Source: Negativicutes bacterium
GTDB taxonomy: Bacteria > Bacillota > Negativicutes > UBA1444
Assembly (NCBI GenBank): GCA_963665275.2
Contig: CAXXIN010000003.1
Span: 160,001 to 224,000, forward strand
Length of the DNA stretch: 64,000 nucleotides
Reading direction: 5' to 3'
The notes beneath the pieces are model-generated. The model ran no database searches. It had not been told where the DNA came from and was given only the letters and a program-made list of their open reading frames with translations. The translations under genes were made by a program, and so were the position numbers. Positions 1 through 64,000 of the stretch are shown here, one piece after another. Position 1 is the first letter of the stretch; each line of letters opens with the position of its first letter.

Positions 1-880
1 TCACGATGGCGGAGAGAACAAAAGCGAAAGATCGCCATAATATTTCGAGGCCGCTGCCGGTGAACACAACTTTTGCGTGAGCGCTTTCCACTTTGCTGCA
101 CAACCAGCGCATATTGGCGGCAACGACCCAGGCCCACCCCACAATCGTGAACATCGATAATACAATCAAAACATACCAGCCGATGAACCGCCCATAACTG
201 CCAGTAAATTTGAGCGATAATGCACGTCCATCAGCCGCTAGGCTCTCAATCACCCAACGGAAGAGGATGAGCGAAAGGTATGGATTCAGAAACAATGGCA
301 AAATCTGAAATAACGGATTCTTAACAAGACCGATATAACCGCTTAGCGCCAGCAGAATGCACCAAACCCACTTGTCGCCGGGGTTGCCGGTAAACTCGAC
401 TCGCGACACCCGCGGCAGCTGCAGATGGGCAACAAACCATTTGTAAAAGCTCGTAATCGCCCACGGCGCCGGCACGACCAATAGGGTCCCGAACATGAGC
501 AGCAGGACGCGACCCAAAAGCCCCCACACACTCATGTTGGTCCCAAACGCCTGAGAAGAGAAGCGCTCCCTTTGCTGGCTGGGCATGCCGAAAACATCCC
601 CGGCTTTGACCCACTCGGTCATCCCTTCACTGCATACCATTGCATCGCCGGTCACTTGCCCCCGCGCAATCCACTCACGCACCTGTTCTTCAGGGTAAGG
701 CCCCGACTGCTGCCCCGCGACCGCTAGATACCAAGTTCGCGATACCGGGGGGAAAGATCCTGGCAGCGGCGGCGGTCCGGCTACCGCTCCTACTGATTGA
801 TTGGCTGACAAATCCGTCCCACAGGAGCCGCAAAACCTCGCCGTATCCGGATTTTCTCTGCCGCAGTTTTTACAAAACAA
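1..880 (-). CDS. Zinc-ribbon + GYF_2 (DUF4339) + DUF898/YjgN-like membrane protein, 3' end beyond window edge
   Basis: Not in ORF track (no stop in window). Manual translation from TTG 880 (GGAGGAG RBS upstream): MFCKNCGRENPDTARFCGSCG, Pro-rich linker, WYLAVAGQQSGPY...EGMTEW, then repeated hydrophobic segments with FTG motifs; frame open to base 1. Confidence 0.8.
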   Translation of the reverse strand, partial: MFCKNCGRENPDTARFCGSCGTDLSANQSVGAVAGPPPLPGSFPPVSRTWYLAVAGQQSGPYPEEQVREWIARGQVTGDAMVCSEGMTEWVKAGDVFGMPSQQRERFSSQAFGTNMSVWGLLGRVLLLMFGTLLVVPAPWAITSFYKWFVAHLQLPRVSRVEFTGNPGDKWVWCILLALSGYIGLVKNPLFQILPLFLNPYLSLILFRWVIESLAADGRALSLKFTGSYGRFIGWYVLIVLSMFTIVGWAWVVAANMRWLCSKVESAHAKVVFTGSGLEILWRSFAFVLSAIV

Positions 881-1207
881 AACTATCTCCTCCACAGTCC
901 CATCAGTTTTCGCAGGTAATGTATAGTTATTTTCTACACAGAATTACCTTTCCCTCTTTTCAAGGCACCGCTGAAGAGCATTTCCTGGCTAAACTATTTT
1001 CGCGAATCGCATTAATGATTACGAGGATCGCATCTTGTTTTCTTTATGCAAATTCAACTTATTATGTTTTTTGCAAAAATGCTTGTTTTTTACATTTTTT
1101 AAGCTAAAAACTTCACTTTGCTCGCCAAATCTTTGCGAACAGGAGCCGTACTGCGAATATCAGTATACCCCAGGATATATTCGATAAGCCTAGGTCCGGA
1201 GCAGGAT

Positions 1208-1233
1208 GTTTACACAAAATTATTGACAGACCC
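1208..1233. mobile_element. Orphan IS256-family terminal inverted repeat (relic)
   Basis: GTTTACACAAAATTATTGACAGACCC resembles the TTTACACAAAAT..TTGACA end typical of Firmicutes IS256 elements; no transposase adjacent. Confidence 0.5.
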
Positions 1234-1332
1234 TTTTACCGGTCTACTGAATGGGGGACGCCGCACAAGATTTTGTCCGCATCGCCTTGTCTGCACTTTA
1301 AGTTTGCGCTATACACGACCGCCATTGATAGC

Positions 1333-3444
1333 TTACTTTTTAATAATTACCAATCCATCTGCAGCAACAACACCCCTACCTCTTTCGTAAACAAACAATG
1401 GATTTATATCCATCTCAACTAATATATCTTTGTTCGCAACTGCAAAATTACTAATAGCCACCAAAGTAGTAGCCAGCGCCTCAATATCCAATTCTGCTTG
1501 TCCCCTATATCCGTAAAATAGAGGAGCTGCCTTTAGTGAACCAATCATTCTTAACGCTTCTTTATTATTAAATGGTGCTGGGTATAAAGACATGTCTTTG
1601 AATACCTCTACAAATATGCCACCAATCCCTACTAATACCATAGGTCCAAATTGCAGATCGTTCTTCACTCCTATAATAACTTCCATTGCATCCCTGGAAA
1701 GCATTTCTTGAATTAAGATGCCGTTAATTTTCGCATCGGGTTTGTGTTTCTTTACACTCGACAATATTTCATTGTAATATTTTTTAACATCATTGATATT
1801 ACTGATGTTTAGTTGTACTCCACCTACATCAGACTTATGAAGAATGTCTGCAGATTCAATTTTCAAAACTAAAGGGAATCCTATTTCATGGGCAATTTTT
1901 TCGGCTTCTTCTTCACTCATGGCTATTGCTTCTTTTGTGACAGGAACACCAAATTGTTTTAAAAGTTCTTTTGAATTATGTTCTGATAATGCAATTTTTT
2001 GACCTTCCATAACTTTGGGTGACGCTATTGTTAATGTCCTTGATTCACATGTTTGCACCCACTGTGAATAATTCAAGATATATTTAATAGTATTGCATGC
2101 GTAAACTGGCGGTGGCAAAACTGGAACCCCTACGTCAGCCAATCTGTCAATATATTTCTGTACTCTACCTGACTCCACAGATGGCATTACGGCAATAGGT
2201 TTCTTATTTCCACCTTTCATAATCTTTTCTATACCTTGAGTCATACATTCAACCGAAGGACTTAATAACTCTTCATCCGGTCCTATAGTCAAGCCAATGA
2301 TCATCATATCCACATTATTATCAGACAAAACCAACTTCAATACCGATGCGTAAACATCCGCATCATAGCAAACCGTTGCGGTCGTATCTAATGGATTATT
2401 GGGAGTCGCATAATTTGGTAAAATATTTTTCAACTTTTCAATAGTTTTCTGTTCAAAGTCAGGAAATTTCAGTCCGGCTATTGTGCCCATATCCGCACAT
2501 ATAGTTGTTTCACCACCGGAAACATTAACAGCGGTAAAAGCATTCCTAGATGGAAGCGAAGGCATTAGCGCCAGCGATGTCGTTACCGCTATCAGTTCTT
2601 CAATATCATTCACGCGAATTACGCCAAATTTAGAGAATATCGCATCAAACACTTTATCCGATCCCGACATACTCCCCGTGTGGGATGCAGCAAGCTGACT
2701 TCCTTTTTCCGAACGCCCCGCTTTTAAGATAACCACTGGTTTCTTTTGATGGGCAGCTTTTTTGAGTGCACAAGCAAATTTTTCTGGTTGGGACACCCCT
2801 TCTATATAAGCTGCTACCACTTTGGTATTTTCATCCTCAACTAAAAAATTTAAGTAATCTTCTATTTGAACAATTTTGCTATTACCAGAAGAAATCAAAT
2901 ACGAAAATCTAGTCTTAGGGCTATCATACATTGACTGACAAATCTGGCCGCTCTGTGCAACCAAACCGATTTTCCCGTTATTCTTGCGACCTCGTAATGT
3001 AAAGCCAAATGAAAATATTTTATCTATGAAGTTAACGTATCCCGCACAATTCGGACCCATTAATGCAATATTTAATTCATTGCACAATGCTTTCAAATCC
3101 ATTTCTGCTTGCTTGTCTTCTTCTCTTCCCGTTTCACCATAACCGCTCGCATAAACAACAGCTCCACCGGCTCCTTTTTTAGCCGCTTCTTTTAACAACT
3201 CTACTACCGTTGATTTCGGTGTTGCGATAATAATCAAATCAATATTTTCTGGAATGTCCGAGATAGCATGATATGTCCGAATTCCAAATACTTCATCGTG
3301 CTTAGAATTCACTAAATATAAGTCGCAAATTCTTTCTTTACATTGCTCAATGAATATTTTAACCGTTAATCCACCTAAACTTTTCTTCTCGTTGGCCCCA
3401 ACTATTACAACTTTGCGCGGCCTTAGCAATTTATCCAAATCCAT
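1333..3444 (-). CDS. ADP-forming acyl-CoA synthetase (acetate-CoA ligase family, fused alpha/beta)
   Basis: CoA-binding N-terminus, GPNCAG, catalytic ASHTGS, NPLD, C-terminal ATP-grasp with HKSD and DINP. Confidence 0.92.
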   Translation of the reverse strand: MDLDKLLRPRKVVIVGANEKKSLGGLTVKIFIEQCKERICDLYLVNSKHDEVFGIRTYHAISDIPENIDLIIIATPKSTVVELLKEAAKKGAGGAVVYASGYGETGREEDKQAEMDLKALCNELNIALMGPNCAGYVNFIDKIFSFGFTLRGRKNNGKIGLVAQSGQICQSMYDSPKTRFSYLISSGNSKIVQIEDYLNFLVEDENTKVVAAYIEGVSQPEKFACALKKAAHQKKPVVILKAGRSEKGSQLAASHTGSMSGSDKVFDAIFSKFGVIRVNDIEELIAVTTSLALMPSLPSRNAFTAVNVSGGETTICADMGTIAGLKFPDFEQKTIEKLKNILPNYATPNNPLDTTATVCYDADVYASVLKLVLSDNNVDMMIIGLTIGPDEELLSPSVECMTQGIEKIMKGGNKKPIAVMPSVESGRVQKYIDRLADVGVPVLPPPVYACNTIKYILNYSQWVQTCESRTLTIASPKVMEGQKIALSEHNSKELLKQFGVPVTKEAIAMSEEEAEKIAHEIGFPLVLKIESADILHKSDVGGVQLNISNINDVKKYYNEILSSVKKHKPDAKINGILIQEMLSRDAMEVIIGVKNDLQFGPMVLVGIGGIFVEVFKDMSLYPAPFNNKEALRMIGSLKAAPLFYGYRGQAELDIEALATTLVAISNFAVANKDILVEMDINPLFVYERGRGVVAADGLVIIKK

Positions 3445-3564
3445 TTTATATCATCCTCCGGAACAATCTATTAGTATTCTTTGGCAAGTTAATCCATGGT
3501 GGAAAAGCCTTAAAAATCCACCCTTCACGTTCTGTTTTACCAATTGCCCCCATAAGGGATCACA

Positions 3565-4551
3565 TTAATGTTCTTTTTGGGTTACGCCATTGACTATGTA
3601 ACACTTCTCATATTCACCTTTTAAATAAAAAAGAATATTTTCTGCTGATTGTGTTTTGGCATCGCGCACAGATGACAAAGAATAAAACGCCACATGGGGC
3701 GTAAGAATAACATTGTGCCGTCCGCATAAAGCATTATTATTCAAATCCGGATGTTCATCCACTAGGACATCTAACGCTGCAAAACCTACTTTACCTGAAT
3801 TAAGTGCATTCACCAATGCATTCTCGTCGATTATGCCCCCTCTTGATGTATTTATCAAAACAACTCCATCTTTCATTTTCGCAAAAGCTTGAGTGTTAAG
3901 CGTTTTTTCAGTATTTTTATTTAGTGGCAAATGGCAACTAATATAATCGGCTTTTTCATAAAGCTCATCTAATGTTACCAATTTCACACCACACTTATCT
4001 GCGTCTTCCGAGGAAACGAATGGATCGTAAGCAATAATTTCAGGGCCAAAACCGTTCAGTCTTTTGGCTACCAACTTGGAGATATTCCCAAAGCCCAACA
4101 AACCTATGGTACATTCACAAAATCTCGTCATGTTTGGGCAAAGATCAAACTTCCAAGCTTTGTTTTGCTGAACACTTGTATTAAATTGAACAAGCCTTCG
4201 ATTTATGCAAAGCATCAAGGCAACCGTATGGTCTGCCACTTCATTTATACAATACTGAGGAATGTTGGTAACAGCGATATTTCTTTTTTTTGCATCATTC
4301 AAATCAACAGAGTTAAAACCTATCGACTTAAATGATAATATTTTTAATTTCGGCAATTTTTCCATCACTTTATCAGTAAAAGGCTCATAACAACAGATAA
4401 CTGCATCCGCATCCTTACAGTTTTCTATCAGTTCTTCTTCAGTTTTACATGGTATTTTTGCTATTTGTGCAAAATCTCCAAATACTTTTTCTTCTTCATC
4501 CAAACCACCCATTGAGTTAAAAGTAAGAATAACTTTTTTCATGGTGCGCAT
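3565..4551 (-). CDS. D-isomer-specific 2-hydroxyacid dehydrogenase (CtBP-like)
   Basis: GLLGFGNI Rossmann motif, INTSRG, LTPHVAF; start may be ATG 4542 by RBS spacing. Confidence 0.9.
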   Translation of the reverse strand: MRTMKKVILTFNSMGGLDEEEKVFGDFAQIAKIPCKTEEELIENCKDADAVICCYEPFTDKVMEKLPKLKILSFKSIGFNSVDLNDAKKRNIAVTNIPQYCINEVADHTVALMLCINRRLVQFNTSVQQNKAWKFDLCPNMTRFCECTIGLLGFGNISKLVAKRLNGFGPEIIAYDPFVSSEDADKCGVKLVTLDELYEKADYISCHLPLNKNTEKTLNTQAFAKMKDGVVLINTSRGGIIDENALVNALNSGKVGFAALDVLVDEHPDLNNNALCGRHNVILTPHVAFYSLSSVRDAKTQSAENILFYLKGEYEKCYIVNGVTQKEH

Positions 4552-4646
4552 CTCCTCGATAAGATTTATACGACTTGACTCAACTCGGAAAATCGGTCTT
4601 AGTACAGCAATAATGCGCTACAAACTGCATATAAGGATTCCGTGTT

Positions 4647-5189
4647 TTACTTAGCGATACAATTATATCCGGCATCAAATGCGTCCACATTTTTCGCATT
4701 ATATTTGCCTTTTCCGTGATCTTCAAAATACTTACATATTGCATCCAAGCATATTTCTTTATCAAAAAGGTTAGTTGCTTTAACCAAAGCGCCTAACATG
4801 ACTAGATTGCTGCCATGAATATTACCAACTTTTTCCGCCAATGAATTGGCTCCAACTTTCACCACTCTTATTTCTTTTCTATACTGTTTATTTTCTTCAA
4901 CTAAGTCAGAGTTCACAAATAAGTATCCGCCAAGGTTTACCTTTTTCTCAAATTTATCTATTGCCAACTCATTCATCGTAAAAAGGATATCAAGATTCTT
5001 AATGTAAGGACTGGCTATTGCCTCGTTAGAAAATTTCACACTACAATTTGCTGTTCCCCCTCGCATTTCAGAACCATAGGAAGGATACCAGCATACATTC
5101 ATTCCACTGGCTTTTGCCGCATGAATCAACATCATGCCAGCGGTAAGCACACCTTGTCCACCATATCCAGCACAGATAATTTCAGTCAT
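4647..5189 (-). CDS. 2-oxoacid:ferredoxin oxidoreductase gamma subunit
   Basis: AGYGGQG, PSYGSEMRGG, NLVMLGA. Confidence 0.92.
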   Translation of the reverse strand: MTEIICAGYGGQGVLTAGMMLIHAAKASGMNVCWYPSYGSEMRGGTANCSVKFSNEAIASPYIKNLDILFTMNELAIDKFEKKVNLGGYLFVNSDLVEENKQYRKEIRVVKVGANSLAEKVGNIHGSNLVMLGALVKATNLFDKEICLDAICKYFEDHGKGKYNAKNVDAFDAGYNCIAK

Positions 5190-5932
5190 ACTATTTGTCT
5201 CCCTCCATCGATGAATTCACCGATGTCATAATATGAGCATAGTTCTTCCTTTATTCTTTTCATCGAATTCACTGGACTCATATTCCAGTTTGTCGGGCAA
5301 GGCGCCAACAGTTCCACCAAGGAAAACCCTGCATTATTCATTTGCTTTTCAATCGCTTTTCCTAAATATTTTTTACAGTTTCTAATTTCATTTGCGTTAT
5401 GCATGGATCCCCTTGCCAAATAAGCGATATTCAATTTCCCCATTACATCGACAATATCAAAGGGTTTTCCTGTTTTTTTAGCATTTCGTCCAGATGGAGA
5501 AGATGTTGTCTTCTGCCCTTCCATAGTTGTAGGTGACATTTGTCCGCCGGTCATTCCATAAACGCCATTATTTACTACCACTACCGTTACGTTATTATTG
5601 CGAAGTGCTGCATGCATTGTCTCCGCTAACCCGATCGAATAAGCCGCGCCATCTCCTACATATACTATTGAGGGATTAAATGGCCGTACCGATTTTACGC
5701 CTACTGCAACAGCAACATCTCTACCATGCGCGCTCATAATTGTATCTACATTCCACGTCTTCCATTGCATACAACCACATGCGACATCTACCGTTATTAT
5801 GGCCTTATTAATTAAGCCCATTTCTTCCAATACTTCTACTAATAACCTGTTAGCTATGCCATGTCCGCACCCAGGACAAAATCTTGTTGTTTCAGCTATT
5901 AATAATCTATTGGGAGCTTTTACTGCGGCCAT
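5186..5932 (-). CDS. 2-oxoacid:ferredoxin oxidoreductase beta (TPP-binding) subunit
   Basis: FCPGCGHG, GDG...NN, GMTGGQMSPTT, PCPTNW; start set to ATG 5932 just after alpha-subunit stop. Confidence 0.92.
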   Translation of the reverse strand: MAAVKAPNRLLIAETTRFCPGCGHGIANRLLVEVLEEMGLINKAIITVDVACGCMQWKTWNVDTIMSAHGRDVAVAVGVKSVRPFNPSIVYVGDGAAYSIGLAETMHAALRNNNVTVVVVNNGVYGMTGGQMSPTTMEGQKTTSSPSGRNAKKTGKPFDIVDVMGKLNIAYLARGSMHNANEIRNCKKYLGKAIEKQMNNAGFSLVELLAPCPTNWNMSPVNSMKRIKEELCSYYDIGEFIDGGRQIV

Positions 5933-5933
5933 T

Positions 5934-6998
5934 TTATAACACTTCCTTTGCTTTTCCCGCGAGAATGTCTTTAGCAAATTGAATAATATTTTCCGTCTCC
6001 GGCGCAATAAATGAATTTCCATAGTAATAAACCGGATACTTGCATTTCGTTGCAACTTTTACATCATCAACTAATTGACCCAATGCGTTCATTTCCACAG
6101 TCATCAATGCTTTACAAGCATCTGACAATGTTGCAAATGCTTTTACTGGAAACGGAAACAATGTAATAGGTCTGATTAGCCCTAATTTTATGTTTTGGGA
6201 CCTTGCCAATTTGACAACTTCTTTTGATATTCTCGAGCTGATACCATACGCCACCATGACTACTTCAGCATCTTCAACGAGTATGCTTTCCCATCTTTGC
6301 TCAGTATCATTCATCGACTGATACTTTTCTCTGAGTCGATTGTCATAATCAGCTTCCACATAAGAAGTGTTCGCAATTACTTTGTGTGGTTCATCATCTT
6401 TTGCGCCTTTTACTGTCCACTCGAATTTATCAATGTCATGTTCCTGCATTGCAGGCAGCTTTACGGCCTCTACCATTTGCCCGATAGCCGCGTCTGATAA
6501 GACAATGACTGGATGCCTGTATTTTTCCGCAAGATCAAAGGCTTGATAAACAAAATCTGCGTTTTCCTGAACCGAGTTGGGTGCTAATACAATGACTCGG
6601 GTATCTCCGTGTCCATTTCCTCTTGTCACTAACCAGTAGTCACCTTGCCCTTGCTGTATTTCACCCAGGCCATTTCCGCATCTAGCAACATCAACCAATA
6701 CGCAAGGAAGATCCGCGGCTACCAAATAGGAAATCCCCTCTTGCATTAGCGAAAACCCTGGCCCTGATGATGATGAAAGAGCTCTTGCGCCTGTCGCTGC
6801 AGCACCATACAACATATATATCCCGGCAATTTCCGATTCGGATTGTATGAACGTTCCTCCAACCTCATCCATTCTCCATGATAGATATTCCAATATTTCT
6901 GTTTGCGGAGTTATTGGGTACCCGCTAAAAAATCTACACCCAGCCCTTAAAGCCGCTTCAGCCAAGGCCTCATTGCCTTTCATTAATACTTCAGTCAT
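5934..6998 (-). CDS. 2-oxoacid:ferredoxin oxidoreductase alpha subunit (Vor/Kor-type)
   Basis: KGNEALA, GYPITPQ, SSSGPG, VEMNALGQL. Confidence 0.92.
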   Translation of the reverse strand: MTEVLMKGNEALAEAALRAGCRFFSGYPITPQTEILEYLSWRMDEVGGTFIQSESEIAGIYMLYGAAATGARALSSSSGPGFSLMQEGISYLVAADLPCVLVDVARCGNGLGEIQQGQGDYWLVTRGNGHGDTRVIVLAPNSVQENADFVYQAFDLAEKYRHPVIVLSDAAIGQMVEAVKLPAMQEHDIDKFEWTVKGAKDDEPHKVIANTSYVEADYDNRLREKYQSMNDTEQRWESILVEDAEVVMVAYGISSRISKEVVKLARSQNIKLGLIRPITLFPFPVKAFATLSDACKALMTVEMNALGQLVDDVKVATKCKYPVYYYGNSFIAPETENIIQFAKDILAGKAKEVL

Positions 6999-7032
6999 TT
7001 TTATTTCCCTCCGTTAGAATAATCTCATTACT

Positions 7033-7233
7033 TTACTGTAAAATCTCGAATACATAGTCAGGACACACGGTATAACATGTTCCACAACCGATACATATTT
7101 CTTCATCCACTTTAACCACTTTAAATCCCTGGTTGTTCTTATTCTCCGATACAGATATCGCATGTACTGGGCAAGCTCCAATACAGTATTGACAGGTTTT
7201 ACATCTTTCTGTATACAATTTCACCTTTGCCAT
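7033..7233 (-). CDS. 2x[4Fe-4S] ferredoxin-like delta subunit
   Basis: Two CxxCxxCxxxCP motifs; ATG 7233 with AGGAGGAG RBS. Confidence 0.9.
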   Translation of the reverse strand: MAKVKLYTERCKTCQYCIGACPVHAISVSENKNNQGFKVVKVDEEICIGCGTCYTVCPDYVFEILQ

Positions 7234-7262
7234 TGTATTTATCTCCTCCTTCAAAATCCAAT

Positions 7263-8711
7263 CTATATAGCTGCATCTAATTTTTTCAGGGCAATTGCTT
7301 TTTCTTGGTCAGTTAATTTACGAATACCAATTCCGGTAACAGCATAAAAGACAGCAAATAAGGGTCCTAAATATGAAAGCATGGCCCATATGGCATATCC
7401 TTGATTTCCATAAATCGGCACTCCAAAAGTTGCAACATAAAACACAGCAGATAGACTCCAGGGAATCAGCGCCCCCATTTCCGTTCCAATATCCTCTAGG
7501 CATCTTGATAAAACACGCGGGGCAATCCCAAGTTCGATATATTTTCTTCTGAACATTTCTGGAACTAGTATAAATGCGATATATGCGGAGCCTGTCGCAA
7601 GCATAATGAGTAATACCATGAGTAATGTTGCCAAGATGACATGCATCTGTGTTTTAACCTTACTGGTAACGGGGTATAAAACTACATCAAGAAAACCAGC
7701 CTTACTTATTATTGCGGCGAAAGCATACCCGCAAAATACTATCAACACTACATCAGCCATAGAAAGCATTCCACCGCGATTAAGAATTCTTAATATTTCC
7801 GGGGCAACATTTCCTTTAAATGCCATTGTAGTTTTAAATCCACTCACTGTAGAGGCAAACCCATCCACTAATGAAAATCCTTGATAAAACAGCCCCAATC
7901 CTAATGCCGCAAGAATCGCAATAAAAAGGGTTGGTACGGGAGGTTTCTTTGTAACTGCTCCAATTATGATAATGACGAACGGTATCAATAATAAAATGCT
8001 CCATTGATACATGCTATCTAAAGATGCTAACATGCTTAACGTGGATTCAGGTATACCAACGCTTCCGGACGTCATATACTGCTTTCCCGCGATGAGATAA
8101 ACAACGCCAGCGATTATTGTTGGTGGAATCGTAGTCCAAAGCATAGATTGAATATGATCATATATATTTGCTCCTGAACAAAGAGGCGCAAAGTTAGTAG
8201 TTTCTGAAAGAGGCGACAATTTATCCCCAAATATTGCTCCTGCTATTACCGCCCCCACTGTAATAGGCAACGACACTCCTAATCCTTGAGCGACTCCAAC
8301 GAAAGCTACTCCTGCAGTCCCCGCCGAACTCCACGAACTTCCGGTACAGGTAGAAAATACCATGCAAGTTATAAACGCAGAAACTACAACATATGAGGGA
8401 TTGATCAATTTTAATCCATAATAAATTATCATGGGAATTGAACCCGAAAATATGAATGTTCCAATAACCATCCCAATGCACCATATTAGAATCAATACTG
8501 AAGTTGTTTTTCCCATTCTTTGAGATATTGCTTCTTCCAATTCATCCCACGTATACCCCAGTCTCAACGCTGCTATTCCAGCAATCATAGTCGCAATACA
8601 AAGCAACATCTCGGTTTTAAGTCTAAGAACCAAAGTTCCAACTATAATAATCATCAAAGAAATACCTGTTACACATAGGGATTGATTAAATGACGGAATC
8701 TTTTTCCCCAT
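7263..8711 (-). CDS. NhaC-family (Na+/H+ antiporter / amino-acid) transporter
   Basis: TGSSWSSAGTAG, GDKLSPLSETTN, LNRGG, IPWS; many TM segments. Confidence 0.9.
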   Translation of the reverse strand: MGKKIPSFNQSLCVTGISLMIIIVGTLVLRLKTEMLLCIATMIAGIAALRLGYTWDELEEAISQRMGKTTSVLILIWCIGMVIGTFIFSGSIPMIIYYGLKLINPSYVVVSAFITCMVFSTCTGSSWSSAGTAGVAFVGVAQGLGVSLPITVGAVIAGAIFGDKLSPLSETTNFAPLCSGANIYDHIQSMLWTTIPPTIIAGVVYLIAGKQYMTSGSVGIPESTLSMLASLDSMYQWSILLLIPFVIIIIGAVTKKPPVPTLFIAILAALGLGLFYQGFSLVDGFASTVSGFKTTMAFKGNVAPEILRILNRGGMLSMADVVLIVFCGYAFAAIISKAGFLDVVLYPVTSKVKTQMHVILATLLMVLLIMLATGSAYIAFILVPEMFRRKYIELGIAPRVLSRCLEDIGTEMGALIPWSLSAVFYVATFGVPIYGNQGYAIWAMLSYLGPLFAVFYAVTGIGIRKLTDQEKAIALKKLDAAI

Positions 8712-8965
8712 TTTGACGCACTTCCTTCTTAAAACTCTGAAATTAATTATCTCGCATTAATCGCTCGATTCAGAAGGCATTATATATTTTCCTGTGCGAT
8801 CTACCCTAAATGATGAGTTCTGCTGTGAGTTTTTTTGTTTTGCGTTAGTGTCGATTATTATTGAATTCTTTGATCAACTATCTAATCGATTGTTCAGCAG
8901 TAGGTAGTGCCAAGTGTATATACATGCATGCTTGACAGTACCTACTACATCTAAACTACCGACTA

Positions 8966-9964
8966 CTAGAACATTTTATCGTTTTCCATAAGTGTTAAGT
9001 CTTGCCCAATTTCTTTTTCTACCGCTTTCTTGTAAATCAGAGAGGCAAGAGCAACATCATCAATGGCCATCCCAATATTAATAACCAAAAAACGTTCCTT
9101 ATCATTTACTCTGCCAGCTTTTTTATGACTAACAATATCACCAATTTCTGCGTACAAATTAGGGGGTGCGGCAAACGCTCCTGCGGCAGTCTTAAGCCAG
9201 TAGGAAGTCTGTCCCCAATCGTCAGTGACAAATTTATCGATACTTTCGATAACATCTTTGTTAAATGCGCGAGCAGCTTCCAGTCCACATGCGCAAACCC
9301 CTTCTTTGAGCCATTCAAAAGGAATAAAAGGTTTTTTAAGATTTTCAGTTGCCGTCAACACAAAGTCTGATTTTCGTATTGCCTCCTCCGTTTCAACATT
9401 TGTAATTACCTCAATTCCTGTTTTCTCACTAATATATTTTGCAAATCTAACTCGTGTATCTTCATTTAGATCTTGTGCATACACTCTTTTAAGTTTTGGC
9501 ATTACCGCATGTAACATTAAAGCATTTATCGTTCCTTGAACACCAGTTCCAATAACCGCAAGAGTTTGCGAATCTTTTTTAGCGCAATATTTAGCTGTGA
9601 TAGCTGTCATTGCAGCAGTTCTAGCAGCAGTCAACCACCTACAATCCATTACAGAAAGTGGCATTCCTGTTTCACAATCATTTAAGATCATTAGCCCCGC
9701 TATGGAAGGCAAGTCAATCTTACCATTTTCTGGATAACCACTAACCCACTTCAATCCACAAATATCTTGGTCTTTTATCCACGCAGGCATAGCATGAATA
9801 AATGCTCCATCCCGAGTATGTATCCCGGGTTTAGGAGGCATCTCAATTTGTTTATTACTATGAGCAACTAATCCCTTTTCGACTACATCAATAATCTCAT
9901 TGATAGATATATCTAACCCCATAATATCCTCTTGCGATAAATACCTAAAATCAACTTTTTTCAT
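8966..9964 (-). CDS. Ornithine cyclodeaminase / mu-crystallin family NAD-dependent enzyme
   Basis: HAMPA, GLKWVSGYPEN, LTAARTAA, IGTGVQG, GMAIDD; start ATG 9964 with AAAGGAG RBS. Confidence 0.9.
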   Translation of the reverse strand: MKKVDFRYLSQEDIMGLDISINEIIDVVEKGLVAHSNKQIEMPPKPGIHTRDGAFIHAMPAWIKDQDICGLKWVSGYPENGKIDLPSIAGLMILNDCETGMPLSVMDCRWLTAARTAAMTAITAKYCAKKDSQTLAVIGTGVQGTINALMLHAVMPKLKRVYAQDLNEDTRVRFAKYISEKTGIEVITNVETEEAIRKSDFVLTATENLKKPFIPFEWLKEGVCACGLEAARAFNKDVIESIDKFVTDDWGQTSYWLKTAAGAFAAPPNLYAEIGDIVSHKKAGRVNDKERFLVINIGMAIDDVALASLIYKKAVEKEIGQDLTLMENDKMF

Positions 9965-10011
9965 ACAAACTTCTCCTTTCACTTTTTGCAATGCTCAAGA
10001 TATCAAATACA

Positions 10012-11451
10012 CTAAATGACCTGACTTGTCTCAACGTTCGCATCAATAACTTCTGAGCCATTATTCGCAACAATCTTCTCTGTAAAAATTCCGAGGTAAG
10101 CATAGACAACTACCAAAATTACCGCGATCCAATGGCTAAATATATACGGCATGTATTCATACCATTGAACACCCAAGGCGCCAAGCACAACCAAGCAACC
10201 TCCACTCCAAGGTACATAAGCTCCGCTGTAACAGCACATTTCTAATACAGACCGAGAAAGGTTCACTTTTTTCAACCCTGCTTTTTCATATGCGGGAGCG
10301 TACATCCTGCCATTAAGAATCATGCCCACATAAACACTGCTAGACAAATACACTGTTAATTGGCTTGTTATCAGTGATGTTAATACCAATGGGCCCGGTG
10401 AAGCAGTGATTGATTTCAGTTTGTCCACTAGCACTTCCAATACGCCAATACGCTCGACGACCCCTGCAAAAATAAACGCGCATAATAGAATTAAAACAAG
10501 GCTCATCATTGCAGATAACCCGCCACCACTTAAGAGCTTATCGATCGACTTCATGCCCGTAGACATCGCGTTACCATTGTAGAGGATAGCCAGCATTTTT
10601 CCCACTGGGACTCCTTGCATTACTACTGCCAGTACTGCACCCAAAAGCACTCCAATACTCAGGACTGGTAGAATAGGCTTTTTCTTGAAAGCAAGATAAA
10701 CAACCACAACCGGTGGCAACAGTAATATAATATTCAAATTATAAGTCGTCTCTAATGCCGTCATGATCGGATTAAGACTGGATACGTCAGCATTACTACT
10801 ACTTTGAAAGAAAAACCCAATCACGCCATAAAGAACCGCGGCTGCCACCGCTGCCACTCCAGAAGTTGGTATCATACTGGTTACAAGCTTTATGATGTCA
10901 GTTCCCGTAACAGCCGCAGCAAGATTAGATGAATCCGACAAAGGACTCCATTTATCACCTAAAAACGATCCAGCCACTATCGCCCCTGCTGCTATGCCGG
11001 TAGGAACTCCTAATCCTTGAGCAACACCCAATAACGCAACGCCAAATGTTCCCACAATCGCCCAAGATGAACCCGTAGCCATAGAGGCGGCTGACGTCAA
11101 TAGGAATGCTGTTACTAAAAACACTGACGGAGTCAACAGTTTTAATCCCCAGTAGATAATGATTGGTGTTGTTCCCGAGGCTAACCAAGACGCGGTAATT
11201 AGGCCCACCATAAGCAAAATCAATATTGCTGGCATCCCTATTTTAATCAAATTCAGTATACTTTCTTGGATCTCATCCCACGTGAATTTCAAAATCATCA
11301 TTCCGTATGTCGCCGCTACAATACCGCAAAGAAGAACTGACATTCCAGTTGGAATCTTCCATACGATTGCTCCCAAGCACATAATTCCCACGAATGAACA
11401 AAGTAGAATTACCGCTTCATTGAAATATGTAAGTCGTTTTTGCTCTCCCAT
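10012..11451 (-). CDS. NhaC-family transporter (second paralogue)
   Basis: TGSSWAIVGTFG, GDKWSPLSDSSN, LLSGGG, VPWS. Confidence 0.9.
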   Translation of the reverse strand: MGEQKRLTYFNEAVILLCSFVGIMCLGAIVWKIPTGMSVLLCGIVAATYGMMILKFTWDEIQESILNLIKIGMPAILILLMVGLITASWLASGTTPIIIYWGLKLLTPSVFLVTAFLLTSAASMATGSSWAIVGTFGVALLGVAQGLGVPTGIAAGAIVAGSFLGDKWSPLSDSSNLAAAVTGTDIIKLVTSMIPTSGVAAVAAAVLYGVIGFFFQSSSNADVSSLNPIMTALETTYNLNIILLLPPVVVVYLAFKKKPILPVLSIGVLLGAVLAVVMQGVPVGKMLAILYNGNAMSTGMKSIDKLLSGGGLSAMMSLVLILLCAFIFAGVVERIGVLEVLVDKLKSITASPGPLVLTSLITSQLTVYLSSSVYVGMILNGRMYAPAYEKAGLKKVNLSRSVLEMCCYSGAYVPWSGGCLVVLGALGVQWYEYMPYIFSHWIAVILVVVYAYLGIFTEKIVANNGSEVIDANVETSQVI

Positions 11452-11480
11452 TATTTCCCCTCCTTCTTTTTTGAATTCAT

Positions 11481-11521
11481 AGTGTATACACTTAGTATAC
11501 GCAAAAAAACGGATAAGTCAA
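11481..11521 (-). promoter_or_regulatory. sigmaA promoter of island operon overlapped by GntR-type GTATAC boxes
   Basis: TTGACT(11521-11516)-16 nt-TATACT(11499-11494) followed by palindrome AGTGTATACACT (11481-11492). Confidence 0.65.
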
Positions 11522-11708
11522 TATATTCTACTAACTTATTGAAATATTTATGTCAATCTCTAATCGTCTACTAATCAAGGTTTACTGAGTGACAATAGTG
11601 AAGCAGAAGACTGTATTATCTAGACCATTTTATGTTACAATTGCTACAAATTATTTAAACTCGCGCAGTTGTTTCTACTACTAATAGAAACGAATTTAAT
11701 ATAGAGCT

Positions 11709-11748
11709 TTGCTTTTATGTTTTAAAATTAATATACTTAATGTATACA
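11709..11748 (+). promoter_or_regulatory. sigmaA promoter of gntR with GntR-type box
   Basis: TTGCTT(11709)-17 nt-TATACT(11732) then TGTATACA (11741-11748). Confidence 0.65.
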
Positions 11749-11783
11749 AATCAATATTACGCATATTATAGGAGGAGAACCAA

Positions 11784-12464
11784 ATGGAAAGTCATTTTCA
11801 TAACGAATTATCAATTTATCATCGTCTAAAAAATTCTATTTTGAAACAAGAATACGGACCCAAAGAAAGATTAGTAGAATCAGTAATCGCTGAAAAATTC
11901 GGAGTTAGTCGGACTCCTATACGAGAAGCTTTAAGAAAGCTTTCGTATGAAGGTTTGGTCGATATTATCCCAAACCAAGGAGGTGTTTTTGTTGCACAAC
12001 CAAGTTTAGAAGAAATGATCCAGATTTTTTCTTGTCGAATGCTTATTGAAAGAGAAACAACAAAAAAGGCGACTCAAGCTATTACGTCAAAAGATATTGA
12101 ATGCTTAGAAAAGATATCAGAGCGGCAGCGAGAAATTTACATGGGAAATAAAGTTTTTTCCGAATTTTTCGATAACAATATCGAATTTCATATGATAATT
12201 GCAAAGAAATGCAACAACATATACTATATTAAATATTTAGAAGAACTATTAAATAGAGGCAATCTTTATTTACTATTTTTTGACAAATTTCAATCTACCA
12301 ATTTGGATGAATCATTGGCAGTAAAAGAGCATTCCAGAATTATTAATGCATTAAAGGCAAAGAATATCGATGAGAGTGGAAATGCAATGTATGATCATAT
12401 TAAAACAACATATCTTAGCCTGTCTCGAAGCATGTTGGAATTAATGGGTCCATCTTCTCTATGA
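11784..12464 (+). CDS. GntR-family (FCD) transcriptional regulator
   Basis: wHTH GVSRTPIREAL, FCD domain with FH...N and EH; GGAGGAG RBS. Confidence 0.92.
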   Translation: MESHFHNELSIYHRLKNSILKQEYGPKERLVESVIAEKFGVSRTPIREALRKLSYEGLVDIIPNQGGVFVAQPSLEEMIQIFSCRMLIERETTKKATQAITSKDIECLEKISERQREIYMGNKVFSEFFDNNIEFHMIIAKKCNNIYYIKYLEELLNRGNLYLLFFDKFQSTNLDESLAVKEHSRIINALKAKNIDESGNAMYDHIKTTYLSLSRSMLELMGPSSL

Positions 12465-12670
12465 CATCCAGCCTTGAATGAATGAGTTAAAAACTACAAC
12501 AAAACAGGTGCCCAGGTCGCTATAAAATTGAGCCACTAGGCTCGCATGGTTCGTCGATTTGCTGAATCTTTATCAAGGAAACTGGTACATTTCCGCGAGT
12601 AGTAGTAGCTGGTTCAACAAAGAATTTAAGGACAGACCTCAAACCAAGCCCTATCCGGGGAACGCGCCGG

Positions 12671-12970
12671 AACATCGTTGTTGCCCCGAAAGTGCTTAAG
12701 GCGTTGCAGCAATATGGTTAGCCAGGAAATGTGCGCGAGTTGCAAAGTATTTGTGAAAGTGCTATCAGTTTGACCGATTCAGACGCCCTCACTTTGGCCT
12801 ATCTTCCCGAAGAAATTTCAAGCAACGATTAAATCCGGCCGTCATTTACCTGCAACTCCGTCTTTGCCAGCTTAAAATTCAAATATCATTCGCGAGCGGC
12901 AACGCCAGCGTTGCTGCCCGTGAGCTTGGAAATTCCCGCAAAACACTTTTCCAAAGATGCAGATATGAGA
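12671..12970 (+). pseudogene. Remnant of sigma54-dependent (NtrC/Fis-type) activator, C-terminal part
   Basis: KALQQYG*PGNVRELQSICESA...LPEE (Trp codon replaced by TAG at 12719) and, in another frame, Fis HTH GNASVAARELGNSRKTLF at 12898 onward. Confidence 0.8.
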
Positions 12971-12981
12971 CCACAAAACGT

Positions 12982-13036
12982 AAACGGGGCTATCTCAATG
13001 CAGGGTTTCAGCCTGATTGAAACAGCCCCGTTTTTT
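12982..13036 (+). terminator. Long hairpin/terminator after the activator remnant (REP-like)
   Basis: AAACGGGGCTATCTCAAT...ATTGAAACAGCCCCGTTT followed by T-run. Confidence 0.6.
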
Positions 13037-13090
13037 ATTATAACGATAATCACCACTAAAATCGCATTTATACCAAAACACCGAATTTCG

Positions 13091-14428
13091 GATAGTGTCA
13101 AATAATGTTCGCAAAAATCATCGGCACTTCAGCTTGGTTAAGCAGCCGCATCGAGTTTTTGCTGGATCTCTGTAATGATCATGGGATGAATATAAGATCG
13201 CCCGCTAGACCAATCCTCGCTGTATTCAATCAAGTAACTGGTTACTAGGCGAACATAGGAATCCATACTCGGGAAGATACCGACCACCTTTGTTCGACGC
13301 CGGATTTCCTTGTTTAGCCGTTCCAACAGATTAGTGGATGAGATTTTTCGCGAGTCGATTTCATTGAAACTGAAAAACTGCAGCGATTCTTCCAGACCGT
13401 CTTCCAATGTGGCAATCGCTTCCGGATATCTTGTTTCATAATCGTCCATCAGAGACGCCGCATATTTTTTGGCGCTGTCATAGTCAGGCTGGAGCCAGAT
13501 TTGCTTGAGTTTTTCCGCAAAGGTTTTCTTTTCCCGGCTGGATATATGGGCCAAGATATTTCGCATGAAATGGACTTTGCAGCGTTGCCAGGCGCAACCA
13601 ACGAAGGATTCCCTCACGGCTTTGACCAGCCCCTTATGCGCATCCGATACAACCAACCAGACCTTTTTTACTCCCCGGGCTTTGAGATTGTCGAACAGTT
13701 GGGTATACGTGGCGGCGGATTCCTCAACCATCGGTTCAATCGCCAGGATATCGCGTTTGCCGTCGCAATTAATGCCTGTAACTACCAGGACCGCCATGTT
13801 TTTAACACTATGGTGATCGCGGATACGTTCATACAGGGCATCCACCCATAGAACCGGATAGATCTCTTCCAACTGGCGATTGCGGAAGGCTTCAACTTGT
13901 TCATTTAATTCTTTGGTGATGGCCGAAACCTGACTGCGGGAGATGGAGTCGATCCCCAAACTTTTGGTGAGTTTGTCGATTTTCCGTGTCGATACGCCGT
14001 TTACATAGGCTTCCTGAATGACGTTCATCAAAGCGGCTTCGGATCGTTTTCTGGCTTCCAGGAAGAATGGGATATACCCGCCATTTCGGATCTTGGGCAC
14101 CATCAGATACATTGTCCCCATTCGCGTGTCAAATCGCCTGACTCGATAACCTGAGCGATATCCCTGGCGAGTTTGGGTTCGCTCTGATTTTTGGGCTTCC
14201 AGCTTGCCGTCCACTTCGGCTGCCATGAGTCGTTCGCAGAGCCACTTGAGCATTTCCTGCATGGGATCGTCGTCTGCCACAAATTTCATTAGCATTTTTT
14301 CAAAAGGTACGGTAGAATTTTGGTAAACCATCGGCGCTACACTCCTTTTGGGTTTGCTGGACACTTACCTTTTCGGAGTTGCCGATGGTTTTTCCTATTC
14401 TCTTTTGCGAACTTTATTGTACGCTATC
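13091..14428 (-). mobile_element. IS256-family insertion sequence, complete, 8-bp target duplication GAATTTCG
   Basis: 26-bp imperfect TIRs GATAGTGTCAAATAATGTTCGCAAAA (13091) and its near reverse complement at 14403-14428 (22/26); GAATTTCG at 13083-13090 and 14429-14436. Confidence 0.95.
13138..14331 (-). CDS. IS256-family DDE transposase
   Basis: GVSTRK, WVDA, VVSDAHKGL, QRCKVHFMRN, TNLLERLNKEIRRRT; likely start ATG 14331 with AAAAGGAG RBS. Confidence 0.95.
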   Translation of the reverse strand: MVYQNSTVPFEKMLMKFVADDDPMQEMLKWLCERLMAAEVDGKLEAQKSERTQTRQGYRSGYRVRRFDTRMGTMYLMVPKIRNGGYIPFFLEARKRSEAALMNVIQEAYVNGVSTRKIDKLTKSLGIDSISRSQVSAITKELNEQVEAFRNRQLEEIYPVLWVDALYERIRDHHSVKNMAVLVVTGINCDGKRDILAIEPMVEESAATYTQLFDNLKARGVKKVWLVVSDAHKGLVKAVRESFVGCAWQRCKVHFMRNILAHISSREKKTFAEKLKQIWLQPDYDSAKKYAASLMDDYETRYPEAIATLEDGLEESLQFFSFNEIDSRKISSTNLLERLNKEIRRRTKVVGIFPSMDSYVRLVTSYLIEYSEDWSSGRSYIHPMIITEIQQKLDAAA

Positions 14429-14602
14429 GAATTTCGGCAATGATAAAATGCAAAATTAGACTGGCGTTGACAATTATTTCTCCTTAACGGTTTGTTTCGA
14501 GCCTGCAGTTGCTGAATTTTGCGATAGAATTAGTTTATTTTACCACTATGTCTATGCGCGTCCAGAAGCGCGTTATTTCTTCTCGTAGTTACCCAAGTGA
14601 GC

Positions 14603-14635
14603 AAAAAATTCCTTCTGCATCGCCACAGAAGGAAT
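14603..14635 (-). terminator. Rho-independent terminator downstream of gntR
   Basis: ATTCCTTCTG/CAGAAGGAAT stem with minus-strand U-tract. Confidence 0.7.
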
Positions 14636-14669
14636 CAAATGGGTTTTTCCTATTGATGCAAATAAACGC

Positions 14670-15344
14670 TTACAGCGCGTGTCTTCTCATATGGAGAATA
14701 TCCTTTTCAAGCAGATCCGCTACAGCCTCAAAATTCTTTTTCCTTAATGCATCTTCAATCTCCATATGCCTGTTCGGATCTTCCGCGACATACGCCTGAT
14801 ATTCTGTTATGGTATAGAGCTGAAAAAAGGCCCTTCTCATTAGTTTCAGCGTGTCTGCCAACATTTTGGTCAGCATTGTATTCCCGCTGAATGAACACAA
14901 CAGGAGATGGAATGCACAATTTCTTTCCCAGTGCTGTTCCGGCGCCAAAAGACCCAGACTCTTTTGCCTGGCGTTCTCTTTGTTCAGTTCTGACAACTTG
15001 ACTAAATAACTATCATTGAAATTTTGCATAGTTTTTTTAAAGGCAGCAGTTTCCAGAATAAGACGAACTTCTGTCGACTCTCTCACATGCGTAATGTTCA
15101 GTTGGACAATCTGATAACCAAGCCTCGGAATACTTCGGAGCACGTTTTCATTGCACAGCTCAATCAGCGCTTCCCTAATAGGAGCTTTACTCACACCGAA
15201 CTTTGTTGCCAATTCACCCTCATTCAAAAATTGGTCAAGTGGGAATTCACCTTTTGAAATTCCATCAAAAATTTCATTATAGATTTTCTTTTTTAGAGAT
15301 ATCTTTTGCGTATTCATATCATCTAACCATTCCCTTTCGGTCAT
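14670..15344 (-). CDS. GntR-family (FCD) regulator
   Basis: FGVSKAPIREAL HTH, FH...SGN, HMEI. Confidence 0.9.
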   Translation of the reverse strand: MTEREWLDDMNTQKISLKKKIYNEIFDGISKGEFPLDQFLNEGELATKFGVSKAPIREALIELCNENVLRSIPRLGYQIVQLNITHVRESTEVRLILETAAFKKTMQNFNDSYLVKLSELNKENARQKSLGLLAPEQHWERNCAFHLLLCSFSGNTMLTKMLADTLKLMRRAFFQLYTITEYQAYVAEDPNRHMEIEDALRKKNFEAVADLLEKDILHMRRHAL

Positions 15345-15404
15345 CCCTAATTTTAAACGCTTGTTTATGACTTTCTATCCAAGATTTTATCTGCTTCTTA
15401 TCGA

Positions 15405-16412
15405 TCATACCAACTTCCCTGAGTGAAGATCATCCGCCTGCCAATAGAGGTGGCAGGCAACAGAATGGTTACCGCCCAAATCTTTCAATTGCGGTTCTTC
15501 CTGTGCACAACGTTCCTTGGCCCTCGGGCAGCGCGTATGAAAACGACAGCCGCTTGGTGGATTGAAAGCGCTAGGCATATCCCCCAACAAATTGATATTG
15601 TCTCGATTCATGTCAACGTCAGGAATCGGGATGGCGGACAGAAGTGCTTGCGTATAGGGGTGTTTGGCGTCCGCATACAAATCTTTCTTTTCGGCGATTT
15701 CCACAACTTTCCCAAGATACATCACCATGATTCGGTCACAAATATATCGCACTACGCTCAAATCATGGGAAATAAACAGATAGGTCAAATTGAATGTTTT
15801 TTGCAGATCCAACATCAAATTGAGAACCTGTGCGCGCACGGAAACATCAAGCGCCGAAACCGGTTCGTCGCAGATGATGAATTTAGGGTCAAGAACCAAG
15901 GCTCTGGCGATCACGATACGTTGCCTCTGTCCGCCGGAAAATTCATGTGGATAGCGATTCATGTATTCCAGCGGCAGACCGACCTTGGTCATGATCTCCA
16001 TGACCTTTTGCTCCCGCTCCTCTCTCGAGCCAAGTTTGAACACATCGAGAGGCGCACGGATCTGTTCTTTCACCGTCATGCGGGAGTTCAGGGACGAGTA
16101 AGGATCCTGGAAAATGATCTGAAGTTCCCGGCGCATCTGGCGCATTTTTTCCTTATCAAAAGACAGCAGATCCTGCCCGTTATAAATAACTTTCCCTGAT
16201 GTGGGTTCATGCAGTCGCAGAATCGATCGGGACAGTGTCGATTTTCCGCAACCGGACTCGCCCACCACGCCCAACGTTTCACCCGCTTTAATCGAAAAAC
16301 TTACGCCGTCCAGCGCCCGGACGATCTTGACCTCTTTACTCAGAAATTTTTTCCCGGAGAAGAAATATTTTTTTAAATCATGAACTTCCAAAATGATGTT
16401 CGGATCGTTCAT
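15405..16412 (-). CDS. oppF: Oligopeptide/dipeptide ABC ATP-binding protein (OppF-like)
   Basis: [27 protein letters not shown]; start 16412 overlaps oppD stop (ATGA). Confidence 0.9.
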
Positions 16413-17401
16413 GCCTCTTCCCCCTCTGCCTGATCCTTGTATTTCCAGCACTGCACCTTTTGCCCGTCCATCATCAGGTAGATGGGCGGCGGATTATCAT
16501 AACACACGGTCATGGCCTGGGTGCAGCGGGCACAAAACCGACAACCCTTCGGCATCATGGCTGGCGTGGGCACAGTTCCCTCGATCGTCGCCAACCGGTC
16601 GCAGTCCTTATCCAGACGTGGCATAGAAGCCAACAGTCCCTGCGTATAAGGATGCAGAGGATTCTTGAAAATCTGGCGGGCAGTGCCGTATTCCATGACT
16701 TTGCCGGCATACATGACCATGATGGTATCAGCCATTTTGGCAACCACGCCCATATCATGCGTGATCAGGATAATGGCTGTATTGAGCTTGCGTTTCAGTT
16801 CCACCATCAAATCGATGATTTGCGCCTGGATGGTCACGTCCAAAGCAGTGGTTGGTTCATCTGCGATGAGCAGTGACGGGTTACAGGAAAGCGCCATCGC
16901 AATCATGACTCGTTGGCGCATACCACCTGACAATTGATGCGGATATTCCTGCAACCGCTGTTCCGGCGAAGATATGCCGACTTTTGTCAACAGTTCCAAA
17001 GCTTGCTTCTTAATTATTTCCCTGGGCAGTTTATTGTGGACCGAGATTGTCTCTTCCAACTGTTTGCCAATGGACAGGACCGGATTGAGAGAGGTCATGG
17101 AGTCCTGAAAAATCATGGCAATTTCCTCGCCGCGTATCCGGCACATTTCTTCGTTGCATTTCTTGGTGAGATCTTCGCCTTTGTAAAGAATTTCTCCTCC
17201 GGCAATGGACCCCACGGCATGGGGAAGCAGCCGCAGGATTGAAAGCGACGTTACGCTTTTACCGCAGCCGGATTCCCCGACGATTCCCAGCGTTTCACCC
17301 TCATGCACAGCAAAGCTGACATCATCCACGACTACAACCGTATTTCGCTTGGTCCTGAATTGGGTCTTAAGATGATTTACCTGCAACAATGGCTGCGACA
17401 C
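16409..17401 (-). CDS. oppD: Oligopeptide/dipeptide ABC ATP-binding protein (OppD-like)
   Basis: [28 protein letters not shown]. Confidence 0.9.
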   Translation of the reverse strand: MSQPLLQVNHLKTQFRTKRNTVVVVDDVSFAVHEGETLGIVGESGCGKSVTSLSILRLLPHAVGSIAGGEILYKGEDLTKKCNEEMCRIRGEEIAMIFQDSMTSLNPVLSIGKQLEETISVHNKLPREIIKKQALELLTKVGISSPEQRLQEYPHQLSGGMRQRVMIAMALSCNPSLLIADEPTTALDVTIQAQIIDLMVELKRKLNTAIILITHDMGVVAKMADTIMVMYAGKVMEYGTARQIFKNPLHPYTQGLLASMPRLDKDCDRLATIEGTVPTPAMMPKGCRFCARCTQAMTVCYDNPPPIYLMMDGQKVQCWKYKDQAEGEEA

Positions 17402-17434
17402 GGTTCAGCCCCCTAACTATAGAGCTATGAAAGT

Positions 17435-19042
17435 CTATTTGGCGACCTTCCATTCCCATACACTGCGATTGTGAAGTGTGAAATTCGTGTAGTCTATGTT
17501 GGATATTTGCTTGTTATAGGCCACCAAATCATTCGAGAAATACAGCCAGGTAAAAGGCACCTGTTCGCGCAACAGCATTTGATACTGCTCGTAAAAGGGC
17601 TTGCGAGTCTCAAAAGTAAAGGCTTTGAGCCCCTTATCTCCCAAATTGGCCAGAGACCGATCCTGAAGCTGCGAGAAATTGTTAATGTGACCGGGGGTCA
17701 CATTCAGTACACTCTCCCCTGGATCCGGGGAACCCCAGGATCCGATCAGCGCAAAATCATAGTCCCCTTTGCGCGCTGCAGTAAGCATGGTTGGATGGTC
17801 GGTGGTGACAATTTTCACTTTGATGCCGATTTTAGCCAGGTCCTGTTGAAGCATCGGCGCGGATTTCTCGCGCAGAGAATTTCCCTTGGAGACACGCAAT
17901 TCATACTCTTTGCTTGTGTCAAAACCGGACCCGGCGACCATGGCTTTGGCTTTTTCCACGTCATAGGGGATCGGCAGCAAAGCCTTGTTAAAATACTTGT
18001 GATCGGGGCGTAATGGACCCGGCGCCGAAAGGCCTTCGCCTTTCATCAGGTTGTTCACCAAGGCATCCCGATTGATGGCCATGTTGATTGCCTGCCTAAC
18101 AGGTTGAGGAATTCGCTTGGTATTGATCGACATATATTGATACCCTAAAGACGGTACAGATTTAGTGACCAGTTTTTCCTGTTTTTTGGCCATGTCCCAA
18201 TCGTTCAGTGGAATGTTTCCTATACTGGCGCCCGCCACCACATCAATCTCTCCGTTAATCAAGCCGGATAGAATGTTGGATTCCGGTACGATTCTGACCA
18301 CGAATCGGTCAAAATCCGGCGCGCCCAGATGGTAGTCCTTGTTAGCCGTGAGTTGAACCCGTTCGCCGGAAATCTCGCTTTCGAACTTGCAGGGACCGGA
18401 ACCGATCGGACGCTGCCAGAATTTATCGCTTAGCAAGCTCTTCACTGGAATGTCCTTGAGCAAATGCTTTGGCAAGACGTAGAAATCGCGGAACATGATG
18501 AACAGCATGTAGTCCAGGCCCGTCGGTTCGATCATCGTGAACTGCACGGTTTGTTTATCGAGGGCTTTGACGCCGAACTCTTTGCCCGGGTCACGCACGC
18601 CGCCTTTGGTTCCTGTAAACGGCGCGATCTTGGAACGGCGCGCTACACTGATGTCGGGATTTGCCATCAATTCCGCCGTGAACACCACATCATCCGCGGT
18701 GACCGGCGCGCCATCGTGCCACTTCGCCTTTTCGTTCAGCACAAAGGTGATTTTGGTATGGGTCGCCTCGTCGATACTCCAACTTTTGGCCAGACGGGGC
18801 TTGACTGTGCCGTCTGTGTTGAGTACGGTCAGTTTATCATAAATCAGTTCCAGCACCGCATCCGTATTGCCGTTGGTGGTGTTGAAGGGAACAAATGTGT
18901 CCCAGGGCGCCGTCATCGCCATCGTAACGATTTTTTGCTTGCCGGATGCGCCTGTGGCGGGAGCGGGGCCCTGCGAGCAACCGCTCAGCAACATCGAGAC
19001 CATCAGCATGCCTACCAGAATTTTGACCAAGTTCCGATTCAT
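17435..19042 (-). CDS. ABC family-5 substrate-binding lipoprotein (OppA/DppA-like)
   Basis: Lipobox LSGC, KWHDGAPVTADDV, PIGSGP, VRQAINMAINR. Confidence 0.9.
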   Translation of the reverse strand: MNRNLVKILVGMLMVSMLLSGCSQGPAPATGASGKQKIVTMAMTAPWDTFVPFNTTNGNTDAVLELIYDKLTVLNTDGTVKPRLAKSWSIDEATHTKITFVLNEKAKWHDGAPVTADDVVFTAELMANPDISVARRSKIAPFTGTKGGVRDPGKEFGVKALDKQTVQFTMIEPTGLDYMLFIMFRDFYVLPKHLLKDIPVKSLLSDKFWQRPIGSGPCKFESEISGERVQLTANKDYHLGAPDFDRFVVRIVPESNILSGLINGEIDVVAGASIGNIPLNDWDMAKKQEKLVTKSVPSLGYQYMSINTKRIPQPVRQAINMAINRDALVNNLMKGEGLSAPGPLRPDHKYFNKALLPIPYDVEKAKAMVAGSGFDTSKEYELRVSKGNSLREKSAPMLQQDLAKIGIKVKIVTTDHPTMLTAARKGDYDFALIGSWGSPDPGESVLNVTPGHINNFSQLQDRSLANLGDKGLKAFTFETRKPFYEQYQMLLREQVPFTWLYFSNDLVAYNKQISNIDYTNFTLHNRSVWEWKVAK

Positions 19043-19096
19043 GTCATTTCCCCCTCATAAATTTGTTTTGTTCCCGTAACCTCAAGGTTTCTGTGT

Positions 19097-19981
19097 TCAA
19101 ATGACCATTTTGGTGTCCAGCGCATCACGGACTCCGTCACCGATGAAATTGATACTCAACACAGTGATGACCAATGCAATACCCGGCGGAACCCATAGCC
19201 ACGGACGCTGAGATAAAACACTGATCGATTGGGCATCATACAGGATATTGCCCCACGATGCCTGCGGGGCCTGCACTCCCATTCCTAGAAAACTCAAGGC
19301 GGATTCGGTGATGATCGCCTGCGCGGCACGGAACGTAAATGCGATGAGAACCGGCGCAAAAGTATTGGGCAGGATATATTTGAGCAAAATACTCCCGTTT
19401 TTTGTGCCGATCGCACGAGCTGCTTCAACATAATCCATCGAACTGGCGGAAAGCACATTCCCGTAAATCAATCGTGCGAACCTCGGCCAGCCCAATATGC
19501 CGATCACAAGGATGATCGTAATAACCGAAGGACCCAGCACTGATACCAGCACCATAATCAGAATCATGGCAGGAAACGACATGAAGGTGTCTGCACTGCG
19601 CATGATCAACGTTTCCCAGAAACCTCGGTAGTACCCGGCGATCAGCCCCAACGGCACGCCTACCAACATGCTGATGATGGCCGACAAAATCCCCACGCTC
19701 AAAGAAACGCGTCCGCCGTAGATGAACCGAGCGAAGATGTCACGCCCGATATCATCGGTTCCCAAAATGTGCTTGCCGGAAGGTGGGGAGCCGAACAGGA
19801 CGTCGTAATCGGTGGTGCTTTGATCCAAATTCATCAGTATCGGCAAAAATACCACCAGAAATATTTCTGCTATGAGCACCAACAAGCCTATCATGGCAGG
19901 TTTATGCTGCGAAAAACGCTGGCAGACATCTGAAAAATAAGAATTGACAGGAATATCCACTTTTTCATTTTTTTCAAACAT
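19097..19981 (-). CDS. oppC: Peptide ABC permease (OppC-like)
   Basis: HILGTDDIGRD, EAARAIG, ESALSFLG, GDGVRDALD. Confidence 0.9.
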   Translation of the reverse strand: MFEKNEKVDIPVNSYFSDVCQRFSQHKPAMIGLLVLIAEIFLVVFLPILMNLDQSTTDYDVLFGSPPSGKHILGTDDIGRDIFARFIYGGRVSLSVGILSAIISMLVGVPLGLIAGYYRGFWETLIMRSADTFMSFPAMILIMVLVSVLGPSVITIILVIGILGWPRFARLIYGNVLSASSMDYVEAARAIGTKNGSILLKYILPNTFAPVLIAFTFRAAQAIITESALSFLGMGVQAPQASWGNILYDAQSISVLSQRPWLWVPPGIALVITVLSINFIGDGVRDALDTKMVI

Positions 19982-20040
19982 GTACAGCCAACCTTTCTGT
20001 TTTCATTGGTTTGGGGTGTTCAGCGAAAAGTCGTCCTCAT

Positions 20041-21000
20041 TCATTCGTATGTTATGCGCGGGTCAAGCATGCCGTAAAGCAGGTCCACCAATAAATTACC
20101 GATTAGAACAAACACGGCGATCAGCACGGATACTCCCATGATTACCGGGTAGTCGCGGGCGTTTATCGATTGCACCATCAAACTGCCCAAGCCGGGCCAC
20201 CCGAAAATTTGTTCCGTAACCACGGCGCCTCCAATCAGGAACGGAAGTTGCGTGCTAAACCATGATACTAGGGGAATCCAGGCATTTCTCAAAGCGTGCC
20301 GGATCAGCACATCCTTTTCGCGCAATCCCTTGGCCCTAGCTGTACGCACGTAATCATCCTGCAGCACCTCCAACATGGATCCCCTGCATTGCCGTATCAG
20401 GCTTCCAATCATCTGGATGGCCAATACGAAGGATGGAAGAACCAAATGGTGTAGAAACATAGGCAGGGTACGCGCGCCGGATGTGTCATACATCCCAGAT
20501 GTAGGAAATATTCTCAGCTCGATGCAAAACAGATAGATCAATACGAGCCCGGCGAAAAAATTCGGCATCGCCGAGCCTACAAAGGATAACCCGGAAGAAA
20601 CGTAATCCCACTTGGTATAGGGCTTATATGCCGCCATAATGCCTAACGGCAACGAAATAACGATAGTGATCAACATGGCTGAGCCGGTAAGGATCAATGT
20701 GGGTAAAACTCTTTGGCCGATCATCATCATCACCGGAAGGTTAGTTCGAATCGAGGTTCCCATATTGCCTTGCAGGAGCTGCGTCAACCAGTGGAAATAT
20801 TGAATGATAACCGGCTGATCCAACCCCAACTCTTTGCTTTTGCGCGCCATTTCCTCCGCAGTGGCATAGGGGTCGTTAAAAAGGATTTCCAGGGGTGAAC
20901 TGGGTGTCAACGAAGCCAATATATATACAAGAACAGTGATACCGAGGAAAGTCGGTATCGCAGTCAAAAGGCGTTTTATAACAAATGTATATTTGTTCAT
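20041..21000 (-). CDS. oppB: Peptide ABC permease (OppB-like)
   Basis: LGLDQP, YVRTARAKG, EQIFGWPGLG, LDPRI; start 21000 by GGAGG RBS. Confidence 0.9.
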   Translation of the reverse strand: MNKYTFVIKRLLTAIPTFLGITVLVYILASLTPSSPLEILFNDPYATAEEMARKSKELGLDQPVIIQYFHWLTQLLQGNMGTSIRTNLPVMMMIGQRVLPTLILTGSAMLITIVISLPLGIMAAYKPYTKWDYVSSGLSFVGSAMPNFFAGLVLIYLFCIELRIFPTSGMYDTSGARTLPMFLHHLVLPSFVLAIQMIGSLIRQCRGSMLEVLQDDYVRTARAKGLREKDVLIRHALRNAWIPLVSWFSTQLPFLIGGAVVTEQIFGWPGLGSLMVQSINARDYPVIMGVSVLIAVFVLIGNLLVDLLYGMLDPRITYE

Positions 21001-21049
21001 CTTTTCCTCCATCCTAGTGAACTAGACGAAGAGTGTTTTTAGTTCCCTT

Positions 21050-22016
21050 TCAAATCCTGTTTGCCGCTTTTACAACGCTGTTAATGCGGCGGTAGTCAAT
21101 CTCCGTGGGTAGAGTGCAGTCCGAACCGATTATAAAACGTTTTCCATTCATCTCCGATAAAACCTTCTGCGTATGCCGGTCAATATCTTCCTCAGAGCCG
21201 TCTACCAGTACCCCCCGCCCTATCCTGAAATCCGCCGAGCACAATACTGTCAGAAAACAAGTCTGCTCCTTCAGTTAGGCTGAACTTATTTCCGTAAACA
21301 CTCCAGTTTACAATAGACGGCTTGAGCGCTTGGTACCGTTCAAAAGAAATGTTGCTTTTGCAGATATGCAAAATATCAAAGCGGGTTTTTTCCTTGATAT
21401 GTCGGTAAATTTCCGCTTCAAACGGAGCCACGAATTCCGCATACTCATCCTCGGTGAAGAAGTGCCGCTCCCCTCCCAAAGCCGCGTAAAAAATGCCTTC
21501 AGCGCCTGCTTCCAATGAGCAGTCCACCATTTCGATCAAGGTATCGGCAACCACGCGGAAAGCTTTTTTCATCTCAAGTGGCCGTTCCCGACAGAACAGC
21601 GCCAAACAATAACCCATACTGGTATAATTTCCGGCGAAACCCGTCTCATGGAACATGGAAGCCACCAGTCCATGAATCGTGCTGACAATGGGGTACTCAT
21701 CCCTTGATTTGTCGGCAATTCGTTTGATTATATCCATTTGATCCAGGAAGAGGCGATCCGTGCGACAAAACCCGCGAAATTTCTTAATGTCATCCAGACA
21801 GCGAATCTGCGTCTCCCCATCATACAGTATATTCTCGTTCATGATCTTCAAAACATCCGTATCCGTGTTTTTCATAAAATCAATATGAGCCGTGATTGCA
21901 CTTTCGCCATGGTGCATACTGTCAGGAAAATGCAACCAGAACCCTACCGGTGTGCGATCAACGGGTTTTCCCTCGATCAAACTGAAAATGCGTTCTCTTT
22001 TTGTCATGGATTGCAT
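21050..22016 (-). pseudogene. Uroporphyrinogen-decarboxylase/MtaA-CmuA-like protein split by a +1 frameshift (or sequencing error)
   Basis: N-terminal DRTPVGFWLHF, ILHIC in ORF 21192..22055; C-terminal GVLVDGS...FIIGSDCTLP in ORF 21050..21244; junction at C6 run 21211-21216. Confidence 0.8.
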
Positions 22017-22135
22017 GGCAACCTCCTTATTTTCCTTTGGATGACGCAGCGCCATTTATTTAATCATATTAGTAATCATATTAATAATATATTACTTTCG
22101 GCACACTTTGTCCATATATTTCACAAAAACCAAAT

Positions 22136-22184
22136 CAGGTCCTGCTTCCGCGCGAACAACTCGTCTCGTACGAAAACAGGACCT
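22136..22184 (-). terminator. Hairpin terminator after MFS gene
   Basis: CAGGTCCTG...CAGGACCTG inverted repeat with T-rich tail on minus strand. Confidence 0.5.
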
Positions 22185-22209
22185 GCTTCTATATCAACTA
22201 CTAATTTTT

Positions 22210-23568
22210 TTATGAGTTACTGTCCGGCGTCAGGTGCTGCCGTTCGGCAACTTCCTTTTTCTCGCGGTAAACGATATAGACCGCTGCCAGGCTGGCCAGG
22301 ACGCAGCAGAGTATGCCCAAATACCAAATGCCGTTGTATTCCGTATAAAAGGGCCCACCTTTGATGGCGAACTTCACAGCCATGAATCCGCTTAACGATA
22401 GCGAGGCCGCGCCAATAAACTGCCCGACCATATTAATGATCCCCATGCTGAAACCCGCAGTTCGAATCGACCAGATTTCGGCGGCGGAGGCATTCACCAG
22501 ACCATTAATATTAAGAATGACCCCGCTGAAGAAAGCGAGCGCTACAAGCCACTTAGCTGAAGGTACCACTGTGGAGAACAAGAAAAGTATCCCCGTTGTC
22601 AGCACAAGGCCGGTTAAAAGCGCAACACTACGCGGCATACCGAACTTTTTAAGCAAATGATCGGATAGCTTGCCAATGATGGGCGAACCCACCGTTCTAC
22701 CGACCACCCAAATGGTAGACATCGCTCCGCCTGCCACCATGGCGGCTTCTTTAGTCATCCCTTCGAAATGCATGTAATAATCGGCGGCAAATACCGGGAA
22801 CCAGCCTACGATGAGACGGTTGGCAATAATGTAACCGGACCACACAAGAGCTAACAGCCAGAGAGCCGGATCTCTGATGATTTCATGGGCCCGCGCCTTA
22901 TAATCGGCATCCTGCTTCTTGTCTTCCGCCGCCTCAATCGAAGGCAACCCCAATTCGGAAGGGTCAGACCTGAACATAAAGTGGATAACAATAGCAATCG
23001 CCACGATCATGATTCCCATGAGAATGGTTGAGCCTCTCCAACTCGCCATTTTGCCAAACAGTTCGGTGTTCGAAATGATTAACGCGAGATAGGGGATCAG
23101 GAAGAAGGCAAAAGCTTCGCCCAGTCCGCCGCCCAACCCGTGGTTGGTTTCCACGGCCAAGCCACGCTCTTTTTTCGCAAACCACTTGGAGAGGATCGAG
23201 GTAATCGGCACATAGCCCGCGGCTGATACAAAACCCATCAAAGCTCGCCAAATCAGGGTTTCGGTAAATGTACTGCTAAATGCGAATCCGACGAGAAACA
23301 GGCCGACCAAGCCGGTGCCGAGGGGAATGACCCGCCGTCCGCCAAACTTATCCGCCGCAATTCCCATGGGAACTTGCGCCAACGAATAAGCGTAGAAGAA
23401 GGCGGAACCGAGTAGCCCCAGCTCCGGTTTTCCAATCCCGAGATCGCCTGACAAATACTTCGAAATGCTGGTGTAATTCCAACGGACCAAGGTACTCGTG
23501 CAATAGGTCAAAATGCAAGCAGCCAAGATTATCCAACGATAATTTCTTTTAATAAACGATTGGTTCAT
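22210..23568 (-). CDS. MFS transporter (anion:cation symporter/OPA-like)
   Basis: GIAADKFGGR, KWFAKKERG, GKLSD; about 12 TM segments. Confidence 0.88.
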   Translation of the reverse strand: MNQSFIKRNYRWIILAACILTYCTSTLVRWNYTSISKYLSGDLGIGKPELGLLGSAFFYAYSLAQVPMGIAADKFGGRRVIPLGTGLVGLFLVGFAFSSTFTETLIWRALMGFVSAAGYVPITSILSKWFAKKERGLAVETNHGLGGGLGEAFAFFLIPYLALIISNTELFGKMASWRGSTILMGIMIVAIAIVIHFMFRSDPSELGLPSIEAAEDKKQDADYKARAHEIIRDPALWLLALVWSGYIIANRLIVGWFPVFAADYYMHFEGMTKEAAMVAGGAMSTIWVVGRTVGSPIIGKLSDHLLKKFGMPRSVALLTGLVLTTGILFLFSTVVPSAKWLVALAFFSGVILNINGLVNASAAEIWSIRTAGFSMGIINMVGQFIGAASLSLSGFMAVKFAIKGGPFYTEYNGIWYLGILCCVLASLAAVYIVYREKKEVAERQHLTPDSNS

Positions 23569-23645
23569 TTTCTCTCACCCTTTCCCTAATTATAATCGGT
23601 AAGCCTTCCATTGGAAAACACTGTGCATTTGTCAGCTTGGTATCA

Positions 23646-23656
23646 TTGTCAGACAA
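23646..23656. promoter_or_regulatory. FadR-type operator TTGTCAGACAA upstream of MFS
   Basis: Palindrome repeated at 30466 and 31291. Confidence 0.65.
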
Positions 23657-23682
23657 ATACCATCAAAAAAATTAACGGTCTG

Positions 23683-25104
23683 CTATGGCAAATGAATGGA
23701 TTTGTTATTGACTGCGTGAGCAGCTTCAAACAAGCTCTCCGCAAACGTAGGATGAGCATGAATCGTTGCCGTCAATTCTTCGACGGTGGCTTCGAGGCGC
23801 ATGGCCAGAGCCGCTTCGGCGATGATGTCGGTCGCTCTTTCACCGATAATATGAACGCCGAGAATTTCACCAGTCTCTTCTTCGGTCACAACTTTTGCCA
23901 ACCCCTGTGTTTTTTCAAGCGCCACTGCTTTGCCGAGAGCAGCAAAAGGAAACTTGCCTACCTTTACACGATAACCTTTTTCGCCGGCTTCCTTTTCAGT
24001 TAAGCCAACTCCGGCAACTTCAGGATTACTGAAAATGCACCCCGGCACGACTTTATAATCCATTTTGCTCTTGCCGCCCAGCGCATTTTCGGCGGCAACC
24101 ACACCTTCCGCAGAGGCACTATGCGCAAGCAGCATGCCGCCAGCTGCGACATCGCCAATGGCATAGACCCCTTTCACGTTGGTCTCCATTCGTTCATCGA
24201 CGATGATCCCCCTACGGCTGGTCTGAATGCCTATGCCCGCCAAATTAAGGTCTTCGATATTGGGGCTTCTGCCTGCCGCCATCAAAACCTGTTCCGTCTC
24301 CAGTTTTATGGGCCCTTGAGCAGTTGTTACTTCAACAATCAAACCGTTTTTTTGTGCTTTGATCGCTTCAATCTTGGCGCTTTTATAGATTTTAATGCCT
24401 TTTTTTTGCATTGCCGTTTCCAAAACGGCAACAATTTCACTATCCATTTGCGGCAATATCTGCGGCATCATTTCGATGATCGTAACTTCCGCTCCCAAGT
24501 TGCGATAAATGAAAGCGAATTCTACGCCAACGGCGCCGCCGCCGAGAATCAGGATATTTTGGGGTACTTTTTCCATGTTGAGTGCCCGATCACTGTTGAT
24601 CACAGATGGGTGATCGCTTCCCGGGATTGGCAATGCCGCCGCTCTGGAGCCTGTTGCCACAATAATATTCTTGGCCTTTTGGCGGATCAAGCCTTCTTTG
24701 GTTTGAATTTCAATCGTTTGCGCATCGACGAATCGACCTTTGCCGCTTACCAATTGAATTTTGTTTTTCTTAACTAGATAATTTACGCCACCAACCAATT
24801 GCTCAACCACACGGTTTTTGTATTTCATGAGTTGCGCCAAATCCAGTCCGTTATATTGAAGTTTAATGCCCACTTTCGCCGCCGCCTCTGCCATGTCAGC
24901 ATACTCGCTGCTATGGAGCAAGGTTTTGGTCGGAATACAACCCCGGTTCAGACAGGTTCCGCCGAGTTTATCCTGTTCCACGAGAACCACCGCGGCGCCT
25001 AACTGTGCGGCGCGTATTGCGGCGACATAGCCCCCGGGTCCTCCCCCCAACACCAGCACATCGGCTGTTGCGGCGCCGGATTTCCCTTCATATGATTGGC
25101 TCAT
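23683..25104 (-). CDS. lpdA: Dihydrolipoyl dehydrogenase (E3)
   Basis: GGGPGG, GGTCLNRGCIP, HAHPTFAE. Confidence 0.95.
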   Translation of the reverse strand: MSQSYEGKSGAATADVLVLGGGPGGYVAAIRAAQLGAAVVLVEQDKLGGTCLNRGCIPTKTLLHSSEYADMAEAAAKVGIKLQYNGLDLAQLMKYKNRVVEQLVGGVNYLVKKNKIQLVSGKGRFVDAQTIEIQTKEGLIRQKAKNIIVATGSRAAALPIPGSDHPSVINSDRALNMEKVPQNILILGGGAVGVEFAFIYRNLGAEVTIIEMMPQILPQMDSEIVAVLETAMQKKGIKIYKSAKIEAIKAQKNGLIVEVTTAQGPIKLETEQVLMAAGRSPNIEDLNLAGIGIQTSRRGIIVDERMETNVKGVYAIGDVAAGGMLLAHSASAEGVVAAENALGGKSKMDYKVVPGCIFSNPEVAGVGLTEKEAGEKGYRVKVGKFPFAALGKAVALEKTQGLAKVVTEEETGEILGVHIIGERATDIIAEAALAMRLEATVEELTATIHAHPTFAESLFEAAHAVNNKSIHLP

Positions 25105-25127
25105 AGTTTCTCCTCCATTATAGTGGT

Positions 25128-26105
25128 CTACTTTCCAAACATTTCTCTGGCGGTTTGGACGATACGCTGTTCGCTCGGAATATAGAAATCTTCCAGCGTC
25201 GGACTGAAAGGAACCGGTGTGTCCTGGGCGCCCACGCGCTCGATCGGAGCATCCAGATACCCGAACGCTTCCTTGCTGACGACAGCCGCAATCTCGCCAC
25301 CGATACCGCCGATCATCGGCGCCTCATGGGTTATCAGCAGTCGGCTTGTTTTGATCACCGATTTCACAATCGTTTGGGTATCCAATGGCTTGATGGAACG
25401 CAAATCCACTACTTCCGCATCAATTCCGAGTTTCGTCAATTCTTCCGCCGCCCGCAACGATTTGTTCACCATCGCCCCGCAGGATACGATTGTGAGGTCT
25501 TTGCCTTCACGCCTGATCGCCGCTTTACCAATAGGTATCACAAAATCTTCTTCCGGTACTTCATCACGCACTCCGTACAATAATTTATGCTCCAGGAAAA
25601 TTACCGGATTCGGTTCACGGATCGCGGCCTTCAGCAAGCCCTTCGCATCGGCGGCTGTAGCAGGCATCAGCACTTTTATGCCGGGAACGTTGGTAAACCA
25701 AGCTTCCAAATTCTGCGAATGGTGCATGCCGGAGCGACTTCCTGCACCGAAGGGCGCTCTGATCACCAGGGGAACCGACATGTCGCCATCATACGCATAG
25801 CACATTTTGGCGGCGTTATTCACGAGTTGATCGGCAGCAATCGGCAAAAAGTCCGAGAACATCAGTTCAACCACCGGTTTCATACCCATCATTGCTGCAC
25901 CGATTGCAGCCCCGGTAATCGCCGCCTCGGAAATAGGAGTGTCAATGACCCGGTCCGAGCCGAATTTATCCCAAATGCCGGCAGTCACTTGCAATGTTCC
26001 ACCATAACTCCCGATATCTTCACCAATCAAAATTACGTCGGCATCGACTGCCATTTCTTCCATCAAAGCTTCCCGGATCGCTTCCCGCATGGTTATTTTT
26101 TTCAT
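25128..26105 (-). CDS. 2-oxoacid/acetoin dehydrogenase E1 beta subunit
   Basis: GEDIG, DTPISE, HHSQ, DLRSIKPLD, LDAPIERV. Confidence 0.92.
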   Translation of the reverse strand: MKKITMREAIREALMEEMAVDADVILIGEDIGSYGGTLQVTAGIWDKFGSDRVIDTPISEAAITGAAIGAAMMGMKPVVELMFSDFLPIAADQLVNNAAKMCYAYDGDMSVPLVIRAPFGAGSRSGMHHSQNLEAWFTNVPGIKVLMPATAADAKGLLKAAIREPNPVIFLEHKLLYGVRDEVPEEDFVIPIGKAAIRREGKDLTIVSCGAMVNKSLRAAEELTKLGIDAEVVDLRSIKPLDTQTIVKSVIKTSRLLITHEAPMIGGIGGEIAAVVSKEAFGYLDAPIERVGAQDTPVPFSPTLEDFYIPSEQRIVQTAREMFGK

Positions 26106-26106
26106 T

Positions 26107-27087
26107 TTACATCACATCCTTTTCGGTAGCATAAGTATGTAAAAGAGCTTCTTCGGCTGGTGGGTACGGCGAATCTTCCGCAAACTTAATGGCATCCTTC
26201 ACTTCTTCCTTGACGCTCTCATCAAGTGCATCCAGTTCTTCTTCCGTGGCAATTCCTTGGGACAGCAGATATTCCCGATAGTGTTTGACCGGGCAACGGG
26301 CTTTCCATGCCTCAATTTCCTCTTTCGGTCGATCATCGCGCGGGTCGCGCTCGGAATGGCCTCTCCAGCGATAGGTCTTGCATTCCAAAAGTGTTGGTCC
26401 TTCTCCTTTTCTGGCCCGGTCGTAAGCTTTTTGCGATTCATTGTAGACAGCCAGCACATCATTGCCGTCCACCACAACCCCCGGCATGCCGTATGCCGCC
26501 GCTCGGTCGGCAATATCTTTGATTGCCACATGATACGAAGCGGGCGTCGAAATCGCATACAAGTTGTTCTCGCAAACGAACACAACCGGTAATTTCCAGA
26601 TCGCGGCCAAGTTCAGCGCTTCATGAAAATCACCCCGATTGGTCGCTCCGTCACCAAAGAACACCACCGAAACATAGTCTTTTTTTCGTAGCTTGGCTGC
26701 CAGCGCCGTGCCGACGCCGAGCGGAATATGTCCGCCGACGATTCCCGAACCGGCGATCACGCCTTTTTTCCTGTCGCCCAGATGATGCGAAGTATTTTTC
26801 CCGCGCCCGGAACCGGTGACTTTAGCAAACGCACCCGCCATCATTTGCCGAGATGAAATGCCTTTGACCATGAAAGCGCCGCGTGTGCGCAGCGACGGCA
26901 GAATGAGATCATCTGCACGCAGGTTGTAGCACGCTCCAACCGAGATGGCCTCCTGACCGATGCTCACATGGGGAAGTTCCGTAAGCGGTGAGTGATGGTG
27001 ATATTCGACCATTCTTTCTTCCGTGTGCCGAGTTAAGAACAATAGACGATACATTTCCAAGTGATCTGCTTTGGCAAGTTTTTTCAT
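26107..27087 (-). CDS. TPP-dependent dehydrogenase E1 alpha subunit (AcoA-like, atypical active site)
   Basis: GDGA...ENN TPP motif, TYRWRGHS; start 27087 by GAGGTG RBS. Confidence 0.92.
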   Translation of the reverse strand: MKKLAKADHLEMYRLLFLTRHTEERMVEYHHHSPLTELPHVSIGQEAISVGACYNLRADDLILPSLRTRGAFMVKGISSRQMMAGAFAKVTGSGRGKNTSHHLGDRKKGVIAGSGIVGGHIPLGVGTALAAKLRKKDYVSVVFFGDGATNRGDFHEALNLAAIWKLPVVFVCENNLYAISTPASYHVAIKDIADRAAAYGMPGVVVDGNDVLAVYNESQKAYDRARKGEGPTLLECKTYRWRGHSERDPRDDRPKEEIEAWKARCPVKHYREYLLSQGIATEEELDALDESVKEEVKDAIKFAEDSPYPPAEEALLHTYATEKDVM

Positions 27088-27119
27088 AACGTTCTTCACC
27101 TCTCCAATAATATGCTGGC

Positions 27120-27602
27120 TTATTTCGGTCGTGGCACCGGCAGTTCCAAATCGATTTCCGGGTCATATTCCCAGCTCATGCGAGCGCCCTCAATTTCGTT
27201 GAGTACGATATCCATAGTGGAATGAACCGGATTTCCCCCGGGGAAGAAGTGTCCCCCCCAAGTTCTGCCGCTTGGATCACAGAGCACTCCATGCAAATGG
27301 ACGACTGGTTTCGTCGGATTTTCCAAGCACACAACCCCTTGTCCCGACAAGAATTCCACTGGACCATCAACTCGCATCGGCGGTCGGCGTTCAGAGCCCC
27401 GTTTAGTTTTCGTGCTGGGAACCGCCCATGATAGCTCGGCCCAACGCAAACTGCCGATAGCGATTTGTATGGCCGCAGTTTCAATCCCACCCTGTCGGCA
27501 AGTTTCAATGATTCCCTCGATTAAATCCGTATCACGCATCAATCGAGCCATAATCATCTTACCGGGTTTCGCCTGCACCAGAGAAATCCTTGTCTGTTCC
27601 AT
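27120..27602 (-). CDS. DUF296/PPC-domain protein
   Basis: RLMRDTDL, AIGSL, VEFLSGQG, HLHGVL...GGHF. Confidence 0.85.
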   Translation of the reverse strand: MEQTRISLVQAKPGKMIMARLMRDTDLIEGIIETCRQGGIETAAIQIAIGSLRWAELSWAVPSTKTKRGSERRPPMRVDGPVEFLSGQGVVCLENPTKPVVHLHGVLCDPSGRTWGGHFFPGGNPVHSTMDIVLNEIEGARMSWEYDPEIDLELPVPRPK

Positions 27603-27617
27603 TTGCACACGCCTCCG

Positions 27618-28817
27618 TCATTTTGGTTTATTCATTACGATTTGCTCCGGGTTTTCCAGATAGGTCTTAATCTGCTTCAAGAACTTAACGGCCGGAGCCC
27701 CGTCAACAATGCGGTGATCATAGGTCAGGCACAAATACATCAAAGGCGCCGCAATGATCTCATCACCCCTGACAATCGGAGTTTTTGCGACTTTTCCCAT
27801 ACCCAGAATCGCGCATTGCGGATAATTGATGATGGGAGTGAACAGCAGCGACCCAAAAGTCCCGGAATTGGTGACGGTAAATGTTCCATCGGCAAAATCC
27901 GCCGGAGCCAGTTGCCCGTCCCGGCCTTTGTTCGCCAATACATCCATCTCTTCCGCAATGGTGACAACATTTTTCTTATCAGTATCCCGAATCACCGGCG
28001 TCATGAGTCCGGCATCCGTCGCTACCGCTACACAAACGTTAATTTGCTTTTTGATATGAATGTTTTCGCCCACCAGTGAAGAATTCAACATGGGATAATC
28101 CTGCAGAGCTTTTGCCGCCGCGCGAACCACAAAGGAAGTATAGGAAACCGGCAACACTTTGCGATACGCCGCGATTTTCGTCATGTCCACATCCATAACC
28201 GTGGTCACATCGGCGGCAGTTTTTTTGCTGAGTGACAGATGATCGGCGATACTTTTTCGTATGCCGCGTAGAGGGACCATTTCGACTTCAACTTCACTTT
28301 CAATCGCTGCAACAGGATCCGCCAACTTGATCGCTACTGCCTTTTCCGCTGCATTAGCAGCTTCAATATCGGCTTTAACAATCAATCCATCCGGGCCGCT
28401 GCCACTAAGGCGGCTGGCATCTACGCCATACTTCTTGGCCAAGTTTCGGGCCAAAGGCGAAATTTTTAGTTTGGTTGGTGTTTTCTCCGGTGAAGACTCA
28501 CTAACTTCCGCGTCTTGCACCGTTGCGGCCTGGGTATCGGCAGGTGCGCCATCAAGATAGGCGGAAATATCCTCATTCGCATCGGCGATCAAACAGATTG
28601 GCGAACCCACTTGCGCATAATCGCCCTCTCCCACCAGGATCTTGCGCAAGACACCTGTGGCCGGCGCCGAAATTTCCACGGTGACTTTATCCGTCTCCGT
28701 CTCCAGTAAAGGTTCGTCTTCGGTTACCTGTTCCCCCTCCTGCTTAAGCCATTTTACAATTTTTCCTTCAACCATGGTCATACTGATTTGCGTCATCCTA
28801 AAAACTGTTACAGCCAT
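27618..28817 (-). CDS. Dihydrolipoamide acyltransferase (E2)
   Basis: Lipoyl motif ETDKV, E3-binding ISPLARNLA...GSGPDG, catalytic DHRIVDG. Confidence 0.93.
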   Translation of the reverse strand: MAVTVFRMTQISMTMVEGKIVKWLKQEGEQVTEDEPLLETETDKVTVEISAPATGVLRKILVGEGDYAQVGSPICLIADANEDISAYLDGAPADTQAATVQDAEVSESSPEKTPTKLKISPLARNLAKKYGVDASRLSGSGPDGLIVKADIEAANAAEKAVAIKLADPVAAIESEVEVEMVPLRGIRKSIADHLSLSKKTAADVTTVMDVDMTKIAAYRKVLPVSYTSFVVRAAAKALQDYPMLNSSLVGENIHIKKQINVCVAVATDAGLMTPVIRDTDKKNVVTIAEEMDVLANKGRDGQLAPADFADGTFTVTNSGTFGSLLFTPIINYPQCAILGMGKVAKTPIVRGDEIIAAPLMYLCLTYDHRIVDGAPAVKFLKQIKTYLENPEQIVMNKPK

Positions 28818-28878
28818 TTGTCATCCTCCCTTTTATCATTTGTACCACTGCCGAAGCAATGTTAAGTACCGCTGGTTA

Positions 28879-29730
28879 TTATGGGGCAAGCCTCATGCGG
28901 GCGTGGTAGGAACTCCTGATTAACGGCCCAGAAAAAGCATGGCGAAAGCCCATCTGCATTGCGACTTTTTCATATTCCGCAAACTTTTCCGGCGAGATAT
29001 ATTCCTGTACGGGATAGTGCTGCTGCGAAGGCGCCAGATATTGCCCGATGGTTACCATGTCGCATTTCACTTTTCGAAGATCAGCCAATACCCCCAGGAT
29101 TTCCTGTTCCTGCTCCCCCAAGCCCAGCATGATACCTGACTTGGTTAAAATATTGCCATCCAGTTCTTTACCCCGTTGCAACAATTCAAGTGAGCGCCGG
29201 TACTGCGCCATAGGCCGCACATTCGGATACAATCGGGGCACCGTCTCCAGATTATGATTAATAATTTCGGGTCTGGCGGCAACCACTGTCGTCAACGCCT
29301 CTTTGTTTCCTTGAAAATCCGGTATCAGAACTTCAACAGTGATTCCATTGCCCAGCGCCTGCAATTCCGCAATGGTCGCCGCGAATTGCGACGCTCCGCC
29401 ATCTGCCAAATCATCTCGGGTTACAGACGTTATCACAACATGCCGAAGTCTAAGTTCCTTGGCCGCAAACGCTACTTGCTGCGCTTCCTCTTCATCAACC
29501 GGCAACGGTTTTTCTTTCGTGACATTGCAAAACCTGCAGTTTCGCGTGCAGAATCTGCCCAAGATCATAAAGGTTGCCGTGCGCTGTCCGAAACACTCGA
29601 TCAGGTTGGGGCAATTACCTTCCTCACAAATGGTGTGAAGAGACAACTTACGCATAATCGTACGAACCTGGTCCATGTCGTTCTGCGCTTTCATACTTAC
29701 TTTGATCCAGTTTGGCCGGGGAATACCCAT
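28879..29730 (-). CDS. lipA: Lipoyl synthase
   Basis: [28 protein letters not shown]; start 29730 by GGAGGTG RBS. Confidence 0.95.
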
Positions 29731-30418
29731 CCGGCTCACCTCCAATCATTTGATATAGCTCAGCGCGCCCAATTACATCAGATTGCATTTGAAAAGTGTC
29801 AGCAAAATGATAACAAACTTGGTCTGTGACCTCAGCCACATTGCAGGGCCGGCCGACGAGGTCTTGCAATGAAGTCACCCCTTTGTCATGAATCCCACAT
29901 GGGATGATCCACGCGAAGTTCTCCAGTCGCGTGTTCACATTGAAAGCAAAACCATGCATCGAAACCCAGCGTTTGATCGCGCAGCCGACGGCTACGATCT
30001 TGGATCCACCGACCCACACGCCCCGATGCTCAGCATCTCTTGTCGCGGTTATGCCATAATCGCGCCGCAGCAACCGTATAAAGACCTCTTCTATTTTGCG
30101 GATAAAGTCATGAACATCGCGGGTTTGCTGCCGCAGGTCCATGACAGGATAACCGACAATTTGGCCCGGTCCATGATAGGTCACATCGCCGCCGCGATTG
30201 ATTTTATAAATCGGCACATCCTGCTGCTTCAAAAACTGTGGAGAAGCTACCACATGCGCTTCGTCCCCACCCCGTCCAATCGTTATCACCGGCGGATGTT
30301 CCAACAGCAGCAGCGTGTCCTCAATAGCGCCCTGCTGCCGCAACATCAGCAATTTCTGTTGAATAACCAACGATTCTTGATATTCAACGGTTTGTAACTT
30401 AGCTACTAGGAGCCGCAT
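29648..30418 (-). CDS. lipB: Octanoyltransferase
   Basis: [29 protein letters not shown]. Confidence 0.93.
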
Positions 30419-30465
30419 TTTTTTCACCTTCCTACGGCGCATTTATCATGGGTATGTTCATCCGA

Positions 30466-30476
30466 TTGTCAGACAT
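30466..30476. promoter_or_regulatory. FadR-type operator TTGTCAGACAT upstream of lipB
   Basis: Matches copies at 23646 and 31291. Confidence 0.6.
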
Positions 30477-30525
30477 TTGATTTCAAAAAAAATATTGTTG
30501 CCAATATTTTTTCTTTATATTCCAC

Positions 30526-31236
30526 TTACTCGCCGTCTTCCACGAAGCCGCGCTTGACAATGGATTGAATTCGTTTTAAATGTTGCTTGATTGCTTTGGT
30601 CGCACCGGCCGCATCACGACTTTTAATTTTTTTCGCCAGTTCAACATGTTCCTCGCTAATTTTCTCTTTGCGTCCGGGAGTGCTCAATGTGCGGGCTCGC
30701 GTTTCTTGCAGCATTGCCATCGTCGACTCCATCAAACGGTAAAAAAATACATTGTGGCTTGCCTTAGCAATCGCCAAATGAAACAATGCATCATTTTTGG
30801 CATTGACTGCTTCGTCCAGACTGATTTCACCATTGTTCAACATCTCTACAATAGCGGTTAGTTCATCATCCGTTGCTCTGGTGATCGCAAATTCAACAAT
30901 CTTGGGTTCCAACAATTCCCGCAGCTCAATCAAATCCAACAAAAGCGTATTGCTTTGCGAAAGCTCGATCATGTTCAATTTTTCAAGCAACAAATCTGCA
31001 TGCAGGTAAACAATAGAAGTTCCACCGCCGGGCTTACTTTCGATCAGTCCCATGAACTCCAGCACTTTTAATGCTTCCCGCACCGATGCCCTACTGACGC
31101 CCATGATTTCCGCCAAAACCTTTTCGGGCGGCAAAAAGTCCCCCGGCGCCAATTCACCGGAAACAATCTTCGCTTTGAGTTGCGATATCACGACTTCATA
31201 GATCTTGGTTCCTTTAATTCGTTGGAAATTCGCCAT
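30526..31236 (-). CDS. FadR/GntR-family regulator (PdhR/LldR-like)
   Basis: LPPEKVLAEIMGVSRASVREAL, FH..IA.ASHN, EH. Confidence 0.92.
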   Translation of the reverse strand: MANFQRIKGTKIYEVVISQLKAKIVSGELAPGDFLPPEKVLAEIMGVSRASVREALKVLEFMGLIESKPGGGTSIVYLHADLLLEKLNMIELSQSNTLLLDLIELRELLEPKIVEFAITRATDDELTAIVEMLNNGEISLDEAVNAKNDALFHLAIAKASHNVFFYRLMESTMAMLQETRARTLSTPGRKEKISEEHVELAKKIKSRDAAGATKAIKQHLKRIQSIVKRGFVEDGE

Positions 31237-31289
31237 TCAAAATTCCTCACAATCATTCTTCGCAAATTCCGCAACACACCGCATCGCTA

Positions 31290-31302
31290 TTTGTCTGACA
31301 AA
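31290..31302. promoter_or_regulatory. FadR-type operator TTTGTCTGACAAA (autoregulatory)
   Basis: Perfect 6-1-6 palindrome upstream of regulator. Confidence 0.65.
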
Positions 31303-31468
31303 CATACTATTCCACAGACAATTTTAAATTCCTGCTGAATTTAAAATTTATTTTTGCATCGCACTTAATCTGTCCCCAAAGCTTGGTTGTGCATGAGAAA
31401 CTTAGAGAAAGAATCTGACCACGCTGGTCCGTCGCAATACCACCGGCAAGCAAGCTAGCTCCGCACAT

Positions 31469-31518
31469 TTGACATATTTAGCAGTTGGTGTTTATAATAT
31501 CACTTACCTAGTTAACTA
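31469..31518 (+). promoter_or_regulatory. sigmaA promoter and probable MarR box
   Basis: TTGACA(31469)-18 nt-TATAAT(31493); palindrome TAGTTAACTA at 31509-31518. Confidence 0.7.
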
Positions 31519-31541
31519 TTTTGCAAAGGAGTGTTTGAGCC

Positions 31542-31976
31542 ATGGATAAACACGAAAAACTCCTACACCAACTTTTTCAAACGGTTCGAATGATTTCCAA
31601 GGGGTTGAATACAATCTTAGAACCCTACGGTTTATATAGTTCGGAGTGGACAATCATTACGACATTAAAGGAGTCGGGTCCATTGACCCAGGGAGCTCTC
31701 TCAAATTATCTGAGCATTGAGCCTCCTGCAGTATCTCGAAGTTTAGTCAAATTAGAAAAGAAAGGATTGATTACGAGAATTTCCGGTACTGACAAAAGAG
31801 AAAAAAGAGTTTCTTTAAGCGAAGAAGCTGTATTCCAATATCCTCAATGGTTGGAAGCATCCAGGCAACATCGGCGCGCCGTTCTAGCTGACTTGTCGGA
31901 TGAAAAACAATCCGAATTGGAGCTATTGCTAAATTCAATTTACCGAAACGCTCAACAGCATGAGAAGCCCCATTAA
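31542..31976 (+). CDS. MarR-family regulator
   Basis: LTQGALS...AVSRSLVKLEKKGLITR...DKREK; AAAGGAG RBS. Confidence 0.92.
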   Translation: MDKHEKLLHQLFQTVRMISKGLNTILEPYGLYSSEWTIITTLKESGPLTQGALSNYLSIEPPAVSRSLVKLEKKGLITRISGTDKREKRVSLSEEAVFQYPQWLEASRQHRRAVLADLSDEKQSELELLLNSIYRNAQQHEKPH

Positions 31977-33237
31977 TGAACGAAATTATTTTAAAGATAG
32001 GATGGTATCAGTGGATCAAAACAACCCAACATTAACAGCGTCATCAAAGTTATGGTCAAAAGATTTTCTGTTGCTGCTAGCAGGCAACTTATTCGTCTAT
32101 CAGGGAATTTTGATGTTAATTTCAACTTTTCCTGTGTACATCAAGCAAATTGGTGGAACAGATTTGCAAGCCAGTCTGCCTTTTGCCGTTGTTTCGATTT
32201 CCGCCCTCATGGTTCGAGCTATTAGCGGAAGCGCTGCCGACACTTATGGCAGAAGGCCGTTACTCATATTAGGCCTATCCATTTTGATTATTTTTAACTG
32301 CTCCTTTATGTTTATATCCACAATTGGTTTGATTTTAGTGTTGCGGTTTTGCCAGGGACTTGGTTGGGGCATAACGTCAACGGTCTTTGCAACGATCATG
32401 TCTGATATTGTACCGGCCAATCGTCGCGGCGAAGGCACGGGATATTTTGCGTTATCTATCATTATTGCAACGGCTCTTGCATCCATAGCGGGAATCGAAC
32501 TCATCAAACGTTATGACTTCCAGGTGGTTCTTCTGGTCTCCACCACTTTAGTTGCTTTGGGAATGGTTTCCGGATTATCGATCTCCATTGCACCGATCAA
32601 AAAAACATCTGCAGAAACTTGCGCGCCAAAAAAACTGACCTGGAGCGACTTGGTTGAAAAACAGGCACTGCTGCCGGCTTTCCTGTGTTTCCTGCATTCG
32701 ATCACCCTTGGTGGAATCATGAGTTTCATTGTGTTGTATGGAAAGGAAATCGGTGTTGAAAATACGTGGATCTATTTTATTGGACATATCGCAATGATTT
32801 TAATCAGCAGACCTTTTGCGGGAAAACTATTTGACCGAAAAGGACATGCAGTCGTTATCGGTCCAGGGATTCTACTGATGATAGTAGGCCTCACCCTTTT
32901 ATCCTATGCGACCTCCGAGGTTTCTCTATTCGTTGCTTCCTTGTTCTACGGATTGGGCTATGGCGCCGCTCATCCCTCTTTGCAAGCGTGGGCAATTGAC
33001 CGGTCGCCCGCAGACCGCAAAGGAGCCGCCAACGGAACCTTCTTATCCTCTCTGGATTTAGGGTATGCGGTTGGCGCCGTATTGATGGGGTTAATTGCTT
33101 CCCACACAGACTATGCCATGATGTATCGGATATCTACGTTTTTCCTGATCGTGTTCGCCTGCACATACGGACACCATCTAATGAACAGCGAAAAAGCACC
33201 GGTTCTCGTTTGTGAATATCAAAAAAACGCTTCATGA
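31960..33237 (+). CDS. MFS efflux-type transporter
   Basis: LWSKDF, DTYGRR, RRGEGTGY, RKGAANGTF; true start possibly 32002/32011. Confidence 0.88.
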   Translation: MRSPINERNYFKDRMVSVDQNNPTLTASSKLWSKDFLLLLAGNLFVYQGILMLISTFPVYIKQIGGTDLQASLPFAVVSISALMVRAISGSAADTYGRRPLLILGLSILIIFNCSFMFISTIGLILVLRFCQGLGWGITSTVFATIMSDIVPANRRGEGTGYFALSIIIATALASIAGIELIKRYDFQVVLLVSTTLVALGMVSGLSISIAPIKKTSAETCAPKKLTWSDLVEKQALLPAFLCFLHSITLGGIMSFIVLYGKEIGVENTWIYFIGHIAMILISRPFAGKLFDRKGHAVVIGPGILLMIVGLTLLSYATSEVSLFVASLFYGLGYGAAHPSLQAWAIDRSPADRKGAANGTFLSSLDLGYAVGAVLMGLIASHTDYAMMYRISTFFLIVFACTYGHHLMNSEKAPVLVCEYQKNAS

Positions 33238-33384
33238 CCACAAAGAATGATGCTACTCTATATTTCTGGATGAAAGCCTGGTAAACGTTCGATCTCACCT
33301 TGTCGGTAATTGATAAATATTATTATTTACTTTTAAATGTTTTCGTCGTATACTTAAATCAGAGAAATAAATCCTTAGAGAGGG

Positions 33385-33591
33385 ATGATTATAATGACAA
33401 ATACTACATGTTATAATTTTGAGGGAGTGCAGGTTTGTACCCCGGAAGATACGCAAAAATTTTCCAACTATGCGCTGATAGGACTCGCGGTTCTGGTAGG
33501 GATTGTAGTTTTAGGTGTGTTGACACTTAATAACGCATCCGTCATCGGAACAGAATTGCTGGACGGATCTTCTTATTACCTCGGATTCTAG
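33385..33591 (+). CDS. Small single-TM hypothetical protein
   Basis: GAGAGGG RBS, upstream TTTACT-17-TATACT promoter (33326-33354), one hydrophobic helix, ends at strong terminator; start may be 33394. Confidence 0.6.
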   Translation: MIIMTNTTCYNFEGVQVCTPEDTQKFSNYALIGLAVLVGIVVLGVLTLNNASVIGTELLDGSSYYLGF

Positions 33592-33592
33592 A

Positions 33593-33650
33593 ATAGATAA
33601 TGGAACAAAAAAGAGGCCCGAAAGGGCCTCTTTTTTGTTCCATTATCTAT
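33593..33650. terminator. Bidirectional terminator, perfect 27-bp stem with GAAA loop
   Basis: ATAGATAATGGAACAAAAAAGAGGCCC-GAAA-GGGCCTCTTTTTTGTTCCATTATCTAT. Confidence 0.9.
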
Positions 33651-33832
33651 GACCGCAGTTTCAGCACTATATATAGCACGATTCCGGCTAGCAAAAGGAA
33701 ATTGATGAGCTTTTTGTATGACTTTACCTCAACTGTTGACTTCTGCACCGCTTTCGGATCGGTCAGCAGTCCACAATTGGGGCATGTGTCCCAACCTTTT
33801 GCGAGATTCATTTTGCAAGACCTGCATTTCAT
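33647..33832 (-). CDS. Small zinc-ribbon membrane-anchored protein
   Basis: CRSC...CPNC plus C-terminal TM helix; GAGG RBS inside end of upstream gene. Confidence 0.7.
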   Translation of the reverse strand: MKCRSCKMNLAKGWDTCPNCGLLTDPKAVQKSTVEVKSYKKLINFLLLAGIVLYIVLKLRS

Positions 33833-33836
33833 AATA

Positions 33837-35030
33837 TCACTTCCTCAACGCCGAACAAATTCTTTTCAGCCCTTCTGCCAACGAGGCTCTCGGGCAGGCC
33901 ACATTTAGGCGAATGTACCCGTCGGAGTTGGCAACGAACATATTCCCGCCTTCCAACAAGACGCCGGCATGATTGGCAAAATATAGCGGCAGGTTGTCTT
34001 CTTGCGGCAGATAGGCGCGAATATTTACCCAGGCCAGATAAGTAGCCTCGGGAATGCGAAACTCCGCTTCAGGCAAGTGTTGTTCCAAATACTGTTTGGC
34101 AAAGGCAAAATTGTCATCCAAATAGTTTTTTAACTGTTTCAGCCATTCCCCGCCATATTGGTAGGCAGCCTGCGTCGCCGTAATGCTCAGTGGATTTTCC
34201 ATACTGTAGTGTCGAGCCTTCCAAACGTCTCTTAATGCGGCATTAGGAATAATTACGTTGGAAAACATCATCCCAGCCATATTGAAAGTTTTGCTTGGCG
34301 CCATGCAAGTGATAATCCGGTCGGTTTGCGGAAAAAGTTTGGCCAGCGGCGTATGAACCTGACCGTTTCGCAGCAAGTCGCAATGAATTTCATCCGAAAT
34401 GATCCACACATTATTGGCAAGGCATATGTCGCCAAATCTCTTTAATTCTTCCGGCGTCCATACCCGGCCCGTGGGGTTATGCGGGTTGCAAAAAATACAC
34501 AACGTTACTTTTTCATCTTTCGCTTTTTCGGCCAGATCATCAAAATTCAGGGTGTAATAGCCCTGTCGGTTCACTAGGTCGGAGCAGATGAGTTCAATAT
34601 GATTGTAGTCGGCGGCATGTTTGAAAAATGCGTAGGACGGGGTAACAATCAAAATCTTTTCGTCGGGTTTGCAGATATAGGCAACCAGCTCATTCAATGC
34701 TGGAATGATCCCCGGCGAAGTTACCAGATGCTCTTTGTCAAAGGTCCAATCATACTGCTGCTTAGTCCAGTTGACGAAGGAAAGATAATAGTTGGGGTCA
34801 AAAACCTTGGTGTAGCCAAAGATTCTTTTGTCCAAGCGGTCTTTGACGGCTTGAATGATTTCCGGCGGAGTCGCGAATTCCATGTCCGCCACCCACATGC
34901 GAATAAATTCATCATCGGCATAAGGGAAGGTCATGCTCGCAGGCGCTTGGAAAATATATTCCCTGAACCCGTCCATATTCATCGCGTTGGTGTCTTTGCG
35001 GTCAATGATTTCATCAAAATTATACTGCAA
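33837..35030 (-). CDS. PatB/MalY-family PLP-dependent C-S lyase
   Basis: MWVADMEF, CNPHNPTGRVW, SDEIH, APSKTFN, RLNVACP. Confidence 0.92.
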   Translation of the reverse strand: MQYNFDEIIDRKDTNAMNMDGFREYIFQAPASMTFPYADDEFIRMWVADMEFATPPEIIQAVKDRLDKRIFGYTKVFDPNYYLSFVNWTKQQYDWTFDKEHLVTSPGIIPALNELVAYICKPDEKILIVTPSYAFFKHAADYNHIELICSDLVNRQGYYTLNFDDLAEKAKDEKVTLCIFCNPHNPTGRVWTPEELKRFGDICLANNVWIISDEIHCDLLRNGQVHTPLAKLFPQTDRIITCMAPSKTFNMAGMMFSNVIIPNAALRDVWKARHYSMENPLSITATQAAYQYGGEWLKQLKNYLDDNFAFAKQYLEQHLPEAEFRIPEATYLAWVNIRAYLPQEDNLPLYFANHAGVLLEGGNMFVANSDGYIRLNVACPRASLAEGLKRICSALRK

Positions 35031-35145
35031 TGTTTTCGCTCCTTTTCCTAGCGGATAACCACTTCTGATTATATAACATCTCTCTATTGTCTTGCGCCCA
35101 TTGCCGCAATATTTTTCAACCGATCATCAACAGCACCATCAATCG

Positions 35146-35196
35146 GCAGAGGCTGTCTCAAAACAGGTTTTCAAACCAGTTTGAGACAGCCTCTGC
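35146..35196. repeat. REP-like palindrome/terminator at the end of the heterocycle operon
   Basis: GCAGAGGCTGTCTCAAA...TTTGAGACAGCCTCTGC perfect 17-bp stem. Confidence 0.75.
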
Positions 35197-35232
35197 TTTT
35201 TCAACAGCTGTAAACTCCACGTTCATTCGTTA

Positions 35233-35790
35233 TCACATCCACCGGCGATAGCCCGGCAACTCCAAATCAAAGGCGCAGAGAATTTTCCCAATGATGTGGT
35301 GGATGTGCTCCTCCACCGTAGCCGGTCGGTTGTAGAAACTGAGAACAGGCGGCAAGATCATGGCGCCCAGTTCCGCCAGCGTCAGCATATTTCGCAAATG
35401 GATCGGGGAAAGCGGCGACTCTCTGGCAACCAGCACCAGCCTCCGTCTTTCTTTGAGAGTCACATCGGCGGCCCGCAGCAGTAAACTGTCGGAATACCCG
35501 GTAGCAATTCCGGCCACGGTTTTCATACTGCAGGGAACAATCACCATTCCTGCCGTCTTAAAAGTGCCGCTGGAAATGCATGCACCAATATCGTCTATAG
35601 AATGGACGTGTGATGCCATCGCTCGTACTGTCTCGATGGAGTAGTCCGTCTCCATCCGGATGGTCTGTTCGGCTGCCCGGGACAAAATCAGATGGGTCTC
35701 CCAATCCTCAAACTGTTGCAACGCTTTCAAAAGCCCGATCCCGATTAACGCGCCACTTGCGCCGCTCATGCCTACAATTAATCTGTTCAT
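35233..35790 (-). CDS. ubiX: Flavin prenyltransferase
   Basis: GMSGASG, PCSMKT, RAADVTLKERR, RESPL, FY; start 35790. Confidence 0.93.
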   Translation of the reverse strand: MNRLIVGMSGASGALIGIGLLKALQQFEDWETHLILSRAAEQTIRMETDYSIETVRAMASHVHSIDDIGACISSGTFKTAGMVIVPCSMKTVAGIATGYSDSLLLRAADVTLKERRRLVLVARESPLSPIHLRNMLTLAELGAMILPPVLSFYNRPATVEEHIHHIIGKILCAFDLELPGYRRWM

Positions 35791-35791
35791 A

Positions 35792-36250
35792 TCACGCCGA
35801 ACCTTTCGCTTCCAGATATTTTTGAATGGCCCGTATCCGGCCCGCATACCCGGAACATCGGCACAGATTCCCGTTGATATAGTGCTTGATCGCGGCTTCC
35901 GACGGCTCGATACCTTCCCGCTGCATCGCCAGCACGGTCATCACCAGACCCGGCGAACAAAATCCGCATTGCTCGGCGCCTTCGGCAACCAAAAACTCGG
36001 CGAATTCGGTCGCAGCCGCCTGAACGCCTTCAATCGTCGTTACCTGTTTTCCCTGAACCCGCACTGCGAGTGTGGCACAGGACAAAATGGGTTTCTCGTC
36101 GACCCATATTGTGCAGATCCCGCAAGAACCGGTATCGCAGCTTTGTTTCAGACTGAGCAGACCCTGCTTGCGCAATACGGTCAGCAAGGAATCGTCACAG
36201 GCTGCATCCAGTTGCACCGATTTCCCATTAAGCACGAATTCTATTTGCAT
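35792..36250 (-). CDS. Xanthine-dehydrogenase-family 2x[2Fe-2S] subunit
   Basis: CDTGSCGICT...C, QCGFCSPG, NLCRC. Confidence 0.93.
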   Translation of the reverse strand: MQIEFVLNGKSVQLDAACDDSLLTVLRKQGLLSLKQSCDTGSCGICTIWVDEKPILSCATLAVRVQGKQVTTIEGVQAAATEFAEFLVAEGAEQCGFCSPGLVMTVLAMQREGIEPSEAAIKHYINGNLCRCSGYAGRIRAIQKYLEAKGSA

Positions 36251-37041
36251 GCAATCACTTCCTCAATCGCCCGCTTCACCAAAACTGGGCACACCATCTT
36301 GCGATAAACCGCCCCGGTCTTCATCGTAGCGCCAAAGCTCATTTCATCAGCGGCCATCGCCGCAGCCCGCGCTATTTCATCCGGCCCGACATCTGCGCCG
36401 GCATTCAAATAGTCGGCAGCCGCCCGCGCCGACCTCGCCACCGCCGGCCGGGCGCCGACAGCGATTCTCCAGCCCCTGCCGGAATGGCAAACCGCGACAT
36501 TGATCAAGGCAAAATCACCGGTAGAATTTCGCACTGCACGAAATGCCCCAACGGCCTCTCCGGCTGGCAAAATCATTTTCTTAATGATTTCTTTACCGGC
36601 TTTTCGTTGCAGGTATTCTTCCAACGGGATTTTACCAACATTATAAAGTCCCACTTCGGCATCCATCGCCACCAGCGCGCACAACAAGTCTGAGAAGCCA
36701 TAGCGTCCGGCTGCAGTCCCTCCAATCGTGGCCTGATTTCTCACCTGTACTCCGGCCACGCCGCTTGCAGCCAGCGGCAGCATCCCGGAAAAATGACGTT
36801 GCAGCAGCGGTGAGACTTCGATTTCTCTGAGAGTTGTCATTGCGCCGATTTCAATATGATCTTCCGTTTCACGGATATATTGCAAGTCCAACCCGGAAAG
36901 ATCAATGGCCGTTCCAATCGACCGCGACCCCAGGCGCAAAAAAGCATAGCCGCCCAAAATCGCATTGCGCTCATCCGACAGCAATAGATGCTGGGCATGC
37001 TCCAAACTTTCAGCCTTAGCATACTGCGAAATGGCAGTCAC
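36241..37041 (-). CDS. Xanthine-dehydrogenase-family FAD subunit (YgfM-like)
   Basis: ILGG, IGAMTTL, VRNQATIGG, FSD, YR. Confidence 0.9.
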   Translation of the reverse strand: MTAISQYAKAESLEHAQHLLLSDERNAILGGYAFLRLGSRSIGTAIDLSGLDLQYIRETEDHIEIGAMTTLREIEVSPLLQRHFSGMLPLAASGVAGVQVRNQATIGGTAAGRYGFSDLLCALVAMDAEVGLYNVGKIPLEEYLQRKAGKEIIKKMILPAGEAVGAFRAVRNSTGDFALINVAVCHSGRGWRIAVGARPAVARSARAAADYLNAGADVGPDEIARAAAMAADEMSFGATMKTGAVYRKMVCPVLVKRAIEEVIACK

Positions 37042-37042
37042 T

Positions 37043-39367
37043 CTATCTCACCTCTTCCGTCTGAGATTTTTTCTGCTGCTGCAGCGCCGCCAGCACTGAC
37101 TCCGGCGTAATCGGCAGCCGGGTCATCCTCACGCCTGTCGCGTTGAATACGGCATCCACAATGGCTGCCGACGGGGTATGGAAAACCACTTCGCCGATAG
37201 ACTTGGCGCCGAATGGGCCTGTCGGTTCATAGCTGGGCACAAACTCCACCGTCAATTGGCCGATATCTTCCGGGCAGGGGATCTTGTATTGCATGAAATC
37301 ATCCGTCAGCAATCGCCCGCGCTGGTCATAACAGACTTCTTCAAACAAAGCAAACCCAATCCCTTGTACCAGGCCGCCTTCCGCTTGAATCCTCGCCAGG
37401 TTGGGATTAATCAAGGTTCCACAGTCAATCGTCGCCGCATAATGCAGCAATTGGACCTTGCCTGTCCCCACATCCACTTCCACTTCGGCGAATCCGGCCA
37501 CAAAAGGCGGCGGGCTGGTTTCTCCGCCATAAGTCGCGATTACCGCCAGTTGGTTGCGCCCTTTAAATGAAGTCAGTTGATAAGCCAGTTCGTCCAAGGT
37601 TACCCGCCAGCTGCCGCCTTTCACGGATAGAATCTCGCCGTCAAACTCCATCACTGCGTCCGGGTCGCCGCAAAGAACCTTGCCACCGTCCAAGATTTTC
37701 TCTCGTAGCAGTCGGGCCGCTTTGACGACGGCATTTCCCGTCACGTACGTAGTGGAAGATGCATAGGCGCCTGTTTCGTAAGGTGTCAGATCGGTGTCGG
37801 CAACCTGCAGGTTCACGCGATCCAACGTGGTTTGCAGCACCTCCGCCGCCATCTGCGCCAAAACCGTGTCGCTGCCTGTTCCCAGATCGGCGGCCCCCAC
37901 CGCCAGCGTATAGCTGCCGTCATAATTGAACCGAATTTCGGCAACGGCGGTATCCGAATTGGCGATACCGGTTCCATGCATCGCGATGGACATGCCGACG
38001 GCGCGAAACTTGTCGGGCCCGCTCGCTTGCCGTGGATAAATGCCGTCCCAGCCGATCAGTTCTTTGCCACGTCTAATGCATTGTTCCAGCGTACTGCTTT
38101 GCACCACGGCCGGCTGTTCTTTCGTTGACCCCGCTAAAAACGGATGAGCCTGCCCTTGGCGAATAATATTTATGTCCCGAAAAACAGAGGGGTCGATCTG
38201 CAATTTATCCGCCAGTTCGTTGACGGCGGATTCAATGGAAAAATTGGTCTGCGGCGCACCGAATCCACGGAAAGCGCCTGCCGGAGTTTTGTTGGTATAG
38301 ACTGCCTTTGCTTTGTAGCGCAAGGCACGGGGCGTATGATAAATCGGCAGCGTATTGTGTCCGCCCACATGCAGCACATCCGGTGCATGTTCGCCATACG
38401 CGCCGGTGTCCGCCAGCACGTCGAGGTCGATAGCCTGCAAGATGCCGTCAAGGCTTGCGCCTGCCCTCACCCGAATCTTCATTGCATGCCGTGTATTCGT
38501 GCAAGCGAAGCACTCGGAACGACTCAGAGTAATCTGGGCGGTTTTGCCTGTCCTGAGCGTCACCAACGCTGGGTATACTTCAACCAACGCAATATTTTTC
38601 CCGCCAAACCCGCCGCCAATCCGGGGTTTGATCACATGAATCCGATGCTGGGGAATATCGAGCGCCCGGGCCATGATCCGTTGAACATTAAAGGCCGACT
38701 GAGTCGCCGTAACCACTTGCAATCGCCCACGAGAATCCAGACTGGTAAACGCCCGATGGGTTTCCATCATCGCATGGGCCTGCGCTTGGGTATAGTAGGT
38801 CCGATCCACCACGGCGGCGCATTGAGCAAGTTCCGCATCAACATCGCCCAGAGTGTGGAGGTTGACGCCGGCGATATTCCGTGCAGGATTCTTGCCGATA
38901 TTGAAGTGTGCAAGGACATAATCGTCAGAATGCAGCACGCTTGCGTGCCCTTCCGCCGACTCCATGTCTAGGACAGGTTCAAGAACCTCATATTCAACCT
39001 GAATGAGTTTCAACGCAGCGACTGCTGTTTCTTCATCGGCAGCCGCCACCGCCGCCACAGGATCGCCGACATATCGCACAAGCGTATCGAAAATCAGCCG
39101 GTCATAGGGAGACGTTTCCGGATAAGCTTCCGCCGCAATCGTATACCGGATGTTCGGCGCATCCCTGTATGTCAAAACGCAGGCCACCCCATCCAATCGC
39201 TCTGCCTGCTCTGTATCAATAGACTTGATCCGCGCAAAAGCATACGGGCTTCGCAGCAGTTTCACGCACAATGCCTCTCCCGGCAGCAAATCTTCTACAT
39301 ATGCAGGTTTGCCGGTAGCCAGATGCAACCCGTCCAATTTGGCAATTGATTGCGATACGTGTCTCAT
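37043..39367 (-). CDS. Xanthine-dehydrogenase-family molybdopterin subunit (XdhD-like)
   Basis: HAMME, GGGFGGK, AFRGFGAPQ, QAEGG, catalytic GAKSIGE; start 39367 (ATGA overlap). Confidence 0.93.
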   Translation of the reverse strand: MRHVSQSIAKLDGLHLATGKPAYVEDLLPGEALCVKLLRSPYAFARIKSIDTEQAERLDGVACVLTYRDAPNIRYTIAAEAYPETSPYDRLIFDTLVRYVGDPVAAVAAADEETAVAALKLIQVEYEVLEPVLDMESAEGHASVLHSDDYVLAHFNIGKNPARNIAGVNLHTLGDVDAELAQCAAVVDRTYYTQAQAHAMMETHRAFTSLDSRGRLQVVTATQSAFNVQRIMARALDIPQHRIHVIKPRIGGGFGGKNIALVEVYPALVTLRTGKTAQITLSRSECFACTNTRHAMKIRVRAGASLDGILQAIDLDVLADTGAYGEHAPDVLHVGGHNTLPIYHTPRALRYKAKAVYTNKTPAGAFRGFGAPQTNFSIESAVNELADKLQIDPSVFRDINIIRQGQAHPFLAGSTKEQPAVVQSSTLEQCIRRGKELIGWDGIYPRQASGPDKFRAVGMSIAMHGTGIANSDTAVAEIRFNYDGSYTLAVGAADLGTGSDTVLAQMAAEVLQTTLDRVNLQVADTDLTPYETGAYASSTTYVTGNAVVKAARLLREKILDGGKVLCGDPDAVMEFDGEILSVKGGSWRVTLDELAYQLTSFKGRNQLAVIATYGGETSPPPFVAGFAEVEVDVGTGKVQLLHYAATIDCGTLINPNLARIQAEGGLVQGIGFALFEEVCYDQRGRLLTDDFMQYKIPCPEDIGQLTVEFVPSYEPTGPFGAKSIGEVVFHTPSAAIVDAVFNATGVRMTRLPITPESVLAALQQQKKSQTEEVR

Positions 39368-39984
39368 TGCCCGGCCCGCGCCTTTTTCCCCGCATCGTAG
39401 ATCAACGCGACTTCGGCGAGCTTGTGCACCAATTTTTGCGCCATGTCCAGGGCGCGCACGTCTTCTCGCGCCCCTTCCTCCATTTTGTCCTGCGACCACA
39501 GCATAGCGCCCGCATAACCGCCCACTTCATTGCTCACCACATTGATTTCACGCGCCAGCATCAGATTGATAATCGTGTTTACCGCCATTTCCTGACCGCC
39601 GTTCCGCGTACCACCGGCAGCAACAGCTACGCCGAACTTATTGCGCAGTTTTCCCGGAAAAACATGGAATAACGGCCGCATCCGGCTAAAAAACGCCAAT
39701 AATTGAGGCGTCACCGAATAAACATAAACCGGCGAGCCGATGAGATAGGCGTCCGCGTCTATGAACTCCTGCAGCAGCTCCTGCATGTCGTCCTTGATAA
39801 TGCACCATGTCTGATTTTTTTTGCAATAATTGCAGCCGTTGCAGGGCGCAATTTTTTTCCCCTGCAGTGAAATCAGGCTTACGGAAACCTCCGGCATGTC
39901 GGCGAGACTGTCCAGCGCCTGCCGGATCAGATATTCGGTAGCCCCTTTACGTGGGCTGCCGCATAATCCCAGTATTTTTACCAT
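39364..39984 (-). CDS. Iron-sulfur flavoprotein / NAD(P)H-dependent FMN reductase family
   Basis: GSPRKGAT, CNGCNYC-x5-C, GSPVY, GGTRNGGQE. Confidence 0.88.
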   Translation of the reverse strand: MVKILGLCGSPRKGATEYLIRQALDSLADMPEVSVSLISLQGKKIAPCNGCNYCKKNQTWCIIKDDMQELLQEFIDADAYLIGSPVYVYSVTPQLLAFFSRMRPLFHVFPGKLRNKFGVAVAAGGTRNGGQEMAVNTIINLMLAREINVVSNEVGGYAGAMLWSQDKMEEGAREDVRALDMAQKLVHKLAEVALIYDAGKKARAGQ

Positions 39985-40015
39985 GCGAGTCGCCTCCCTT
40001 CATTCTTGGGTGTCA

Positions 40016-41356
40016 TTATGATTCAAGATATTGTTTCAAATCGACTTCCGGATATTTAACCCGCTCCAGGCCCTTGCTATCCTCACTCAACGTCGCATCA
40101 ATCCCCATTTTGGTCTGCACGCCGCGATGATCGGAGCACGGATCCAACTCATGTCCCTGCGCGTTGGGAATGTAAAAAATGTCCCGCTCCGGAATGACCC
40201 GGTTGGAAACCGCCCACATGACATCCGCCGCATTGAAAATATCCACGTCTTCATCGACAACGATTACATTTTTGATATTGACGTAGGTGATCATCGCCGC
40301 CAGAGCTACATTCTTGGGTTCGCCCGGATTTTTTTTCTTCATCTGGATAATCGCCATGAACCCGCTGCCGTAGGGCGGGATATGAACATTGACGACGCCG
40401 GAGCTGACATACTTGGCGAACTTCTTCAGCAAGGGTTCGCGGGGCAAAACATTGCCCAAATTGATATGTTCGAAGGAAGCGCCATTGATGGTCTGGTAAA
40501 TAGCATCCGTACGATGCGTAATTGCAGTAACTTTCAGGATCGGGCTGCTCCAGGGCCGACTGTAGTGTCCTGTGAACTCGCCGAGAGGCCCCTCGTCCTC
40601 CCGTTGATACGGCTGAATTTCTCCCTCGATCACGAACTCGGCGGTGGCCGGAACATAGATATCCGAAGTAATGCATTTCACTACATCGATAGCTTTGCCT
40701 CGGATCGCCCCGGCGATTTCCGTTTCGTCGCCATCATATCGGAGCCCGGCGGCGATATAGATGACCGGGTCTGCGCCGCAAACCACGGCGATGGGCAACG
40801 GTTTTCCCTCTTTTTCAGCCTCATCATAGAAATCTTTCAAGTGCCGCCACTCGTTGATCATGATGCCGAGGGTGTTCTTCCCCTTGACCTGCATGCGCTG
40901 GAATGACAAGTTTTGCCGTAAGTCATGCAGTCCCTTGCTGACGACTACGCCGCCGGTGATGAACGGGCCGCCGTCTTTGGGCGCATGCTGGGGGATAGGG
41001 ATGCGATTCAGGTCGACCGCATCGCCCTGAATAATATGCTCCTGGCAAGGCGCCGCTGCCGTAACGTTCGGCTTAATCGGTTTTTCCAGGCACTCCGCCA
41101 GATAATCGTTGATTCGTTCCTTGGGGCAGCCCAGCGCAAGTGAAATCCGGTCCATCGACCCCAAAATTCCACCACAGGCCTGAAACTCTCTATCCTTCAC
41201 CTTAGCGAACAATCCCGCGCCGCGATCCTGCTTTTCCAGCGTCGCCAATACAGAGCCGAGTTCATACTGCCAGTTCACTTCCTTTGGAATCGTTGCCAGC
41301 TGATTATTTTGCCGCAGCAGCTCCAGAAAAGATCTCAAATCGTTGATTTCATTCAT
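40016..41356 (-). CDS. UbiD-family prFMN-dependent (de)carboxylase
   Basis: DLRSFL, QRMQ, EGPLGEFTGHY, VVDEDVD, ELDP, KMGIDAT; start 41356 by AGGAG RBS. Confidence 0.93.
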   Translation of the reverse strand: MNEINDLRSFLELLRQNNQLATIPKEVNWQYELGSVLATLEKQDRGAGLFAKVKDREFQACGGILGSMDRISLALGCPKERINDYLAECLEKPIKPNVTAAAPCQEHIIQGDAVDLNRIPIPQHAPKDGGPFITGGVVVSKGLHDLRQNLSFQRMQVKGKNTLGIMINEWRHLKDFYDEAEKEGKPLPIAVVCGADPVIYIAAGLRYDGDETEIAGAIRGKAIDVVKCITSDIYVPATAEFVIEGEIQPYQREDEGPLGEFTGHYSRPWSSPILKVTAITHRTDAIYQTINGASFEHINLGNVLPREPLLKKFAKYVSSGVVNVHIPPYGSGFMAIIQMKKKNPGEPKNVALAAMITYVNIKNVIVVDEDVDIFNAADVMWAVSNRVIPERDIFYIPNAQGHELDPCSDHRGVQTKMGIDATLSEDSKGLERVKYPEVDLKQYLES

Positions 41357-41400
41357 ATCACACACTCCTGCTCCATTTTTTGATTCGCCTGCACATCCAT

Positions 41401-42699
41401 TTAGGCAAGCACCCTGTTCAAATATTGCCCCTGTCCCCCCAGAAAAACCCCGTCCCGAACTACGAAATTCCCCCGGCAAAGCGTGTCTCTCACCTTGCCG
41501 GTTACAGACATCCCCGCATAAGGTGAATAAACATTGTCCCGAGAACGAATTGGCTCCATCATTGCCGGATCATAGACCACGATATCCGCATCCGACCCCG
41601 GCAGAAGAGTTCCTTTACGCGGGTACAAACCGTGCGCTTGCGCAACATTTTTCGTAAATTTATCGATGATCTTCGCCCCGAAACGCTGGTACATGAGGGC
41701 AAAGGCGTGATCCATTCCGCCGATCCCCATGGGAATATCTCCGGTATATGCATGTTTTTTGTCGATGTCATGAAAGGCGCAATGATCGCTTCCTATCGTA
41801 TGAATCCTGTCGATTTGCTCTGCGAGCTGGTCCGATTCCGACTGAGAGCGCAGCGGCGGCGTCATGGTGAACAGGTAACCGTTGCGCCTGATATAGCATT
41901 CTGAGGAAAGCGAGAAATAGTGCGGACAACTCTCGAGAATCACATTGGTTCCCAGCAACTGGCCGTAATTTTCACGCAGGCGGGCTACTGTCGTCCCGCA
42001 ACTCACATGAACAATATACAACCAACCGTCCCGATAATTCGCCATCTCAGCCAACTTGACCACTTCGCTGATTTCGGCCAGAGCGGGACGCGAGAGTTCA
42101 TGGTCACGCACGAGAACTTTGCCTTTGTTCAACAATCCGTCATTTTCCGCATGCACCAACACACGAATGCGTTCCACCTTGGAAATCTCAAGCATGTTGT
42201 CGATGAACGCGTCGGAGGAAAAGCAGCCCTGCTCCACATAAGTCGTATAGAGTTTCATAGTAGGCATGCCCAGTTCTTTAGCCTTACGGACCATCGATAA
42301 TGCGGTATCTTTGGGATTGGCCGCCGATGCATGCAGGGAATAATCAACCACGCTGCTCGTCGCCAATTCCCGGCGCCGCTGAAAAAGCTGTTCCAAGTGC
42401 TCCACCGAACCGGCGCAATCCAAAAAATCGATGAAGGTTGTCACTCCCCCCATAGCCGCCGCTACCGACCCGCTGTAGAAAGTGTCCGCCGTCGTATATT
42501 TTCCCGCATCCATCGAGAAATGTACATGGGGATCGATAAATCCGGGCAAAACCATTTTTCCGGCAACGTCATATTCTTGGCGGCATGCGGCAAAGCCTTC
42601 AGATATTGCAGCAATTTTACCGCTTTTCACGTATAGATTCCCGCATGTCCAGCTTCCATCCTGATAAATTTCGCCGTTGAGGATTCCCAAATCATACAT
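41401..42699 (-). CDS. Dihydropyrimidinase/hydantoinase-like cyclic amidohydrolase
   Basis: PGFIDPHVH, KLYTTY (carbamylated Lys), VHAEN, IVHVS, PPLR, GSDHCAF. Confidence 0.88.
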   Translation of the reverse strand: MYDLGILNGEIYQDGSWTCGNLYVKSGKIAAISEGFAACRQEYDVAGKMVLPGFIDPHVHFSMDAGKYTTADTFYSGSVAAAMGGVTTFIDFLDCAGSVEHLEQLFQRRRELATSSVVDYSLHASAANPKDTALSMVRKAKELGMPTMKLYTTYVEQGCFSSDAFIDNMLEISKVERIRVLVHAENDGLLNKGKVLVRDHELSRPALAEISEVVKLAEMANYRDGWLYIVHVSCGTTVARLRENYGQLLGTNVILESCPHYFSLSSECYIRRNGYLFTMTPPLRSQSESDQLAEQIDRIHTIGSDHCAFHDIDKKHAYTGDIPMGIGGMDHAFALMYQRFGAKIIDKFTKNVAQAHGLYPRKGTLLPGSDADIVVYDPAMMEPIRSRDNVYSPYAGMSVTGKVRDTLCRGNFVVRDGVFLGGQGQYLNRVLA

Positions 42700-43789
42700 G
42701 ATGGGATTCAGGCCCGGCCACAGTCAAAGCCTGGGTTGGGCACACTGACGCGCATAGTCCGCAGTCACGGCATTCCCTCTCATTAACGGACATCTCTTTC
42801 CCTGCAGTTAAAGTTCGGGCCTGATAGCAGCAGACTTTCACGCATTGACCGCAGCCCGTGCATCGTCCGGCATCATACGCGAACTCGATCCGCCCGGTTT
42901 GCTCGGCCGCCGTCAGAAAAGGAATTGCTTTGCCGGAAACTGCGGCGACATCGGCATACCCGAGCTTTTTCAACAAGTCTGCCGTTTCCTGCCGCAACGC
43001 ACCTAGGTATTCCGGCCCCCGTAGAATCAGGGCCGAACAAAGTCCGACGAAATTCGCGCCAGCCATCAGCATTTCCAGCACATCCGCCGCGTCAGTTACG
43101 CCACCCAATCCAATAATCGGGCACGTCAGAACCTGCCGCAGTTCAGCCACCCGTTGCAGAACCATCGGTTTGATGGCGCTGCCGGATAACCAGCCTGCCC
43201 CACCGACTCCGCCCAACAAGGGTCTGCCTGTACGAATATCAATACGCAGCACGGGTCCGACGGAGTCACAAGCCGTAACCGCATCCGCTCCTGCAGCCAC
43301 GCACCGGCGGGCAATTTCCGCCAGATTGCGCCCATTCGGAGATAACTTCACCAGAATCGGGCAGCCCACCCGTCGCCGCGCATCCGCCACCATCGGCGCC
43401 AAATCCGCTTCATCATAGGACACCAATTCAACCATGGCCGCTCCGGCCTCTACCACCTTTTCCACGAGACGAGACGATTCCGGCAGTGTGTGGCCGACGC
43501 TGGCAATCACGACCACTCCGGCCTGATGCGCCTGGGGAATTTCCGACGCAATCCACGCTTCCGGCGGCAAATCGGCCCATTTCTCGCAATTCACCAAGGA
43601 ATCGCGCGAGTTTCTCACCATATGGGGAATCGGATTGATGCACGCTTCCAGTCGGATCGTCTTGGTAACCACGGCTCCGGTTCCGGCCCGATGCAGCCGC
43701 AGCATTCCCGCCGCATTATAGCTCAGGGGTCCTGAAGCCGCGATAAACGGAGATTGCAACGCAACCCCGCACAAATCAAATGCGGACAT
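42692..43789 (-). CDS. DHODH/PreA-like FMN oxidoreductase with C-terminal 2x[4Fe-4S]
   Basis: ASGP, VVTKT, VKLSPN, LSGSAIKP, IGLGGV, two CxxCxxCxxxC motifs. Confidence 0.85.
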   Translation of the reverse strand: MSAFDLCGVALQSPFIAASGPLSYNAAGMLRLHRAGTGAVVTKTIRLEACINPIPHMVRNSRDSLVNCEKWADLPPEAWIASEIPQAHQAGVVVIASVGHTLPESSRLVEKVVEAGAAMVELVSYDEADLAPMVADARRRVGCPILVKLSPNGRNLAEIARRCVAAGADAVTACDSVGPVLRIDIRTGRPLLGGVGGAGWLSGSAIKPMVLQRVAELRQVLTCPIIGLGGVTDAADVLEMLMAGANFVGLCSALILRGPEYLGALRQETADLLKKLGYADVAAVSGKAIPFLTAAEQTGRIEFAYDAGRCTGCGQCVKVCCYQARTLTAGKEMSVNERECRDCGLCASVCPTQALTVAGPESHHV

Positions 43790-45136
43790 TTATAATCCCT
43801 CCCAAAAGTGAAATGCGGTTTGCCGCATCTCAGCCAGCGCCCGTTCTTCGTCAAAGGTTTCCAAAACGCCCTTTAGCATCAGAGGCATCCCGTTAGCAAA
43901 TACACTGTCGATGTATTCTTTGCGCCCAAAAATCACGATCTGATCCATGATATTTTCCCGCGTAACAGGAGTCGGGAACTGCTGCTTCATGACCACGAAA
44001 TCCGCCCATTGGCCGGGGTGCAGAGTTCCCGCCTTATCCCAGCCCAAAGCCTTGGCCCCCAATTCCGTAGCCATCCGAAAAACCTGTCTGGCCGGCATGA
44101 GCTGCGGGTCCTGACAATTGGCTTTGTGGATCAGAAACGCGCCCCGCATGACTTCGAAAAAATCATTGATATATCCGTCGCTGCCTAGTCCGATAGTCAT
44201 CCCCGCCGCCAACATCTGCGGCACTGGCGCTATGCCCCCGCCGACTTCGCAATTGCTCAGAGGCATGTGCACGCCGTGAACTCCGGCCGCAGCCAAAATC
44301 GCCTGCTCCGTCTTATTGACCTGCACGCATTGGGAAGCAATCAGGCTGGAGCTAAGCAATCCCAGATCATTATAATATTCCACCGGTGTCTTGCCAAAAT
44401 GTTGCCGGCAATAGTCCGGTTCGTAACGACTCTCGGAGAGATGAAACTGCCATCGGGCCGATAGTCCATCCGCCATTGTTTTTGCCGCCGCCAAAAAATC
44501 CGCTGAACAGGTAAAAGTCGTGTGAGTGCAGAGAGCCCCTTCAACCAAACAGCTATTATGATTCGCCCAACGGATCAAGGAAGCGTTTTCCTCCAGGCAG
44601 TCCCTGCCATTCTCCGGACTGAGCCGTTCGCAGCTTTCAAGGGACAAAATCGCCCGCAGTCCGATTTTCTCGACTGCCAGAGCCTGTTCGCGTAGTACCC
44701 CCGCACCGGCAAACGGAGCTTCCAAGGTGTCACAAAAGCCGGTGGTTCCGCTGCGAATCATTTCCGCTGCCGACGCATAGGTTGTTGCTATTACTTCCGG
44801 TATACGGATGCGATTTTCCACTCGGGGCCACCAATAGTCCTTAAGGAAACTTTCAAAAGAAGCAATCTTCCCCGGCGCAGGAATTCCATGCGCCAACAGC
44901 CCGTACTGATGCATATGGGCATTGATAAAGCCAGGGAAAACGATTTGATCTGTCGCATCCACAACGGAACCTCGTCCCATTGCCGCGAGTTCTTGCTCGA
45001 TAGCCGCATTCGGCAATATTTTTTTTACCCAGCCATTTTCGATGATCAGCCCGTGATTTTCATAGACCACATCAGCAGAAACAACGAGAAAGCGAGCTTT
45101 CACAGCCAACATATCCGTCATCCTTCCACGCCTCAT
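43790..45136 (-). CDS. Amidohydrolase-family deaminase (SsnA/cog0402-like)
   Basis: PGFINAHMH, HLSE, HMPLSN, GSDG; start uncertain (45112-45136). Confidence 0.88.
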   Translation of the reverse strand: MRRGRMTDMLAVKARFLVVSADVVYENHGLIIENGWVKKILPNAAIEQELAAMGRGSVVDATDQIVFPGFINAHMHQYGLLAHGIPAPGKIASFESFLKDYWWPRVENRIRIPEVIATTYASAAEMIRSGTTGFCDTLEAPFAGAGVLREQALAVEKIGLRAILSLESCERLSPENGRDCLEENASLIRWANHNSCLVEGALCTHTTFTCSADFLAAAKTMADGLSARWQFHLSESRYEPDYCRQHFGKTPVEYYNDLGLLSSSLIASQCVQVNKTEQAILAAAGVHGVHMPLSNCEVGGGIAPVPQMLAAGMTIGLGSDGYINDFFEVMRGAFLIHKANCQDPQLMPARQVFRMATELGAKALGWDKAGTLHPGQWADFVVMKQQFPTPVTRENIMDQIVIFGRKEYIDSVFANGMPLMLKGVLETFDEERALAEMRQTAFHFWEGL

Positions 45137-46056
45137 TCGTAGATCAATTTTTGGCGCGTATATATGAATCCATTGTGATATCCCAACATGAGCAGCGCAG
45201 CATGCGGATGGTTTTCAGTCGTAAAAGGAGAATTTTTCCCTAAAGCAAAATCCCCGCCCACATGTACCCCTGAATAATTCAAAAAGAATTCATCCAACAG
45301 CTCTTTTCCCATCAGATGCCAAATATAGCCGGGGGCTTCCACGCTTAGATTCTTGATGCCTCCTTGCCGCAATATCCGCAACGCTTCCGTGGTGTCGGCA
45401 GTTTCTCCAGCGCCGGCAGCGATGATTTGAATGCAATCGTGTTCGCGCAACAGCGGTTCGCCCTCAGTCACCACCCTGCATTTTCGCCCAAGCTGTCTGC
45501 TGAGGTACTCGGCGCCGGCCTGCGAAGTCAGAATGCCGACCGAGGGGTGCATGTCCAAGATGGAATGCTCCAGTGGAACATCCTTTCCATCCGCCGATGC
45601 GATAATCGACCATGGTTGCGCAGTCTTTTTTTGCAAAACGGAATGACGAGCCTCGACCAGCTCCGGGTCGCTGACTTCAGCGAACCACTGTTTGTTCAGC
45701 CGCGTCCGTAGCGTATTACAGCCGAGAATGACCGCATCCGCATAAGTTCGGCACACATTCATCAGCCAGAAATCCGTCAGCGAACCGACGGGATCCAGTC
45801 GATTTTCCTTTGAGACCAAATGCCCTTCCTGATTATCCGGAAAAGCCATCTTGCCGTCAAACGACAACACCATGCAGCCATAGGTATACGGACGATCTGC
45901 CGCCGCTTCCGGAAATACCACTTCCCCCATGACTTGTTTGATTTTTGTCGGGGTTTGCAGCACCGCCGCTTGCTTTATGACATCCTGCATGCGTTCCGGG
46001 CAAGGCTGTATATTCACAAAAGCCATCTCTGTCGCTTTATATTTTGTTTCTTGCAT
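45133..46056 (-). CDS. RibD C-terminal/DHFR-fold reductase-like protein
   Basis: RPYTYGCMVLSFDGK, ADAVILGCNT, LSVEAPG, LLDEFFL resemble RibD_C motifs. Confidence 0.7.
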   Translation of the reverse strand: MQETKYKATEMAFVNIQPCPERMQDVIKQAAVLQTPTKIKQVMGEVVFPEAAADRPYTYGCMVLSFDGKMAFPDNQEGHLVSKENRLDPVGSLTDFWLMNVCRTYADAVILGCNTLRTRLNKQWFAEVSDPELVEARHSVLQKKTAQPWSIIASADGKDVPLEHSILDMHPSVGILTSQAGAEYLSRQLGRKCRVVTEGEPLLREHDCIQIIAAGAGETADTTEALRILRQGGIKNLSVEAPGYIWHLMGKELLDEFFLNYSGVHVGGDFALGKNSPFTTENHPHAALLMLGYHNGFIYTRQKLIYE

Positions 46057-46079
46057 CCAATTTTCTCCTCACCGACGTT

Positions 46080-47009
46080 CTATTTTCCTTCCTTGGCATA
46101 GGCTTTTCCCATCGCGCCAGGCCCCACCGTGCGACCGACAACGCCGGCCAGCACCAACATCGTCAGCACATACGGCAGCATCAGAAAAAATTGATAGGGG
46201 ATTTCAATACCGAACGCCTGCAGCCGAAGTTGCAGGGCTTCCGCCGCACCGAATAAAAGCGAGGCGCCAAAGATTCCGAACGGATTCCACTTGCCGACAG
46301 TGACGGTGGACCAGGCAACATAGCCGCGCCCGGCCGTCATTTTTTCCATGAAAACAGACAACTGGGCAATCGACAAAAACGCCCCGCCGAGCCCGCCCAG
46401 CAATCCAGAAATAATAATCGCCGTATAGCGGGTTTTTATTACGTTGATCCCCACACTGTCAGCTGCCCGCGGATGCTCGCCCACGGCTCGCAATGCCAGC
46501 CCGAACGGCGTGCGATAAATCACATAATAGCAAATGGGAACCAATAGAAAGGCGATGTAAACCAACGGATTCTGGTTGAAGAAAATCTTCCCCACCACAG
46601 GAATGTCACTGAGAAAGGGAATCGGCACATCCTGAAAGGCCACAACCTTGGAGGGTTTCCCGCCGATTCCGAATAGAATATTCAGCAGATAGCTGCTCAA
46701 CCCCAGGAACAGAATATTGATTCCAGTGCCTGCAACCACTTGGTCCACCTTGGCCGTAATGCTCATGAATCCCAGAATCAAAGACGCCATCATGCCGCCC
46801 AACATCCCCATTAGCGCGCCCACCCAAGGGCTTCCCGATATGTAGGAGCCGTAGACGCCCATGAATGCGCCCATGATCATGATTCCTTCCAGGGCAAAAT
46901 TGATAATTCCTGCCCTGGCTGTGAACAACCCGCCCAGGCCCGCCAGCACAATCGGAGTACTCATCCGTATGGTGGCCTGAATAAATCCCATGATGTTATT
47001 TGCATCCAT
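46080..47009 (-). CDS. Nucleoside-type (CUT2/BMP) ABC permease
   Basis: GIINFALEG, LRAVGEHP, TAGRGY, LPYVLT. Confidence 0.9.
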   Translation of the reverse strand: MDANNIMGFIQATIRMSTPIVLAGLGGLFTARAGIINFALEGIMIMGAFMGVYGSYISGSPWVGALMGMLGGMMASLILGFMSITAKVDQVVAGTGINILFLGLSSYLLNILFGIGGKPSKVVAFQDVPIPFLSDIPVVGKIFFNQNPLVYIAFLLVPICYYVIYRTPFGLALRAVGEHPRAADSVGINVIKTRYTAIIISGLLGGLGGAFLSIAQLSVFMEKMTAGRGYVAWSTVTVGKWNPFGIFGASLLFGAAEALQLRLQAFGIEIPYQFFLMLPYVLTMLVLAGVVGRTVGPGAMGKAYAKEGK

Positions 47010-48117
47010 TCAAATCATCCTCCCGGGTCATCCGAGTTGATACCCGAACTATGTAATTGCGAAATAGCGCATCCATCAAAACAAACAGAATGACGAGTCC
47101 CTGGATAACGAACACCAATGAAGCCGGAACCTGAACGGTACGTTGCATCATGTTGGCGCCAACCCGCAATGCCCCGAAAAACAGGGACGCAATTACGACG
47201 CCGGCTGGGTGCAGTTTACCCAGCAAGGCAACTGCCATCGCATCAAATCCGTACTCGGAGCTAAAGCCATTCATCAGGCGATGGTGCAGAGCAGAAATTT
47301 CGACCATTCCCGCCAGCCCCGCAAAAACCCCTGACAAGCTCATCGCCAAAATCAGGTTCTTTTGCACATGAATGCCGCTGTTCTTCGCCGCCGTCTGGCT
47401 AAAGCCGACAGCCCGCATCTGGTACCCGATCGGTGAGCGCCACAACAGGAAATATACGACCAATACACTGATTATGGCAATGCCTACCCCTGCATGCAAC
47501 CGCGTCCCTGTCACGAGCGGGGGAAGCCACGCTTCCGGCGCAATCATGGCGGATTGGGGGAAATATCCCGGCGGTTCACGCAGGGGAACATCCAACAGAT
47601 AGGCTACAAAAAAGATGGCCACATAGTTCAGCATAATCGTATTGATGACTTCGGAAACGCCCAGTCTCGCCTTGAGATATCCGGGAATCGCACCCCACAG
47701 ACCGCCTCCGAGCATTCCTGCGATCATAACGATCGGCAGGATGATAAGCCCTGGCAATCCCTGAAAATAAATACCGGCCAGTGTAGCGAATAGAGCGCCT
47801 ATGATCATCTGCCCCTCTGAACCTACAGACACCAGACCTGTACGATAGGAAATGGTCAGCCCCAAAGCAGCCAACAACAGCGGCGTTGCTTTGACAAGCG
47901 TTTCTGAAAAGCTGCGGAAACTTCCAAACGCTCCATCCCACATGCTGGCATAGGCTTCGATCGGATTGGCGCCTGACGCCATGACAATCAGCGACGCCAC
48001 TAGCAGCGCAAGCGTCAGGGCAACCACCGGCCCCATAATCTCGGGCAGCAGTTTAACAATTTTTTGCTTCCGCTCAATTTCGATGCGGAACTTTCCCAGA
48101 TTCAGACCCATTTGCAT
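46996..48117 (-). CDS. Nucleoside-type ABC permease
   Basis: GSEGQ, EVINTIMLNY, GFDAMAVALLG. Confidence 0.9.
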   Translation of the reverse strand: MQMGLNLGKFRIEIERKQKIVKLLPEIMGPVVALTLALLVASLIVMASGANPIEAYASMWDGAFGSFRSFSETLVKATPLLLAALGLTISYRTGLVSVGSEGQMIIGALFATLAGIYFQGLPGLIILPIVMIAGMLGGGLWGAIPGYLKARLGVSEVINTIMLNYVAIFFVAYLLDVPLREPPGYFPQSAMIAPEAWLPPLVTGTRLHAGVGIAIISVLVVYFLLWRSPIGYQMRAVGFSQTAAKNSGIHVQKNLILAMSLSGVFAGLAGMVEISALHHRLMNGFSSEYGFDAMAVALLGKLHPAGVVIASLFFGALRVGANMMQRTVQVPASLVFVIQGLVILFVLMDALFRNYIVRVSTRMTREDDLNGCK

Positions 48118-49643
48118 TCACCCGCCTCTTTGCGGGCGCCGGCGCCACCCATCATCAACCCGATATCCGTCATGGAAACCTGTCCAGGAACAAACTCGCC
48201 CATAATTTTCCCCTCATAGAGTACGACAACGCGATCAGAGACCAACAGCACTTCATCCAGATCCGCCGATATCATCAACACTGCAGCACCCTTTTCTTTT
48301 TCTGCCAATAGTCGGCGATGAACGAATTCCGTTGCTCCGATATCCAGCCCACGCGTCGGTTGCACCGCGAGTATAAAATGCGGATCCCGGCTTATTTCCC
48401 GCGCCAGCACTACTTTTTGCTGATTACCGCCCGAAAAATTCCGCACCAGCGCATCATGGCACGGCGGCCTCACATCGAACTCCTGCACCAGGTTTTTGCT
48501 TATTTCATCCATAGCCCGGGGGTAAAACACCCCGCGTATTGTAATCGGCTCATGATCATAAGTGTCCAGCGCCATATTCTCTGATACGGTAAAATCCAGT
48601 ACCAGTCCTTGCTTTAGGCGGTCTTCAGGAATATGGGCCATTCCGAGCTCAATGCGCTCCCTGGTTGAAACAGCGGTAATATTGCGCTCGTTAAAAACCA
48701 CTTCACCCTGCTGCACCGGCCGTAGTCCCATGATGGCTTCCGCCAGTTCACGCTGCCCATTCCCGTCAACACCGGCCACTCCCACAATTTCGCCTTTGCG
48801 TACACAGAGCGAAAACTCTTTCAGCGAAGACACCGGCAAGTCTCCTGCTGCAAAAACGTTCTTCAATTCCATCCTGGATTCCTTGCATATGACTGGCGTT
48901 TTTTCATAGGACAGGACCACGCTGCGCCCTACCATCATCGCCGCCAGCTCCTCTTTCGTGACCGCTTCCGTCTCCACTACGTTTACCAGTTCACCCGCGC
49001 GCAGCACCGTCACCCGGTTGGATATCTGCATCACTTCCCATAGCTTGTGGGAAATAAAGATGACCGACTTTCCCAGCGCCACGAATTGCCGCAGAATCAC
49101 AAATAGCTCCTGCACCTCCAGCGGCGCCAGCACTGCCGTCGGTTCGTCGAGGATCAGAATATCCGCCCCGCGATAGAGAGCCTTGATGAGTTCAACCCGT
49201 TGCTGCGCACCCACCGATAAATCTTTAACCAAACTATGGGGATCAATGCAAAAATTGAACTTGGCGCTCAATTGCCGCACTTCTTCCACTGCTTTTTCTT
49301 TGTCAATCGGCATCAATCCGGTTGCCAGGCCCAAAATCACGTTTTCCACCACGCTAAGAGTCGGAACCAGCATAAAATGTTGATGCACCATTCCTACCCC
49401 CGCTTCGATGGCATCACGCGGCGACTTGATTCCCGTCTTTTGCCCCTTAATATATATTTCGCCGGAATCTTGCAGATAGAGCCCATAGAGTATATTCATC
49501 AAAGTTGTTTTCCCGGCGCCATTTTCCCCAAGCAACGCGTGAACTTCGCCCGGCTTTACGGACAAATCGACCCCCCGGTTGGCTACAACATTGGGGAATC
49601 GCTTCACGATATTTTTCATTTCCAGGATATACTGATTATCCAT
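48102..49643 (-). CDS. Nucleoside-type ABC ATP-binding protein (double NBD)
   Basis: GENGAGKT, DEPTAVL, SGGNQQK, QPTRGLD. Confidence 0.92.
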   Translation of the reverse strand: MDNQYILEMKNIVKRFPNVVANRGVDLSVKPGEVHALLGENGAGKTTLMNILYGLYLQDSGEIYIKGQKTGIKSPRDAIEAGVGMVHQHFMLVPTLSVVENVILGLATGLMPIDKEKAVEEVRQLSAKFNFCIDPHSLVKDLSVGAQQRVELIKALYRGADILILDEPTAVLAPLEVQELFVILRQFVALGKSVIFISHKLWEVMQISNRVTVLRAGELVNVVETEAVTKEELAAMMVGRSVVLSYEKTPVICKESRMELKNVFAAGDLPVSSLKEFSLCVRKGEIVGVAGVDGNGQRELAEAIMGLRPVQQGEVVFNERNITAVSTRERIELGMAHIPEDRLKQGLVLDFTVSENMALDTYDHEPITIRGVFYPRAMDEISKNLVQEFDVRPPCHDALVRNFSGGNQQKVVLAREISRDPHFILAVQPTRGLDIGATEFVHRRLLAEKEKGAAVLMISADLDEVLLVSDRVVVLYEGKIMGEFVPGQVSMTDIGLMMGGAGARKEAGECKWV

Positions 49644-49706
49644 AATTCCTCCTTATCAGGAGGGGAAAGGCCGCAAAACCATTCCCCTCCCTTTCGGTGA
49701 CCAAAA

Positions 49707-50756
49707 TTATTTCTCGAAAATCGACTTCGGTAAGGCGCCCTGCTGTTTCAGAGAACCGTCTTTAATTTTGGCGATTACTTCTTTGAGCTTATCCGCAGCG
49801 CCGGCAGGCAGTTTGCTTTCATTGCCGTGGTAGTCGGAGAGGAAGATAGCGTTTTCATTCACGCCCATCAGATAGAGAGCCGGTTTGGCTTCGTTTTTCA
49901 CCGCTTTGGAAATAATCGTTTCTACCATGAAGGTTACGCTTTGGATGGCTGAGACAAACACGGTGTCCGGAGCCACGTTGTATTGGTCGCTGATATAGCC
50001 AAGAGCTTTGATTTTCTTGGTCTTGGCCGCATCAATGATCCCCAGGCTCGCCTGATTCGCATTGCCGCTGACAACGTCGGCGCCCTGTTCAATCATGGCC
50101 ATGGCCATTTCCTTCCCTTTGGCAACATCAGACATCGTTTCGGTAAATCCAGTCAACACTTTTACGTTCGGATTGACATATTTGGCGCCAGCCTCAAACC
50201 CTTTCAGCCCGTCTTGAATATGGGGCAATTTGGTGCCACCGATCATTCCGACGGTATTGGTTTTCGTAATCAGTCCAGCCACTGCTCCAGCCAAAAATCC
50301 GGTCTGCGGCGTATTGAAACGCAGGGAAAGCATATTGGGCTCTTGGAATCCATTACCGTTGACGACCGCAAACGTCACCTTGGGATACTGGGGTGCAACC
50401 ACTTTGACCACGTCAGAGAACTCGAAGCCGTGCAGAATCACTAGGTTGTATCCTTTATCTGCATAGTCGCGGATAACGGATTCAAAATCCGGCTGCGGAA
50501 CATTTTCTGTATAGGCCGCGTCCACTTTGTATTTGTCTTTGGCCGCCATGAGACCTTTATAGGCGGACTCGTTCCAGCCAGCGTCATTGATTGGACCGGT
50601 CAAGACCATCGCCACTTTAAATGCCGCCGAAGCTGCCGGTTTAGCCTCTTTTTTAGGTTCTTCCTTTTTTGCTCCGCCACAGCCGACCAGAGCCATACCG
50701 GCAAACAGAACCAACATTGCCCACACCGTCAGTTGAATCAAATTTTTCTTTTTCAT
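49707..50756 (-). CDS. BMP-family substrate-binding lipoprotein
   Basis: Lipobox LVGC, GPINDAGWN, GFLAGAVA, GKEMA..MIEQGADV; start 50756. Confidence 0.9.
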   Translation of the reverse strand: MKKKNLIQLTVWAMLVLFAGMALVGCGGAKKEEPKKEAKPAASAAFKVAMVLTGPINDAGWNESAYKGLMAAKDKYKVDAAYTENVPQPDFESVIRDYADKGYNLVILHGFEFSDVVKVVAPQYPKVTFAVVNGNGFQEPNMLSLRFNTPQTGFLAGAVAGLITKTNTVGMIGGTKLPHIQDGLKGFEAGAKYVNPNVKVLTGFTETMSDVAKGKEMAMAMIEQGADVVSGNANQASLGIIDAAKTKKIKALGYISDQYNVAPDTVFVSAIQSVTFMVETIISKAVKNEAKPALYLMGVNENAIFLSDYHGNESKLPAGAADKLKEVIAKIKDGSLKQQGALPKSIFEK

Positions 50757-50793
50757 CCCAAAAACCTCCTCTTTCATTTGCTTGCCAGTCGTG

Positions 50794-52182
50794 CTACTCT
50801 TTTGAACCGAATACCCGTTCCATTAGCTCCTGCGCCTGATGTTGCTCCACTCGCAAAATTTCTTTCTCATCAAGCGCAGGGAAATCACCGTCAACCAGTA
50901 CGGCTTTGCCATTGATCACCACCTTTTCAATCGCGTGGGCCCCGGCCGAATAGACTAAAGAAGCCACAGGATCATGAACAGGGCAGGTTCGGGCGCAGCG
51001 GCCGGAATTCAGCACAAAGAAATCCGCTTTTTTCCCGGCCTCGATCGACCCAATTTCCTGCTCCATGCCAATACCCCGGGCAGCTTCAATCGTCGCCATC
51101 TCCAGAACTTCCTGCGCCGTCATCGCCATCGGATCACAGAGAAACACTTTATGTAAAAGAGCAGTGCTCTTGAGTACTTCCAACATATCATTGCAGTTGT
51201 TGCTGGCCGCACCATCGGTGCCAAGACCAACAGTCATTCCCATTTTTCGCATTAGCGGCGCCGGAGCAACGCCGGATGCCAGATACATGTTCGAAACCGG
51301 ATTGTGGGAGACATAAACATTGTGAGCTTTAAAGGCCGCAAGTTCAGTCTCACCCATCTTCACACAGTGCACTGCGAGCAAATGGCTATCCAGCAACCCG
51401 CTCTCTTCGAAACAGGCCAGCGCGGATCGGTTGAACTTCTTACGGCAAACGGTCTCGTCGGTTTCTGTTTCGTACATGTGCATCGTGACAGGAACAGAGT
51501 ATTGTTTCGCAAATGCCCCGGTTTCCCGCAGGCCTTCCATCGACAGCGCCCAAACCCCCGCAGGCGCCAGCCATATGCGAGTCATCAGATCCGAGCGTTC
51601 GTACTTGTTCTTTAGGCGAAGAACATCGGCGAAAACCGCATCCGTTTCTTCGATCAGCTCCGAGGGGAATCCATTGTCACGGCCGGTGTTGCGAAAGCCC
51701 CGGCCATAAACCAACCGGACTCCCATATTCTTCATCACATCGATTTCCGCGTCAGACAAACACGCGACCGGATGAACCTGCATATAATCCACGACGGTTG
51801 TCACACCGCTCCGCACCGCCTCCAGAGCCCCTCCGGCAGCGGCGGCAGCCACATGATCATGCCGGATACGAATCCCTGCAGGCGCAATCACACGATGCCA
51901 CCAATTCTCCAGTGCTGTATCCGTCCCCAGCCCTTTCAACAGGTTTTGATACAAATGCGTGTGAGTATTAATCAACCCGGGAAAAACAAATTTTCCGGTT
52001 CCGTCTTCCGACTGAATATTTTTTTGTGCAGCAAGACTCTGAATTTCTTCAGTAGATCCTATCGCCACAATGCGGTCATTTTCCCACAGCAGTCCGGCGT
52101 CTTTGAGAATGCGCCGCGCCGGATCTACCGTGACGACGGTAACGTGATACAAGGCGCCGCCGGTTATTTGTTGCTCGCTCAT
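50794..52182 (-). CDS. Amidohydrolase-family deaminase (cog0402)
   Basis: PGLINTHTHLYQNLLKG, HMYE, HNPVSNMYL, GTDG; start 52182 (TAATG overlap with gntR stop). Confidence 0.9.
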   Translation of the reverse strand: MSEQQITGGALYHVTVVTVDPARRILKDAGLLWENDRIVAIGSTEEIQSLAAQKNIQSEDGTGKFVFPGLINTHTHLYQNLLKGLGTDTALENWWHRVIAPAGIRIRHDHVAAAAAGGALEAVRSGVTTVVDYMQVHPVACLSDAEIDVMKNMGVRLVYGRGFRNTGRDNGFPSELIEETDAVFADVLRLKNKYERSDLMTRIWLAPAGVWALSMEGLRETGAFAKQYSVPVTMHMYETETDETVCRKKFNRSALACFEESGLLDSHLLAVHCVKMGETELAAFKAHNVYVSHNPVSNMYLASGVAPAPLMRKMGMTVGLGTDGAASNNCNDMLEVLKSTALLHKVFLCDPMAMTAQEVLEMATIEAARGIGMEQEIGSIEAGKKADFFVLNSGRCARTCPVHDPVASLVYSAGAHAIEKVVINGKAVLVDGDFPALDEKEILRVEQHQAQELMERVFGSKE

Positions 52183-52919
52183 TACGATTTTTGCCCCCAT
52201 TTCCACAGTGTAGTCATTTTGACCAAAACCGGATTGAATTTCACCCAACTTAGGCAAATCGGCATGTCTTCCAAGGTATAGAACGTTTCTTTCCACGAGG
52301 TCATCGGAGTTCCCTTAGGCAATCCGAACAATTCGACGTCTTCTTCCTGCAAAACGGTGGGAATAAACTCCTGAATCCCCTGGGCCAGATCTCTGCGACA
52401 ATATTGCCAAATCAAAGTTCCCAGGTCGATTTCATCTTCTACCGTTTCGATGTCCTGGACGAAATATTGATACGGAATCCTGTTCTGCGCATAAATTGCA
52501 ATCTTCCCGTCGACCCAAAAAATCTTTTCATACACAACAACCATGCTGTCGGGCTTGATATTCAAGGCCGTCGTTACGATTTCATCAGCCTTTTCCAGGC
52601 GCATCGCTGAATAAGTTGCTTTAGCTTCGTATCCGCCATCCTTCAACAAATTGATGAAATCTGAATATCGATCAATTCTCATCCTGACCGTCAAGGCGCT
52701 TTGATGAATGAAATTCCCTGAGCCATGGCGTTTACTGATAATGCCCTCGGCGTTCAAATCCTGCAGGGCTTCTCGCAAAGTAGCCAGACTCACCCCAATA
52801 AGTTTCGCCAATTCATCTTCAGGCGGCAGTTTCGCGCCGCTGATTTTTTTCTGCCGTATCATTTCCATGATCACGTCTTTGCCATATTGCGCCCGCGTGG
52901 AAACTTGATTTTTGTACAG
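52182..52919 (-). CDS. GntR/HutC-family (UTRA) regulator; start uncertain (GTG 52874 or CTG 52919)
   Basis: KLPPEDELAKLIGVSLATLREAL...GSGNF followed by UTRA-like domain. Confidence 0.85.
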   Translation of the reverse strand: MYKNQVSTRAQYGKDVIMEMIRQKKISGAKLPPEDELAKLIGVSLATLREALQDLNAEGIISKRHGSGNFIHQSALTVRMRIDRYSDFINLLKDGGYEAKATYSAMRLEKADEIVTTALNIKPDSMVVVYEKIFWVDGKIAIYAQNRIPYQYFVQDIETVEDEIDLGTLIWQYCRRDLAQGIQEFIPTVLQEEDVELFGLPKGTPMTSWKETFYTLEDMPICLSWVKFNPVLVKMTTLWKWGQKS

Positions 52920-52940
52920 TATAATCCCCCCAATCGCAAG

Positions 52941-52959
52941 TCATTGATTGACTCAATGA
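52941..52959. promoter_or_regulatory. Putative operator TCATTGA-N5-TCAATGA
   Basis: Perfect 7-bp inverted repeat directly upstream of the gntR RBS. Confidence 0.5.
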
Positions 52960-53004
52960 TTGTTTGCGCAGTTTTATGCTTCCTTTTCTCATCAATAAGC
53001 TAAA

Positions 53005-53133
53005 GACAAAAATGCAGCTCCACAACAACAAAAGTTGTCGCGGAGCTGCATTGCTCAGCATACCTCATTCTTTTACACAATCCACATCCTATGGATTTTA
53101 TTGAATTATATACCAAGCATTTTTATTATTCAA
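53005..53133 (-). promoter_or_regulatory. sigmaA promoter plus leader with ANTAR-like hairpins and intrinsic terminator
   Basis: TTGAAT(53133)-17 nt-TATAAT(53110); hairpin AAUCCAU-AGGAU-GUGGAUU; GAGC-AAUGCA-GCUC overlapping the 5' arm of terminator 53011-53052 with U-tract. Confidence 0.7.
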
Positions 53134-53326
53134 TCCCCCTATTCGTTCCGCCTGTGGTCAATAATAATCTTCACTTGACTAACTTATTTGAAAAACAAAG
53201 TTTTGTCCTCTGTTTTTGTTGATTTTGTGTATTTTCTTTCGACTTATTGGCATTCTTATTGATATTCCTTGCAAATACTCCCGCCACATCGGAGAAATAT
53301 ATTTTCGCTTTCCAAGCAACCGATAA

Positions 53327-54280
53327 TCAGTTCACTACATTGGTTGGCTTGCCCGCAAGAAATGCCCGCAAATTATTCTCAGCAATGTCCATCAGACGTT
53401 GGCGGCTTTCCTTTGGTGCCCAAGAAATATGGGGTGTAATGATGCAATTTTTTGCCTTAAGCAAAGGATTATCTCCACGAATCGGTTCGCTTGACACAAC
53501 ATCCACGCCCGCAGCATATATTTTGCCGAAATTCAATGCGTCTGCCAAATCCTTTTCGCGGATCAGCTGCCCTCTGGAGTTATTGATGATAATAACTCCA
53601 TCTTTCATTTTGGCAATATTTTCCGTGTTGATAATTCCCTCAGTGGATGGAAACAGCGGGCAATGCAAACAAATAACATCAGACCGCGCGAACAGCTCAT
53701 CAAGCGAGACATAGTCCGCTATGGTCCGTCCAGCATCATTGGGGTATTCATCGCTGGCAATGATCTTCATTCCCAAGGCCTTGGCAATGCGACCGGTTGT
53801 TTGTCCAATGCGGCCAAAGCCGATAACGCCCATTGTTTTCCCTGCCAATTCAATCAACGGATAATCCCAAAAACACCAATCCGGGTTGGATTCCCAGCGC
53901 CCTGCATGGACTGCCTGGTCATGGTGCGCCACGTGATGGCAAATCTCCAGCAATAACGCGATTGCAAACTGCCCCACTGACTCAGTTCCATATGTTGGAA
54001 TGTTGCAGACCGAGATATTTTTTTCTGTTGCCGCTTGCACATCAATCACATTATAGCCAGTTGCGAGAACGCCAATGTACTGTATCCGGGGGCAAGCCTC
54101 GATAGTGGCTCGATCAATGGGCGTCTTGTTCACAATCACGATCTCCGCCTGGCCAATCCGTTCAATGACTTTGTCCTGGGGAGTTCGATCGTAAACAGTC
54201 AGCTCGCCCATCGCTTCAAATCCACTCCAGCTTAGGTCTCCGGGATTTTCCGTATAGCCGTCCAGAATTACTATTTTCAT
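53327..54280 (-). CDS. D-2-hydroxyacid dehydrogenase (glycerate dehydrogenase/hydroxypyruvate-glyoxylate reductase-like)
   Basis: MKIVILDGYTENPGDLSW, GFGRIG, NNSRG, ITPHISW. Confidence 0.92.
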   Translation of the reverse strand: MKIVILDGYTENPGDLSWSGFEAMGELTVYDRTPQDKVIERIGQAEIVIVNKTPIDRATIEACPRIQYIGVLATGYNVIDVQAATEKNISVCNIPTYGTESVGQFAIALLLEICHHVAHHDQAVHAGRWESNPDWCFWDYPLIELAGKTMGVIGFGRIGQTTGRIAKALGMKIIASDEYPNDAGRTIADYVSLDELFARSDVICLHCPLFPSTEGIINTENIAKMKDGVIIINNSRGQLIREKDLADALNFGKIYAAGVDVVSSEPIRGDNPLLKAKNCIITPHISWAPKESRQRLMDIAENNLRAFLAGKPTNVVN

Positions 54281-54309
54281 CGGTCGTTCCCTATCCTTTC
54301 ATCGGTGGA

Positions 54310-55137
54310 TTATTTCACTTTCTTCGCATCACTTTCAAGATCATGCAACATTTCAAGCGCCGTTTTACTATCGAGGTTTTCATGAATGACGCTCCGAAGA
54401 GTCTTAACCAGAGAAGTAATATCGCGGTATTCCCAGACAAATCGACCGAAGGTCACCCCGCCAACGCCAACGTCCAGAGCTTCCCTTGTCATTTTAATAT
54501 AGTCTTCTACAGTGTTACCCACATCGCCTCCCTGAATAACGACGCGAGCCGGGCAACTTTTCACAACTTTCTCCATCGTTATGGGATCGCCAGTATAGGT
54601 AGTCTTGATAATATCTACGCCCAATTCGGCGCCTGCCCGAACACAATAGGCAATGTTTTCCCATTTTGTTCTATCTTCCGGCTTAACAGACTCGCCTTTG
54701 GGGTAAATATGCCCGATCAAGGGCATACCGGCTGCCATACATTGCTTGGATATTAAGCCGATATCGCGAATTTGTTCCGCTTGGTGATCCCCCAGCAAAA
54801 TCGCGCCGACAGATACCGCATCCGCCCCCATTCGCACGCCTTCTTCCACATCACCGAAGCATACATCGTAAGTAGGCTGAACCGGTGAATAGCTGGAGCA
54901 TTTCAGCAAGAGAGACACTTTTCCCGCGTGCTTGGGCAGGCAAATTTCCGCAATCCCCTTGGTCATAGTGATCGCATCCGGGCCACCCGCTATGATTTTA
55001 TCAATGGTTTCCTGAATAGGAATCAGCCCATGCATAATCCCCCTTGATATCGAATGGTCAACGGTTATTGCCATCATCTTATTGCTTTGGGAATTAATCA
55101 ACCTACTCATGCGCACTGCTTTGCCTAACATCGCCAT
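54310..55137 (-). CDS. Class I aldolase, DhnA/LsrF family
   Basis: TVDHS, GADAV, HIYPKG, AELGVDIIKT (Schiff-base Lys), QGG, GRFVW. Confidence 0.88.
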   Translation of the reverse strand: MAMLGKAVRMSRLINSQSNKMMAITVDHSISRGIMHGLIPIQETIDKIIAGGPDAITMTKGIAEICLPKHAGKVSLLLKCSSYSPVQPTYDVCFGDVEEGVRMGADAVSVGAILLGDHQAEQIRDIGLISKQCMAAGMPLIGHIYPKGESVKPEDRTKWENIAYCVRAGAELGVDIIKTTYTGDPITMEKVVKSCPARVVIQGGDVGNTVEDYIKMTREALDVGVGGVTFGRFVWEYRDITSLVKTLRSVIHENLDSKTALEMLHDLESDAKKVK

Positions 55138-55197
55138 AATTCTCATACTCCTTCTTATCTCTTATTATTGACAACTTGTCACTGTAAAAACGCGATT

Positions 55198-56244
55198 TTA
55201 CGGTTCAACGATAATTTTTAAGCCATCTCCGCTTTTCGCCATCTCGTAAGCTTGCTGGAACTCTTCGATTTTAAACGTGTGGGTAACGAGCTCTTCAAGA
55301 TTCACTTTGCGGTCAATCACCATCTGTGCTGCGTCCAGGTAATCTTGCCTTTTGCATGCCGTGGAGCCGTTGACATTGATCTCGCCGTAATGAATCGTAT
55401 TGACTTCGATCATACACTCGCCGGTACCGGCGAAACCGGCGAACAAATTAACGGTGCCACCTTTTCTGCACAATTTAATGGTCGAATTAACAATTTGGGG
55501 AACGCCGATGGCTACAACGATTACGTCAACGCCCAGACCATCCGTTTCTCGCATGACAATTTGCTGCAAGTTTTCTGTTGTCGGATCTACCACCAGGTCA
55601 GCACCGAGCTTCGTAGCCTTGGCACGTCTGGATAAAATCGGTTCACTCACGATCACTTTGCGTGCGCCCGCAATCTTGGAAAGCTGCAGATGCATCAGTC
55701 CAATCGGTCCGGCGCCAACAATCAATACGATATCGTTGATTCCTGTCCCTGCATTGTGCAGTCCGCGGATGCAACACGCAAGCGGTTCGATCAATGCCCC
55801 TTCGGCGAAAGAAACATGCTCGGGCAATTTCACTACGTTGCCGCTTGCTAAAGCGATCTCAGGAATCCGTACATACTCGGCAAAAGCACCGTCGAATTCA
55901 TATCCAATGGCTTTTCTGTTGAGACATGCGTTTTCGCGGCCTGTTAAACAACTCTTGCAAGAATGGCAGGGAATTACATTTGCGATAGCTACTTTATCGC
56001 CGACCGCAAACCCTTTCACCTTTTCGCCCACTTCCTTGATTACTCCGCACATCTCATGTCCGATAACCGAAGGATAACGAACATCTTTGGTCTTTTTCCC
56101 TTCCAAAATCCGGATATCGGTTCCGCAAATGGCAGCTTTTTTGATCTGTAATAAGAGTTCACCTTCACCAATTTTCGGTGTCTCGACTTGTCCAGCTTTA
56201 AAATCATTGGGTCCTGCCAAAATAACCGCTCTCATAGAACTCAT
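55198..56244 (-). CDS. Zn-dependent polyol/sugar-acid dehydrogenase (MDR family)
   Basis: ICGTD, GHE, CHSCKSC...C, EPLAC, GAGPIG. Confidence 0.9.
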   Translation of the reverse strand: MSSMRAVILAGPNDFKAGQVETPKIGEGELLLQIKKAAICGTDIRILEGKKTKDVRYPSVIGHEMCGVIKEVGEKVKGFAVGDKVAIANVIPCHSCKSCLTGRENACLNRKAIGYEFDGAFAEYVRIPEIALASGNVVKLPEHVSFAEGALIEPLACCIRGLHNAGTGINDIVLIVGAGPIGLMHLQLSKIAGARKVIVSEPILSRRAKATKLGADLVVDPTTENLQQIVMRETDGLGVDVIVVAIGVPQIVNSTIKLCRKGGTVNLFAGFAGTGECMIEVNTIHYGEINVNGSTACKRQDYLDAAQMVIDRKVNLEELVTHTFKIEEFQQAYEMAKSGDGLKIIVEP

Positions 56245-56292
56245 TTCCTCCTTTTCTCACAACACATTGTTCACTGATTATATTTTCACGGT

Positions 56293-57792
56293 CTAACGCA
56301 ACTCATGCTGCAACTTCATCAATTCTTTCAGACTCGGATACAATTGACGATAAATAGCGCTGTGATTGGCATAAAAATCTACATTGTCTGGCCGTGGTTC
56401 AACAATTCTGCAATACTTCTCAAGACACGGTACCTCTTCGGCTTTCGCATAAATTCCTGCAGCCAACGCCCCCAGCATAGCGGCTCCGTAAGCGGCGGTA
56501 TAGCCGGCTTCGATGGTGCGAATCTGTTTGTGCAGCAGATCAGCCCGAAGTTGGATCGCAAAGGCGCTCTTGGAAGCCCCGCCAACACACTTGATATATT
56601 CAGGTGAAACCTCCCAGCGTTCGCTGCCAATCCTATATATTTGCTGCATACCGTAGGCAACACCCTCATAGATGGCACGTAAAACATCTGCTTTATTCGT
56701 ATTGATATTCAAACCGAAAAATACGCCGCAGGCATGTGTATCGAACACCGGACTTCGCTCTCCGCATAGATAGGGAAGAAAGAACAAGCCTTTTGCACCA
56801 GGTTCGGCAGAAACGGCCAAATGTTCCAGGTCCCTTTCGCAGGGAATCTCCGGGAAGATATTTTTCAGCGCCCATTGGATAGAAGCGCCTGCCGTGCTCA
56901 TCGCTCCATGAGATAGCCACATCCCCGGGATTACGTGCCCGCGATTCATAAAGGCCGGGCTAAAGTTGGGCACGTTGAGGCAAAATGTGATGACTTCCGA
57001 AGTTCCCATACTTTGGAATACATCGCCATGTTTATGGATCCCCAGAGCGAAACTGGTCGCCGCCGTATCAGCAGCGCCGATGGCCACCGGGATTCCCGAC
57101 GGCAGCCCGAGTTCGCCGGCGATGCCAGCTTGCAATTCGCCCACCTTGCCAAAGGACGGGAGTATCTCCGGCAAATATCGTTCGCTGATGCCAAAAATGT
57201 CTAAAAAAGTTTGATCCCAAACATACGGATTTCGGACCTGCATTAATCCCGAGTAGGAGGATACTGTTGGATCCACAGCTAACTTACCGGTGAACTTTGC
57301 TCCTAAATAGGTATTGAGAAAGCCGATGTGAACCGTTTTGTTCCAAGTGTCCGGCTCATTGTTTCGAATCCAGTTCACCGTTGCCGCTACGCAAGTGGAT
57401 GGGCTTGGCTGATTCCCGACCCGGGAAAAGAACATATTGGCGCCGCCAAACAGTTCAACGCTTTGCTCAACCTCTTTGACACTTCGATTGTCAAGATAAA
57501 TAATTCCAGGACGTATTGCTTCCTTATAAGCATCAAAGAATATCAATGTTGGAGACGAAACACTGAGGCCAATGGCTTGTACCTGTCCTTCGTAACCTGC
57601 TGCAACTTCTTTAACTGCCGCCTTTACCTCGCGGAAAAGCAGCTCCACGTCAATTTCAGCTTGATCGTTGGCAGGACTTGCAACCTTTACGGGAAAAGAA
57701 GCTTCCCTGATTAGGGAGCCTTGTAAAGTAAACAAGCAGGTTTTGACACTGCTGGTCCCTGCGTCAATCCCGATTAAGACACCTTTGTTCAT
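56293..57792 (-). CDS. FGGY-family carbohydrate kinase (xylulokinase-like)
   Basis: IGIDAGTSSVK, DNRS, GAADT, MGTS, LPYLCGERSP, EGVA. Confidence 0.9.
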   Translation of the reverse strand: MNKGVLIGIDAGTSSVKTCLFTLQGSLIREASFPVKVASPANDQAEIDVELLFREVKAAVKEVAAGYEGQVQAIGLSVSSPTLIFFDAYKEAIRPGIIYLDNRSVKEVEQSVELFGGANMFFSRVGNQPSPSTCVAATVNWIRNNEPDTWNKTVHIGFLNTYLGAKFTGKLAVDPTVSSYSGLMQVRNPYVWDQTFLDIFGISERYLPEILPSFGKVGELQAGIAGELGLPSGIPVAIGAADTAATSFALGIHKHGDVFQSMGTSEVITFCLNVPNFSPAFMNRGHVIPGMWLSHGAMSTAGASIQWALKNIFPEIPCERDLEHLAVSAEPGAKGLFFLPYLCGERSPVFDTHACGVFFGLNINTNKADVLRAIYEGVAYGMQQIYRIGSERWEVSPEYIKCVGGASKSAFAIQLRADLLHKQIRTIEAGYTAAYGAAMLGALAAGIYAKAEEVPCLEKYCRIVEPRPDNVDFYANHSAIYRQLYPSLKELMKLQHELR

Positions 57793-57829
57793 GTTATGTC
57801 ACCGCTTTTTTTGAAGTAATCATGCTAAT

Positions 57830-58597
57830 TTATGCAAGGATTATTTTGACCCCGGCATCTTCCAACTCTTTTTTCATGTCCGAGCCAATTCCGTCATCTG
57901 TGATAAGAACATCCACCCTTTCGATGGGACACACGCTCACCAACCCCGTTACTCCCAGTTTGCTGCTGTCAGCCACACAAATCAACTGACGGCTGATTTC
58001 AACCATCCTCTGACGGATTGGCAGGGCCTCAATGTCGTGTTTGGTAAGACCTTCTTGCGCCGTCAGTCCTATGACTCCCATCACACAAACCTGTGCGTGC
58101 ATGCTTTGCAGCATCTGTTCGGCAAAACCTCCGTACAAGTTGTATGCATCAGCGTTCAGTATGCCGCCGGTCACCAGCACAGTGACGTTTTCTCGGTTGC
58201 GGAGTTCATAGGCGATCTCGACACTGTCCGTGATCACGCGCAAGGACTTGGTGGGATTTAAGTGTCTGGCAACTTCCAGTGTAGTCGTTCCGGCGTCAAG
58301 AATCAGGCAACCTGCATCCATCACCATTTCAGCGGCTTTGGCGCCAATTCGCTCTTTTTGTTCGATGCTGCGCACAGCCCTGGACCGTCCATCCGCATCC
58401 AGCACCAGCGTATGCTGACCATAGCGGGCGCCGCCTCGGGTGCGCAGAATTTCTCCCTCTTCCTCCAGTTCGATTAAATCCCGTCGAACTGTCGAGGGAG
58501 AAATTTTCAGACGCTTTGTGAGCTCGTGAACCGACAATATTCCATTTTCAGCCAGTTCACGTCGAATCTTTTCTTTTCGCAAGTCTGCGAGCATCAT
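57830..58597 (-). CDS. DeoR/GlpR-family regulator
   Basis: STVRRDL...GGA, LDAGTTT, ADSSK, LITD. Confidence 0.92.
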   Translation of the reverse strand: MMLADLRKEKIRRELAENGILSVHELTKRLKISPSTVRRDLIELEEEGEILRTRGGARYGQHTLVLDADGRSRAVRSIEQKERIGAKAAEMVMDAGCLILDAGTTTLEVARHLNPTKSLRVITDSVEIAYELRNRENVTVLVTGGILNADAYNLYGGFAEQMLQSMHAQVCVMGVIGLTAQEGLTKHDIEALPIRQRMVEISRQLICVADSSKLGVTGLVSVCPIERVDVLITDDGIGSDMKKELEDAGVKIILA

Positions 58598-58610
58598 CTT
58601 GCCACCTTTC

Positions 58611-59888
58611 CTACGCGAAGAACCATTTGACCGGCACGGTAATGAGTTGCGGGAACAAAACGAAAATAATCAAGGCTACTGCTGTAATAATCATCCATGG
58701 GATGGAAGCCTTTACTATTTCCTCGAATTTTAAGCCCGTCATGTTAACTGCAGCATAGAGGCATACTCCCACAGGAGGCGTTACCAAGCCGAAAGCCAGG
58801 GTGATAACCATAAAAACGATAAAGTAAATCGGGTCAATGCCCACTTTCAGAATCGTCGGCAACAAAATTGGCGTGACGATGTAAATCGCGGCGGTGGCAT
58901 CCATGAACATGCCCACAATTACGAAAAACGCGTAGATAATCAGCATGATCAGTATCGGCTCCTGCGTGACATTGCCAATGGCAGTCGCCACCTGCCCAGG
59001 CAGACCATCATATTCGAAAATCCAGCCAGCTGGCTTGGCAGTCACGGCGATAAAAAGTATGGTGCCCGTCAATCTTACCGTGCGGATGAAAATTTCGGGA
59101 AGTTGGCGCCACTTGATGCTCTTGTACACAAATAGCGAAACGGCCAACGTGTATAATACGGCTATCCCTGCGGCCTCAGTCGGGGTGAAGTGTCCTGAAA
59201 GCATGCCGCCAAGCAGGATTGCTGGAGTAAGCAGGGCTGGTATGGCGTTCAAAAATTCAGCACGGAGTTCGCGCGCGCTGAATTTCAGCACTGTACCATA
59301 GTTGTTCTTCCGGCAAACATAGTAATTGTACAGCATGAAAATGACGGCAATCAATACTCCCGGAATAATGCCGGCGAACAGCACCTGGCCGATGGAAACG
59401 TTGGCCACCGACGCGGCGATAACCATCAGGATGCTCGGAGGAATAATCGTCGCCAGCATGGATGTGGTGAGAGCCAAGGCAGTGGCGTACCCAAGCGGAT
59501 AGCCGTTTTTCGTCATCGCGCTGATGCTGATCCGGCCGACACTCGCAACATCCGCCACGGAAGACCCGGACATGCCCGCGAAGATAACGCTTGAAAAAAC
59601 GGTTACATTGCCCAATCCTCCACGCGACCAACCCAGCAGTGCATTGGCAAAACGAAATATTTTGTCGGCCACCCCGCCTTCATCCATGAGGATGCCGGAC
59701 AAAATGAACAAGGGTACGGCAACCATGATAAAACTATTCATCGAACTGAACATTGACTGTGTCATCAAATTCAAAGGAATATCTGTATACGTGAACAGCA
59801 CAACGACCGAGGAAATTCCCATCGCGATCGCCAGCGGAATGCCCAAAACCATCATCCCCAGAAAAAGCGCCAGTAGTGCCAGACTCAT
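58611..59888 (-). CDS. dctM: TRAP transporter large permease
   Basis: AVPLFIL, SGSSVAD, IIPPSI, FTPTEA, TPPVG. Confidence 0.93.
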   Translation of the reverse strand: MSLALLALFLGMMVLGIPLAIAMGISSVVVLFTYTDIPLNLMTQSMFSSMNSFIMVAVPLFILSGILMDEGGVADKIFRFANALLGWSRGGLGNVTVFSSVIFAGMSGSSVADVASVGRISISAMTKNGYPLGYATALALTTSMLATIIPPSILMVIAASVANVSIGQVLFAGIIPGVLIAVIFMLYNYYVCRKNNYGTVLKFSARELRAEFLNAIPALLTPAILLGGMLSGHFTPTEAAGIAVLYTLAVSLFVYKSIKWRQLPEIFIRTVRLTGTILFIAVTAKPAGWIFEYDGLPGQVATAIGNVTQEPILIMLIIYAFFVIVGMFMDATAAIYIVTPILLPTILKVGIDPIYFIVFMVITLAFGLVTPPVGVCLYAAVNMTGLKFEEIVKASIPWMIITAVALIIFVLFPQLITVPVKWFFA

Positions 59889-59889
59889 A

Positions 59890-60390
59890 TTACTCTCCGC
59901 CTTCCAAAAGGTGCGGGTGCAGAATTATATTCTCTGCTACACCCAGTATTCCCAGTATTGCAGACAGCGGCATAAATAAACCAACCAGCCACATCGGAAT
60001 CATCCAGGCAGCGCCCATCTCGTTCATGGTGTACTGTTGGACGACAAGTTCGAACCCGGTATAAAACATGAAGCAAAAAAATCCGACCGAGGGAATCACA
60101 TAGAACCATCGTCCCAAGTTACGAACAGAGCGAGGAAACCAGTTCAGAAAGACGGTCACCCTGGCAGATTCCCCTTTACGAAATCCCATGCCAACTCCCA
60201 GATAGACCATCCCAATGAAGAAGATGCGTGTGGCTTCTTCCGTCCATGGTGCGGGACTGTCGGCCAGGCGTCCAACAATCTGGATGGTGACTGCAGCCAA
60301 AATGGCGACAATTAACAAGAACGCCATATAATCTGAAATCTTGTTGATCGCGCCGAAAAATTTTTCCGCCTTACTATTTTCGTTCTTCAT
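59890..60390 (-). CDS. dctQ: TRAP transporter small permease
   Basis: QIVGR...PWTEEATR, 4 TM segments. Confidence 0.9.
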   Translation of the reverse strand: MKNENSKAEKFFGAINKISDYMAFLLIVAILAAVTIQIVGRLADSPAPWTEEATRIFFIGMVYLGVGMGFRKGESARVTVFLNWFPRSVRNLGRWFYVIPSVGFFCFMFYTGFELVVQQYTMNEMGAAWMIPMWLVGLFMPLSAILGILGVAENIILHPHLLEGGE

Positions 60391-60476
60391 AAGAATCTTC
60401 GCTGCCCCCTAAACTAAATATGGGCACAATGTGAGCGGAATGGAACCGTCTTAGGTCCCACTCCGCTCGCTTTTAT

Positions 60477-61514
60477 TTATTTGTCTTTGCCGACAAATTT
60501 CAGGGACGAATTGAAGAAAGCATCGTCTTTTACCAGTGTGATAAATTTGGGATAGAGTTTTTTCGAGACCGCTACGAACGCTTTTTGTTGGTCGGCGGTC
60601 AATTCATTCACTTCGACCTTCTTGTCTTTCAGGAATACAACAGCTTTTTGGTCTTCTGCCTTATCATAGGCAAGCTTCCAACCCTGCACTTCTTTCGCGG
60701 TGTCAGTCAGGAGTTTTTGTTGGTCAGGGGTCAGTTTGGCAAACTTGGCCGTATTCATTCCCACAACCCACGCATCCGCCATATGGTTGGAGATACTCAG
60801 GTACTTTTGCACCTCATAGAATTTGGCGCTCATCGGAATATCAACAGGATTTTCCTGCCCGTCGATCGTCTTCAGCTGCAATGCGTTGTAAACTTCGCCG
60901 AAGGCCATGGGAGTCGGTACCGCCCCTGCTTCCTTGAAGAATTCCACCCACAGCGGGTTATTGGGAACGCGCAACTTGACCCCTTTCAGATCTTCCGGCG
61001 TCTGGATTGGCCGTTTTGAATTGGTAATCTGACGGAAACTGCGTGTCCACAGTCCCAGTCCCTTGATGTTGAGTTTGTCGAGTCCGCCCAGAAGCTGTTG
61101 CCCAGGCTGATCATTCAAATATTTTAAAAATTGGTCGGTATTGTCAAACAGGTAAGGAATACTGATCATGTTGAAACTCGGTTGAAAATTGGCATAGAGA
61201 GAAGTGGAAAGCACCAACATGTCCAAGGTTCCACCGCCCAGTTGCTTCACGGCTGCCGATGGATCCGCGCCATACAGGGTCCCATTGGGGAAAACCTTGA
61301 TTTCAATGCTGCCTTTGCTTTTTTCGTTCACTCTCTTGGCATATTCCTTCGCGGCTGCAGTAATCGATGAGGTTTCGGGGTCAGGTGTCGCGAGATTCAA
61401 CGTTACCTTGGCAGGCGCCGCCGGTGTTGCTGCCGGTTTCGTTCCGCCACCTCCGCAACCTATTGCTGCTACTGCAAATGCTAAAATGATCAACATAGAA
61501 ACTGTTTTTTTCAC
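60477..61514 (-). CDS. dctP: TRAP substrate-binding lipoprotein
   Basis: Lipobox AIGC, PYLF, DLKGVKLRVP (carboxylate-binding Arg), FGEVYNALQ, DGQENP. Confidence 0.93.
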   Translation of the reverse strand: MKKTVSMLIILAFAVAAIGCGGGGTKPAATPAAPAKVTLNLATPDPETSSITAAAKEYAKRVNEKSKGSIEIKVFPNGTLYGADPSAAVKQLGGGTLDMLVLSTSLYANFQPSFNMISIPYLFDNTDQFLKYLNDQPGQQLLGGLDKLNIKGLGLWTRSFRQITNSKRPIQTPEDLKGVKLRVPNNPLWVEFFKEAGAVPTPMAFGEVYNALQLKTIDGQENPVDIPMSAKFYEVQKYLSISNHMADAWVVGMNTAKFAKLTPDQQKLLTDTAKEVQGWKLAYDKAEDQKAVVFLKDKKVEVNELTADQQKAFVAVSKKLYPKFITLVKDDAFFNSSLKFVGKDK

Positions 61515-61783
61515 TTATAATTACCCCCTTCCAATTTTTACCCCTTTTAATTGTTGTTTTACTACCCCACCCTAATCGAGACCTTAACCCACCAACACCT
61601 CCAAACGAAATCTCGCACTTGCGATTATTGTGATAGTTCTAATTATTTGACGCATTTATTCAAATTCCTTCTTTATTGTTCAAAATAATTTATTTTATTT
61701 TGTTTTTAATTCAAATCGATTCATTTTCAACCATTTAATTTTTTCACACCAAATACCCAATCAGTTTTCGCGTCCATAAAATG

Positions 61784-61819
61784 ACTTGTAGCTTCCCTCT
61801 TACGAAGGAAGCTACAAGT
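61784..61819 (-). terminator. Terminator hairpin after lipase gene
   Basis: ACTTGTAGCTTCC/GGAAGCTACAAGT perfect 13-bp stem. Confidence 0.7.
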
Positions 61820-61906
61820 GTATAATTTTTATTTTCTATTCACCCAATGCGTCCAAAACACTTTCCCTTTTGTCCCGCTGTTACAGAATTCTTCGCCGAA
61901 TCATAC

Positions 61907-63244
61907 TCAATCCTTTCTCTCGTTTGCAGGGACTCCCGAAGCGTTTTTCAGCCACACATCCCGGCGGCTATCGATTCCTTTGAAGGCATGAACAAAGGCT
62001 TCCAACGGAGTCAAATTATACGTTCCCGTAGAAAATTCGGCCACATCCGCCACGGTTCCCGAATGCACATCATATACGGTTTGATGAACGCTGATGTAGT
62101 AAACGGGCTTCTCCTGCCGAACTCTTACGGCTGCAACCTCCGGAACGATCAACCAACGACAATCGGCAGCAGCGGCGGCCTTCAACCAGGAACCGGATTT
62201 ATCTGCATTTCCCCAAATGCTGTTAGGAAATGAGGTTCGATATTCATCCTGCAAGGCCCGCTCCATATACCCGAGTTCGTCTGACAAAGCCGACGGCAAC
62301 TTATTTTGCAGCGGAGCAATATATACCCGTTCGGAATTGACTTGTCGGTCATTAGCAATGAAAGACACCGCGACCGTTTTTTTGTCGTAGTAATTTTTCA
62401 TGGCGGCATCCACATAGGCGGCTATATAGTGTGGATCGTCCAGCATTGGGTGAAGCTTGTATTTGACCTCTTTGCCAAACTGGCGGTATCCGCCGACAAG
62501 TCCTTGCAGCAGCGTTACGACCGGATCACCGGCGATTACCACCCGGGTCAATTTCAGCACCGCATTGAATTTTTCTGCAAAAGCAGCATTCCCAACCGCT
62601 GGTGCGCCAAACGTAATGACTTCAATTTGTTCCGGCGATATGCCCATGTCCAGCAGACGGGCTCCGGCCAACGTTGCCGCAGCACCGCCCAAGCTATGTC
62701 CAGTCAAGTAAAGCTTGTTTCCGGGATTGCTCCGAAGCATTTCCAGCATGAGCAGTAGTGAATCTCCTTCACTGTGCATGATGGCGGATGGTCCGGCCTG
62801 CATAAATTTATGGAATCCCTGATGGACTTTAGGCATTGTATCCGGTACGTCATTTTGAGCGGCATTCATAGCGAATTCTTCCAACGTACGTCCGGCAAAG
62901 TATACCTTACCAACCTGCAAGTCTAAATCCATATCTCGATCGGTTTCGGTGCCGACAATAGCCATAACAAAAACCTGTCGGTCTTTGTTTATAGTTTTTT
63001 CTGCGATCAGAAATCGTGCGCCGCTGGCGCCATCCGGCTGTTTATAACGGTCAATCCGCCATCCATCCTGAGTCAGGTAACGGGTTGCCAGTTCCCCCAT
63101 TCGGTCGTTATAGGCAGCCACACTGGCGCCAGCCGCAATGTAAATTTTGTAAGCTTCTGCCGATTCTTCCTGGGGACTGGCAAAAGAAACCGATGTCATG
63201 CACAGCAATCCAATGGTCAAGAGTAACACCAGCCATTTTTTCAC
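61907..63244 (-). CDS. Secreted class-3 lipase-family alpha/beta hydrolase
   Basis: Signal peptide, VHQGF, GHSLGG nucleophile elbow, TFGAPAVG, DPV, H. Confidence 0.85.
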   Translation of the reverse strand: MKKWLVLLLTIGLLCMTSVSFASPQEESAEAYKIYIAAGASVAAYNDRMGELATRYLTQDGWRIDRYKQPDGASGARFLIAEKTINKDRQVFVMAIVGTETDRDMDLDLQVGKVYFAGRTLEEFAMNAAQNDVPDTMPKVHQGFHKFMQAGPSAIMHSEGDSLLLMLEMLRSNPGNKLYLTGHSLGGAAATLAGARLLDMGISPEQIEVITFGAPAVGNAAFAEKFNAVLKLTRVVIAGDPVVTLLQGLVGGYRQFGKEVKYKLHPMLDDPHYIAAYVDAAMKNYYDKKTVAVSFIANDRQVNSERVYIAPLQNKLPSALSDELGYMERALQDEYRTSFPNSIWGNADKSGSWLKAAAAADCRWLIVPEVAAVRVRQEKPVYYISVHQTVYDVHSGTVADVAEFSTGTYNLTPLEAFVHAFKGIDSRRDVWLKNASGVPANERKD

Positions 63245-64000
63245 AAAGCTCCCTCCCCTGAATCCGCTTTATACCAGGCGGCGTACATGACCGGCAACAC
63301 CAGCAGGGTTAATATCGTAGCCACAAACAACCCCGCCCCAATGGCAACAGCCATCGGGCCCCAAAATATATTGGAAACCAAAGGGATCATCGCTAAAATA
63401 GCAGCGGCGGCCGTCAACAAAATGGGACGCATGCGAGTTATCGTAGCGTTAATGATGGAATCCCACATGTTTTCGCCGTTAGCGAGATGCTGGTCGATTT
63501 GGTCCATCAGAATTACCGAGTTACGCATAATGATCCCAGAGAGAGCTAATATACCGAGCTGTACGACAAACCCTATCGGTTTTCCCGTTAGGAAAAGACC
63601 GACGGCAACGCCAATAATCCCAAGCGGCGCGGTCAATAAGGTTAATACCATCTTGGAGATATTTTGCAGTTGCAACATCAAGAGAATCATAATGGTGAGA
63701 ATCATTGCCGGCACAGGGGCGAATAACATTTCCGTGCCTTTGATGCTTTCTTCCGTTGCACCGTCATATTTGATACTGTAGCCGGGTGGTAGATTGTCGC
63801 GCAGTTCCTGGAGATTCTCGTATACCTTGCGGGTCACATCATCCCCGGTTACGCCTGGGGCTGTTTCCGCCCGCACAGTAATCGTCGGTTTCAAATTGCG
63901 TCGATAAATCAAGCCGTCCTCGGCTTCAAAGCTTATTTGGGCAATCTGGTCCAGCGGCACATACTTGCCATTCCCGATGTGGATGGAAAGGTCCTTGATG
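63241..64000 (-). CDS. RND efflux permease (AcrB/AcrD/AcrF family), C-terminal part; 5' end outside window
   Basis: LPPGY, GIIMRNSVILMD, RMRPILLT, GPMAVAI; frame open to window edge. Confidence 0.9.
   Translation of the reverse strand, partial: IKDLSIHIGNGKYVPLDQIAQISFEAEDGLIYRRNLKPTITVRAETAPGVTGDDVTRKVYENLQELRDNLPPGYSIKYDGATEESIKGTEMLFAPVPAMILTIMILLMLQLQNISKMVLTLLTAPLGIIGVAVGLFLTGKPIGFVVQLGILALSGIIMRNSVILMDQIDQHLANGENMWDSIINATITRMRPILLTAAAAILAMIPLVSNIFWGPMAVAIGAGLFVATILTLLVLPVMYAAWYKADSGEGAL

Follow-up and report, generated by a model that had tools for sequence, protein, structure and literature searches.

A predicted operon for uptake and anaerobic catabolism of a pteridine-type heterocycle in a Negativicutes bacterium

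In the window (the whole analysed stretch of 64,000 nucleotides from a contig of an anaerobic Negativicutes bacterium), 16 co-directional, mostly overlapping minus-strand ORFs extend from 52874 or 52919 down to 35233. We infer, with confidence somewhat above even, that this operon imports a pteridine-type heterocycle of the pterin/lumazine family and degrades it without oxygen; pterin-type rings form the core of folate and of cofactors related to it. Pfam and NCBIfam profile searches found the expected domains in all 16 ORFs, exactly as listed in a previous sequence-only reading, and the catabolic operon for an N-heterocycle proposed there is borne out. The genes and flanking elements are as follows.

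52941..53134, minus: leader/control region with four features
52182..52919, minus: GntR/HutC-type regulator with UTRA effector domain (Pfam GntR 48.9, UTRA 41.9 bits)
50794..52296, minus: AH1, cog0402-type aminohydrolase (Amidohydro_1 204 bits; likely start M33/M39, about 52200-52182)
49707..50777, minus: BMP/PnrA-family substrate-binding lipoprotein (Pfam Bmp 226.5 bits)
48102..49643, minus: ABC importer ATPase with two nucleotide-binding domains (two ABC_tran stretches)
46996..48117, minus: ABC importer permease 1 (BPD_transp_2 159 bits)
46080..47009, minus: ABC importer permease 2 (BPD_transp_2 148 bits)
45133..46056, minus: divergent RibD_C/DHFR-fold reductase, 307 aa (Pfam RibD_C 34.4 bits, cut-off 24.1)
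43790..45136, minus: AH2, SsnA-like aminohydrolase (Amidohydro_1; NCBIfam SsnA 223.5 bits, cut-off 444)
42692..43789, minus: PreA/PydA-like FMN protein with 2x[4Fe-4S] (DHO_dh and Fer4 domains)
41401..42699, minus: cyclic amidohydrolase, hydantoinase/dihydropyrimidinase-like (HyuA-like; Amidohydro_1; TIGR02033 270.5 bits, cut-off 393)
40016..41479, minus: UbiD-family prFMN decarboxylase (UbiD_N/UbiD/UbiD_C; likely start M42 at 41356)
39364..39984, minus: iron-sulfur flavoprotein, FMN_red fold (90.6 bits) plus CxxCxxCx6C motif
37043..39499, minus: molybdopterin-binding large subunit, XdhA-type hydroxylase/dehydroxylase (MoCoBD_1/2, Ald_Xan_dh_C; likely start M45, about 39367)
36241..37041, minus: FAD-binding medium subunit of the Mo enzyme (FAD_binding_5 93.5, CO_deh_flav_C 34 bits)
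35792..36250, minus: 2x[2Fe-2S] small subunit of the Mo enzyme (Fer2_2 74, Fer2 34.6 bits)
35233..35847, minus: UbiX flavin prenyltransferase (Flavoprotein 142 bits; NF004685 247, cut-off 188; likely start M20, about 35790)
33837..35030, minus: PatB-family PLP C-S (beta-elimination) lyase (TIGR04350 367.6, cut-off 340)
33600..33643, minus: strong intrinsic terminator (stem of 20 bp, then a T run)

The ORF coordinates confirm the claimed tight coupling of the 16 genes, which across the operon overlap or lie only a few bases apart. Neighbours overlap by 4 nt (RibD_C/AH2), 8 nt (PreA/cyclic amidohydrolase), 16 nt (ABC/permease), 14 nt (permease/permease) and 10 nt (FAD/FeS), the AH2/PreA junction is 0 nt, and the Mo and FAD subunit genes are 1 nt apart. 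For AH1, UbiD, the Mo subunit and UbiX, the longest ORF extends into the gene upstream; the shorter starts listed above, indicated by homologue alignments, would produce stop/start overlaps at these junctions too. Given that homologues of 14 of the 16 genes (43-80% identity) occupy a single operon in Sporomusa sp. KB1, which also encodes a hydantoinase of 31% identity, the arrangement is, on comparative evidence, not due to chance.

The regulator gene has a canonical GTG start at 52874; the in-frame CTG at 52919, located six bases after GGGGGA and downstream of a TGA at 52943-52941, is probably the actual start because it restores the usual GntR N-terminus. Related GntR/UTRA proteins (at least 30% identity) adjoin the UbiD clade described below in 9 of 52 loci, and the window protein is likely the repressor of the operon. 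Ahead of the gene lie a promoter-like site (53133-53105), of a kind whose consensus matches are no commoner across the region than in shuffled sequence, overlapping 11-nt inverted arms (53100-53134), and a hairpin of 19 bp followed by a T run (53052-53011), which either terminates the upstream operon or serves as an attenuator. A candidate operator, the perfect 7+5+7 palindrome TCATTGA/TCAATGA (52941-52959), directly precedes the GntR start. At the other end, no strong terminator or promoter match was found in the 202 nt between UbiX and the PatB-type lyase gene, which is followed by the strong terminator, where transcription of the unit likely ends. The lyase is thus possibly a 17th co-transcribed gene of uncertain membership; it has no homologue among the 52 UbiD-clade loci, and its position would match the slot of diaminopropionate ammonia-lyase in the Sporomusa operon.

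The UbiD protein passes the family cut-off (TIGR00148 373.6, cut-off 244.85), scores 341 against a VdcC cut-off of 650 and has 6h6v (277 bits) as its best PDB match. Its orthologues, 57-79% identical and encoded in 52 loci of anaerobes (24 of these loci at least 20 kb long), form a separate monophyletic clade (support 100/99) that sits closer to HmfF-like enzymes on the tree. Given identities of only 31% to a cluster-I-like UbiD, which presumably acts on xanthine-8-carboxylate, and of 34-37% to HmfF-like enzymes, homology names no substrate, and the earlier assignment to the xanthine-8-carboxylate step has no backing from orthology. UbiX, which supplies prFMN to UbiD, adjoins the clade in 27 of the 52 loci, and the Fe-S flavoprotein, with C48/C51/C54/C61 invariant in 21 sequences, in 25.

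Pterin-specific genes were seen in the neighbourhoods of this clade: dihydroneopterin aldolase FolB directly adjoins UbiD in four loci (L016, L034 with two copies, L048 and L050; for L050, TIGR00525 90.6, cut-off 72.15), and a methenyl-H4MPT-cyclohydrolase-like gene occurs in one, L050 (TIGR03120 235.7, cut-off 228.8). Other neighbours are Fe-alcohol dehydrogenase (Fe-ADH; 16 loci), Mo large subunit (11), aldehyde ferredoxin oxidoreductase (AFOR; 10), ALDH (9), YgeY (9), AH2 (7), PreA (7) and a cytosine-deaminase-like hydrolase (5). Many loci encode alcohol and aldehyde oxidisers but no Mo enzyme; contexts are intermixed across the tree, and the group nearest the window UbiD includes loci holding only UbiD-UbiX-FeADH-ALDH. 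FolB, Fe-ADH and the aldehyde oxidisers, along with the AH1-type hydrolase and the DHFR-fold reductase treated below, point to trimming of pterin side chains. To our knowledge, a deaminase, a Mo hydroxylase, an amidohydrolase-type enzyme and UbiD/UbiX occur together in one characterised pathway only, that of pterin/lumazine degradation. On these two grounds, pteridines are the best-supported substrate class, with modified pyrimidines as an alternative; the pteridine claim of the sequence-only reading is supported, but through FolB at UbiD loci and the Cupriavidus precedent rather than the evidence offered there. The presence of FolB in just four loci counts against pteridines, as does the lack of FolB, Fe-ADH, ALDH and AFOR among the genes of the window operon. 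So does the failure of the Fe-ADH and ALDH neighbours to match curated equivalogs, except for an AldA-like protein (L036/L042; 727, cut-off 500) whose substrates could be aldehydes of the side chain and not pterin itself.

BMP proteins are best known for nucleosides and purines, which weighs against the pteridine reading; the PDB relatives of the window protein are 7x0r ('Lbp'), BmpA/BmpD and 6pi5 (an atrazine/purine-type binding protein), and homologues (at least 30% identity) occur in 22 of the 52 loci. The ATPase scores below cut-off (NF047930 466.7 bits, cut-off 670). AH1 is most similar to 5'-deoxyadenosine deaminase (296) and 8-oxoguanine deaminase (292) in NCBIfam, both under cut-off, and to AtzA 4v1x, 3hpa and the 8-oxoguanine deaminase 7ww2 in PDB. 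The HxH...HxxE...H...D motif is intact in AH1 and AH2 and, for AH1, conserved in 19 sequences. AH1 homologues (at least 40% identity) adjoin UbiD in 22 of the 52 loci; AH1 is a candidate 2-amino (pterin-type) deaminase. The RibD_C protein has only weak PDB matches (5xux, 24.6 bits); in 9 of the 52 loci, homologues (42-55% identity) are flanked by the transporter on one side and the flavoprotein/AH1 on the other. This candidate reductase may act on the pyrazine ring or on a ribosylamino-type group.

The remaining enzymes resemble those of reductive urate degradation. Contig C6 of the same genome carries a canonical cluster: SsnA (634, cut-off 444), a PreA-like protein, hydantoinase (405.6, cut-off 393), Se-dependent XDH (1252, cut-off 830) and a BMP-ABC importer. 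Identities between the window proteins and these counterparts range from 29 to 47%, and the Mo enzyme, PreA-like protein, AH2 and hydantoinase-like protein are their diverged paralogues. The Mo large subunit (XdhA_XDHase 617.8 bits, cut-off 780; best PDB match 4-hydroxybenzoyl-CoA reductase, 315 bits) shares 53% identity with a contig C18 paralogue and 30% with the Se-dependent XDH; the small subunit scores 134 bits with XdhC_XDHase (cut-off 217). AH2, which also matches N-ethylammeline chlorohydrolase (233), is 29% identical to the canonical SsnA; in 7 of the 52 loci its partner is PreA or a fusion of PreA and GltD. The PreA-like protein (NCBIfam PreA 145 bits, cut-off 335; 38% identical to its C6 paralogue) has two conserved 4-Cys motifs and no FAD/NAD domain, the architecture given for C. 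difficile UacX in bioRxiv 10.1101/2025.05.19.654654. The cyclic amidohydrolase keeps its binuclear-site residues (HxH, K149, H183, H231, D305) and has D-hydantoinases as top PDB matches; bona fide hydantoinases fill the same slot in Sporomusa (567.8 bits) and L010. The PreA-like protein, AH2 and the cyclic amidohydrolase are better read as UacX/YgfK-, SsnA- and HyuA-like enzymes of ring reduction and ring opening, the first a candidate dearomatising reductase and the second a candidate ring-opening hydrolase. This replaces the earlier view of AH2 as a second deaminase, and none of the three looks suited to funnelling reduced pterins.

A separate canonical SsnA was also found in all four other genomes tested with AH2 in the UbiD operon (those of L011, L046, L049 and L050) which, together with the C6 set, argues for a ring that is purine-like yet distinct from that of the canonical cluster. 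The Sporomusa operon further encodes YgeY, a D-aminoacylase-like hydrolase, AH2, PreA, hydantoinase and diaminopropionate ammonia-lyase (626, cut-off 532), so that the full predicted lower pathway is in place. A lower pathway ending in 2,3-diaminopropionate would be required equally by a purine substrate, and no homologue of the ammonia-lyase was found in the present genome (92.6% complete); both points weigh against pteridines.

Under the pteridine reading, the scheme joins observed enzyme classes and intact motifs by substrate assignments that we infer throughout. A pterin would be taken up by the BMP-ABC system and AH1, as an 8-oxoguanine-deaminase-like enzyme, would remove the 2-amino group, yielding a lumazine-type compound. 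UbiD with prFMN would then remove a ring carboxyl, most likely at C6, left after side-chain trimming of folate-, neopterin- or biopterin-derived pterins; in sister loci this trimming may be encoded beside UbiD (FolB, Fe-alcohol dehydrogenase, ALDH or tungsten AOR), and in the window operon aldehyde oxidation may fall to the Mo enzyme. The DHFR-fold reductase and Fe-S flavoprotein may adjust the pyrazine ring's redox state, or both may serve the prFMN system. The Mo enzyme, the ferredoxin-type PreA/UacX-like reductase, AH2 and the hydantoinase-like hydrolase would (de)hydroxylate, dearomatise and open both rings, in parallel with the reductive urate (2,8-dioxopurine) pathway given that these four are diverged paralogues of its enzymes. 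Ureido or N-acyl diamino-acid products would be finished by a YgeY/D-aminoacylase-like/PLP-enzyme cluster elsewhere in the genome, perhaps with participation of the downstream PatB-type lyase.

A precedent is aerobic Cupriavidus, in which breakdown of pterin and lumazine relies on a deaminase, a Mo hydroxylase (dehydrogenase), an amidohydrolase-type isomerase and a UbiD/UbiX decarboxylase, pterin deaminase activity being shown by a cytosine-deaminase-like enzyme (Doi et al., 2025; PMC12391406). Since 2025, genes are thus assigned to the four-step aerobic route on which the claim of an undescribed pathway had drawn, and this claim now applies only in part. The window operon is not orthologous to the Cupriavidus cluster: its UbiD is only 31% identical to the cluster-I-like UbiD noted above, and a query with an Amidohydro_2 isomerase found no homologue in the 53 loci or this genome. 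Related enzyme sets were described only in 2025, in aerobic soil bacteria and in gut urate degradation, and the operon is most likely a variant of these.

The operon comprises 16 co-directional ORFs on the minus strand of the window, running from 35233 to 52874 or, at the upper coordinate given by the sequence-only reading, which is a plausible CTG start of the regulator gene, to 52919. Pfam and NCBIfam return exactly the domain series that had been read from the DNA without database searches. The two cog0402-type aminohydrolases are denoted here AH1 and AH2, and the last line gives the gene that directly follows UbiX:

35233 to 52874/52919, minus strand, part 1 of the series: GntR/UTRA regulator, AH1, BMP-family importer (binding protein, double ATPase, two permeases)
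Minus strand, part 2: RibD_C/DHFR-fold protein (weak but significant match), AH2 (second cog0402 hydrolase)
Minus strand, part 3: PreA/DHODH-like FMN protein with two 4Fe-4S motifs, hydantoinase/dihydropyrimidinase-like hydrolase
Minus strand, part 4: three-domain UbiD, FMN_red flavoprotein, three XdhA-type Mo-enzyme subunits, UbiX
33837-35030, minus strand: PatB-family C-S lyase (TIGR04350, 367.6 bits, cut-off 340)

The junctions within the operon are overlaps or gaps of 0-16 nt; where the longest ORFs overrun their neighbours, alignment with homologues points to an internal Met start that again produces a stop/start overlap. Catalytic and cofactor motifs are conserved across the operon proteins. 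AH1 is a cog0402 deaminase with intact HxH/HxxE/H/D motifs, whose nearest characterised relatives act on 2-amino-4-oxo fused pyrimidines, e.g., 8-oxoguanine. AH2 scores 223.5 and 212.8 bits with the NCBIfam SsnA models, below their cut-offs of 444 and 455.5, and is directly followed by the PreA-like protein, a PF01180 FMN protein with two [4Fe-4S] clusters and no FAD domain (145 bits, cut-off 335; there is no PreT in the operon). The hydantoinase-like protein has an intact metal site and reaches 270.5 bits against a cut-off of 393. UbiD and UbiX exceed the cut-offs of their models (TIGR00148, 373.6 over 244.85; NF004685, 247 over 188). The large subunit of the three-subunit Mo enzyme matches the XdhA models best, at 617.8 bits against a cut-off of 780, and its top PDB matches are family members other than bovine or R. 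capsulatus XDH. Given the invariant CxxCxxCx6C motif of the FMN_red protein, it is an iron-sulfur flavoprotein, as had been proposed from the sequence; the predicted complex of this protein with UbiD received a score of 0.00, which gives no verdict for or against.

A strong terminator, formed by a 19-bp hairpin and a T run (53052-53011), is located upstream of the regulator, between its start and a promoter-like site; rather than only terminating the upstream operon, it could be an attenuator. Within 52941-53134, a perfect palindrome, TCATTGA-N5-TCAATGA, immediately precedes the regulator start codon, and 11-nt inverted arms overlap the promoter-like hexamers. The next strong terminator on the minus strand, 33643-33600, is located past the PatB-family gene; given that there is none between it and UbiX, the PatB-family gene may be co-transcribed with the operon. 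A search of the window and 11 of the comparison loci with Rfam at the gathering threshold found no relevant match and hence no riboswitch or leader-RNA clue to the ligand. In the window, none of the Rfam families attains the threshold, and the matches of the whole search are two tRNAs and, at a distance from the operon of locus L001, one glycine riboswitch. The GC content of the operon is 51-55%, compared with 38-50% in most of the remaining window and 50% in the genome. A separate DeoR-regulated set immediately upstream (53327-61514, minus strand) encodes a TRAP transporter, an FGGY kinase, a Zn-alcohol dehydrogenase, a DeoC/LacD-type aldolase and a 2-hydroxyacid dehydrogenase, and weak aldolase homologues (26-33% identity) and FGGY or glycerol/glycerate kinases are found near UbiD in L031, L033, L039, L034 and L015; these aldolase and kinase genes might process a side-chain product (a polyol or glycolaldehyde), unless their presence is a coincidence. 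Elsewhere in the window, an intact Mutator-family transposase (Pfam, 405 bits; 13138-14364, minus strand) is located between two GntR/FCD regulators and adjoins a peptide-type ABC transporter with a URO-D-like gene.

One genome per species was scanned, and this identified 52 loci with a UbiD 57-79% identical to that of the window; L053, a fragmented UbiD-like stretch of 30% identity in an alphaproteobacterial MAG, was left out of all counts. The hosts are Bacillota (Oscillospiraceae, Lachnospiraceae, Peptococcaceae, Sporomusa and Halanaerobiales), Spirochaetota and one Fusobacteriota MAG, and include the named strain genomes of Sporomusa sp. KB1, Marasmitruncus massiliensis and Pseudoflavonifractor spp. 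The orthologue is absent from all 40 examined relatives of the window's organism, 11 of them from the same genus, and 10 of the 40 carry only UbiD paralogues of 35-38% identity. The distribution of this UbiD is therefore patchy which, together with the orthologues in distant phyla, probably reflects horizontal spread. In a maximum-likelihood tree of 44 rows (13 of the 52 loci, with truncated or miscalled UbiD, were left out), the 40 clade members form one group (support 100/99), with the HmfF-like UbiDs of hmf clusters, to which the window UbiD is 34-37% identical, as the sister group (99/91); thus, the window UbiD belongs to a separate clade and is not an HmfF orthologue. Neighbourhood types are intermixed on this tree, and the starred group nearest to the window includes loci holding only UbiD, UbiX, Fe-alcohol dehydrogenase (Fe-ADH) and aldehyde dehydrogenase (ALDH).

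A neighbourhood analysis of this clade, as the sequence-only reading had proposed, was carried out by clustering all ORFs within 10 kb of UbiD and annotating the representatives and singletons; of the 52 loci, 24 are at least 20 kb long and 28 are shorter. The most frequent neighbours are UbiX (27/52), the Fe-S flavoprotein (25), AH1 (22, at identity of at least 40%) and BMP (22, at least 30%), followed by Fe-ADH (16), the Mo large subunit (11), tungsten-type aldehyde:ferredoxin oxidoreductase (AFOR; 10), ALDH (9), RibD_C (9), YgeY-family M20 hydrolase (9), AH2 (7) and PreA (7). Less common are a cytosine-deaminase-like hydrolase (five loci), dihydroneopterin aldolase FolB (four), carbamoyltransferase (four), hydantoinase (three), xanthine/uracil permease (three) and carbamate kinase (two). 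FolB directly adjoins UbiD at four loci: L016, L034, where there are two copies, L048 and L050, the Marasmitruncus massiliensis locus. The L050 FolB scores 90.6 bits with TIGR00525 (cut-off 72.15), and Pfam scores of 84 and 63.7 bits were obtained for FolB elsewhere. Between a cytosine-deaminase-like gene and the flavoprotein-FolB-UbiD genes, L050 also encodes a methenyl-tetrahydromethanopterin-cyclohydrolase-like (Mch-like) protein (7213-8265; TIGR03120, 235.7 bits, cut-off 228.8), for which no homologue was found in the window's genome or the other loci and which is a hint that methanopterin- or folate-type cofactors are broken down. In L050 the Fe-S flavoprotein is preceded by a conserved protein of about 186-260 aa that matches no Pfam family; in L016 this protein is apparently fused to the flavoprotein in one 392-aa ORF, which makes it a putative partner domain (L016:38-1216 and L050:8109-9554, 88% identical over the shared part). 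Upstream of the UbiD-Mo operon of L010 (2542-8680) are genes for a SelD-like AIR-synthase-related protein, MoCF_biosynth, YqeC, a MobA-like transferase and XdhC. Such maturation genes are a signature of selenium-dependent molybdenum hydroxylases, so that the Mo enzyme of the UbiD system may carry a labile selenium cofactor.

The operon is a mosaic of two halves. The front half (AH1, the DHFR-fold protein, UbiD, UbiX and the Fe-S flavoprotein) makes up the core conserved across the 52 loci, and in other loci it is found together with FolB, alcohol dehydrogenase and aldehyde oxidisers; the back half, judging from sequence comparison, is a diverged copy of a reductive purine ring-degradation module. 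As far as established, FolB is specific for dihydroneopterin-type substrates, and the Mch-like gene and the DHFR fold likewise suggest pterin-type substrates. Given these neighbours and the relatives of AH1, we favour anaerobic pteridine catabolism as the putative function of the operon, and give this assignment slightly better than even chances. The substrate of UbiD would then most likely be pterin- or lumazine-6-carboxylate. The 6-(polyhydroxyalkyl) or 6-hydroxymethyl side chain of a pterin would be trimmed to a carboxyl group, a step that matches the FolB, alcohol dehydrogenase and aldehyde-oxidiser set, and a new prFMN decarboxylase, acting on pterin- or lumazine-6-carboxylate, would then remove this carboxyl, the last side-chain carbon of folate, neopterin or biopterin; pteridine-specialised paralogues of the reductive urate enzymes would open both rings. 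The Fe-S flavoprotein might serve, without O2, as redox partner in prFMN maturation or in a change of the pterin oxidation state; to our knowledge, O2-free prFMN maturation in the UbiD enzymes of anaerobes is still unexplained. The joint claim of the first O2-independent pterin-catabolic gene set, a new prFMN 6-carboxylate decarboxylase, urate-enzyme paralogues and a flavoprotein redox partner is advanced tentatively, as it is rather doubtful that all of its parts hold at once.

Apart from the route via xanthine-8-carboxylate, each of the alternative readings leaves several conserved neighbours without explanation. The sister-group position of the HmfF-like enzymes (34-40% identity) and the UbiD-UbiX-FeADH-ALDH loci (L012-L014), which would suit HMF, are compatible with another hydroxymethyl- or carboxy-heteroaromatic substrate, such as the thiamine pyrimidine (HMP and the corresponding 5-carboxylate), vitamin B6 vitamers (4-pyridoxate), 7-deazapurines (7-carboxy-7-deazaguanine) or, in loci without the deaminase, furans (HMF to 2,5-furandicarboxylate). 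HmfF/HmfG, the 2,5-furandicarboxylate decarboxylase system of HMF degraders, is the nearest characterised UbiD group (277 bits to PDB 6h6v, which we take to be HmfF and which presumably acts on a five-membered-ring 2-carboxylate; the hmf clusters compared are those of Dinoroseobacter and Cupriavidus plasmids) and shares with the clade the pairing of UbiX with alcohol/aldehyde oxidation ahead of decarboxylation. However, the window operon lacks furoyl-CoA synthetase, GMC oxidase and enoyl-CoA hydratase, and the neighbours of its UbiD are N-heterocycle enzymes; Pfam detects no hmf genes near it, yet these are present in the comparison loci L054 and L055. The 'putative B6 ABC' models are the best NCBIfam matches of the importer, but weak ones, far under the cut-offs (102 against 400 and 467 against 670 bits). 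The enzymes of ureido cleavage and diaminopropionate conversion (YgeY, carbamoyltransferase, carbamate kinase and YgeX) are a misfit for 2-methylpyrimidine, pyridine or furan rings, and FolB and the DHFR-fold protein are left unexplained, so we rate substrates of this kind as the least probable of the alternatives. Riboflavin/ribityllumazine was also considered as a substrate and ranked low.

Only marginally more credible, and still improbable, is the catabolism of modified pyrimidines that the sequence-only reading had offered as its alternative: 5-hydroxymethyl- or 5-formyl-cytosine/uracil would be deaminated by AH1 and oxidised to 5-carboxyuracil, UbiD would yield uracil, and this would enter reductive degradation through PreA and dihydropyrimidinase, with an M20 ureidopropionase as the next enzyme. 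The combination of Fe-ADH, ALDH/AFOR, UbiD and deaminase suits a sequence from hydroxymethyl to carboxyl to H, and cytosine-deaminase-like genes occur in five loci. The classical reductive pyrimidine pathway (PreT/PreA or PydA, dihydropyrimidinase, ureidopropionase) relies on proteins of the PreA and dihydropyrimidinase types, and in the operon a PreA-like FMN/Fe-S protein is directly followed by a dihydropyrimidinase-like hydrolase; nevertheless, both fall under the equivalog cut-offs, PreT is missing, and the context is that of an SsnA-like hydrolase and a Mo enzyme. FolB, the Mch-like gene and RibD_C would be left without a role, AH2 and the diaminopropionate lyase of Sporomusa would not be accounted for, the downstream PLP gene encodes a C-S lyase rather than a beta-alanine aminotransferase, and our literature search found no paper tying UbiD to 5-carboxyuracil.

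The back half of the operon is best compared with the reductive urate (2,8-dioxopurine) pathway, the genes of which, according to the available parts of two preprints, are XdhD/XdhAC, YgfK or UacX, SsnA, HyuA, YgeW or UacY, YgeY and YgeX (bioRxiv 10.1101/2025.04.24.650524, 10.1101/2025.05.19.654654). As described there, the Mo enzyme dehydroxylates urate, the ring is dearomatised by YgfK or, in C. difficile, by the PydA-like UacX (PF01180, no FAD domain; 10.1101/2025.05.19.654654), and the last steps to pyruvate are carried out by YgeW or the D-aminoacylase-like UacY and subsequently by YgeY and YgeX; the ring-opening hydrolase SsnA is the marker used by Li et al. for such clusters. The same parts of the two preprints mention neither UbiD, decarboxylase, prenylated flavin nor BMP. 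In logic and enzyme families the operon matches this pathway, with candidates for the Mo (de)hydroxylase, the flavin/Fe-S dearomatising reductase and the cog0402 ring-opening hydrolase and with a hydantoinase-like protein, and its PreA-like protein, next to the SsnA-like AH2, fits the UacX architecture as described. It differs in that its proteins are diverged paralogues, AH2 falling short of the SsnA marker, in that YgeW or UacY, YgeY and YgeX are absent from it, and in the additional AH1, RibD_C, UbiD, UbiX and Fe-S flavoprotein. Other contigs of the window's genome (G000) carry the following:

G000:C6:64000-76800 (locus L059): canonical purine/urate cluster with SsnA (634 bits, cut-off 444), BMP-ABC importer, PreA/UacX-like reductase, YqeC, hydantoinase (405.6 bits, cut-off 393; possibly truncated, at an ORF length of only 369 aa) and selenium-dependent xanthine dehydrogenase (TIGR03311, 1252 bits, cut-off 830)
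G000:C12:140110-145484 (locus L058): operon of ThrC-like PLP enzyme, Amidohydro_3 D-aminoacylase-like (UacY-like) protein, YgeY-family protein (432.9 bits, cut-off 321) and CysK-like PLP enzyme, behind an amino-acid-type ABC transporter

The identity to the C6 counterparts is 29% for AH2, 38% for the PreA-like protein, 33% for the hydantoinase-like protein, 30% for the Mo subunit, 31% for BMP, 47% for the ATPase and 43-44% for the permeases, so the window operon looks like a diverged duplicate of the C6 set with extra genes. A separate canonical SsnA (613-640 bits) is also present in all four other tested genomes with AH2/PreA-type UbiD loci. The retention of the back half beside a canonical copy in five of five genomes argues for a substrate that is purine-like but a different fused heterocycle. 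The C12 genes have counterparts, at 43-52% identity, within the L010 and L011 UbiD operons, and the C12 operon likely encodes the lower pathway; no YgeX or YgeW homologue was found in the window's genome. The orthologous operon of Sporomusa sp. KB1 has the order GntR-GntR-AH1-BMP-ABC-UbiD-Mo(L,M,S)-flavoprotein-YgeY-Amidohydro_3-AH2-PreA-hydantoinase (567.8 bits)-diaminopropionate ammonia-lyase (626 bits, cut-off 532)-UbiX and accordingly holds YgeY, a D-aminoacylase-like hydrolase and YgeX, with YgeW missing. The PatB-family gene of the window occupies the place of this ammonia-lyase and could encode a non-orthologous beta-elimination enzyme for the end product of the pathway, or be unrelated.

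The same comparison bears on the catabolism of a substituted purine or imidazole, or of another carboxylated or aminated purine. In the clostridial (Rabinowitz) sequence from xanthine via ureidoimidazole carboxylate to aminoimidazole carboxylate, for instance, UbiD would decarboxylate the aminoimidazole carboxylate and AH1 would deaminate aminoimidazole. The purine/nucleoside-type BMP importer, the xanthine/uracil permeases in three of the 52 loci, the XdhA-like Mo enzyme, the resemblance of the hydrolases to guanine and 8-oxoguanine deaminases, and YgeY, carbamoyltransferase and carbamate kinase among the neighbours are all in line with such a substrate. The genes of the clostridial pathway were, in the accessible text of PMC3519856, still unassigned in 2012, and our literature search found no later assignment. 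However, this reading offers no role for the FolB, Fe-ADH, ALDH, AFOR and DHFR-fold neighbours, Pfam finds no formiminotransferase or glycine-pathway genes in the operon, and a canonical purine cluster is already present in the genome. We consider it unlikely, if a little less so than a modified pyrimidine.

Pterins are nitrogen-rich compounds present in every cell and in animal excreta, and include folate fragments, neopterin, biopterin, molybdopterin products, methanopterin and insect pigments. The operon and its 52 sister loci, several of them in named strain genomes, are concrete and testable candidates for anaerobic pteridine catabolism. If this assignment is correct, the substrate range of prFMN decarboxylases gains a new class, the reductive urate enzyme set becomes a reusable module for other fused N-heterocycles, and what becomes of folate and neopterin catabolites in guts and digesters can be approached.

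Our literature search found no anaerobic route of pterin degradation; the only genetically defined route is aerobic and dates from 2025, and the article that describes it was the only one found to link UbiD/prFMN with pteridine catabolism (Doi, Maeda & Takaya 2025, Commun Biol, PMC12391406). According to the available sections of this article, cluster I of Cupriavidus sp. LA-1 encodes PDA, LuDH, DHLI, XCDC (a UbiD) and UbiX: a pterin deaminase converts pterins to lumazines, a three-subunit Mo lumazine dehydrogenase produces 6,7-dihydroxylumazine, an Amidohydro_2 alpha/beta isomerase with a GTPase helper gives xanthine-8-carboxylate, and UbiD with UbiX yields xanthine. These sections contain no mention of anaerobes, Firmicutes or Bacillota and do not treat 6-substituted pterins. 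Cluster I is the only characterised pathway combining a deaminase, a Mo hydroxylase, an amidohydrolase-superfamily enzyme and UbiD/UbiX. The sequence-only reading had mapped these four classical steps onto the operon, which would amount to a similar route in an anaerobe: AH1 would deaminate pterins, the Mo enzyme would hydroxylate lumazine to 6,7-dihydroxylumazine, the hydantoinase-like hydrolase (or AH2) would replace the isomerase in contracting the ring to xanthine-8-carboxylate, and UbiD/UbiX would release xanthine into reductive purine degradation.

In favour of that mapping, all four enzyme classes are present. Furthermore, UbiD is directly upstream of the Mo genes in L011 and L050 and separated from them only by the flavoprotein gene in the window, xanthine-8-carboxylate is a five-membered-ring 2-carboxylate like the presumed substrate of 6h6v, and the Sporomusa lower pathway is of the urate type. 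The enzymes of the operon were compared with the cluster-I-like set found on S. meliloti pSymB (two Amidohydro_2 genes, UbiD, UbiX, a permease, Mo subunits and an Amidohydro_3 gene), which stood in for the LA-1 sequences in the identity and tblastn comparisons. Against the mapping, the window UbiD is only 31% identical to the S. meliloti UbiD, which falls outside the grouping with the HmfF-like enzymes on the tree; conserved acidic and basic residues are common to the window UbiD and both the HmfF-like and cluster-I-like UbiDs. The Mo large subunits are 35% identical, and AH1 has no detectable similarity to the Amidohydro_3 protein. A tblastn search with the S. meliloti isomerase homologue found no match in 53 loci and the window's genome, and the operon contains no PF04909 gene by Pfam, the six matches elsewhere in the genome being none of them nearby. 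The window operon is therefore not a member of the LA-1 cluster family. Moreover, the Mo large subunit is not within reach of UbiD in 41 of the 52 loci (28 of the 52 being shorter than 20 kb), and with xanthine as the product the AH2, PreA, hydantoinase and Mo set of the operon would be redundant with the canonical SsnA cluster found in five of five genomes. The route via xanthine-8-carboxylate thus has a low probability, albeit the highest among the alternatives to side-chain removal from a pteridine. On contig C18 of the same genome (276769-277582), an Amidohydro_2 frame is interrupted by one in-frame TGA and may represent a selenoprotein, a frameshift or a pseudogene.

Compared with cluster I, the operon, as far as sequence allows the classes to be assigned, has the same enzyme classes though it lies outside that family: a candidate pterin-type deaminase, a Mo/FAD/FeS hydroxylase of three subunits, a member of the amidohydrolase superfamily and a prFMN decarboxylase accompanied by UbiX; regulators and a dedicated importer are likewise common to both. 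Cluster I is aerobic and proteobacterial, whereas the window operon comes from an anaerobe; it has a UbiD of a different clade, imports by a BMP-ABC system instead of permeases, lacks the Amidohydro_2 alpha/beta isomerase and the GTPase chaperone, and adds the Fe-S flavoprotein, the DHFR-fold reductase and the PreA/SsnA/hydantoinase-like ring-degradation genes. Of the earlier claim that the operon is undescribed, the enzyme logic and the classical-route genes have to be given up, as they are known from the 2025 work; what is new is the anaerobic setting, the distinct UbiD clade, the Fe-S flavoprotein and DHFR-fold partners, and a prFMN decarboxylation front end fused to a paralogous reductive ring-opening module.
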